IMG/VR virus record: IMGVR_UViG_3300009034_004089
DNA length: 15,049 nucleotides
Reading direction: 5' to 3' (one strand)
From: a virus
Lineage: Duplodnaviria; Heunggongvirae; Uroviricota; Caudoviricetes
Shown: one piece after another, positions 1 to 15,049 of the stretch
Position numbering within the stretch: the stretch's first letter is position 1
How the letters are laid out: every line of letters starts with the position of its first letter
Notes under the pieces: model-generated
What the model was told of the DNA's origin: nothing
Databases searched by the model: none
What the model saw: only the letters and a program-made list of their open reading frames with translations
Made by a program: the position numbers and the translations under genes

Positions 1-1284
1 TTACAGACTTCTGGAAGGTTGCGCAGCTCTTACAACACGCGGTTGATCTTCCGCAGCGTCTTCCAGCGCACTTAAATCACGGTCTTTCACCTCTGGCATT
101 TTCAGCGCAGAGATTAAACCAATCACTGAATATGCCATGATCATAATGGCGATCGGATACCAGGATTCCGTCATGGTGCAGAAAATACCCGCCAGGATAG
201 GACCAAAACCGGAAGCGATAAGACCACCAATTTCTTTAGAAATAGCCATCCGGGTAAAGCGGTTTTTACAGCCGAACATTTCTGCCATGGTAATGTTTTC
301 CAGAGCAAATAATCCCAGCACCGCACAGTTATGAATCACAATCAGTGCAACCATAATGGTGCTCGGGGCATAGCTTTTATCTACAATGATAGAAAGCATT
401 GGCCATGCCAGCACAATCGCGGAGGTATTCATAATAATATACGGGATCCGGCGACCAATTTTATCGGATAACCAACCAAGGAACGGAATGGTCATAAAGC
501 CGAGAATCGAACTAATCATCAATGCATCTGTTGGAATTGCTTTGTTAAACAATAACGTCTGCACTAAATAGCCTGCAAGGAAAGTCTGAATTAACCCGGA
601 GTTACCCGCCTGACCAAAACGCAGCCCTGTTGCCAGCCAGAAGGATTTGCTCTGGAACATGCTACCAGCAGGTGCAGGTTTTGCTGTGGGTTGGTTGCTG
701 TCATTAACCTTCTCAAAGACCGGGCTTTCTTTCAGATTCATACGTAACCAGATAGCAAAGACCATCACGACAACGCTCGCCAGGAACGGTATACGCCATC
801 CCCACGCCAGCAGTTCCTCTTTACTGAGAATGAAGAACATAAAGGCCCAGATTGCCGTTGCGCTCAAGGTTCCGCAGTTAGTTCCCATAGCTACAAATGA
901 GGAGATAATTCCGCGCTTACCTTTTGGTGCATATTCCGCCAGCATCGTACCGGCACCGGAAATTTCCGCACCTGCACCCAACCCCTGAATAATACGCAGC
1001 GTCACCAGCAAGATGGGGGCAAAAACACCAATCTGTGCATAGGTCGGTAACACACCAATTAAGGTGGTACAGATCCCCATCATGGTGATGGTAATAAAGA
1101 GCACTTTTTTACGCCCTATTCTGTCGCCCATTTTGCCGAAAATAAATGCTCCGACAATACGCGCCACATAACCTGCACCGTAGGTTCCCATTGCCAAAAT
1201 TAACGCCATTGCCGTTGATGATTCAGGAAAAAATATTTCATGAAACACTAACGCTGCGCCGAGCGAATATAACTGGAAATCCAT
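1..1284 (-). CDS. ydfJ: MFS transporter, metabolite:H+ symporter family (ShiA-like); the ORF begins abruptly at the prophage junction, consistent with an N-terminally truncated chromosomal gene
   Basis: 427-aa ORF ending at window base 1 (stop included); MFS-type multi-TM composition with GxxxDRxGRK-like motif (GKMGDRIGRKK); N-terminus (MDFQLYSLGAALVFHEIFFP) aligns from memory to an internal position of ShiA-type transporters, i.e. first TM segment missing; matches my recollection of K-12 YdfJ (pseudogene interrupted by Qin). Confidence 0.8.
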   Translation of the reverse strand: MDFQLYSLGAALVFHEIFFPESSTAMALILAMGTYGAGYVARIVGAFIFGKMGDRIGRKKVLFITITMMGICTTLIGVLPTYAQIGVFAPILLVTLRIIQGLGAGAEISGAGTMLAEYAPKGKRGIISSFVAMGTNCGTLSATAIWAFMFFILSKEELLAWGWRIPFLASVVVMVFAIWLRMNLKESPVFEKVNDSNQPTAKPAPAGSMFQSKSFWLATGLRFGQAGNSGLIQTFLAGYLVQTLLFNKAIPTDALMISSILGFMTIPFLGWLSDKIGRRIPYIIMNTSAIVLAWPMLSIIVDKSYAPSTIMVALIVIHNCAVLGLFALENITMAEMFGCKNRFTRMAISKEIGGLIASGFGPILAGIFCTMTESWYPIAIMIMAYSVIGLISALKMPEVKDRDLSALEDAAEDQPRVVRAAQPSRSL

Positions 1285-1887
1285 AATTCACAGGTGTTTT
1301 TTCCCATCCTGTGGTTCCCTTGGCGTTTTCTAGGTTTTTTCAGATAGTTGCATTTTTTAAAAAGCATCCTGAGTTCGATCTCAGTGTCTATCTGGGGCCT
1401 ATTTCTGTCCCATATATGCCCCAAAAAAACTCCCCAACAGATAAGTGGTTTTTTCATGGATTTATGCGTAAAATCAAGAACGGCTGGAAATCATTCAATA
1501 CACACACTATCGAAAAATTTACCAGCCAACCGCAGCACGTTCTTGCATAAGGCGTGTCTGCGGTTTTTCAACTATTCAGATACATCACTCCCATCACATT
1601 CATTCCTCCGCATCAAAGGCATATAGGCTATATCACCTTGATATTTTTCTTCTTCAGATAAAAACTGTTATCTATGTATACTTTTAAACCCAATCCGTGT
1701 AGAGTCTCTGCATAAGATAGTTTGCAGTTGCCGCTTCAGCTTGCGCCATAAACCGCCTGATTTTTGCTGCCACCTGTTAGCATTCCTGTATACCTGAAAC
1801 GACAATGTTTATCTACGAACTTTAAGAACACCCAAGATAAAAATCGTCAACTATATCATATATAACACATTAATAATTCGAGGCTAT

Positions 1888-2001
1888 ATGAACAGCATAC
1901 TGATAATCACTTCTCTCCTTATCATATTCAGCATTTTTAGTCATGCCCTAATAAAATTAGGGATTGGCATATCCAATAACCCAGACAAAACCGATGTATA
2001 A
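1888..2001 (+). CDS. Candidate small hydrophobic protein (37 aa, one predicted TM helix)
   Basis: ATG at 1888 preceded by GAGG at 1880-1883; translation [37 protein letters not shown], stop TAA 1999-2001; below the 60-aa cutoff of the ORF track; AT-rich intergenic context upstream of ynaE/ydfK. Confidence 0.25.
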
Positions 2002-2069
2002 GTCAACATATTCTGAATCAGACATACAATATCGCAATGAAAATCAATAATATTTTAAGGAATATCTTC

Positions 2070-2303
2070 ATGAAATCAAAAGACACCCTAAAGTGGTTCC
2101 CTGCGCAGCTTCCTGAAGTAAGAATTATCCTAGGGGATGCTGTAGTGGAAGTAGCAAAACAGGGAAGACCTATCAATACCAGAACATTGCTTGATTACAT
2201 TGAAGGAAACATAAAGAAAAAATCATGGCTGGATAACAAAGAATTATTACAAACAGCGATATCAGTTCTTAAAGACAACCAAAATTTAAATGGTAAAATG
2301 TAA
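2070..2303 (+). CDS. ydfK: YnaE/YdfK-family prophage protein (cold-shock-induced in K-12), 77 aa
   Basis: ORF 2037-2303; the MKSKDTLKWFPAQLPEV... portion from the ATG at 2070 matches remembered K-12 YnaE/YdfK over the full length; AAGGA upstream; ynaE (Rac) and ydfK (Qin) paralogues cannot be told apart by eye, ydfK chosen because of the ydfJ neighbour. Confidence 0.8.
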   Translation: MKSKDTLKWFPAQLPEVRIILGDAVVEVAKQGRPINTRTLLDYIEGNIKKKSWLDNKELLQTAISVLKDNQNLNGKM

Positions 2304-2465
2304 TATAATTAACTTACTTTTTTATCATTTTCCACTTTAACAACATTTTGCTCCACTTTTCCACGACCAAACAACTTGAAATCTGGTTAAAATAACACGC
2401 AACACTATTCTTCTTCCTTGAGTCCGCCCGGAACTCGAAAAACAAACCGAGTTAAAGCCATTTTT

Positions 2466-2483
2466 CACAAAATCGATTTTGGG
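2466..2483. promoter_or_regulatory. Near-perfect palindrome CACAAAATCGATTTTGGG (perfect 14-bp core CAAAATCGATTTTG) about 135 bp upstream of pin; candidate recombinase or regulator binding site
   Basis: Seen directly in sequence; AAAA-N4-TTTT architecture loosely resembles hix/gix-type crossover sites of serine invertases, but the match is weak and no partner site was found. Confidence 0.25.
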
Positions 2484-2618
2484 TCTCACCAAAATTACGG
2501 GGTTGCATACGCATTCGTTTATTTTCGAACGTGTACATACAAATATGCACAAAAATAATCAAAATTATTTTCTGAGATGCATTATGATATGAACACCAAT
2601 TTCGTATAGAGTCTCACT

Positions 2619-3209
2619 ATGTCTCGAATTTTTGCTTACTGTCGGATATCAACGCTGGATCAGACCACCGAAAATCAACGCCGGGAAATCGAAAGTGCAG
2701 GTTTTAAAATCAAACCTCAGCAAATAATCGAAGAACACATTAGCGGCTCAGCAGCAACCAGTGAGCGTCCTGGTTTTAACCGGTTGCTTGCTCGCCTGAA
2801 ATGTGGTGATCAATTGATTGTGACAAAATTGGATCGCCTTGGTTGTAATGCAATGGATATCAGGAAAACAGTGGAACAACTGACCGAAACAGGTATCAGA
2901 GTGCATTGCTTAGCATTGGGGGGCATTGACCTGACCAGTCCAACAGGAAAAATGATGATGCAAGTAATTTCAGCAGTCGCTGAATTTGAACGAGACCTTT
3001 TACTTGAACGCACTCATTCCGGGATAGTAAGAGCCCGCGGCGCAGGGAAACGTTTTGGTCGACCACCTGTGTTAAATGAAGAACAGAAACAGGTGGTATT
3101 CGAACGAATTAAGTCAGGTGTAAGTATAAGTGCCATTGCCCGGGAATTCAAAACCTCGCGGCAAACCATTTTAAGAGCCAAAGCAAAACTTCAGACACCT
3201 GACATATAA
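2619..3209 (+). CDS. pin: Serine recombinase / DNA invertase of the PinR/PinQ family, 196 aa
   Basis: Full-length ORF; N-terminal catalytic motif YCRISTLDQ with the nucleophilic serine; C-terminal HTH region; matches remembered K-12 PinR/PinQ (the paralogues are near-identical, so which one is not resolvable by eye). Confidence 0.9.
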
Positions 3210-3306
3210 AAAATAATCTCGGTGTGAGATGCTTTACGTCTTCCAAGCCCCCTTCCTTGCCGTAAATGGAAAGATACATCTAATTATAGAATTTATATGT
3301 TTTACC

Positions 3307-3417
3307 CTACGGCAGTGCTGGCCATTCAATATCCTGTGCAGTTGACGTATCAACACGGTTCAGCAATACCCGATACTTTTTCCATGCTTCCAGCAACGAG
3401 GTTTCTTCCTCCGTTGC
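3307..3417 (-). pseudogene. tfa: Tail fibre assembly protein (Tfa) C-terminal remnant, about 36 codons
   Basis: Minus-strand frame reads ...[36 protein letters not shown], matching the C-terminus of K-12 TfaR/TfaQ; upstream in-frame sequence ([17 protein letters not shown]) is unrelated and overlaps the 97-aa gene in another frame, so only the 3' end of tfa survives. Confidence 0.7.
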
Positions 3418-3436
3418 ATATACAGCCCACCTTTTT

Positions 3437-3730
3437 TCACCCACGATTAACCAACAGCCAGACCAGCAGACACGCCACCACCGGCACAGCAAAATCCATC
3501 AGGCTTGCCACATCCCACGCGCGCGGATCAAAACCGCCCCACCACGGCATATTCATTCGCTTGCCATGCCCGAACATTTCAATCCAGCGATATTCTGCCT
3601 GGGTATGTTCACGCGCAATGAAGAACGTACAACCGGCTATCGCTCCGTAAGCCCAGTTTCCGGTAAAAAGACCAACCAGTATCTGCGCAGCCACAGCACA
3701 AAGTGCATGAAGTAAGGGGCTTATATCCAT
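3437..3730 (-). CDS. Hypothetical small integral membrane protein (97 aa, about 3 predicted TM helices)
   Basis: ATG at 3730 preceded by GGAGG with a 5-nt spacer; 12-nt gap to the upstream 92-aa gene; hydrophobic stretches [51 protein letters not shown]; not recognised. Confidence 0.6.
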
Positions 3731-3742
3731 TATTTCCTCCTT

Positions 3743-4021
3743 TCAGCTCCATTCCCGAAGCGGTGTTTCCAGCTCCACGACATAATCAGAGAATACAGAA
3801 ACATCAAACAAGTCATCAAGAATGCGAATGTTGACAAAATAACCGTTATTCCGGATACAGACAGGTTCTCCCTCTTCAGTTACCCCTGTTTCTGTGTAGG
3901 TGAAACCAATTTCATCGACTAACAGTTTATTCTGGAGGTCTTCATCTTCCTCCCAGTCAAGAGATGACAGGAAGGATTTAAACTCTCTGTTACCAGGAAA
4001 TTTCAAAGTTAAATCTTTCAT
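3743..4021 (-). CDS. Hypothetical acidic soluble protein (92 aa)
   Basis: ATG at 4021 overlaps the TGA of the upstream 251-aa ORF (ATGA coupling); AGGAGG directly upstream; acidic composition (DWEEDEDLQ, EEGEP); not recognised. Confidence 0.6.
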   Translation of the reverse strand: MKDLTLKFPGNREFKSFLSSLDWEEDEDLQNKLLVDEIGFTYTETGVTEEGEPVCIRNNGYFVNIRILDDLFDVSVFSDYVVELETPLREWS

Positions 4022-4773
4022 ACTGCCTCCTTGATTTGCCTGTCATTTAATTCTTTAAACCAGACTCTGAAATTTCTGATGTGTCCAAACAAATGACGCG
4101 TTCCTGCTGCGGTCTGCCCACCAAACCGGTACGATGTTGCTGTAACTCCAAATATTTTACCATTAAGGTTTGTTGTATAATTACCATTGCATATTGCATT
4201 TACTGATAAATCAGATTTAGCTCTCACACCCACAATGAACCTTTCTCCATCTGAGGAAATTTGTGGCTGAACCATTCCTACGTTGGCGCTTATCTTTCCT
4301 GTTGAAACAAACCCCAGCGATAAATAATTATCATCAATACTGTGCCCTCCAACATCAAATATCCTTGGCGCAACATTGGGCGGTGTACTCCAGTTCCTCC
4401 TTACTTCGCACAATACTGTAAAAGGCCGTGTTGACAGGTTATTCGCCGAGGGGATAGTAACCACATCACTTGCGCGTGTTGTTGGCATTGTAGTTACAAT
4501 AAATGACGATGCCGTATTGCCCAGTTCAATTTGCGGCGTCGTCATGGTTAATGTTGAGTCATCATAGAATGGCTCATTACTTATTTTATTTGTCATATAA
4601 AAAGCACAGTTAACGGTATCAATGTCCGTATTAGCTGTATAAGTGGCCTCATAGTAGGTCCACTCGCCCTGTTGTTCAGCTTTGGCTGTTATAAGGGATG
4701 TATTACCGCTTACTGTTGCGATCCGGGTATTCGCCTTTATCGGTGTAAAATTCATCTGGCGACATACCGCCAT
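4018..4773 (-). CDS. Hypothetical beta-rich protein (251 aa) with a C-terminal region resembling a LamG/concanavalin-A-like jelly-roll lectin domain; possibly a receptor-binding or adhesin-type module
   Basis: T/N/S/G-rich composition typical of beta-sandwich fibre or lectin domains; C-terminal FGGQTAAGTRHLFGHIRNFRVWFKELNDRQIKEAV resembles the last strands of Laminin_G_3-type domains (pattern recognition only); in-frame stop 3 codons upstream of the ATG; no clear SD; first of three coupled genes. Confidence 0.55.
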   Translation of the reverse strand: MAVCRQMNFTPIKANTRIATVSGNTSLITAKAEQQGEWTYYEATYTANTDIDTVNCAFYMTNKISNEPFYDDSTLTMTTPQIELGNTASSFIVTTMPTTRASDVVTIPSANNLSTRPFTVLCEVRRNWSTPPNVAPRIFDVGGHSIDDNYLSLGFVSTGKISANVGMVQPQISSDGERFIVGVRAKSDLSVNAICNGNYTTNLNGKIFGVTATSYRFGGQTAAGTRHLFGHIRNFRVWFKELNDRQIKEAV

Positions 4774-5098
4774 CCCGAATCAGCTTTGCCCGGGTTTCCC
4801 CCACAATCTGTTTTTGTCTGGTGTAAGGCTGACGCAAAAACCATTCCCTGTAGGTTGTATCTCCGGCCAGAACAATGACCGGAACAGAATCCATTTTGAG
4901 CATTTCAGCCGCCATAACACGACCGTGACCCGCAATAATTTCGCCCTTTTCGTCAATCAGCACCGGATTAGTCCAGCCGAATTGCTTAATACTTTCTACC
5001 AGTTGTGCCACCTGCTCAGTACTGTGCGTCCTGGCGTTGTGCGCATACGGTGACAATTCTTGTAATGGGCGATAGACTATCTTTAATTTCTCGCTCAT
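4703..5098 (-). pseudogene. ynaK: ParB-like nuclease domain protein (YnaK-like), N-terminal ~79 aa conserved then out-of-family tail; truncated at a recombination junction near 4860
   Basis: ORF starts MSEKLKIVYRPLQELSPYAHNARTHSTEQVAQLVESIKQFGWTNPVLIDEKGEIIAGHGRVMAAEMLKMDSVPVIVLAG (ParB N-terminal fold with GHGR motif, as I recall K-12 YnaK); the remaining ~50 codons overlap the 251-aa gene in another frame and look non-native. Confidence 0.65.
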
Positions 5099-5117
5099 AC
5101 AGCCTTGCTTTATGAAT

Positions 5118-5150
5118 AAAACGCACCCCAGCAGCCAGTGCTACTGGGGG
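5118..5150 (-). terminator. Candidate intrinsic terminator downstream of trkG
   Basis: Inverted repeat CCCCAG...CTGGGG (5126-5131 / 5145-5150) followed on the minus strand by a T-rich tract (plus-strand AAAA at 5118-5121). Confidence 0.35.
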
Positions 5151-5235
5151 CGGAGGTGTTGCTGGTAAAGTTAGGTATTGGATCAATGAGTGAGTCAATA
5201 TAATATTAAACTCACAATTATAAATCAGCCATATA

Positions 5236-6693
5236 TTAGGAGCGCCAAAAAAAACCTGAAAACAATATAATAACAGGATAAATTTCAAGGCGACCAAGAA
5301 TCATAGCTATGCACATTAAATATTTTGCAATGTCATTAAGCACTCCGAATGACGATGCAGTAGCCCCAAAACCTAATCCCATATTATTAATACATGCAGC
5401 CACTGTTGCAAATGATGTAAGAAAATCATATCCCATACCATTTAACACCAGTATAAAAAACACCGTGAAGAGAGTATAAAGAAAAAAGAAACTCCATACA
5501 GACCTCATTACACGATCTGTAACTATCTTCCCTCCTACATTTACACTCAACAACGCTCTGGGATGAGAAAGCTGATTTATCTCGTGTTTGCTTTGTTTGA
5601 AAAGTATAAGAAATCGAAGTGACTTAATTCCACCACAAGTTGAACCTATACATCCCCCAAAGAAACTTGACGACAGCAAAAACACTATCGTGTGCGTGGG
5701 CCAGCTTGCATAATCCTGCGTAGCTAAACCATTATCAGTGAGCATGGAGCTGGCAAGAAAAAACGAATGAATAAAACTTCCATGCAAGTCATACATACCT
5801 ATATGCCAGACCTGGAAAGAGGTAACAATGATCACCCCTAAGGCTATTAACAGAAAGAAACGAAGTTCAATATCTCTGATTAAAGGTTTTATCGTTTTCC
5901 TGCTAATAACAATATACCAAAGAGTGAAGTTGAAAGCCGATAGCAGGGAAAAAGAACCAGCCACCAGCTCAACCAAATAGTTATTAAAATATCCGATACT
6001 CTCGCTATGAGTTGAGAAACCACCAAGCGAAACTGTGGAAATCCCGTGACAAATAGCATCAAACAAAGGCATTCCTGCAAGTCTATAACAGACAATACAA
6101 GCAATACCTAATAAAGAATAAGTTATCCACAGTGTCCGTGACGTATCGGCCAGGCGGGGAGTGAGTTTGTCATCCTTAAATGGCCCCGGCATTTCTGACT
6201 GATAAAGCTTTGCACCACCAATACCCAATAATGGCAATACAGCAACCGCCAGAACAATAACTCCTAAACCACCTATAAAATTTAACTGTGACCGATAGTA
6301 CAAATATGCCCGAGGTAATGAACTAACATCATCAATTACAGTTGCTCCTGTTGTTGTTATTCCAGAAACCCCTTCAAACAGAGCATCAATGAACGTTAAA
6401 TTAAGTTCTGAGTCAATCCATAAAGGGAATGCACTAATAACAGAAAACAAAATCCAAAACATTACAATTATAATAAACCCATCACGGGTACGTAATTGAA
6501 TGCCAGATTTCTTAGTTGTATACCACGCTCCGCCACCAATGCAAAAAAATATAACGAAAGTTATAAAGAAAACGAATAGGCTTTTTTCTTTATAAAACAA
6601 TGCTACAACCATTGGTGGCAACATTGAAAGACTATAGAGCCAAACCAGGAACCCACACATATGAGTAACAACTCTTACATGAGATGTATTCAT
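5236..6693 (-). CDS. trkG: Trk-system potassium uptake protein TrkG (485 aa)
   Basis: Translation from the ATG at 6693 (MNTSHVRVVTHMCGFLVWLYSL...) matches remembered K-12 TrkG end to end; multi-TM TrkH/TrkG family; conspicuously AT-rich; the track ORF begins 6 codons earlier at a TTG. Confidence 0.9.
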   Translation of the reverse strand: MNTSHVRVVTHMCGFLVWLYSLSMLPPMVVALFYKEKSLFVFFITFVIFFCIGGGAWYTTKKSGIQLRTRDGFIIIVMFWILFSVISAFPLWIDSELNLTFIDALFEGVSGITTTGATVIDDVSSLPRAYLYYRSQLNFIGGLGVIVLAVAVLPLLGIGGAKLYQSEMPGPFKDDKLTPRLADTSRTLWITYSLLGIACIVCYRLAGMPLFDAICHGISTVSLGGFSTHSESIGYFNNYLVELVAGSFSLLSAFNFTLWYIVISRKTIKPLIRDIELRFFLLIALGVIIVTSFQVWHIGMYDLHGSFIHSFFLASSMLTDNGLATQDYASWPTHTIVFLLSSSFFGGCIGSTCGGIKSLRFLILFKQSKHEINQLSHPRALLSVNVGGKIVTDRVMRSVWSFFFLYTLFTVFFILVLNGMGYDFLTSFATVAACINNMGLGFGATASSFGVLNDIAKYLMCIAMILGRLEIYPVIILFSGFFWRS

Positions 6694-6830
6694 ATCTAAA
6701 TATTCTTTCAATTATAACCACCTTGCTGCAATATTATGATTATACTGTATAAAATTTAACTCCTCTTAGATCTTACTTCACTGTTCCTTATGAAACAATC
6801 ATCAAAATGAATCATATTGTAGTTAAGATT

Positions 6831-7660
6831 TTACTTTAAACACTGTTCGGTTATGTATTGCTGAGCACCTTCAAGTTGGGCCTGCATCATTACCAGTCGT
6901 TCCCGGAGGGTGAAATAATCCCGTTCAGCGGTGTCTGCCAGTCGGGGGGAGGCTGCATTATCCACGCCGGAGGCGGTGGTGGCTTCACGCACTGACTGAC
7001 AGACTGCTTTGATGTGCAACCGACGACGACCAGCGGCAACATCATCACGCAGAGCATCATTTTCAGCTTTAGCATCAGCTAACTCCTTCGTGTATTTTGC
7101 ATCGAGCGCAGCAACATCACGCTGACGCATCTGCATGTCAGTAATTGCCGCGTTCGCCAGCTTCAGTTCTCTGGCATTTTTGTCGCGCTGGGCTTTGTAG
7201 GTAATGGCGTTATCACGGTAATGATTAACAGCCCATGACAGGCAGACGATGATGCAGATAACCAGAGCNNNNNNNNNNNNNNNNNNNNNNNNNNNNNNNN
7301 NNNNNNNNNNNNNNNNNNNNNNNNNNNNNNNNNNNNNNNNNNNNNNNNNNNNNNNNNNNNNNNNNNNNNNNNNNNNNNNNNNNNNNNNNNNNNNNNNNNN
7401 NNNNNNNNNNNNNNNNNNNNNNNNNNNNNNNNNNNNGCATCAGCTAACTCCTTCGTGTATTTTGCATCGAGCGCAGCAACATCACGCTGACGCATCTGCA
7501 TGTCAGTAATTGCCGCGTTCGCCAGCTTCAGTTCTCTGGCATTTTTGTCGCGCTGCTCTTTGTAGGCGGTGGCGTTATCACGGTAATGATTAACAGCCCA
7601 TGACAGGCAGACGATGATGCAGATAACCAGAGCATAAATAATCGCGGCGACTCTGCTCAC
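6831..7660 (-). CDS. Rz (i-spanin, inner-membrane spanin subunit); annotated span is inflated by a 168-N gap plus a 197-bp duplicated overlap; the true gene is about 465 nt
   Basis: N-terminal part (7660 down to 7437, probable GTG start overlapping the endolysin stop) reads [74 protein letters not shown]; C-terminal part (7136 down to 6831) reads [48 protein letters not shown]...EQCLK; resembles K-12 RzpD/RzpR. Confidence 0.75.
6890..7075 (-). CDS. Rz1 (o-spanin, outer-membrane lipoprotein spanin subunit), 61 aa, embedded in the +1 frame of Rz
   Basis: [26 protein letters not shown]... with lipobox LVVVGC and proline-rich tract [15 protein letters not shown]; classic embedded Rz1 architecture. 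Confidence 0.8.
7072..7268. repeat. Copy A of a 197-bp duplicated Rz segment abutting the N-gap (5 mismatches versus copy B)
   Basis: 7072-7268 aligns base for base with 7437-7633 except GGctttgtaggTAA versus CTctttgtaggCGG; ends exactly at the first N. Confidence 0.9.
7269..7436. other. Run of 168 N (scaffold gap)
   Basis: Literal N characters in the sequence; flanked on both sides by overlapping near-identical sequence, the signature of un-merged contig ends. Confidence 0.95.
7437..7633. repeat. Copy B of the 197-bp duplicated Rz segment, starting immediately after the N-gap
   Basis: See copy A; begins exactly at the first base after the N-run. Confidence 0.9.
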
Positions 7661-8190
7661 TGATCTATCCCCCAACAGGCTAATGCGCTTTCCTGGTCAC
7701 GACGAATAACCTGTCCATAGCAGTTATTTGAACGTATGCGGCAATCGCGCCCACCATCTTTTATCCACCAGCGAATCGCCTCGCATGCACCCTTACGATC
7801 ACCGGCATTCAGCCGCTTATAAAACGTCGACGGGAAACACTTACCGGGGCCAATGTTATAGGGACAAAATGACGCTATACCCGCTTTCTGTGGTTCGGTC
7901 AGTGGTACTTTAATATTGCGCTCCACCCATGCCAGCGCCTTATCACGTTCAATAGCGTTAACCTGGTCGCATTTTTCCTTCGACAGCCTCATTCCCGGTA
8001 TGACGGGCTTACCATCCACCATTGTGGCACCACGACAGATGGTCCATATACCGGAACCATCGCGGTATGCCGTTGTGTGGTTACCTTCTTTTTCATCCAG
8101 AAACTGGTCGAGAATATCAGGCGCAGGCGCACCGACGGCAATCAGTGCCAGAACGGCAGCCGACAGGCCGTATCTGATTTTTGCGTTCAT
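7657..8190 (-). CDS. Phage endolysin, T4-lysozyme-like (GH24), with a hydrophobic N-terminal segment suggesting a signal-anchor-release (SAR) type
   Basis: 177-aa ORF; E-x8-D-x5-T catalytic triad context ([19 protein letters not shown]); N-terminal [15 protein letters not shown] hydrophobic stretch; resembles remembered K-12 RrrD/RrrQ; stop overlaps the probable Rz start (GTGA). Confidence 0.85.
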
Positions 8191-8295
8191 GGATATTTAT
8201 CAGGATTTATCGGTTTCTGAACCCTGGATATGTTTATCTGTCCCGGCCTGTTGAATCAGGCAAGGAATAGTTAAATACAATAGAGAGGATTGTTT

Positions 8296-8568
8296 ATGGA
8301 CAATAGCACCATTTCTCTACAGGAGTTGCTCGACTGCATTTCCAAGCTTCGGGATGATGTAAATGCCCTTACTGTCGCATTTTCATATCTGGCATTCTCA
8401 ATTCCCAAGGAACAAATGCAACCAACACTGGCATCGCTCCAGCTTGAATCACTCAACCCCAAATGGTCCCAGCAACAACAAAATTCTTTCAAGTGGCTGG
8501 CGGTATTACTGGAAGAAAAATATGCTGGTGAAATTACCATTTCGGCGGAGTCTTCAGTGAACCAGTAA
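8296..8568 (+). CDS. Hypothetical protein (90 aa), predicted helical, not recognised
   Basis: ATG at 8296 with AGAGAGGA 6 nt upstream; protein-like composition (MDNSTISLQELLDCISKLRDDVNALTVAFSYLAFSIPKEQ...); the overlapping minus-strand frame 8271-8603 translates to low-complexity C/S-rich sequence and is less plausible. Confidence 0.5.
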   Translation: MDNSTISLQELLDCISKLRDDVNALTVAFSYLAFSIPKEQMQPTLASLQLESLNPKWSQQQQNSFKWLAVLLEEKYAGEITISAESSVNQ

Positions 8569-8878
8569 TTCTTCCCGGCAGTTTTCCTTTGTAGGTTATC
8601 CACACACCCTGCGCCTCTAAAATTATGGGGCGCTTTTCCGGTGACTGCTCATCCCCTTCACATAACCCTGCAGCAACATCCAGGAAGACCTGTCTGATGC
8701 TCCTTCTGGCTGCTGCCTCATAAAACTCCAGCGCGGCACCTTCAACACGGTCCAGCGAGATGTCCAGGTCTAAAATTTCACCGTCAAAGCGTTTTTTGTC
8801 CCGTAACGCTAAAGTTACCGTAACTTTATTCTCAAAATTGCGGATCCCTTTCACAATCAGTTCATAGTTTTGAGTCAT
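8534..8878 (-). CDS. Hypothetical protein (114 aa), not recognised; divergent from ydaG, convergent with and overlapping the 90-aa gene by 35 bp
   Basis: ATG at 8878 with GGGGAGAG 7 nt upstream; balanced composition (MTQNYELIVKGIRNFENKVTVTLALRDKKRFDGEILDLDISLDRVEGAALEFYEAAARRSIRQ...); no obvious HTH or Zn-finger motif by eye. Confidence 0.55.
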   Translation of the reverse strand: MTQNYELIVKGIRNFENKVTVTLALRDKKRFDGEILDLDISLDRVEGAALEFYEAAARRSIRQVFLDVAAGLCEGDEQSPEKRPIILEAQGVWITYKGKLPGRITGSLKTPPKW

Positions 8879-9093
8879 TGAATTACTCTCCCCGTGCAGC
8901 CTTACGCTTATCTTCTTTAATCTTGAAATAAAGATTTGTCAGATACGTCAACAGGCCAAACACCAGACTACCCAGCACACCTATTGCTGCCCACTGTGAG
9001 GGCGTGACTCTATCGAGCAACTGTAAAAACCAGTAGCCAGCACTGCCTGCGGAGGTGCCATAGGCGACACCCGGCGTTAAGGGGAGAGATAAG
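8879..9093. promoter_or_regulatory. Divergent intergenic region expected to carry the leftward-early (pL-like) promoter for ydaG-ydaF and the promoter of the 114-aa gene; contains the inverted repeat AATCTT-N6-AAGATT at 8919-8936
   Basis: 215 bp without a plausible ORF between two divergent genes that both carry GGGGAGAG-type SDs; the inverted repeat was seen directly; no confident -35/-10 call. Confidence 0.3.
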
Positions 9094-9228
9094 ATGGTGC
9101 ATTACGAAGTAGTTCAGTATTTGATGGATTGTTGCGGTATCACTTACAGCCCGGCTGTGCAGGCTTTACGTAGCAACGACTGGGATCTCTGGCAAGCAGA
9201 AGCCTCTATCCGCAACAACAAGATGTGA
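9094..9228 (+). CDS. ydaG: Rac prophage small protein YdaG (44 aa)
   Basis: ATG at 9094 preceded by AAGGGGAGAG; translation [44 protein letters not shown]; size and position (upstream of ydaF, flanking sieB) match K-12 Rac; below the ORF-track cutoff. Confidence 0.6.
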
Positions 9229-9238
9229 GGTGCGAAAA

Positions 9239-9394
9239 ATGCAAAAAATCGACCTCGGCAACAACGAATCCCTGGTGTGCGGCGTGTTCCCCAACCAGGA
9301 TGGAACGTTCACTGCCATGACGTATACCAAAAGCAAAACATTTAAAACCGAAACTGGTGCGCGCCGATGGTTGGAGAAGCACACAGTAAGCTAA
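9239..9394 (+). CDS. ydaF: Rac prophage small protein YdaF (51 aa)
   Basis: ATG at 9239; translation MQKIDLGNNESLVCGVFPNQDGTFTAMTYTKSKTFKTETGARRWLEKHTVS; 3' end overlaps the convergent sieB stop by 4 nt; size and order match K-12 Rac. Confidence 0.6.
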   Translation: MQKIDLGNNESLVCGVFPNQDGTFTAMTYTKSKTFKTETGARRWLEKHTVS

Positions 9395-9879
9395 CGATTA
9401 AAACGTCTACTCCTGCTGTTCCAGAATAACTTCATAAAATGGGAGTATTTTTCGGTGACGAGATAATAAGAACAGTTTGCGCTATCACTCTGATGTTGAA
9501 TGATGCCCTTCCGTTCTAATTTTTTCATAACCGGGTTACGGCAAGGAGAAGTGATAATAAGATTTCCTGTTTTAAGGAAATCTTTAAATACAGCGATTTC
9601 TTTCTCAGATAAACGAAGCAATACTCGTTGCTCTGGTAGTAATGAATAATGCTTTTGAATATGCGCTCGCAATCTTGAGAAGGAAATGGCGACCACGAAA
9701 GAAAAGGCAAAAACGATAATCTGAAAGAGCCAAGGTATTTCAGTATAAGCATTGAATGCGACAGTAAACTCTTTCGGTATCAGCCAGAGAGTGAGACCAA
9801 AAATGATAATCGTATACATAAGTCTTTCGAGTGGCTCGTTAGCAAAAAGTTTCAACAATGGAGTAAATACATCCAACAT
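9391..9879 (-). CDS. sieB: Superinfection exclusion protein B (SieB), 162 aa
   Basis: From the internal ATG at 9879 the translation MLDVFTPLLKLFANEPLERLMYTIIIFGLTLWLIPKEF... matches remembered K-12 SieB over the full length; the track ORF extends 41 codons further upstream (to 10002), which I treat as non-coding read-through. Confidence 0.85.
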   Translation of the reverse strand: MLDVFTPLLKLFANEPLERLMYTIIIFGLTLWLIPKEFTVAFNAYTEIPWLFQIIVFAFSFVVAISFSRLRAHIQKHYSLLPEQRVLLRLSEKEIAVFKDFLKTGNLIITSPCRNPVMKKLERKGIIQHQSDSANCSYYLVTEKYSHFMKLFWNSRSRRFNR

Positions 9880-10096
9880 ATCAATAACTCTCAACTGTAA
9901 GGGTATTGAAATGTTAACACAAGCTCTCGCTGTAGGGGTATAGCCGAGACCACCGAAGCCCGGAGGTGGTGAAATAAAACCGGGCACAACACGAAGGCGC
10001 ATTTCCGATATCCATAAAGAGTCGGTCTTGTCTGTTAAATTTAAATGGTGGGAGTGCGCCTCCGGTTGTAAATAACGACATTGCTGTGTGTAGTCC

Positions 10097-10145
10097 TGGC
10101 GGCATCAGTTTTTTTCTTGAAGTTCGGCTGATGTCCGCCCTTTTT
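10097..10145 (+). terminator. Candidate rho-independent terminator (plus strand) between sieB and kilR
   Basis: Inverted repeat TGGCGGCATCAG (10097-10108) / CTGATGTCCGCC (10128-10139) with a 19-nt loop, followed by CTTTTT (10140-10145). Confidence 0.45.
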
Positions 10146-10320
10146 AAAGTGAATTTTGTGATGCGGTGAATGCGGCTAAGCGCACGTGGCACAGTTAAAA
10201 GTCATGTTAGTCCTTATTGGTTTGGGTGGGAAAGCCGACTGTAATTGTTAACTGGTTGCAGTCACCTGGAGGCACCAGGCACCGCATCAACAAAGTTCAT
10301 TTGTAAAAATGGAGATAATT

Positions 10321-10542
10321 ATGATTGCACATCACTTCGGAACTGATGAAATACCACGTCAGTGTGTGACTCCTGGCGATTATGTTCTTCATGAAGGCCG
10401 GACATATATTGCCTCGGCAAACAATATTAAAAAGCGAAAACTATATATTCGTAACCTGACCACAAAAACATGCATTACTGACCGCATGATTAAAGTCTTC
10501 CTCGGTCGTGATGGTTTACCTGTAAAGGCGGAGTCATGGTGA
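10321..10542 (+). CDS. kilR: KilR, Rac prophage killing protein (FtsZ-directed division inhibitor in K-12), 73 aa
   Basis: [73 protein letters not shown] matches remembered K-12 KilR; GGAGA SD 5 nt upstream of the ATG at 10321 (the track ORF starts 4 codons earlier at 10309). Confidence 0.85.
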
Positions 10543-10712
10543 TGACTAAGAAAATAAAATGTGCTTACCACCTTTGCAAAAAAGACGTTGAAGAAAGCAA
10601 AGCTATTGAAAGAATGCTTCACTTCATGCACGGGATTTTATCAAAAGACGAACCGAGAAAATATTGCAGTGAAGCTTGTGCCGAAAAAGACCAGATGGCA
10701 CATGAACTTTAA
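10542..10712 (+). CDS. ydaE: YdaE, small 4-Cys zinc-ribbon-like protein (56 aa)
   Basis: ATG at 10542 overlaps the kilR stop (TGATG); translation [56 protein letters not shown] with C7, C12, C42, C46; matches size and position of K-12 YdaE; below the ORF-track cutoff. Confidence 0.7.
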   Translation: MTKKIKCAYHLCKKDVEESKAIERMLHFMHGILSKDEPRKYCSEACAEKDQMAHEL

Positions 10713-10786
10713 TTAATTGACTATTCGAAACTGAATTTATGCCAGAAATGGCAGGTATTCGCTCAACCTTAATTAAGGAGAAAAAC

Positions 10787-11062
10787 ATGATTACCAATTA
10801 TGAAGCCACTGTTGTAACTACCGATGACATTGTTCACGAGGTGAATCTGGAAGGAAAGCGCATTGGCTACGTAATTAAAACAGAAAATAAAGAAACCCCA
10901 TTCACTGTGGTTGATATCGATGGTCCATCAGGCAACGTAAAAACACTTGATGAAGGTGTCAAAAAAATGTGCCTGGTGCATATCGGAAAGAATCTGCCCG
11001 CAGAAAAAAAAGCCGAATTTCTGGCAACTCTAATTGCAATGAAATTAAAAGGTGAAATCTGA
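10787..11062 (+). CDS. racC: RacC (Rac prophage protein), 91 aa
   Basis: MITNYEATVVTTDDIVHEVNLEGKRIGYVIKTENKETPFTVVDIDGPSGNVKTLDEGVKKMCLVHIGKNLPAEKKAEFLATLIAMKLKGEI from the ATG at 10787, with AAGGAG 6 nt upstream; matches remembered K-12 RacC. Confidence 0.85.
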   Translation: MITNYEATVVTTDDIVHEVNLEGKRIGYVIKTENKETPFTVVDIDGPSGNVKTLDEGVKKMCLVHIGKNLPAEKKAEFLATLIAMKLKGEI

Positions 11063-11069
11063 AAGAAAT

Positions 11070-11090
11070 AGCCTGCGTATGGCGCAGGCT
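11070..11090 (+). promoter_or_regulatory. Short hairpin (8-bp stem AGCCTGCG / CGCAGGCT, 5-nt loop) between racC and recE; possible attenuator or processing site, not followed by a T-run
   Basis: Seen directly; lies in the racC-recE spacer, the region where K-12 sbcA-type activation of recE is known to map (established knowledge, not verified here). Confidence 0.25.
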
Positions 11091-11163
11091 ATGAACAGTG
11101 TGTATCCGGCAAGATCATTCACTGAACAAAACGAATTTTAATCTGAGTTGAGGTTAAAAAACA

Positions 11164-11439
11164 ATGAGCACAAAACCACTCTTCCTGTTACGGAAAGCGA
11201 AAAAATCATCCGGTGAACCTGACGTCGTCCTGTGGGCAAGCAACGATTTTGAATCGACCTGTGCCACTCTGGACTACCTGATCGTTAAGTCAGGTAAAAA
11301 ACTGAGCAGCTATTTTAAAGCTGTTGCCACGAATTTTCCTGTCGTTAATGACCTGCCCGCTGAAGGTGAGATCGATTTTACCTGGAGTGAACGCTATCAA
11401 CTCAGCAAAGACTCCATGACATGGGAACTAAAATCGTAG
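11164..11439 (+). pseudogene. recE: recE 5' fragment (first about 90 codons of exonuclease VIII) terminated after an internal out-of-frame deletion
   Basis: [90 protein letters not shown] matches the RecE N-terminus; reading frame ends at TAG 11437-11439 right after the deletion junction. Confidence 0.8.
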
Positions 11440-12263
11440 AAGACATAGAGCCAGGTATTTATTACGGAATTTCGAATGAGAATTACCACGCGGGTCCCGG
11501 TATCAGTAAGTCTCAGCTCGATGACATTGCTGATACTCCGGCACTATATTTGTGGCGTAAAAATGCCCCCGTGGACACCACAAAGACAAAAACGCTCGAT
11601 TTAGGAACTGCTTTCCACTGCCGGGTACTTGAACCGGAAGAATTCAGTAACCGCTTTATCGTAGCACCTGAATTTAACCGCCGTACAAACGCCGGAAAAG
11701 AAGAAGAGAAAGCGTTTCTGATGGAATGCGCAAGCACAGGAAAAACGGTTATCACTGCGGAAGAAGGCCGGAAAATTGAACTCATGTATCAAAGCGTTAT
11801 GGCTTTGCCGCTGGGGCAATGGCTTGTTGAAAGCGCCGGACACGCTGAATCATCAATTTACTGGGAAGATCCTGAAACAGGAATTTTGTGTCGGTGCCGT
11901 CCGGACAAAATTATCCCTGAATTTCACTGGATCATGGACGTGAAAACTACGGCGGATATTCAACGATTCAAAACCGCTTATTACGACTACCGCTATCACG
12001 TTCAGGATGCATTCTACAGTGACGGTTATGAAGCACAGTTTGGAGTGCAGCCAACTTTCGTTTTTCTGGTTGCCAGCACAACTATTGAATGCGGACGTTA
12101 TCCGGTTGAAATTTTCATGATGGGCGAAGAAGCAAAACTGGCAGGTCAACAGGAATATCACCGCAATCTGCGAACCCTGTCTGACTGCCTGAATACCGAT
12201 GAATGGCCAGCTATTAAGACATTATCACTACCCCGCTGGGCTAAGGAATATGCAAATGACTAA
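11421..12263 (+). CDS. recE: RecE C-terminal nuclease domain (280-aa ORF; 5'-3' dsDNA exonuclease core of exonuclease VIII)
   Basis: From [31 protein letters not shown]... to ...[11 protein letters not shown] the translation matches the C-terminal about 276 aa of K-12 RecE; the ATG at 11421 is created at the junction in a frame shifted relative to the N-terminal stub; no SD by eye; 3' end overlaps the recT start as in K-12. Confidence 0.8.
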
Positions 12264-13065
12264 GCAACCACCAATCGCAAAAGCCGATCTGCAAAAAACT
12301 CAGGGAAACCGTGCACCAGCAGCAGTTAAAAATAGCGACGTGATTAGTTTTATTAACCAGCCATCAATGAAAGAGCAACTGGCAGCAGCTCTTCCACGCC
12401 ATATGACGGCTGAACGTATGATCCGTATCGCCACCACAGAAATTCGTAAAGTTCCGGCGTTAGGAAACTGTGACACTATGAGTTTTGTCAGTGCGATCGT
12501 ACAGTGTTCACAGCTCGGACTTGAGCCAGGTAGCGCCCTCGGTCATGCATATTTACTGCCTTTTGGTAATAAAAACGAAAAGAGCGGTAAAAAGAACGTT
12601 CAGCTAATCATTGGCTATCGCGGCATGATTGATCTGGCTCGCCGTTCTGGTCAAATCGCCAGCCTGTCAGCCCGTGTTGTCCGTGAAGGTGACGAGTTTA
12701 GCTTCGAATTTGGCCTTGATGAAAAGTTAATACACCGCCCGGGAGAAAACGAAGATGCCCCGGTTACCCACGTCTATGCTGTCGCAAGACTGAAAGACGG
12801 AGGTACTCAGTTTGAAGTTATGACGCGCAAACAGATTGAGCTGGTGCGCAGCCTGAGTAAAGCTGGTAATAACGGGCCGTGGGTAACTCACTGGGAAGAA
12901 ATGGCAAAGAAAACGGCTATTCGTCGCCTGTTCAAATATCTGCCCGTATCAATTGAGATCCAGCGTGCAGTATCAATGGATGAAAAGGAACCACTGACAA
13001 TCGATCCTGCAGATTCCTCTGTATTAACCGGGGAATACAGTGTAATCGATAATTCAGAGGAATAA
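12256..13065 (+). CDS. recT: RecT single-strand annealing recombinase (269 aa)
   Basis: [65 protein letters not shown]... full-length match to remembered K-12 RecT; AAGGA SD; start overlaps the recE stop. Confidence 0.92.
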
Positions 13066-13121
13066 TTCAGCCTGGCGGTGTAATGCACCGCCAACTTGAA
13101 ATATTTTTTATGAGAAAAATT

Positions 13122-13316
13122 ATGAGATATGACAATGTTAAACCATGTCCATTTTGTGGTTGTCCATCAGTAACGGTGAAAGCCATTTCAGGATATTACC
13201 GAGCGAAGTGTAACGGATGCGAATCCCGAACCGGTTATGGTGGAAGTGAAAAAGAAGCACTCGAAAGATGGAATAAACGAACCACTGGAAATAATAATGG
13301 AGGTGTTCATGTATAA
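13122..13316 (+). CDS. ralR: RalR (Lar) restriction alleviation protein, 64 aa
   Basis: MRYDNVKPCPFCGCPSVTVKAISGYYRAKCNGCESRTGYGGSEKEALERWNKRTTGNNNGGVHV; CxxC...CxxC zinc-ribbon; matches remembered K-12 RalR; an alternative ATG lies 4 codons upstream at 13110. Confidence 0.85.
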   Translation: MRYDNVKPCPFCGCPSVTVKAISGYYRAKCNGCESRTGYGGSEKEALERWNKRTTGNNNGGVHV

Positions 13317-13518
13317 AATTACCGCCACTATTGAAAAGGAAGGTGGCACTCCTACTAACTGGACAAGATATTCAAAATCTAAACTAACGAAATCAGAATG
13401 CGAAAAAATGCTCTCAGGTAAAAAAGAAGCAGGCGTTTCCAGAGAGCAGAAAGTAAAACTGATAAATTTTAATTGCGAGAAACTTCAGTCCTCGAGAATT
13501 GCATTGTATTCAAATTAA
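13309..13518 (+). CDS. ydaC: YdaC (Rac prophage protein), 69 aa
   Basis: MYKITATIEKEGGTPTNWTRYSKSKLTKSECEKMLSGKKEAGVSREQKVKLINFNCEKLQSSRIALYSN from the ATG at 13309, with GGAGG upstream; overlaps the ralR 3' end by 8 nt. Confidence 0.8.
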   Translation: MYKITATIEKEGGTPTNWTRYSKSKLTKSECEKMLSGKKEAGVSREQKVKLINFNCEKLQSSRIALYSN

Positions 13519-13596
13519 AACTTCATAGCTGATTATTAATAATCAACATCGGGCGTCAATTTCAGTCTAACATTGGCGCCTGCCAGAGGTGATGCG

Positions 13597-13812
13597 ATGG
13601 CACAAGTAATCTTTAATGAAGAGTGGATGGTTGAATACGGCCTGATGCTTCGCACTGGTCTGGGGGCCAGACAAATTGAAGCATACCGCCAGAACTGTTG
13701 GGTGGAGGGCTTCCACTTCAAACGAGTATCTCCTTTAGGTAAGCCAGACAGCAAACGAGGGATTATCTGGTACAACTATCCAAAGATAAATCAGTTTATC
13801 AAAGACTCATGA
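13597..13812 (+). CDS. xisR: Excisionase (XisR / YdaQ), 71 aa
   Basis: [71 protein letters not shown]; GAGGTGA SD; stop abuts the int ATG (TGATATG); the track ORF begins 8 codons upstream at a TTG. Confidence 0.8.
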
Positions 13813-13813
13813 T

Positions 13814-15049
13814 ATGTCTAAATTACCAACAGGTGTCGAGATTAGAGGTAGATACATTCGCATCTGGTTCATGTTTCGAGGAAAACGATGTCGGGAAACA
13901 TTAAAAGGCTGGGAGATTACAAACAGTAATATTAAAAAGGCCGGAAATTTAAGATCGCTGATAGTTCATGAAATAAACTCCGGTGAATTTGAGTATTTAA
14001 GACGTTTTCCCCAGTCCAGCACTGGGGCAAAAATGGTGACAACGAGAGTCATAAAAACGTTCGGAGAGCTTTGTGATATCTGGACAAAAATTAAAGAGAC
14101 AGAGTTAACAACAAACACAATGAAGAAAACGAAATCACAATTAAAAACACTCAGAATAATAATTTGTGAAAGTACCCCGATATCACATATTCGTTATAGC
14201 GATATCTTAAACTACCGGAATGAACTGCTGCATGGAGAAACGCTTTACCTGGATAATCCAAGATCCAACAAAAAAGGAAGAACCGTGCGCACAGTTGATA
14301 ACTATATCGCCCTGCTCTGTTCGCTGTTGCGTTTTGCGTATCAGTCGGGATTTATATCAACTAAACCATTTGAAGGAGTAAAAAAATTACAGCGAAACAG
14401 AATAAAGCCTGATCCGTTATCTAAAACAGAATTCAATGCATTAATGGAAAGTGAAAAAGGACAGAGCCAGAACTTGTGGAAATTTGCCGTTTACTCAGGA
14501 CTTCGTCACGGGGAACTGGCAGCTCTGGCGTGGGAGGATGTGGATCTCGAAAAGGGAATAGTGAATGTCAGAAGAAACCTGACGATACTTGATATGTTCG
14601 GTCCCCCAAAAACAAATGCCGGGATCCGAACAGTAACACTACTGCAGCCTGCTCTTGAAGCACTGAAGGAGCAATACAAACTGACCGGGCATCATCGCAA
14701 AAGCGAAATCACCTTTTATCATCGGGAGTACGGCAGAACCGAAAAGCAAAAACTGCATTTTGTTTTCATGCCCAGGGTGTGTAACGGAAAACAAAAACCT
14801 TATTACTCGGTAAGCAGTTTGGGGGCAAGGTGGAATGCAGCAGTAAAACGTGCTGGTATTCGCCGCCGTAATCCGTACCATACGCGGCATACTTTTGCCT
14901 GCTGGCTGTTGACGGCAGGAGCGAACCCGGCATTTATAGCCAGCCAAATGGGGCATGAAACTGCGCAGATGGTGTATGAAATTTACGGTATGTGGATTGA
15001 TGACATGAACGACGAACAGATAGCCATGTTGAATGCGCGGTTATCGTAG
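13814..15049 (+). CDS. intR: Tyrosine site-specific integrase, Rac IntR type (411 aa, complete; stop is the last codon of the window)
   Basis: Full-length ORF with the C-terminal catalytic region of tyrosine recombinases (…RNPYHTRHTFACWLLTAGANPAFIASQMGHETAQMVYEIYGMW…); matches remembered K-12 IntR; xis-int arrangement. Confidence 0.9.
   Translation: MSKLPTGVEIRGRYIRIWFMFRGKRCRETLKGWEITNSNIKKAGNLRSLIVHEINSGEFEYLRRFPQSSTGAKMVTTRVIKTFGELCDIWTKIKETELTTNTMKKTKSQLKTLRIIICESTPISHIRYSDILNYRNELLHGETLYLDNPRSNKKGRTVRTVDNYIALLCSLLRFAYQSGFISTKPFEGVKKLQRNRIKPDPLSKTEFNALMESEKGQSQNLWKFAVYSGLRHGELAALAWEDVDLEKGIVNVRRNLTILDMFGPPKTNAGIRTVTLLQPALEALKEQYKLTGHHRKSEITFYHREYGRTEKQKLHFVFMPRVCNGKQKPYYSVSSLGARWNAAVKRAGIRRRNPYHTRHTFACWLLTAGANPAFIASQMGHETAQMVYEIYGMWIDDMNDEQIAMLNARLS

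Follow-up and report, generated by a model that had tools for sequence, protein, structure and literature searches.

The window, i.e., the whole analysed stretch of 15,049 nucleotides (IMG/VR virus record IMGVR_UViG_3300009034_004089), represents the left end of the E. coli Qin prophage joined to the body of the Rac prophage within the pin gene common to both elements. The following features were located in it:

1..1284, minus strand: ydfJ', truncated MFS transporter gene, identical to the ydfJ pseudogene of BL21(DE3)
1526..3743: 2.2-kb segment common to Rac and Qin (ynaM/ynfT, ydfK/ynaE, pin and the tfa' remnant), from the three-way alignment
1888..2001, plus strand: ynfT/ynaM small protein gene with Qin-phase alleles, from BL21(DE3) annotation transfer and SNP phasing
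2070..2303, plus strand: ydfK cold-shock gene with Qin-phase alleles, from BL21(DE3) annotation and SNP phasing
2619..3209, plus strand: pin serine recombinase gene, chimeric at the DNA level, from phasing
2745..3037: exchange interval of 293 bp between the last Qin and the first Rac allele
3307..3417, minus strand: tfa' tail-fibre-assembly remnant in the Rac phase, from comparison with BL21(DE3) Rac and phasing
3437..4755, minus strand: Rac-specific tail-fibre remnants (ORFs of 97, 92 and 245 aa)
4856..5098, minus strand: ynaK' of Rac, ParB-like fragment
5236..6693, minus strand: trkG potassium transporter gene, Rac cargo
6831..7268, minus strand: Rz-like lysis gene, 3' part
7269..7436: run of 168 N, scaffold gap
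7437..9095, minus strand: Rac lysis cassette, 100% identical to BL21(DE3) Rac (Rz 5' part, 7437-7660; lysozyme, 7657-8190; ydfR-family gene, 8534-8878; essD holin, 8883-9095)
9391..9879, minus strand: sieB superinfection exclusion gene
10321..11062, plus strand: kilR, ydaE and racC
11164..12263, plus strand: recE, broken into two ORFs
12256..13518, plus strand: recT, ralR and rcbA
13597..15049, plus strand: xisR and intR, the Rac excisionase and integrase

The ydfJ' fragment is a chromosomal gene broken by Qin and forms the unique flank on the Qin side. The tail-fibre remnants hold the joint of a BL21-specific deletion of 2,542 bp (at ~4729/4730), and the splitting of recE is caused by a BL21-specific internal deletion of 1,499 bp (joint at ~11432/11433), so the window carries both of these Rac deletions. 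The stop codon of intR coincides with the end of the window; the attachment site and ttcA lie outside the view.

The hybrid architecture, in which a Qin-type junction is followed by Rac cargo, had been proposed in the sequence-only reading and is borne out by the comparison with BL21(DE3), as Qin alleles occupy 1-2744 and Rac alleles extend from 3038. Positions 1-3743 align with 99.28% identity to the left junction of BL21(DE3) Qin (NC_012971.2, 1,580,299 onward, plus strand), which comprises the ydfJ pseudogene, ynfT, ydfK, pinQ and tfa'; the truncated ydfJ followed by ynfT-ydfK-pinQ is identical to that junction over 1-2744 except at position 2429. The window from 1526 to 15049 aligns to BL21(DE3) Rac (1,397,168-1,410,327, minus strand) in the order ynaM-ydfK-pinR-tfa'-tail-fibre remnants-ynaK'-trkG-Rz-lysozyme-ydfR-essD-ydaF-sieB-kilR-ydaE-racC-recE'-recT-ralR-rcbA-xisR-intR. 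From 3038 onward the identity to this prophage is 100%, save for six mismatches at 7071-7204 just ahead of the N run, and the Rac set intR-xisR-rcbA-ralR-recT-recE-racC-kilR-sieB...trkG is present and colinear (3038-15049). No Qin cargo past pin (the Qin-type tail-fibre genes, or nohA, cspI and others known from K-12) was found, all genes and alleles beyond 3038 being those of Rac. The distal side of Rac adjoins ydfJ' in the window, in contrast to uspF-ompN in BL21(DE3) and REL606.

The K-12 gene assignments given in the same reading agree with the MG1655 annotation, where Qin begins inside ydfJ and the pinR (minus strand, 1,433,084-1,433,674) and pinQ (plus strand, 1,633,622-1,634,212) genes lie 200 kb from each other in opposite orientation. 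In BL21(DE3), pinR (1,408,643-1,409,233) and pinQ (1,582,917-1,583,507) match the window on opposite strands and are separated by 174 kb.

The alternative of the sequence-only reading, a Rac-like phage acquired separately and integrated at the ydfJ site, has to be rejected as highly improbable. A complete lambdoid prophage with tail-fibre genes of the Rac-like type does occupy ydfJ in many wild strains. However, both halves of the window are BL21(DE3)'s own, base for base: its Qin junction over 1-2744 save for 2429, and its Rac from 3038, save for the stretch at 7071-7204, with the deletion joints in the tail-fibre genes and recE included; a phage of separate origin would lack these joints. 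Moreover, the integrase is intR, which adjoins ttcA in every annotated genome that we inspected.

The place of the switch was determined by SNP phasing over the common 2.2-kb segment, in a three-way alignment that set the window against the Rac and Qin copies of BL21. The two BL21(DE3) copies are ~98% identical and inverted on the chromosome, and this segment would be the substrate of the exchange. Qin alleles occur at 1525-2744 (16 sites, including 15 SNPs and one indel) with the sole exception of 2429, and thereafter Rac alleles occur at all sites from 3038. The switch thus falls between 2744 and 3038, within 293 bp identical in both copies (2745-3037), which is the second longest identical stretch in the Rac/Qin repeat. 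The 5' part of pin has pinQ alleles at 2626 and 2744, and pinR alleles mark its 3' part (3038 and 3107); nevertheless, the encoded protein is the BL21 PinQ allele since PinQ and PinR differ at residue 3 only. At 2429, a lone Rac allele (C) is placed inside the Qin-phase tract more than 100 bp from the neighbouring sites, and is explained either by a patch of gene conversion or by an error in the consensus; the same out-of-phase allele is present in the closed AS19-RrmA- genome.

Judged by its alleles, the sequence is exactly the recombinant that would be expected if Rac and Qin had recombined through their inverted pin/ydfK homologies. The recombination between these prophages suggested earlier therefore stands with respect to the sequence, the exchange being mapped to 2745-3037, but as an event in a cell it is only a possibility, since the scaffold is gapped and also contains a paralogue switch.

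Since both repeats encode an intact Pin recombinase, a site-specific inversion catalysed by this serine recombinase between pix sites beside pinR and pinQ may be considered. The e14 P segment is a substrate of PinQ in vivo (PMC12529663), and in two closed BL21 assemblies Rac is interrupted at one shared position, the stop codon of tfa' (window ~3310), which hints at a recombination hotspot there. The window resembles the Din-family systems (Pin of e14, Gin of Mu, Hin; for PinQ acting on the e14 P segment see PMC12529663) in that pin lies beside genes for tail-fibre assembly and a DNA inversion would result. However, these systems flip segments of 1.8-4 kb whose short specific crossover sites lie beyond the recombinase ORF, whereas the exchange in the window lies inside the pin ORF (codons 43-140) and within kilobase-scale homology. 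The Rac alleles at 3038 and 3107 are to the left of the ~3310 candidate site, and an exchange there therefore cannot give the mosaic observed. No hix/gix-like core AAACCNNGGTTT was found in the whole window with up to one mismatch, and the phase switch occurs at three different places in three hybrids (the window, C600 and Origami2). We regard the Pin-catalysed exchange as extremely doubtful.

A run of 168 N at 7269-7436 had escaped the sequence-only reading; the window is therefore a scaffold of at least two contigs. The 363 bp preceding the gap (6906-7268) are 100% identical not to the Rac Rz but to its Rz/rzpD paralogue from a lambda-like prophage of BL21(DE3), and differ from the Rac gene at 7071, 7191, 7192 and 7202-7204. 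The left contig stops exactly at the point where the two Rz paralogues diverge. The gap flanks, 7072-7268 and 7437-7633, represent the same 197 bp of Rz with 97.5% identity, in the paralogue version to the left and in the Rac version to the right, so the contig ends in fact overlap. At this point the assembly passed from one prophage gene to its near-identical paralogue, following 165 bp without a difference.

These data lead us to suggest that, on balance, the join at pin was made by the assembler rather than by a cell, i.e., that it is a chimera formed at the pin repeat. A short-read assembly would enter the Qin copy from the unique ydfJ flank, lose the phase in the long identical pin stretch and exit via the Rac copy. 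Since the two copies form inverted repeats, the product would look like one junction of a 174-kb terminus inversion. We infer that the pin switch shares its cause with the switch between the Rz paralogues: the scaffold is gapped, its gap is flanked by two versions of the same Rz sequence, and the paralogue switch is found at a contig end of the same scaffold as the pin join. Weak phasing across identical stretches of at least 100 bp would explain the pin switch, the 2429 allele and the Rz anomaly alike.

Assemblies are prone to err at the Rac/Qin repeat pair. PMC3045373 describes assembly errors at both prophages (RAC and QIN), and the closed AS19-RrmA- genome shows a SNP-by-SNP mosaic in its Qin copy. 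The mis-assembly at prophage repeats described for DLP12, RAC and QIN (PMC3045373) is comparable to our case, as the window is likewise a draft with its join in a long exact repeat and has, next to its scaffold gap, a contig end derived from a paralogue; however, that work used 454/Newbler reference mapping, and the window's assembler may be another.

Several observations run counter to an assembly chimera. The clean phase pattern is what a single crossover would give, unlike the consensus of a collapsed repeat, and the contig runs unbroken for 3.5 kb past the common segment into Rac-unique sequence. At such repeats most assemblers end the contig instead of making a false join. The Rz error sits at a contig end and is milder than an internal chimeric join, and single-site out-of-phase patches are seen in Origami2-DE3 too. 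Finally, the same inversion is physically plausible, with both of its junctions present in closed K-12 C600.

The competing explanation is a genuine inversion in a strain of the BL21(DE3) lineage, which would arise by RecA-type recombination between the inverted 2.2-kb ynaM-ydfK-pin-tfa' repeats with a crossover at 2745-3037; we consider it possible, but short of probable. The flipped segment would be 174.2 kb; junction 1 would be seen in the window, with a conversion patch accounting for the Rac allele at 2429. The configuration would suit an inversion by homologous recombination: the parental segments are homologous, inverted and 174 kb apart in BL21(DE3), both halves match this strain with its private deletions, and the single clean phase switch (between 2744 and 3038) is inside the homology. 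The BL21(DE3) interval contains dif (1,548,847-1,548,874) as well as the TerC core (1,557,241).

The closest known system is closed K-12 strain C600 (NZ_CM132660.1, GCF_053852375.1), in which both prophages recur with their inverted ynaM/ydfK/pin/tfa repeat. It carries both the analogous and the reciprocal junction with the crossover elsewhere. Its junction 1 (ydfI-ydfJ'-ynfT-ydfK-pin-tfaR-stfR...trkG...recET-intR-ttcA) has the same order as the window, its reciprocal junction reads nohA-stfQ'-tfaQ-pin-ydfK-ynaM-uspF-ompN, and the inverted segment spans dif and TerC. C600 differs from the window in its K-12 background, in the full-length tfaR and stfR, in a crossover placed further right (from the pin 3' end to tfa), in a tract of Qin alleles of ~1.2 kb at the reciprocal junction and in being a closed assembly, whereas the window is a gapped draft. 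Since C600 carries an inversion of this kind with both junctions, a terminus-spanning inversion may be considered biologically plausible. Origami2-DE3 shows an analogue of junction 1 with yet another crossover point; however, it has no reciprocal junction and has other rearrangements, and so represents weak support.

Related events are known. In K-12 ER2796 (PMC4444293), Rac-Qin gene conversion used the same repeat pair as its substrate, SNP alleles being exchanged between the ydfK and ynaE copies; this event was a non-crossover that converted eight SNPs and left the gene order unchanged. In O157:H7, homologous recombination between inverted near-identical segments of lambdoid prophages gave rise to large inversions, including those of the terminus region (Iguchi et al. 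2006, via PMC4173774; Fitzgerald et al. 2021, PMC8743559). As described there, these cases differ in involving Stx and other lambdoid phages and often much larger segments, and they were confirmed by long reads, PFGE or PCR, whereas the junction in the window is a putative one.

The survey of closed genomes speaks against the genuine inversion. The junction was found in none of the 5,426 closed genomes searched, the best cover at a single place being 88-89%, and in none of the 58 closed B-type genomes carrying the BL21-type Rac. All of these 58 align only from window position 1526, so that ydfJ adjoins the distal side in none of them. A clean reciprocal Rac x Qin inversion was seen in a single closed K-12 genome, C600, and a Rac x Qin hybrid of any sort was met in only one or two of the 5,426 closed genomes, so the per-strain prior is well below 1%. 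The evidence for the inversion comes down to a single internal join of a gapped short-read scaffold in which another prophage paralogue was demonstrably mis-phased. On base rates, a mis-join of the left part to the rest of the stretch is the somewhat likelier reading.

If the inversion is real, dif would move by ~105.6 kb and TerC would flip to the other side of dif. On general grounds, the chromosome polarity towards dif would be kept, with the whole dif region inverting as a unit, and the rearrangement should for this reason be nearly neutral. A physical join would represent an ordinary inversion by homologous recombination, and the hybrid is ordinary either way, whether made by the assembler or by the cell.

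In a megablast search of 5,426 closed E. coli genomes, the sequences closest to the window were those of BL21, BL21(DE3), C41/C43, T7 Express, REL606 and other B strains, which matched at 99.9% identity over positions 1526-15049 only, and no single place in any genome covered more than 89% of the window. The 15,049 bp are E. coli B/BL21-lineage DNA, and the two parental loci in BL21(DE3) (NC_012971.2) are as follows.

1,397,168-1,410,327, strand opposite to the window: the Rac counterpart, with nifJ-ompN-uspF as its distal flank, then ynaM-ydfK-pinR-tfa'-tail-fibre remnants-ynaK'-trkG-Rz-lysozyme-ydfR-essD, and, after essD, an integrase-side part of ydaF-sieB-kilR-ydaE-racC-recE'-recT-ralR-rcbA-xisR-intR, with ttcA as the flank.
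1,580,299-1,583,998, same strand as the window: the Qin left junction, matching window 1-3700, with ydfI-ydfJ'(pseudogene)-ynfT-ydfK-pinQ-tfa'.

Because Rac and Qin match the window on opposite strands, the 2.2-kb module common to both is inverted between them in the parental genome, where its copies lie 174 kb apart. The layout is the same in MG1655, with 200 kb from pinR to pinQ and the Qin feature starting inside ydfJ, and the K-12 gene placements and layout given in the sequence-only reading agree with the MG1655 annotation.

The Rac part shows both deletions by which BL21 differs from REL606. One removes 2,542 bp of tail-fibre genes, with its joint near window position 4729/4730, and the other removes 1,499 bp within recE, with its joint near 11432/11433. 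The latter splits recE (window 11164-12263) into a 91-aa ORF and an ORF of about 280 aa with the C-terminal nuclease domain, and due to this deletion the RecE exonuclease of this Rac is probably defective. The central region of the B-type Rac differs substantially from that of K-12: between sieB and trkG, window 7437-9879 holds a lysis cassette (essD, ydfR, lysozyme, Rz), while the MG1655 Rac (locus L031) has racR-ydaS-ydaT-ydaU-ydaV-ydaW in this position, with Rz only as the rzpR remnant.

Alignment of the window to the BL21(DE3) Rac and Qin copies revealed an ordered allele mosaic. Qin alleles occupy sites 1525, 1550, 1552, 1557, 1616, 1845, 1873, 2012, 2310, 2327 (an indel), 2562, 2626 and 2744, with the sole exception of an isolated Rac allele at 2429, whose nearest informative sites are 102 and 133 bp away; Rac alleles occupy 3038, 3107, 3367 and all sites after these. 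Over 1-2428 the window does not differ from BL21 Qin, and from 3038 onwards it differs from BL21 Rac in six mismatches at 7071-7204 only. The exchange interval (2745-3037) comprises 293 bp identical in both copies and lies inside pin (CDS 2619-3209). As far as its sequence goes, the window joins the Qin junction of BL21 itself to the Rac of the same strain, deletion joints included, which rules out an independently integrated Rac-like phage at ydfJ, one of the two origins proposed in the sequence-only reading. Its other proposal, a Rac x Qin inversion product, stands as regards the hybrid itself and the phase switch in pin, while a physical join in the cell remains less favoured than a chimera. 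A collapsed-repeat consensus was rejected, the phase pattern being far too ordered for independent allele picks. Since the BL21 PinQ and PinR proteins differ in one residue only (residue 3), the chimeric pin still encodes the BL21 PinQ protein, and its product was therefore dropped as a unique tag of the junction.

We consider it rather more probable that the join is an assembly chimera formed at the repeat than that it is real. One line of evidence is a run of 168 N at 7269-7436, flanked on either side (7072-7268 and 7437-7633) by the same 197 bp of an Rz-like lysis gene in two versions, 97.5% identical. The right flank is the Rac version. On the left, the whole of 6906-7268 has 100% identity with the Rz/rzpD paralogue located at 765.9 kb of BL21(DE3), in a lambda-like prophage where its neighbours are bor, an antitermination gene and a holin gene of the lambda family. 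The left contig ends at the exact divergence point of the two paralogues, and the right contig starts one base past their first SNP. Given the gap and the paralogue-derived contig end, the window is a short-read scaffold. Its contig ends overlap, which makes the gap spurious, and the idea that real sequence had been masked on purpose was rejected, as both flanks represent one stretch of 197 bp in different versions. Read from its alleles, the left contig leaves sequence unique to Rac, crosses 165 bp where the copies are identical and enters the wrong prophage copy; this match suggests that the source strain, like BL21(DE3), has an Rz copy of lambda type.

This switch across 165 bp is the same type of error as would be needed across the 293 bp at pin. 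Paralogue switching is demonstrated in this draft, and few exact stretches of the repeat are longer than the one that holds the join. The lone Rac allele at 2429 fits the same phasing weakness. Moreover, the junction occurs in none of the 58 closed B-type genomes carrying this Rac, and any Rac x Qin hybrid in only one or two of the 5,426 closed genomes; because such hybrids are so rare, the prior for any one strain is a fraction of a percent. As a rough estimate, short-read scaffolders mis-join inverted repeats of 98% identity at least that often. RAC and QIN have been listed among the places of assembly errors (PMC3045373).

A real inversion by homologous recombination in a BL21(DE3)-lineage strain is less probable. 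In its favour, the alleles show a clean phase pattern, the contig runs on unbroken for 3.5 kb past the shared segment into Rac-unique sequence, the Rz error at a contig end is milder than an internal mis-join, and there is a precedent in strain C600. Direct searches for the junction gave no second example. Megablast with the whole window and with 700-5300 found the ydfJ-to-trkG join in 0 of the 5,426 closed genomes; a pattern built on the hybrid combination of pin SNPs, and specific to it, had no match in viral_contigs or metagenome_contigs, and a degenerate pattern covering also the parental and reciprocal copies had none in genome_contigs. Among exact-protein look-ups, which merge places with similar neighbours, so that a hybrid among unlisted places is possible, YdfJ' was far too common to discriminate, the BL21-specific 245-aa fusion occurred in normal Rac contexts and, besides these, only in two BL21 genomes with other rearrangements, natural Rac variants commonly carried the 101-aa Rz fragment, and the gap-spanning ORF had no record.

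The precedent emerged from a search of the closed genomes with a synthetic K-12 hybrid built from MG1655 (the Qin left junction to mid-pin, followed by reverse-complemented Rac from mid-pin through tfaR-stfR). Two K-12 genomes matched it in one piece, over 100% of the query at no less than 99.9% identity. In one of them, C600 (NZ_CM132660.1), the junctions are as follows.

First junction: ydfG-rspR-ydfZ-ydfI-ydfJ'-ynfT-ydfK-pin-tfaR-stfR-lomR::IS5, continuing as ynaA-ydaY-ynaK-trkG-...-recE-recT-...-intR-ttcA-dbpA.
Reciprocal junction, about 200 kb from the first: nohA-stfQ'-tfaQ-pin-ydfK-ynaM-uspF-ompN-nifJ.

The reciprocal block was found in C600 only. In C600 the phase changes between the 3' end of pin and tfa, and a run of Qin alleles in the reciprocal copy, about 1.2 kb long, resembles a conversion tract. 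At both C600 junctions (extracts L034, 8,800-13,100, and L033, 20,700-26,800), ynaM-ydfK and the 5' part of pin show Qin alleles; hence, either the crossover was accompanied by a conversion tract of this length or the copies had been homogenised beforehand. The other genome, Origami2-DE3 (NZ_CP084529.1), has an analogue of the first junction, in which one site is out of phase and the phase changes at the leftmost edge of the repeat. No colinear block represents a reciprocal Rac x Qin junction there, and entD-fepA directly follows a truncated intR (extract L035, 42,563-45,999), so this genome was downgraded from a second clean example to weaker support. The Origami2-DE3 genome or its assembly shows further large rearrangements.

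In ER2796, these segments of Rac and Qin are documented to have undergone gene conversion (PMC4444293), and prophage-mediated inversions by homologous recombination are documented for O157:H7 (PMC8743559; also Iguchi 2006, cited in PMC4173774). No publication on an inversion between Rac and Qin emerged from our literature search, and none of the inversions in the long-term evolution experiment (ancestor REL606) was traced to recombination between prophage repeats. In the wild strains 23AR1101 and 2017.18.04CC, nohA or terminase genes lie near pinR-uspF-ompN; the prophage at their Rac site has Qin-like packaging genes at this place, so that mosaics of both families may occur naturally.

The repeat is also irregular in the closed B-strain AS19-RrmA- (NZ_CP027430.1; extract L005, where 13,400-15,800 corresponds to window 1400-3800). 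Its Qin copy alternates between Qin and Rac alleles from site to site, shares the out-of-phase allele at 2429 and encodes a PinR-type protein at the pinQ locus, a mosaic explained either by multiple gene conversions or by polishing errors.

Site-specific exchange catalysed by Pin is unlikely and was rejected on the exchange position and the absence of a crossover-site core: the interval 2745-3037 lies inside the pin ORF, the Rac alleles at 3038 and 3107 are left of the sole candidate hotspot at about 3310, and the window has no core resembling the hix/gix consensus with up to one mismatch.

In two closed BL21 assemblies, one of BL21(RP) and another with the label BL21(DE3), Rac breaks off at an identical nucleotide beside pin.

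Window, about 3307-3312: the shared breakpoint, at the tfa' stop codon.
NZ_CP084683.1, about 1,998,100 (locus L039): the same breakpoint.
NZ_CP081489.1, about 2,253,575 (locus L040): the same breakpoint.

In one assembly the partner is a truncated fhuA, reached via about 54 bp resembling an IS10 end, and in the other a 5S rRNA gene of the rrnD region, beside yhdWXYZ. A shared breakpoint with different partners could represent a recombination hotspot (possibly a Pin crossover or quasi-site), shared ancestry or a common assembly artefact.

Rac and Qin are established elements, as are the inverted module they share, the gene conversion between the two and inversions mediated by prophages. Nothing new arises either way: the join is a recurrence of a known homology-driven inversion or a mis-join at a known problem repeat. 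Since the same inversion is, in addition, already present in a public closed K-12 genome, the biological weight of the finding is small. The gene order across the Rac/Qin repeat in this assembly is not trustworthy without data spanning the whole repeat.

On the less probable reading, the join is physical and represents a 174-kb inversion across the terminus via pin in a BL21(DE3)-lineage strain, which together with C600, and possibly Origami2-DE3, would mark the ynaM-ydfK-pin module of Rac and Qin as an inversion hotspot that recurs and is apparently well tolerated in both main laboratory E. coli lineages. On BL21(DE3), the exchange points are at about 1,408,815-1,409,107 (Rac) and 1,583,043-1,583,335 (Qin), and the 174.2 kb between them include dif (1,548,847-1,548,874, with one base different from the K-12 site) and the core of TerC (1,557,241); the MG1655 equivalents are 1,590,750 and 1,609,166. 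Such an inversion would shift dif by about 105.6 kb, flip TerC and place it on the other side of dif. The whole dif region would invert as one unit and so keep its polarity, which is why the inversion should be tolerated. If real, it could affect reference-based variant calling, and the displaced dif and flipped TerC could matter for studies of replication termination and chromosome dimer resolution in BL21 derivatives.

What the first reader, a model, noticed from the sequence alone, without database searches (positions are those of the whole stretch)
3437..4773. Unrecognised three-gene cassette (lectin-like 251 aa, acidic 92 aa, 3-TM 97 aa) wedged between a truncated ParB stub and a tfa remnant
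Three co-directional minus-strand genes are packed as a unit: the second start overlaps the first stop (ATGA), the third follows after 12 nt, and both downstream genes carry strong GGAGG-type SDs. Both flanks are broken genes (ynaK-like stub diverging near 4860, tfa C-terminal remnant beginning near 3415), so the cassette sits exactly between two recombination junctions, where K-12 Rac carries tail genes. The composition (beta-rich protein with a LamG-like C-terminus, small acidic partner, small polytopic membrane protein) matches none of the Rac/Qin proteins I can recall. Hypotheses, all inference: a receptor-binding or adhesin module with chaperone and membrane partner; a superinfection-exclusion or anti-phage module of the kind often found beside tail-fibre genes; or a toxin/immunity-like set.
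Basis: partly seen in the sequence, partly recalled or inferred. Interest (0 to 1): 0.7.

Follow-up and report, generated by a model that had tools for sequence, protein, structure and literature searches.

The report
Leftover tail-fibre operon in Rac prophage
The three genes are the surviving tail end of a side-tail-fibre operon from a phage-21-like virus in the defective Rac prophage of E. coli B/BL21. The first is only a broken fragment of the fibre gene, and the other two are common but still uncharacterised small phage genes.

Summary
The window is the Rac prophage remnant of E. coli B/BL21(DE3) (100% identity). The three minus-strand ORFs, the ATGA overlap, the 12-nt spacer and both GGAGG sites are real.

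The cassette is not unrecognised cargo. Positions 3361-4730 are 98.6% identical to the 3' end of the side-tail-fibre operon of lambdoid phages 1H12 and 21, which lies directly after gene J.

- **ORF1 (251 aa)** is a pseudo-ORF. It holds the C-terminal ~240 residues (the receptor-binding tip) of a 673-aa Stf. It lacks the N-terminal virion-attachment domain and is fused to a 141-bp scrap of a Mu-F-like head gene. E. coli C still has the intact 674-aa fibre, followed by identical copies of both small genes.
- **ORF2 (92 aa, pI 4.1; PHROG 1361)** follows fibres with this tip in all six phage groups I inspected (154 phage records hold a homologue): lambdoid, T1-like, Dhillonvirus, Queuovirinae, T5-like and rV5-like. 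It is probably a fibre-tip assembly or accessory factor.
- **ORF3 (97 aa, three helices; PHROG 1443)** is a well-conserved small membrane protein with no Pfam family. It closes receptor-binding-protein operons of temperate sipho-, myo- and podophages, in the slots where model phages carry lysogenic-conversion genes. It is probably an envelope or exclusion factor.

No known defence or toxin signatures were found. The locus is ordinary; ORF3 is the only open question.

The parts
4018..4773 (-). ORF1, 251 aa: a chimeric pseudo-ORF, not a complete gene. RefSeq calls it ECD_RS24690 and starts it at 4755.
   Evidence: ORF listing. PHROG 1419 'tail protein' matches residues 13-251 to profile positions 543-793 of 793, E 3.7e-74. 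RefSeq annotation.
4018..4730 (-). 3' remnant of a side/lateral tail fibre gene (stf): the receptor-binding tip only, made of a GTA-spike-fibre/CBM-like beta-sandwich plus a LamG/ConA-like domain.
   Evidence: 98.6% nucleotide identity to phage 1H12 gp23 (673 aa), ending exactly at 4730. Laminin_G_3 hit on residues 102-248 and CBM_4_9 hit on 23-61. NCBIfam GTA_spike_fiber hit. A profile hit to the RcGTA head spike fibre structure 6TB9. The full-length fibres carry PF08400 phage_tail_N at residues 1-131, which is absent here.
4026..4030 (-). GGAGG Shine-Dalgarno sequence for ORF2, inside the end of the fibre gene. The ORF2 start overlaps the fibre stop (ATGA at 4021-4018).
   Evidence: Read directly from the sequence. 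The same overlap occurs in phages 1H12, 21, tonn, KurtStettler and T5_ev219.
3743..4021 (-). ORF2, 92 aa: an acidic cytoplasmic alpha/beta protein (PHROG 1361; WP_000654171). It is the small partner gene that follows tail fibres with this tip.
   Evidence: PHROG 1361, E 4e-39. 154 phage records hold a homologue, and in the listed rows it lies on or next to a tail-fibre gene. hhalign probability 98.3% to rV5-like bas55_0027. AF2 pLDDT 89.6. pI 4.08.
3736..3740 (-). GGAGG Shine-Dalgarno sequence for ORF3, within the 12-nt spacer after ORF2.
   Evidence: Read directly from the sequence.
3437..3730 (-). ORF3, 97 aa: a small three-helix membrane protein (PHROG 1443; WP_000355360) with the motif [24 protein letters not shown].
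   Evidence: PHROG 1443, E 2.4e-58. 100% amino-acid identity to the proteins of phages 21 and 1H12. 577 homologues found. 439 representative clusters, all 58-146 aa among the 150 listed. AF2 pLDDT 91.7. Alignments A1 and A4.
3307..3418 (-). 3' remnant of a tail-fibre-assembly gene (the last 112 nt of tfaR). It is a scar that travels with this module type.
   Evidence: Pfam Caudo_TAP matches positions 95-130 of 131, E 3e-16. 99% identity to K-12 tfaR. RefSeq marks it as a pseudogene. Its promoter-proximal 58 nt (3361-3418) are also present after gp25 in phage 1H12.
4729..4869 (-). 141-bp internal scrap of a Phage_Mu_F / ADP-ribosyltransferase head-morphogenesis gene, lying between the ynaK stub and the fibre remnant.
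   Evidence: 98.6% identity to an internal segment of that gene in E. coli siphophages. PHROG 241 'head morphogenesis' matches positions 299-345 of 679 in the ynaK-frame ORF.
4868..5098 (-). ynaK stub (ParB N-terminal domain). It forms the 5' part of the chimeric 131-aa ORF at 4703-5098.
   Evidence: Pfam ParB_N. 99.3% identity to K-12 as far as 4868. RefSeq marks it as a pseudogene.
2619..3209 (+). pinR serine invertase, the conserved right-hand neighbour of the ORF3-tfa' unit in Rac prophages.
   Evidence: ORF listing. RefSeq annotation in BL21, E. coli C and strain 3359.

Best explanation
The cassette is the 3' end of the side (lateral) tail-fibre operon of a phage-21/1H12-like lambdoid phage, retained in the decaying Rac prophage of E. 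coli B.

**Shown.**
- A deletion specific to the B-type Rac joined the ynaK stub and a 141-bp scrap of a Mu-F-like head gene to the middle of stf. Every head and tail gene was removed, along with the fibre's N-terminal two thirds.
- What is called ORF1 is therefore the receptor-binding tip of the fibre, without the PF08400 virion-attachment domain or the shaft. It cannot build a fibre.

**Inferred for ORF2 (about 0.5).** It is the trans-acting assembly or accessory factor of fibres with this tip.
- It is translationally coupled to the fibre stop codon.
- It follows fibres of this tip type in temperate and virulent phages of six groups.
- These fibres show no Peptidase_S74 hit, whereas the optional second fibre protein encoded after ORF2 always carries one.

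**Inferred for ORF3 (about 0.35-0.4).** It is an inner-membrane protein that acts on the cell envelope of the infected or lysogenic cell, by superinfection exclusion or by masking or altering a receptor.
- It is not needed for fibre assembly, because the virulent phages with the same fibre and ORF2 that I inspected lack it.
- It closes the receptor-binding-protein operon of temperate siphoviruses, myoviruses and podoviruses.
- It sits exactly where model phages carry conversion genes.
- It also exists as domesticated single genes in Aeromonas and sphingomonad chromosomes.

In BL21 the two small genes are intact, but whether they are expressed is unknown.
For: **Identity of the locus**
- The window is 100% identical to BL21(DE3) and other B strains and is annotated there as Rac.
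- Positions 3361-4730 are 98.6% identical to 1H12 gp23(3')-gp24-gp25, and homology to K-12 Rac flanks this stretch.
- In phages 1H12 and 21 the module lies directly after J.
- ORF1 matches only the last third of PHROG 1419.
- The intact 673/674-aa fibres carry phage_tail_N at residues 1-131.
- E. coli C Rac has the intact fibre, identical ORF2 and ORF3, then tfa' and pinR.
- The 141-bp Mu-F scrap is documented.

**ORF2**
- 154 phage records hold a homologue, and in the rows listed it lies on or next to a tail-fibre gene. The ATGA-type overlap is seen in tonn, KurtStettler and T5_ev219.
- rV5-like JeffSchatz has a 110-aa homologue in the same position.
- The fibre tip itself occurs in 205 phage records.
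- The gene after ORF2 in virulent phages and in Rac of strain 3359 always carries Peptidase_S74. The three full-length LamG-tipped fibres and ORF1 that were scanned gave no such hit.
- ORF2 has no signal peptide and a pI of 4.1, and it gives a confident alpha/beta model.

**ORF3**
- Among phage records, homologues are found in lambdoid and other temperate phages but not in the T1-, T5- or Queuovirinae-type carriers of ORF2.
- It comes directly after the tailspike in P22-like JEP4 (4-nt overlap, then int).
- It follows the tail fibre in epsilon15-like phiv142-3, in the slot where epsilon15 has its O-antigen conversion genes.
- It follows a P2/HP1-type fibre in Aeromonas salmonicida, Tfa in phiHAP-1, and a J-like giant fibre or a PHROG-5939 fibre in Comamonas.
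- Chromosomal single genes lie next to pirin in several Aeromonas species and next to ligA and other housekeeping genes in sphingomonads.
- Identity is 57-64% between the E. coli phage protein and Aeromonas or Comamonas copies, and E41, W72 and P83 are invariant across the 40-sequence alignment of the wider family.
- Precedent for small phage proteins that alter the O-antigen comes from the Gnarl1-3 proteins (PMC12373910).
Against: **ORF2**
- It could instead be an adaptor for the second fibre protein, or a virion component.
- At 91% identity it travels with fibre tips that are only ~30-36% identical. It therefore does not co-evolve with the whole tip, only possibly with its conserved last 40 residues.

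**ORF3**
- There is no experimental datum, no PADLOC hit and no informative structural neighbour.
- Its strong conservation across genera is unusual for exclusion proteins.
- It is co-oriented with the late fibre gene and often translationally coupled to it, and the simple scan found no sigma-70-like promoter of its own. That points to late-lytic rather than lysogenic expression.
- In Comamonas prophages and in phiv142-3 it directly precedes the lysis genes, so a lysis-related role is not excluded.
- Partial homologues occur in 234-240-kb Aeromonas phages.
Confidence: 0.85

Rival explanations
1. The three genes together form an anti-phage defence or superinfection-exclusion module beside the tail-fibre genes.
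For: The region next to tail-fibre genes in temperate phages is a known site for accessory genes. sitABCD lies next to the module in phages 21 and 1H12. ORF3 alone may well be an exclusion factor.
Against: None of the three proteins has a PADLOC hit. ORF1 is a truncated structural gene. ORF2 is conserved inside the lateral-fibre operons of virulent T1-, T5-, Queuovirinae- and rV5-like phages. ORF3 occurs without the other two after unrelated receptor-binding proteins.
Confidence: 0.04
2. ORF3 is a holin, antiholin or other lysis-timing membrane protein, not an envelope or exclusion factor.
For: It is about 100 aa with up to three membrane helices, like class I holins. In Comamonas prophages it lies between the fibre genes and a membrane-protein/endolysin/Rz-spanin cassette. 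In phiv142-3 it directly precedes the membrane protein, holin and endolysin. It is co-transcribed with late genes, and the scan found no promoter of its own.
Against: Phage 21 and other lambdoid phages have a complete lysis cassette elsewhere (established knowledge of S21/R21/Rz; that part of the phage was not examined here). The C-terminus ends 1-6 residues after helix 3, without the charged tail typical of holins. The most conserved part is a 34-residue polar loop with invariant residues, which suggests specific binding. The Comamonas and epsilon15-like phages already have separate holin-like proteins. Chromosomal single genes next to housekeeping genes make no sense for a holin.
Confidence: 0.15
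3. ORF2 is a structural adaptor that docks the second, S74-bearing fibre protein onto the first to give a branched fibre. On this reading it is not an assembly chaperone, and it is vestigial in phages that lack the second fibre gene.
For: ORF2 always lies between the first fibre gene and the S74-bearing protein wherever the latter exists: tonn, KurtStettler, T5_ev219 and Rac of strain 3359. Branched lateral fibres are documented in the T5-like phage DT57C (PMC4728585).
Against: ORF2 is kept at 91-98% identity in phages 21 and 1H12 and in E. coli C Rac, which have no second fibre gene. In DT57C, LtfB attaches without any such small protein being described.
Confidence: 0.25
4. The set is a toxin/immunity-like pair or trio.
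Confidence: 0.02

Closest known systems
Side tail fibre module of lambdoid Jouyvirus phages: phage 21 CPT_21_22/23/24 and phage 1H12 gp23/24/25
   Same: Same gene order, same ATGA overlap and same spacers. 98.6% nucleotide identity to 1H12 over 1370 nt. The ORF3 protein is 100% identical, and ORF2 is 91-98% identical.
   Different: In the window the fibre gene lacks its first ~435 codons and is fused to unrelated scraps. The module is followed by tfa'-pinR of Rac rather than by the sitABCD genes.
Lambda / K-12 Rac Stf-Tfa (stfR-tfaR)
   Same: Same position in the prophage, between the tail genes and pinR. The full-length fibres share the phage_tail_N attachment domain, and the phage 21 fibre is annotated as similar to lambda orf-401. 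A tfa 3' scar remains.
   Different: The tip is a CBM-like domain plus a LamG-like domain rather than the lambda/T4 gp37-type tip. The downstream partner is a 92-aa protein unrelated to Tfa (no Caudo_TAP hit).
Lateral tail fibre loci of virulent coliphages (Drexlerviridae, Dhillonvirus, Queuovirinae, T5-like, rV5-like; BASEL collection, PMC8594841), including the branched LtfA/LtfB fibres of DT57C (PMC4728585)
   Same: They have homologous fibre tips (29-72% identity) and an ORF2 homologue that overlaps the fibre stop codon. They often add a second fibre protein.
   Different: The loci of this kind inspected here have no ORF3. DT57C LtfA and LtfB both end in S74 chaperone domains, and no small intervening protein is described there.
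Lysogenic-conversion or exclusion genes next to receptor-binding genes: epsilon15 O-antigen polymerase plus alpha-polymerase inhibitor; P22 gtrABC; P2 Z/fun; T5 Llp; phi80/N15 Cor (the last four from general knowledge)
   Same: ORF3 homologues occupy the same slots: after the tailspike in P22-like and epsilon15-like phages, and after Tfa in a P2-like phage. Like the epsilon15 inhibitor, ORF3 is a small membrane protein.
   Different: There is no sequence homology to epsilon15 gp22 or gp23. ORF3 is co-oriented with the fibre gene and often translationally coupled to it, rather than being a separate unit. It is far more conserved across genera. No function has been tested.
Gnarl1-3, small phage accessory proteins that alter the O-antigen (Silas et al. 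2025, PMC12373910)
   Same: They are small (40-90 aa) stand-alone phage proteins. Their proposed benefit is exclusion of kin phages or prevention of re-adsorption to debris.
   Different: No sequence link was found: motifs of ORF2 and ORF3 are absent from that paper's supplementary files. Gnarl3 binds cytoplasmic GalU, and Gnarl2 is Mu E6.

Membership tests
Lambdoid side / lateral tail fibre protein (PHROG 1419; 'prophage tail fiber N-terminal domain-containing protein') | C-terminal receptor-binding tip homologous to the family | tested here: met
   PHROG 1419 matches residues 13-251 to profile positions 543-793 of 793, E 3.7e-74. 96.7% amino-acid identity to the fibres of 1H12-type lambdoid phages.
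Lambdoid side / lateral tail fibre protein (PHROG 1419; 'prophage tail fiber N-terminal domain-containing protein') | N-terminal virion-attachment domain (Pfam PF08400 phage_tail_N) and shaft, giving a protein of about 670 aa | tested here: not met
   The intact relatives have PF08400 at residues 1-131 (E 3e-67). The window ORF has only the last ~240 residues, and homology ends at 4730. It is therefore a gene fragment, not a functional member.
Concanavalin A-like lectin / LamG fold (Pfam Laminin_G_3) | A score above the Pfam gathering threshold over the whole domain | tested here: inconclusive
   24.9 bits against a cut-off of 27.6, but covering positions 4-151 of 151. The T1-like homologue also hits weakly.
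Tail fibre assembly chaperones (lambda Tfa / Pfam Caudo_TAP; Mu U; T4 gp38) | Sequence or fold similarity of ORF2 to a known chaperone family | tested here: not met
Tail fibre assembly chaperones (functional class) | Encoded immediately downstream of the fibre gene it serves and co-inherited with it | tested here: met
   An ATGA-type overlap with the fibre stop codon in lambdoid, T1-like, Seuratvirus, T5-like and rV5-like phages.
Tail fibre assembly chaperones (functional class) | Needed for folding or trimerisation of the fibre, and binds its C-terminus | not testable with these tools
   This needs co-expression or pull-down experiments, or a multimer structure prediction.
Intramolecular chaperone fibres (Peptidase_S74) | An S74 domain at the C-terminus of the fibre | tested here: not met
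   ORF1 and its three scanned full-length relatives gave no PF13884 hit. The optional third-gene products do have the domain.
Known anti-phage defence systems (PADLOC-DB 2.0) | A match of any of the three proteins to a defence-system model | tested here: not met
   No families matched at E up to 1.
Holins | A small protein with at least one TM segment | tested here: met
   Three predicted helices, two of them strongly hydrophobic.
Holins | A charged, hydrophilic C-terminal tail and a position next to the endolysin gene | tested here: not met
   The protein ends 1-6 residues after helix 3 in most members. In the window and in lambdoid phages it lies after the fibre genes, not in a lysis cassette. 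It is adjacent to lysis genes only in Comamonas prophages and phiv142-3.
epsilon15-type O-antigen polymerase inhibitor / conversion proteins | Sequence homology to epsilon15 gp22 (66 aa) or gp23 | tested here: not met
   hmmsearch with the family profile gives E 0.25 and 0.049, with scores below 3 bits.
epsilon15-type O-antigen polymerase inhibitor / conversion proteins | A position in the conversion slot next to the receptor-binding gene of a temperate phage | tested here: met
   phiv142-3 Orf5 occupies the slot that holds the conversion genes in epsilon15. JEP4_21 lies between the tailspike gene and int.
Superinfection-exclusion / receptor-masking proteins (functional class) | Expression protects the cell from phage or alters the receptor | not testable with these tools
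   This needs plating, adsorption and LPS assays.

The most novel reading that the evidence does not exclude
ORF3 (PHROG 1443) may found a new family of small inner-membrane effectors linked to receptor-binding proteins. The family is carried by temperate siphoviruses, myoviruses and podoviruses of Gamma- and Betaproteobacteria, with chromosomal relatives in Alphaproteobacteria. It has been domesticated in Aeromonas and sphingomonad chromosomes.

On this reading its conserved polar loop targets a conserved envelope component. That would change surface glycans or block phage entry, giving exclusion in lysogens or preventing progeny from re-adsorbing to debris.

Identical copies sit in the standard phage hosts E. 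coli B/BL21 and E. coli C, so the gene could be a hidden variable in their phage-sensitivity profiles.
Probability: 0.3. Interest if true: 0.55.

Novelty: already known. Interest (0 to 1): 0.25.

Why it matters
As a locus it matters little. It is one more decayed piece of the Rac prophage in a laboratory strain, and the '251-aa lectin-like protein' should be annotated as a tail-fibre pseudogene.

Two small points are useful:

1. The 92-aa family is a consistent companion of lateral tail fibres with a LamG-like tip across six coliphage groups. Anyone who swaps such fibre tips to retarget phages or lambda-based delivery particles should probably move this gene with the tip.
2. The 97-aa family is a widespread, strongly conserved and completely uncharacterised small membrane protein. 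It sits in the lysogenic-conversion slots of many temperate phages. Intact, identical copies are present in E. coli B/BL21 and E. coli C, which are routine hosts for phage work, so the simple knockout and expression test is cheap.

Tried and rejected
- **Profile searches.** Pfam, NCBIfam and PADLOC scans of ORF2 and ORF3 gave nothing above noise. Pfam scans of 40 diverse ORF3 relatives also found no family.
- **PDB sequence search.** ORF1 gave no match. A five-sequence profile found only a 40-residue match to the RcGTA head spike fibre.
- **Foldseek against viral structures.** ORF3 had no hit with E at or below 0.001. The afdb50 library was unavailable.
- **The search for related loci.** The search in viral contigs returned only near-identical E. 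coli prophages, and the distant alignment A4 was too divergent to use as a seed.
- **Naive ORF calling in GC-rich genomes** made the per-locus neighbour calls noisy, so I used only family counts.
- **Selection in the remnant.** There are too few substitutions against 1H12 (19 in 1370 nt) to say anything.
- **Literature.** Searches for the RefSeq protein accessions, for 'phage 21 side tail fiber' and for the PhiR phages found nothing relevant. The epsilon15 genome paper is not held.
- **Gnarl proteins.** I checked whether ORF2 or ORF3 are Gnarl proteins. Their motifs are absent from that paper's supplements.
- **epsilon15.** I checked homology of ORF3 to the epsilon15 inhibitor gp22 and to gp23. 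There is none; the hhalign tool failed on these inputs.
- **Rejected for ORF2: a DNA-mimic anti-restriction role.** The protein is acidic, but it lies inside late fibre operons.
- **Rejected for ORF3: a role in fibre assembly.** It is absent from the virulent phages that carry the same fibre and ORF2.
Full report
**Where the window comes from.** Positions 3200-5300 are 100% identical to BL21(DE3), C41/C43, REL606-type and other E. coli B derivatives. In NC_012971.2 the region is the right end of the defective Rac prophage. The gene order there is recT, a truncated recE, racC, kilR, sieB, ydaF, the essD/ydfR/rrrQ lysis genes, trkG, a ynaK pseudogene, three 'hypothetical proteins', a tail-fibre-assembly pseudogene, pinR, ydfK, ynaM and uspF.

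**Checking the observation.**
- The three minus-strand ORFs exist at the stated coordinates.
- The ATGA overlap (4021-4018), the 12-nt spacer and the two GGAGG sites (4030-4026 and 3740-3736) can be read directly from the sequence.
- Homology to K-12 Rac runs from trkG to 4868 (inside ynaK) and resumes at 3418 (the last 112 nt of tfaR).
- K-12 carries ydaY, ynaA, lomR::IS5, stfR and tfaR between those two points.

**What the cassette is.**
- Positions 3361-4730 align without gaps, at 98.6% identity, to phage 1H12. The aligned stretch covers the 3' part of gp23 ('tail protein', 673 aa), gp24, gp25 and 76 nt beyond.
- The same three-gene order is found in the classical phage 21: CPT_21_22 'side tail fiber' (686 aa), CPT_21_23 and CPT_21_24 'putative membrane protein'. 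In both phages the module lies immediately after the J gene.
- ORF1 matches PHROG 1419 only over profile positions 543-793 of 793.
- The intact fibres carry the Pfam phage_tail_N attachment domain at residues 1-131 (E 3e-67). That domain is missing in the window.
- Between the ynaK stub and the fibre fragment lies a 141-bp piece (4729-4869) that is 98.6% identical to an internal segment of a Phage_Mu_F/ADP-ribosyltransferase head gene of E. coli siphophages.
- The first ~14 codons of the '251-aa protein' are read from that scrap in another frame. ORF1 is therefore a chimeric pseudo-ORF containing the C-terminal ~240 residues of a side tail fibre.
- E. coli C shows the undeleted state at the same chromosomal site: an intact 674-aa fibre, then proteins identical to ORF2 (WP_000654171) and ORF3 (WP_000355360), then the tfa remnant and pinR.
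- A third Rac variant, in strain 3359, has Lom, an IS5-interrupted fibre, a 93-aa ORF2 homologue, a 234-aa second fibre protein, the ORF3 homologue, tfa' and pinR.
- The tfa scar is part of the module. Its first 58-76 nt also follow gp25 in phage 1H12.
- The cassette is thus what a B-lineage deletion left of an ordinary fibre operon. It is not cargo inserted between two junctions.

**The fibre tip.**
- Residues ~13-95 resemble a CBM_4_9 / 'GTA head spike fiber' beta-sandwich. A profile built from five tips hits the RcGTA head spike fibre structure 6TB9 over the motif TPQxExG..SSFI.T....TRASD.
- Residues ~100-251 give a full-length but sub-threshold Laminin_G_3 match.
- tblastn finds this tip in 205 phage records: lambdoid phages (96.7% identity), JenP2 (72%), and at 31-44% identity Drexlerviridae, Dhillonvirus, Queuovirinae, T5-like and rV5-like phages.
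- The BASEL papers treat these loci as hypervariable lateral tail fibres that probably bind O-antigen or other surface glycans (PMC8594841).

**ORF2 (92 aa).**
- It is acidic (pI 4.08) and has no signal peptide. It gives a confident alpha/beta model (pLDDT 89.6).
- Its synteny is informative. Homologues occur in 154 phage records, and in the rows listed they lie on or next to a tail-fibre gene. I confirmed the stop/start overlap in T1-like tonn, Seuratvirus KurtStettler and T5_ev219.
- The rV5-like myovirus JeffSchatz has a 110-aa homologue in the same place (hhalign probability 98.3%).
- These phages include virulent ones in which the fibre locus is an isolated operon between replication genes. 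A defence or lysogeny function is therefore unlikely.
- Where a third gene follows, it encodes a second fibre protein with a Peptidase_S74 intramolecular chaperone domain. The three full-length LamG-tipped fibres I scanned, and ORF1, gave no S74 hit.
- My inference is that ORF2 supplies in trans the assembly help that the first fibre lacks in cis. An adaptor role for the second fibre is the main alternative. It is weakened because ORF2 is retained at 91-98% identity in phages 21 and 1H12 and in E. coli C, which have no second fibre gene.
- ORF2 tracks the conserved last 40 residues of the fibre (52-72% identity) rather than the variable tip (29-36%). Those residues are also the conserved core strands of the LamG fold, so this is not proof of contact.

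**ORF3 (97 aa).**
- The model is confident (pLDDT 91.7), with helices at residues 4-23, 26-53 and 74-96.
- Helices 1 and 3 are strongly hydrophobic. Helix 2 is hydrophobic only in its first half and continues into a polar loop rich in K and R.
- The family is larger and better conserved than expected for a small phage ORF. A word-indexed search found 577 homologues. A full HMMER scan found 439 clusters at 50% identity, and the 150 listed are all 58-146 aa, so no fusion proteins were seen.
- Identity is 57-64% between the E. coli phage protein and Aeromonas or Comamonas copies. The block [23 protein letters not shown] is nearly invariant, and E41, W72 and P83 are invariant across the 40-sequence alignment of the wider family.
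- No Pfam family matches, and no structural neighbour is informative.

**Genomic context of ORF3.** Context is the only functional evidence available.
- Among phage records it occurs in lambdoid and other temperate phages, but not in the T1-, T5- or Queuovirinae-type phages that carry ORF2. It is therefore not needed for fibre assembly.
- It is the last gene of the receptor-binding-protein operon in very different phages:
  - after the LamG-tipped fibre plus ORF2 (phage 21, 1H12);
  - after the S74-bearing second fibre (Rac of strain 3359);
  - after a tail protein in an Stx2k phage, followed by dinI and int;
  - overlapping the tailspike stop codon in P22-like JEP4, followed by int;
  - after the tail fibre in epsilon15-like phiv142-3;
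  - overlapping a P2/HP1-type fibre gene in an Aeromonas salmonicida prophage;
  - after the Tfa gene and before the sheath gene in phiHAP-1;
  - after a 2520-aa J-like protein or a PHROG-5939 fibre in Comamonas prophages.
- These are the slots where model phages carry lysogenic-conversion or exclusion genes. Epsilon15 has its O-antigen polymerase and alpha-polymerase inhibitor exactly where phiv142-3 has the ORF3 homologue. P22 gtrABC and P2 Z/fun occupy the corresponding positions; this last point rests on my own knowledge of those genomes and was not tested here.
- In species-level genomes the gene also occurs as a lone chromosomal gene. It lies next to pirin in several Aeromonas species, and next to ligA, DAHP synthase, cytidine deaminase and other housekeeping genes in sphingomonads.
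- I therefore favour an envelope-directed role, either exclusion or receptor masking or alteration. Small phage proteins that alter the O-antigen (Gnarl1-3) are a recent precedent (PMC12373910).
- This is an inference at roughly 0.35-0.4, and there are arguments against it:
  - no PADLOC hit;
  - no homology to the epsilon15 inhibitor;
  - no promoter of its own in the simple scan;
  - frequent translational coupling to a late gene;
  - adjacency to lysis genes in Comamonas prophages and phiv142-3, which keeps a lysis-related role alive at about 0.15.

**Does the trio travel together?**
- Yes within Escherichia lambdoid and Rac-type prophages.
- In Comamonas kerstersii a remotely similar trio occurs: a PHROG 5939/1419-type 388-aa tail protein, a 95-aa PHROG 18574 protein and a 98-aa PHROG 1443 protein. 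ORF2 hits PHROG 18574 only at E 9e-5, and hhalign does not confirm the link, so this homology is tentative.
- The two small genes have clearly different distributions. ORF2 goes with the fibre tip, whereas ORF3 goes with temperate lifestyle and with any type of receptor-binding protein.

**Is the remnant expressed in BL21?** This is unknown.
- A terminator-like hairpin follows trkG (5149-5126).
- The scan found no sigma-70-like site on the minus strand inside the cassette, and the total number of sites did not exceed what shuffled sequence gives.
- The 19 substitutions relative to 1H12 are too few to test for selection.

**Verdict.** This is an ordinary, already-sequenced tail-fibre operon remnant. 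ORF1 is a pseudogene fragment, ORF2 is a conserved fibre companion, and ORF3 is an uncharacterised small membrane protein that may deserve a simple experiment. Nothing supports a three-gene defence or toxin/immunity system.

Noticed in passing
window 4729-4869 (inside the ORF at 4703-5098): A 141-bp internal scrap of a Phage_Mu_F / NAD-asparagine ADP-ribosyltransferase head gene (98.6% identical to E. coli siphophages) is fused in frame to the ynaK ParB stub. The result is a chimeric 131-aa ORF. It shows that the B-type Rac once carried a different head-gene set from K-12 Rac.
   Followed up: partly
L165 (E. coli C, NZ_CP029371.1) 7059-9794; L166 (strain 3359) 439-5436: Rac prophages exist in at least three tail-fibre states. 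K-12 has stfR-tfaR. E. coli C has an intact 674-aa LamG-tipped fibre plus the 92-aa and 97-aa genes. Strain 3359 has the same with an extra 234-aa S74 fibre protein and an IS5 in the fibre gene. E. coli C and B carry identical copies of both small proteins.
   Followed up: partly
window ~6800-9400 (L003 10632-13315): In the B-strain Rac, sieB-ydaF is followed directly by the lysis genes essD, ydfR, rrrQ and a 'lysis protein', and then by trkG. In K-12 the stretch just before trkG holds ydaW, rzpR and rzoR instead, so this part of Rac also differs between B and K-12.
   Followed up: no
L001 7386-10835; L002 6785-10234: Phages 1H12 and 21 carry the sitABCD iron/manganese ABC transporter genes on the opposite strand, immediately after the 97-aa gene. 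The stretch after the fibre operon is therefore a cargo site in these phages.
   Followed up: no
L005 8001-8309; L099, L101, L105 at 5001-5288: At least three Aeromonas species (rivipollensis, aquatica and two A. media strains) have a 56-57% identical copy of the 97-aa gene at the same non-phage locus, downstream of a pirin gene (followed by RIO1 in A. rivipollensis). This suggests a vertically inherited, domesticated copy.
   Followed up: partly
L102 50-6620 (Comamonas kerstersii): A tightly packed prophage operon: a 772-aa fibre, a Tfa-like protein, a 250-aa fibre, a 388-aa PHROG-5939 tail protein, a 95-aa protein, the 98-aa homologue of the membrane protein, a 148-aa unknown, an endolysin and an Rz-like spanin. 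Here the homologue sits at the boundary between the fibre module and the lysis module.
   Followed up: partly
window 5126-5149 (minus strand): A GC-rich hairpin of 10 base pairs followed by a T-run lies between the trkG stop codon and the ynaK start codon. It could insulate the cassette from trkG read-through transcription.
   Followed up: no
L015-L094 (IMG/VR contigs): In many predicted prophage contigs the viral region ends 3 nt after the 97-aa gene. Prophage-boundary predictors therefore commonly place the edge of the phage right after this gene.
   Followed up: no

Follow-up and report, generated by a model that had tools for sequence, protein, structure and literature searches.

Organization of the Lysis Locus

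The window, which denotes here the whole 15,049-nt stretch of viral DNA (IMG/VR record IMGVR_UViG_3300009034_004089), contains a Rac-type lysis region in which Rz, with Rz1 embedded in it, lies between trkG and the endolysin gene. The gene labels that the initial annotation had assigned from the letters alone (ydfJ, trkG, Rz, endolysin and int) all hold, as is apparent from the domain content and the counterparts in Escherichia coli BL21(DE3) collected in Table 1.

Table 1. Genes, repeat blocks and contig ends in the window, ordered by position.
Feature	Position	Strand	Remarks
ydfJ	1–1284	-	
Qin/Rac common repeat (ynfT/ynaM, ydfK, pin)	1526–3743	.	2.2 kb, 99.3%; second junction
trkG, Rac-borne potassium transporter	5236–6693	-	Downstream of Rz; PF02386 (E=2e-143); trkG in BL21(DE3)
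Rz (i-spanin), Rac prophage	6831–7660	-	830 nt as scaffolded, split by the gap; PF03245
Rz1 (o-spanin lipoprotein)	6890–7075	-	+1 frame, wholly within Rz; PF06085 (E=2e-19); in the ORF list
Block identical in all three Rz paralogues	6906–7070	-	165 nt; no variable column among Rac, lambda-DE3 and DLP12 in the column-by-column table
Discriminating base	7071		C in Rac and DLP12; A only in lambda-DE3, among the three paralogues
Left contig end, lambda-DE3-type Rz segment	7071–7268	-	Allele A; judged foreign/chimeric, to discard
Block shared by Rac and lambda-DE3	7072–7190		119 nt; DLP12 differs at five sites
Five-base patch	7191–7204		Rac differs from lambda-DE3 and DLP12
Block identical in all three Rz paralogues	7205–7268		64 nt
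Scaffold gap	7269–7436	.	168 N, read as standing for nothing; contig ends read as truly overlapping by 197 nt
Right contig start, native Rac Rz segment	7437–7633	-	Allele B; judged native, to keep
Next base after the 64-nt block	7634		Rac and the lambda-type copies differ again
Endolysin, rrrQ-type lysozyme	7657–8190	-	Directly upstream of Rz; PF00959 (E=1.3e-24); rrrQ in BL21(DE3)
intR	13814–15049	+	

The only N-run of the window falls inside Rz and is bracketed by the two copies of a 197-nt direct repeat with a period of 365. Copy A (7072–7268) ends directly before the first N at 7269, and copy B (7437–7633) begins directly after the last one at 7436. The copies are 97.5% identical, with five clustered mismatches (copy A/copy B: 7191/7556 G/C; 7192/7557 G/T; 7202/7567 T/C; 7203/7568 A/G; 7204/7569 A/G), and their minus-strand translation yields two different ten-residue peptides, one for each copy. 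These are the same two alleles, with the same coordinates and mismatch sites, as those in the initial annotation. A repeat of this length and identity is far beyond chance; the only other one found between 6500 and 8300 is a 19-nt match of 79% identity, which is chance-like. The scaffold carries 562 bases (7072–7633) in place of 197.

Collapsing the two copies and the Ns into one restores a single intact Rz reading frame of 465 nt and 154 codons, with a GTG start at 7660 and a stop at 6831–6833. The encoded protein matches the Phage_lysis family (PF03245) over residues 29–152 with E=8.5e-53, and a hydrophobic stretch of 19 residues is visible at its N-terminus, as befits an N-terminal membrane anchor. 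It corresponds to the "lysis protein" WP_000091919.1, annotated at 1404557–1405021 of NC_012971.2, and this exact canonical protein is found on at least 1000 contigs. The ORF that reads through the Ns is absent from the records in an exact-sequence look-up, and a scan of genome contigs for the exact pattern across the gap gave no match.

Rz1 possesses the lipobox cysteine (...LVVVGC...), and the start of Rz is overlapped by the endolysin gene by 4 nt. The A at position 7071 is silent in Rz and makes codon 2 of Rz1 a leucine, as in lambda, where the native Rac gene has an arginine; the hybrid Rz1 that an annotator would call from the scaffold is probably absent from the strain. Judged by gene layout and domains, Rz and Rz1 are here assigned as a lambda-type embedded spanin pair, with disruption of the outer membrane as the predicted function.

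In many other E. coli genomes, those with K-12-type Rac, trkG is adjoined by a 101-aa C-terminal remnant of Rz and the endolysin is missing upstream, whereas B-type Rac retains the whole holin-endolysin-spanin cassette. The 101-aa ORF of the Rz C-terminus was considered as a product specific to the window and rejected, being the natural remnant of K-12-type Rac loci.

Comparison of the Collapsed Locus with Closed Genomes

After deletion of 7072–7436, with copy B kept, the part of the window from 2745 to 15049 (11,940 nt) was compared base by base with the Rac prophage of BL21(DE3). The two are identical at 11,939 of the 11,940 positions, and the sole mismatch is located at 7071, where the window has A and the reference C. 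The right contig alone (7437–15049) exhibits 100% identity to the same prophage over 7,613 nt. Many closed E. coli B/BL21 genomes contain the full length of a collapsed query of 3001 nt with 1 mismatch, and in 146 complete genomes 80% or more of this 3-kb trkG-Rz-endolysin query lies in one place. No duplication within Rz was found among the roughly 146–148 complete genomes that hold the locus, and the trkG-Rz-endolysin adjacency is present in every B-lineage closed genome among the matches listed. The gene order of Rac in BL21(DE3) (NC_012971.2) is trkG, "lysis protein", rrrQ, a ydfR-family gene, essD, sieB, kilR, recT, xisR and intR; the window is near-identical to and collinear with the B/BL21 prophage over a span that begins with the tail-fibre remnants, takes in trkG, the lysis genes, sieB, kilR, recT and xisR, and ends with intR.

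Collectively, these comparisons indicate that the trkG-Rz-endolysin join across the gap is correct. The initial annotation had regarded the join as unverified and the break as probably repeat-induced; the second part stands, and the first does not, given that the locus is contiguous in about 146 complete genomes. Its further statements, that the contig ends overlap without having been merged and that the apparent duplication should not be read as biology, agree with the restored 154-codon frame, with the collinearity described above and with the lack of any such duplication in those genomes.

In BL21-lineage genomes the matches to the window come as single pieces, which implies that the window has the BL21-type deletions in Rac. 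Genomes of the E. coli B/REL606 type match it in two pieces: relative to 3300–5200 of the window they contain about 2.5 kb of extra sequence with tail-fibre N-terminal and DUF6651 genes, and relative to 11400–12300 about 1.5 kb of extra sequence with a full-length recE.

Three Rz Paralogues and the Origin of the Two Alleles

Rz occurs in a median of three places per E. coli genome, and BL21(DE3) contains three paralogues, in Rac (1404557–1405021), in lambda-DE3 (765939–766400) and, as rzpD, in DLP12 (546281–546742). Their alignment divides the locus into the blocks listed in Table 1. Over 363 nt (6906–7268) the window is 100% identical to the Rz gene of phage lambda and to the lambda-DE3 Rz of BL21(DE3). 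The left contig carries Rac-specific bases at 6891–6905 and thereafter the lambda-DE3 base at 7071 and the lambda-DE3 form of the patch; its end differs from Rac at six positions (7071, 7191, 7192 and 7202–7204), all occupied by lambda-DE3 bases, and agrees with lambda-DE3 at 11 of the 11 sites that discriminate in the three-paralogue table. It stops at 7268, one base short of the next difference between Rac and lambda. The right contig starts one base past the difference at 7071, contains the Rac form of the patch and continues into Rac-specific sequence from 7634. Both contig ends are therefore placed exactly at Rac/lambda divergence points.

On these comparisons, copy B can be assigned to the native Rac allele, and copy A together with base 7071 to the lambda-DE3 type. 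The DLP12 gene rzpD was weighed as a source of allele A and dismissed, its base at 7071 being C and further differences lying at 7076, 7099, 7104, 7107 and 7125. The proposal that the alleles stem from at least two paralogous Rz copies is borne out by the three present in BL21(DE3), with lambda-DE3 as the donor of allele A, and the accompanying suspicion that reads of different prophages had been stitched together finds its counterpart in the lambda-DE3-type 198 nt with which the left contig ends (7071–7268). The Rac patch is tied to the Rac right flank across no more than 64 identical bases, which makes this link likely to be trustworthy; between the Rac left flank and the lambda bases lie 165 identical ones, which makes the connection there likely to be untrustworthy.

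Lambda-Type Patch in Other Rac-Type Rz Genes

The lambda-type five-base patch is also found in Rac-type Rz genes with C at 7071 in five RefSeq genomes labelled "complete", namely CP081489 (BL21(DE3)), CP083273 (BL21-RIPL), CP083274 (Rosetta2-DE3), CP084683 (BL21(RP)) and CP027430 (AS19-RrmA-). The corresponding protein, WP_404864641.1, occurs on 88 contigs, compared with at least 1000 for the canonical one. Patched Rac Rz genes appear in several strain backgrounds, metagenome scaffolds included, and A at 7071 is present in none of the patched Rac loci examined.

In these other assemblies the patch could reflect either genuine gene conversion or recurrent cross-talk between Rz paralogues during consensus building or polishing. 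That four BL21 derivatives with near-consecutive accessions are patched and many other BL21 assemblies are not is more suggestive of a pipeline effect than of inheritance. Given the patched Rac genes elsewhere, allele A in a Rac context is conceivable in itself; however, their existence does not rescue allele A of the window, because its base at 7071 is found only in lambda and its contig ends at the point where lambda and Rac diverge.

Qin/Rac Hybrid in the Left Contig

The left contig shows a second mixture at its other end. Positions 1–3743 of the window align to the Qin end of BL21(DE3) (ydfJ, ynfT, ydfK, pinQ) and positions 1526–7268 to Rac, with the common repeat of Table 1 as the overlap. 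Up to 2744, 12 of the 13 diagnostic sites are Qin-type and one, 2429, is Rac-type; from 3038 onward every diagnostic site is Rac-type, which places the switch from Qin to Rac at 2745–3037. The left boundary of Rac next to uspF/ompN, that is, its ynaM-ydfK-pinR end, is not present; positions 1–2744 are the Qin end instead. In BL21(DE3) the two copies of the repeat are inverted and lie about 171.5 kb apart.

None of the 5,426 complete genomes holds positions 1–7268 of the window in one place, and a sample of 10 ydfJ contexts from other collections includes none with trkG close by. The 427-aa YdfJ fragment is ubiquitous in an exact-sequence look-up. The Pin protein of the window equals PinQ exactly and is one residue off PinR, for which reason no protein is diagnostic of the Qin/Rac hybrid. 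No Rac-Qin inversion in BL21 was found in the literature; the only relevant report concerns gene conversion, documented between Qin and Rac in K-12 ER2796 (PMC4444293).

The hybrid would represent either a real inversion junction or a chimeric contig. The chimera appears much more likely in view of the demonstrable chimerism at the opposite end of this contig. The initial annotation had considered everything to the left and to the right of the gap to be only scaffold-linked; this is true of the present record, but the doubtful linkage is that within the ydfK-pin repeat (2745–3037), not that across the gap.

Proposed Origin of the Apparent Duplication

The reading that we favor, with a probability of about 0.93, is that the Rz duplication is an artefact of assembly and scaffolding, and that at the true locus one intact Rz/Rz1 pair would lie between the endolysin gene and trkG. 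The strain sequenced was presumably a BL21 lambda(DE3)-type lysogen, because a lambda-type Rz with A at 7071 is required and BL21-lineage genomes match in single pieces. Such a genome, of BL21-lineage E. coli B with lambda-DE3, would present the assembler with three Rz/Rz1 loci sharing exact blocks of 165, 119 and 64 nt. The left contig would enter from trkG, switch from Rac to lambda-DE3 within the 165-nt block (6906–7070), follow the lambda-DE3 branch through the A at 7071 and the five bases at 7191–7204, and halt at the branch point at 7268. The right contig would enter from the endolysin gene, stay on the Rac branch and halt at the branch point beside 7071. Because the foreign lambda-DE3 bases make the 197-nt overlap differ at five sites, the two ends would have been left unmerged, and the scaffolder, with order and orientation right, would have inserted an estimated gap of 168 N. 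The choice of branch in a repeat graph and the sizing of the gap from read pairs are what we infer of the assembler's behaviour. The corrected sequence would consist of window positions 1–7070, a C, and positions 7437–15049, which makes the scaffold, on this sequence-based reconstruction, 365 nt too long.

A genuine tandem duplication of about 365 nt within Rz, its middle unsequenced or masked by N, would also produce two 197-nt copies at a period of 365, and some stretches in sequence collections are indeed masked as N. We consider its probability close to negligible: both copies end exactly at the N-run, their boundaries coincide with the points of Rac/lambda divergence, and a local duplication of Rac would not yield the lambda-DE3-specific bases of the left copy. 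Moreover, the duplication is absent from the approximately 146 complete genomes with the locus, and it would shift the frame and destroy Rz. On the same evidence, the idea that the N-run masks real sequence was rejected. Highly improbable, too, is a misjoined scaffold, in which contigs from different prophages or different places of the chromosome were connected since both end in Rz. The multi-copy nature of Rz, with three loci in BL21(DE3) and the same median per genome, invites such an error, and the left contig, demonstrably foreign at its end and hybrid further left as well, is in keeping with it. However, the flanks of the common block are Rac-specific on both sides (6891–6905 on the left, 7634 onward on the right), together they reproduce the Rac prophage of BL21(DE3) over 11.9 kb, and every B-lineage closed genome listed has trkG, Rz and endolysin adjacent.

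It is likewise very unlikely that both alleles are real, that is, that a lambda-type Rz had acted as gene-conversion donor to Rac Rz, either in the isolate or in part of the culture, and that the assembler broke at the polymorphic bubble. Rac Rz genes with the exact five-base patch do exist in the five "complete" genomes, on the 88 contigs and in several strain backgrounds, and the K-12 ER2796 case (PMC4444293) is a real one between Qin and Rac. Nevertheless, the lambda-DE3-specific A of the left contig at 7071 is missing from all hybrid loci examined, and the point at which this contig stops is precisely that of renewed divergence between lambda and Rac. Of the five complete genomes, moreover, four come from different commercial derivatives of BL21 whose accession numbers nearly follow one another, and allele B is carried by many other BL21 assemblies, including BL21-Gold(DE3). 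A reading in which the mixed alleles represent real prophage recombination, combining conversion of Rac Rz by the lambda-DE3 or DLP12 Rz with an inversion that spans about 171 kb and has the inverted ydfK-pin repeats of Rac and Qin as its endpoints, so that the window would be a true inversion junction, is regarded as unlikely.

Implications and Comparison with Known Systems

With a false duplication as the preferred explanation, what the locus displays is an ordinary assembly artefact in the familiar Rz/Rz1 pair that the Rac prophage of E. coli B carries, and no new biology. At face value, Rz in the scaffold is broken or duplicated with a false frameshift, codon 2 of Rz1 is wrong, and 365 bases are spurious; the record can be repaired by deleting 7072–7436 and setting 7071 to C. 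The value of the result is one of curation, comprising this correction and the flagging of two chimeric stretches in the left contig. The prophage paralogues of BL21(DE3), namely the three Rz genes and the ydfK-pin repeat of Qin and Rac, are places of allele exchange in short-read assemblies, and small "variants" at these sites should not be taken for mutations unless uniquely anchored reads support them.

The artefact has a known parallel in work by Rhie et al. (2021, PMC8081667), where sequences that overlap at contig boundaries become tandem false duplications through scaffolding. As in the false "homotype" duplications of that study, the locus appears twice, once per contig end, with a scaffold gap between; the copies are of read scale, and the duplication vanishes after collapse against an independent assembly. 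Unlike in that case, the two copies here are non-identical and one end is contaminated by the lambda-DE3 Rz paralogue, which points to a repeat-induced failure to merge rather than to sequencing error.

In comparison with the Rac lysis cassette of E. coli B/BL21(DE3) (essD - ydfR - rrrQ - Rz/Rz1 - trkG, NC_012971.2, 1403–1406 kb), gene order and annotation are the same, and the cassette of the window stands apart only through 365 additional, artefactual bases and its A at 7071. In contrast, the ydfJ-ydfK-pinQ segment with which the window begins belongs to Qin in BL21(DE3) and not to Rac. The resemblance to the Rz/Rz1 spanin of phage lambda comprises the PF03245 protein, the lipoprotein (PF06085) embedded in the +1 frame and the position right after the endolysin gene. 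The native Rac gene departs from lambda Rz in the five-base patch and at both its 5' and its 3' end, and its spanin activity is predicted.

Follow-up and report, generated by a model that had tools for sequence, protein, structure and literature searches.

A recE pseudogene in the Rac prophage of the BL21 lineage, most probably left by a single 1501-bp laboratory deletion

The window analysed here, a stretch of 15,049 nucleotides held as a Caudoviricetes sequence in IMG/VR (IMGVR_UViG_3300009034_004089), carries the left arm of the Rac prophage on its + strand. The genes kilR, ydaE, racC, two pieces of recE, recT, ralR, rcbA, xisR and intR follow one another in that order (Table 1). The intact Rac recE locus has the same neighbours (kilR-ydaE-racC-recE-recT-ralR-rcbA-xisR-intR) and the same 8-nt overlap between recE and recT, and the sequence that the window keeps is identical to it. 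The recE region of the window was 100% identical to that of BL21. An earlier annotation, made from the sequence alone and called the first-pass annotation below, described recE as carrying an internal out-of-frame deletion of roughly 1.5 kb next to an intact recT. The recT part of this description was confirmed, as the accession for its product is the same in the window, K-12 and REL606. The piece of recE that encodes the nuclease domain lies directly upstream of recT, with stop and start overlapping.

Table 1. Features of the recE-recT segment and its neighbours (positions in the window)
Feature	Position	Strand	Remarks
kilR	10321-10542	+	
racC	10787..11062	+	intact; directly upstream of recE, same operon; SD -9.2 kcal/mol
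recE 5' remnant	11164..11439	+	90 native RecE codons (1-90), a new Ser codon and TAG; WP_024181909.1
Nuclease-domain ORF, 280 aa	11421..12263	+	MGTK + RecE 591-866; RefSeq pseudogene fragment ('missing N-terminus')
Overlap of ORF and stub, 19 nt (ATGGGAACTAAAATCGTAG)	11421..11439	+	from the ATG of the nuclease ORF to the TAG of the stub
Deletion junction	11432..11433	.	base-by-base extension against ATCC 11303 recE and blastn, 100% identical flanks
recT, 269 aa	12256..13065	+	intact; WP_000166319.1; own SD (AAGGAA); overlaps the recE end by 8 nt
intR	13814-15049	+	

The extent of the deletion was determined against the recE gene of E. coli B ATCC 11303 (2601 bp, 866 aa). In a base-by-base alignment, 270 nt at the start of this gene and 832 nt at its end were identical in the window, and exactly 1501 bp between them were absent from it. 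The missing segment comprises recE nt 271-1771, that is, RecE codons 91-590 and one additional base, and the reading frame is thereby broken. The flanks of the deletion, 3997 bp on the left and 3618 bp on the right, were 100% identical to ATCC 11303 by blastn. The matched runs at the two endpoints overlap by 2 nt, and the AA dinucleotide of the junction was the sole sequence common to both ends when repeats and microhomology were sought there. A junction ambiguity of at least 2 nt is expected by chance in about 16% of random junctions. Therefore, the shared AA does not amount to meaningful microhomology, and the junction is effectively non-homologous. Since 1501 equals 3 x 500 + 1, the frame is shifted and translation that begins at the native start meets a stop codon after 91 codons, so that no continuous frame leads from that start into the nuclease domain. 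The out-of-frame deletion of the first-pass annotation is thus fixed in size and endpoints, and both recE pieces were found where that annotation had placed them, with its description of the reading frames borne out in full.

The 5' remnant corresponds to the 90-codon stub with an early stop that had been described from the sequence alone. Its product begins with MSTKPLF and matches positions 1-89 of the 203 positions of PF06630 (Exonuc_VIII) with E=1e-58, and RefSeq names it 'RecE family exodeoxyribonuclease'. The stub keeps the native SD of recE, for which the anti-SD duplex was calculated at -6.7 kcal/mol.

The second piece is a stand-alone ORF for the C-terminal nuclease domain, as the first-pass annotation had claimed. 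Residues 5-280 of this ORF are RecE residues 591-866, in agreement with the start at about residue 590 given there. The four leading residues, MGTK, are an out-of-frame reading of recE nt 258-269. The 'new ATG' at 11421 therefore does head the 280-aa ORF; it is not new DNA, being a pre-existing out-of-frame ATG of recE (nt 258-260, codons 86-87) that the deletion put in frame. The ORF product matches PF12684 (PDDEXK-like) with E=3e-29 and PDB 3H4R, the crystallised RecE 606-866, across the whole length of the latter with one substitution (E=3e-182). None of the catalytic residues (H652, D748, D759 and K761) is missing, and they are invariant in the 10-11 aligned homologues. The ORF thus holds a complete C-terminal PD-(D/E)XK nuclease domain of the RecE/PF12684 family. 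Its product, if expressed, could very likely work, as judged from RecE588 and the natural stand-alone homologues described below.

The distribution of the allele was examined with a 200-bp probe centred on the junction, which was compared with 5426 complete E. coli genomes. The probe was contiguous in 33 of them, and in 32 the match was unbroken and 100% identical. These genomes are without exception BL21, BL21(DE3) or derivatives, including C41/C43, BLR, BL21-AI, BL21-Gold, Rosetta2, T7 Express, NEBExpress, SHuffle C3029, Nico21, BAP1 and B95.deltaA; the 33rd genome carries a different allele. An intact recE (at least 80% coverage) was found in 1623 genomes, among them REL606, ATCC 11303, other B stocks and K-12 (99.9% identity). 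The deletion thus sets BL21 and its derivatives apart from REL606 and other B strains, which lack it. Since the junction is confined to the BL21 lineage and the sister B strains are intact, the lesion is taken to have arisen in the laboratory after the split from the REL606 line. The same distribution speaks against the 'natural minimal RecET module' that the first-pass annotation had offered as one reading.

We considered whether the frameshift might be an artefact of sequencing or assembly and the true gene continuous. The window does bear the signs of a draft assembly, namely 168 consecutive N flanked by near-duplicate copies of 197 bp, and a join of Qin to Rac that occurs in no complete genome. 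Nevertheless, the identical junction recurs in 32 independently sequenced complete genomes, the identical 91-aa stub product and the identical 280-aa ORF product were called on 838 and 766 public contigs, respectively, and 1501 bp are far too many for an indel error. An artefact of this kind has next to no probability, and a sequencing error that hides a continuous recE frame, named in advance as a possible refutation, is excluded by the 32 independent assemblies. The public contigs with the stub and ORF products include metagenome-assembled genomes, and these occurrences probably stem from contamination or from laboratory samples; they show how far BL21 DNA has spread.

A second alternative holds that the allele is a natural polymorphism, either inherited from the wild or acquired by recombination with another Rac-like prophage. 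The recE gene is indeed mosaic in nature, where other prophage 'exonuclease' genes share only nt 306-1765/1772 with it. Moreover, the mink isolate 11PC has an independent short, frameshifted recE, the 3' block of which resumes within 3 nt of the right endpoint in BL21. However, the junction occurred in no genome outside the BL21 lineage among the 5426 complete E. coli genomes, and the sister B strains are intact, with the identical flanks given above and no sign of imported DNA. The 11PC allele also differs from that of BL21 between its blocks and diverges by 1-3%. Taken together, a natural origin of the BL21 allele appears very unlikely.

The 11PC locus deserves a description of its own. Its recE pseudogene (locus L008, 2332-3626) consists of nt 1-297, 165 nt of unrelated sequence and nt 1769-2601, and is frameshifted. 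The short recE of this isolate shows that the middle module of recE is lost or exchanged in nature too. The first residue kept at the right endpoint of the BL21 deletion is I591 (nt 1770-1772), at most 3 nt from the natural mosaic boundary of recE. We know of no selection that would put a laboratory deletion at this boundary. The coincidence of the endpoint with a domain and mosaic boundary was treated as chance, although a random deletion does not explain it.

We consider it highly probable that this region represents the pseudogene form of recE found in the BL21 lineage and that it goes back to one non-homologous laboratory deletion of 1501 bp, most likely linked to UV. A second BL21-lineage deletion in the same prophage, described below, also counts in favour of this explanation. 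UV as the cause is reached through a secondary citation: according to a preprint on the BL21 suf deletion (bioRxiv 10.1101/811059), the 2009 genome analysis brought to light several large deletions confined to the BL21 lineage, for which UV is the presumed cause, citing Table 4 of Studier et al. 2009. The sufA-sufB deletion, which is attributed to UV, resembles the recE deletion in that it occurs only in BL21 and its derivatives and is absent from REL606 (bioRxiv 10.1101/811059). The lesion itself was already known. RefSeq marks the 3' piece of recE as an incomplete pseudogene, and a study that refers to Jeong 2009 and Studier 2009 counts recE among the defective genes of BL21(DE3) and transduced K-12 recE+ into that strain (PMC4158980).

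The sequence of events would then be as follows. In a laboratory ancestor of BL21, after the split from the REL606 line, a single non-homologous deletion would have struck recE in the cryptic Rac prophage, probably as one of the large UV-attributed deletions of this lineage. By the frame shift, translation from the native start is cut off at 91 codons and the nuclease domain (591-866) drops into the frame of the pre-existing ATG, so that the 280-aa ORF is created by accident. In K-12 this operon is silent unless activated by sbcA mutations, and in the B-type Rac prophage racR and the adjacent strong leftward promoter are both gone.

The nuclease-domain ORF closely resembles the known minimal forms of RecE, and the near-coincidence with minimal C-terminal fragments pointed out in the first-pass annotation holds. 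RecE588 consists of the C-terminal 279 residues; it is fully active as a 5' exonuclease and, together with RecT, sustains linear-circular recombination (PMC11257833). The window ORF (RecE 591-866) is 3 residues shorter than RecE588. Compared with the crystallised RecE606-866 (PDB 3H4R), it is 15 residues longer, with the one substitution noted above. The engineered RecE fragments are provided with a promoter and a ribosome-binding site, whereas the window ORF is predicted to have neither and starts with the unrelated MGTK. In the truncation series of Muyrers et al. in 2000, RecE shortened to 595 and 602 reportedly still worked and RecE shortened to 606 did not.

Natural stand-alone homologues of 270-291 aa (PF12684) were 54-65% identical to the window ORF over 95-98% of its length. 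They occur commonly in Hafnia, Edwardsiella, Xenorhabdus, Proteus, Providencia, Aeromonas and others. One such nuclease gene, in a Hafnia paralvei prophage with the order gamL-nuclease-recT, overlaps recT by 8 nt, as in the window. The natural single-domain nucleases share the domain extent and the invariant catalytic residues with the window ORF; however, they are evolved genes in phage early operons, and the window ORF would be an accidental by-product of a laboratory deletion within a gene made up of three modules. With its allele confined to a laboratory lineage, the ORF does not qualify as an evolved stand-alone gene of wild genomes. Judged by its sequence, the remnant is like the natural minimal module in extent and unlike it in origin and in predicted expression signals. 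Homologues of 440-480 aa annotated as 'partial' were also considered as natural short variants and were rejected, being clipped calls of long RecE proteins.

Two further truncated forms of recE may be set beside the remnant. Chu, Templin and Clark are said to have described, in 1989, internal or 5' deletions of recE that keep the C-terminal nuclease and serve as the classical argument that the larger, N-terminal portion of the gene is dispensable. They had been selected for function and lie in frame with an upstream gene that is translated, whereas the BL21 deletion was unselected and is out of frame. In PMC13048471, the study (J Bacteriol 171:2101) is cited for laboratory fusion deletions between racC and 3' recE. 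In the protein P0002 (463 aa, from a Logan assembly), the N-terminus of an MFS transporter continues in frame into the last ~330 residues of RecE, with the join ...GPGNCPDCGAVMGD... in its sequence. This fusion suggests that another strain has a deletion joining a transporter gene to 3' recE, and it is reminiscent of the classical racC-recE fusion suppressors.

The translation signals of the 280-aa ORF were poor. For the 20 nt upstream of the ATG at 11421, the anti-SD duplex reached only -0.9 kcal/mol, compared with -6.7 for the own start of recE, -9.2 for racC and -6.0 kcal/mol for recT. As many as 67% of the + strand ATGs in the window scored as well as or better than this one, and the remark in the first-pass annotation that no SD is obvious there was justified. 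The RNA structure around the ATG was weak (-5.5 kcal/mol over 70 nt). The stub and the ORF overlap out of phase, the stub stop lying 16 nt downstream of the ATG, and this overlap is the only place where termination and reinitiation could occur. Reinitiation in native E. coli gene pairs is described as essentially local, and such pairs overlap by more than about 10 nt some four times less often than by the short 1, 4 or 8 nt (PMC10666635). The nuclease gene of the window thus has neither an SD nor the tight coupling overlap of 1-8 nt. A -1 slip on the A_AAA run (11430-11433; tRNA-Lys) would fuse RecE 1-90 to 591-866 into a product of 366 aa; no slippery heptamer and no stimulatory structure was found beside this A4 run. 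The intR gene likewise has no SD ahead of its start (-0.9 kcal/mol). In contrast to the recE remnant, however, it shows a tight coupling geometry, with its ATG and the stop of xisR overlapping as ATGA (13812-13817).

The transcription signals pointed the same way. No sigma-70-like site was found on the + strand between 8760 and 11421 by a consensus scan, which weak or read-through transcription may escape. Neither the junction nor the stub contained a newly created promoter; the sole match on the + strand, at 11521-11550, comes only after the ATG, and fewer promoter-like matches were counted than expected from shuffled sequence. In K-12, a promoter with 11 of the 12 consensus positions (TTGACA-17-TATAGT), flanked by ATTAGGCAT repeats, lies just downstream of racR and points toward kilR-recET. 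In the B-type Rac prophage, the window included, racR, this promoter and ydaS-ydaV (ydaS, ydaT, ydaU and ydaV) are replaced by lysis genes. A tblastn search with K-12 RacR gave no match in the window, and the homology to K-12 restarts just 28 nt before a small ORF at 9094. The replacing lysis genes are essD, ydfR and lysozyme (window 8883-9094 against K-12 locus L010, 4146-4931). In K-12, it takes sbcA mutations to activate the recET pathway (PMC9504249). From the lack of an SD, the 19-nt overlap, the silent operon and the absence of racR and its promoter, we infer that expression of the 280-aa ORF is unlikely and that its product is most likely not made in useful amounts. As a further consequence of the lesion, recT is probably preceded by ~830 nt of untranslated RNA, which would lower its expression further.

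A perfect hairpin with a 10-bp stem (ATAGCCTGCG-CCATA-CGCAGGCTAT) was observed at 11068-11092, between racC and recE, and it is conserved in K-12. It is terminator-like on the - strand only, where it has a T-rich tail.

These signals bear on the remaining alternative, in which the remnant would act as a functional, if cryptic, minimal RecE(591-866)/RecT module. Translation of the nuclease domain would be achieved by reinitiation at 11421 after the TAG at 11437-11439 or by the -1 slip, and the 280-aa or 366-aa product would be an active 5'-3' exonuclease that works with RecT. In favour of this proposal, the 280-aa ORF contains the whole crystallised nuclease domain with its catalytic residues and is 3 residues shorter than a fragment that is fully exonuclease-active and recombines linear with circular DNA together with RecT (PMC11257833). 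The natural homologues of 270-291 aa start at aligned RecE positions 596-597, and the one in the Hafnia prophage precedes recT with the same 8-nt overlap. In addition, the stub has kept its native SD, only 16 nt separate its stop from the ATG, and the RNA folds weakly there. However, the ATG lacks an SD, the 19-nt overlap exceeds the range that is common natively for local reinitiation (PMC10666635), the A4 run stands without a slippery heptamer or stimulatory structure, no promoter-like site was found upstream, the segment that holds racR and its neighbouring promoter in K-12 is gone, and the allele itself is an accident of a laboratory lineage. We regard such a functional module as unlikely. 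It is likewise improbable, as read from the sequence, that BL21 and its derivatives carry a near-natural single-domain recE (591-866) coupled to recT with low-level translation by reinitiation or a -1 slip. If this improbable reading were true, an sbcA-like promoter insertion would give plasmid-free linear-circular recombineering in BL21, low-level activity might add to RecA-independent rearrangements in this widely used production host, and the position of the right endpoint, at a domain and mosaic boundary, would point to a joint in recE that is prone to recombination.

Of the two readings left by the first-pass annotation, the 'dead gene' is favoured over the natural module because the ORF has no SD, overlaps the stub out of phase by 19 nt, has no upstream promoter-like site and carries a RefSeq pseudogene flag. 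That annotation had also proposed an assay of linear-linear recombination with the recE-recT segment. The assay would be the wrong test, because truncated RecE works in linear-circular recombination and efficient linear-linear recombination needs the full-length protein (PMC11257833 and PMC11611040); a shortened RecE should thus perform badly in it. BL21 hosts, which lack full-length RecE, cannot supply the endogenous activity needed for efficient linear-linear cloning. The biological import of the pseudogene is otherwise small, the lesion being a correctly read one in one of the best-studied laboratory genomes. In practice, BL21-lineage DNA can be recognised by the junction ...GGAACTAAAA|TCGTAGAAG..., which is specific to it and can serve as a strain marker.

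The left end of the window is of a different origin. The window does not correspond over its full length to BL21(DE3) 1397168-1412216, as its left end departs from it: positions 1-2744 are the ydfJ/ynfT/ydfK flank of the Qin prophage and not Rac (BL21(DE3) 1580299 onward, 100% identical over 1-1700). The crossover into Rac lies at 2745-3037, inside a 99%-identical ydfK-pin repeat. Window 1-7268 was contiguous in none of the 5426 complete E. coli genomes. Since the Qin/Rac join was unseen in complete genomes, it points to either a ~170-kb Rac/Qin inversion or a scaffold misjoin. Farther to the right, the run of 168 N (7269-7436) lies between near-duplicate copies of 197 bp with 5 mismatches (7072-7268 and 7437-7633), and the N run and the duplicate add 365 bp that are missing from BL21(DE3) and ATCC 11303. 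The segment 7071-7633 looks like a draft-assembly gap in the Rz/lysis-gene repeat.

A second BL21-lineage deletion was observed at window 4729/4730, 6.7 kb away from the recE junction in the same prophage. It comprises 2544 bp with a junction ambiguity of 2 nt. Compared with REL606 and ATCC 11303, the DUF6651 gene is lost entirely, and the Rac tail-fibre gene lacks its 5' two-thirds. A reading of this deletion as an in-frame gene fusion was rejected, as the coordinates show that the DUF6651 gene and the 5' part of the tail-fibre gene were removed. Among the matches listed, the 4729/4730 junction was contiguous only in genomes of the BL21 lineage. Two BL21-lineage deletions in one prophage of ~20 kb may represent an enrichment.
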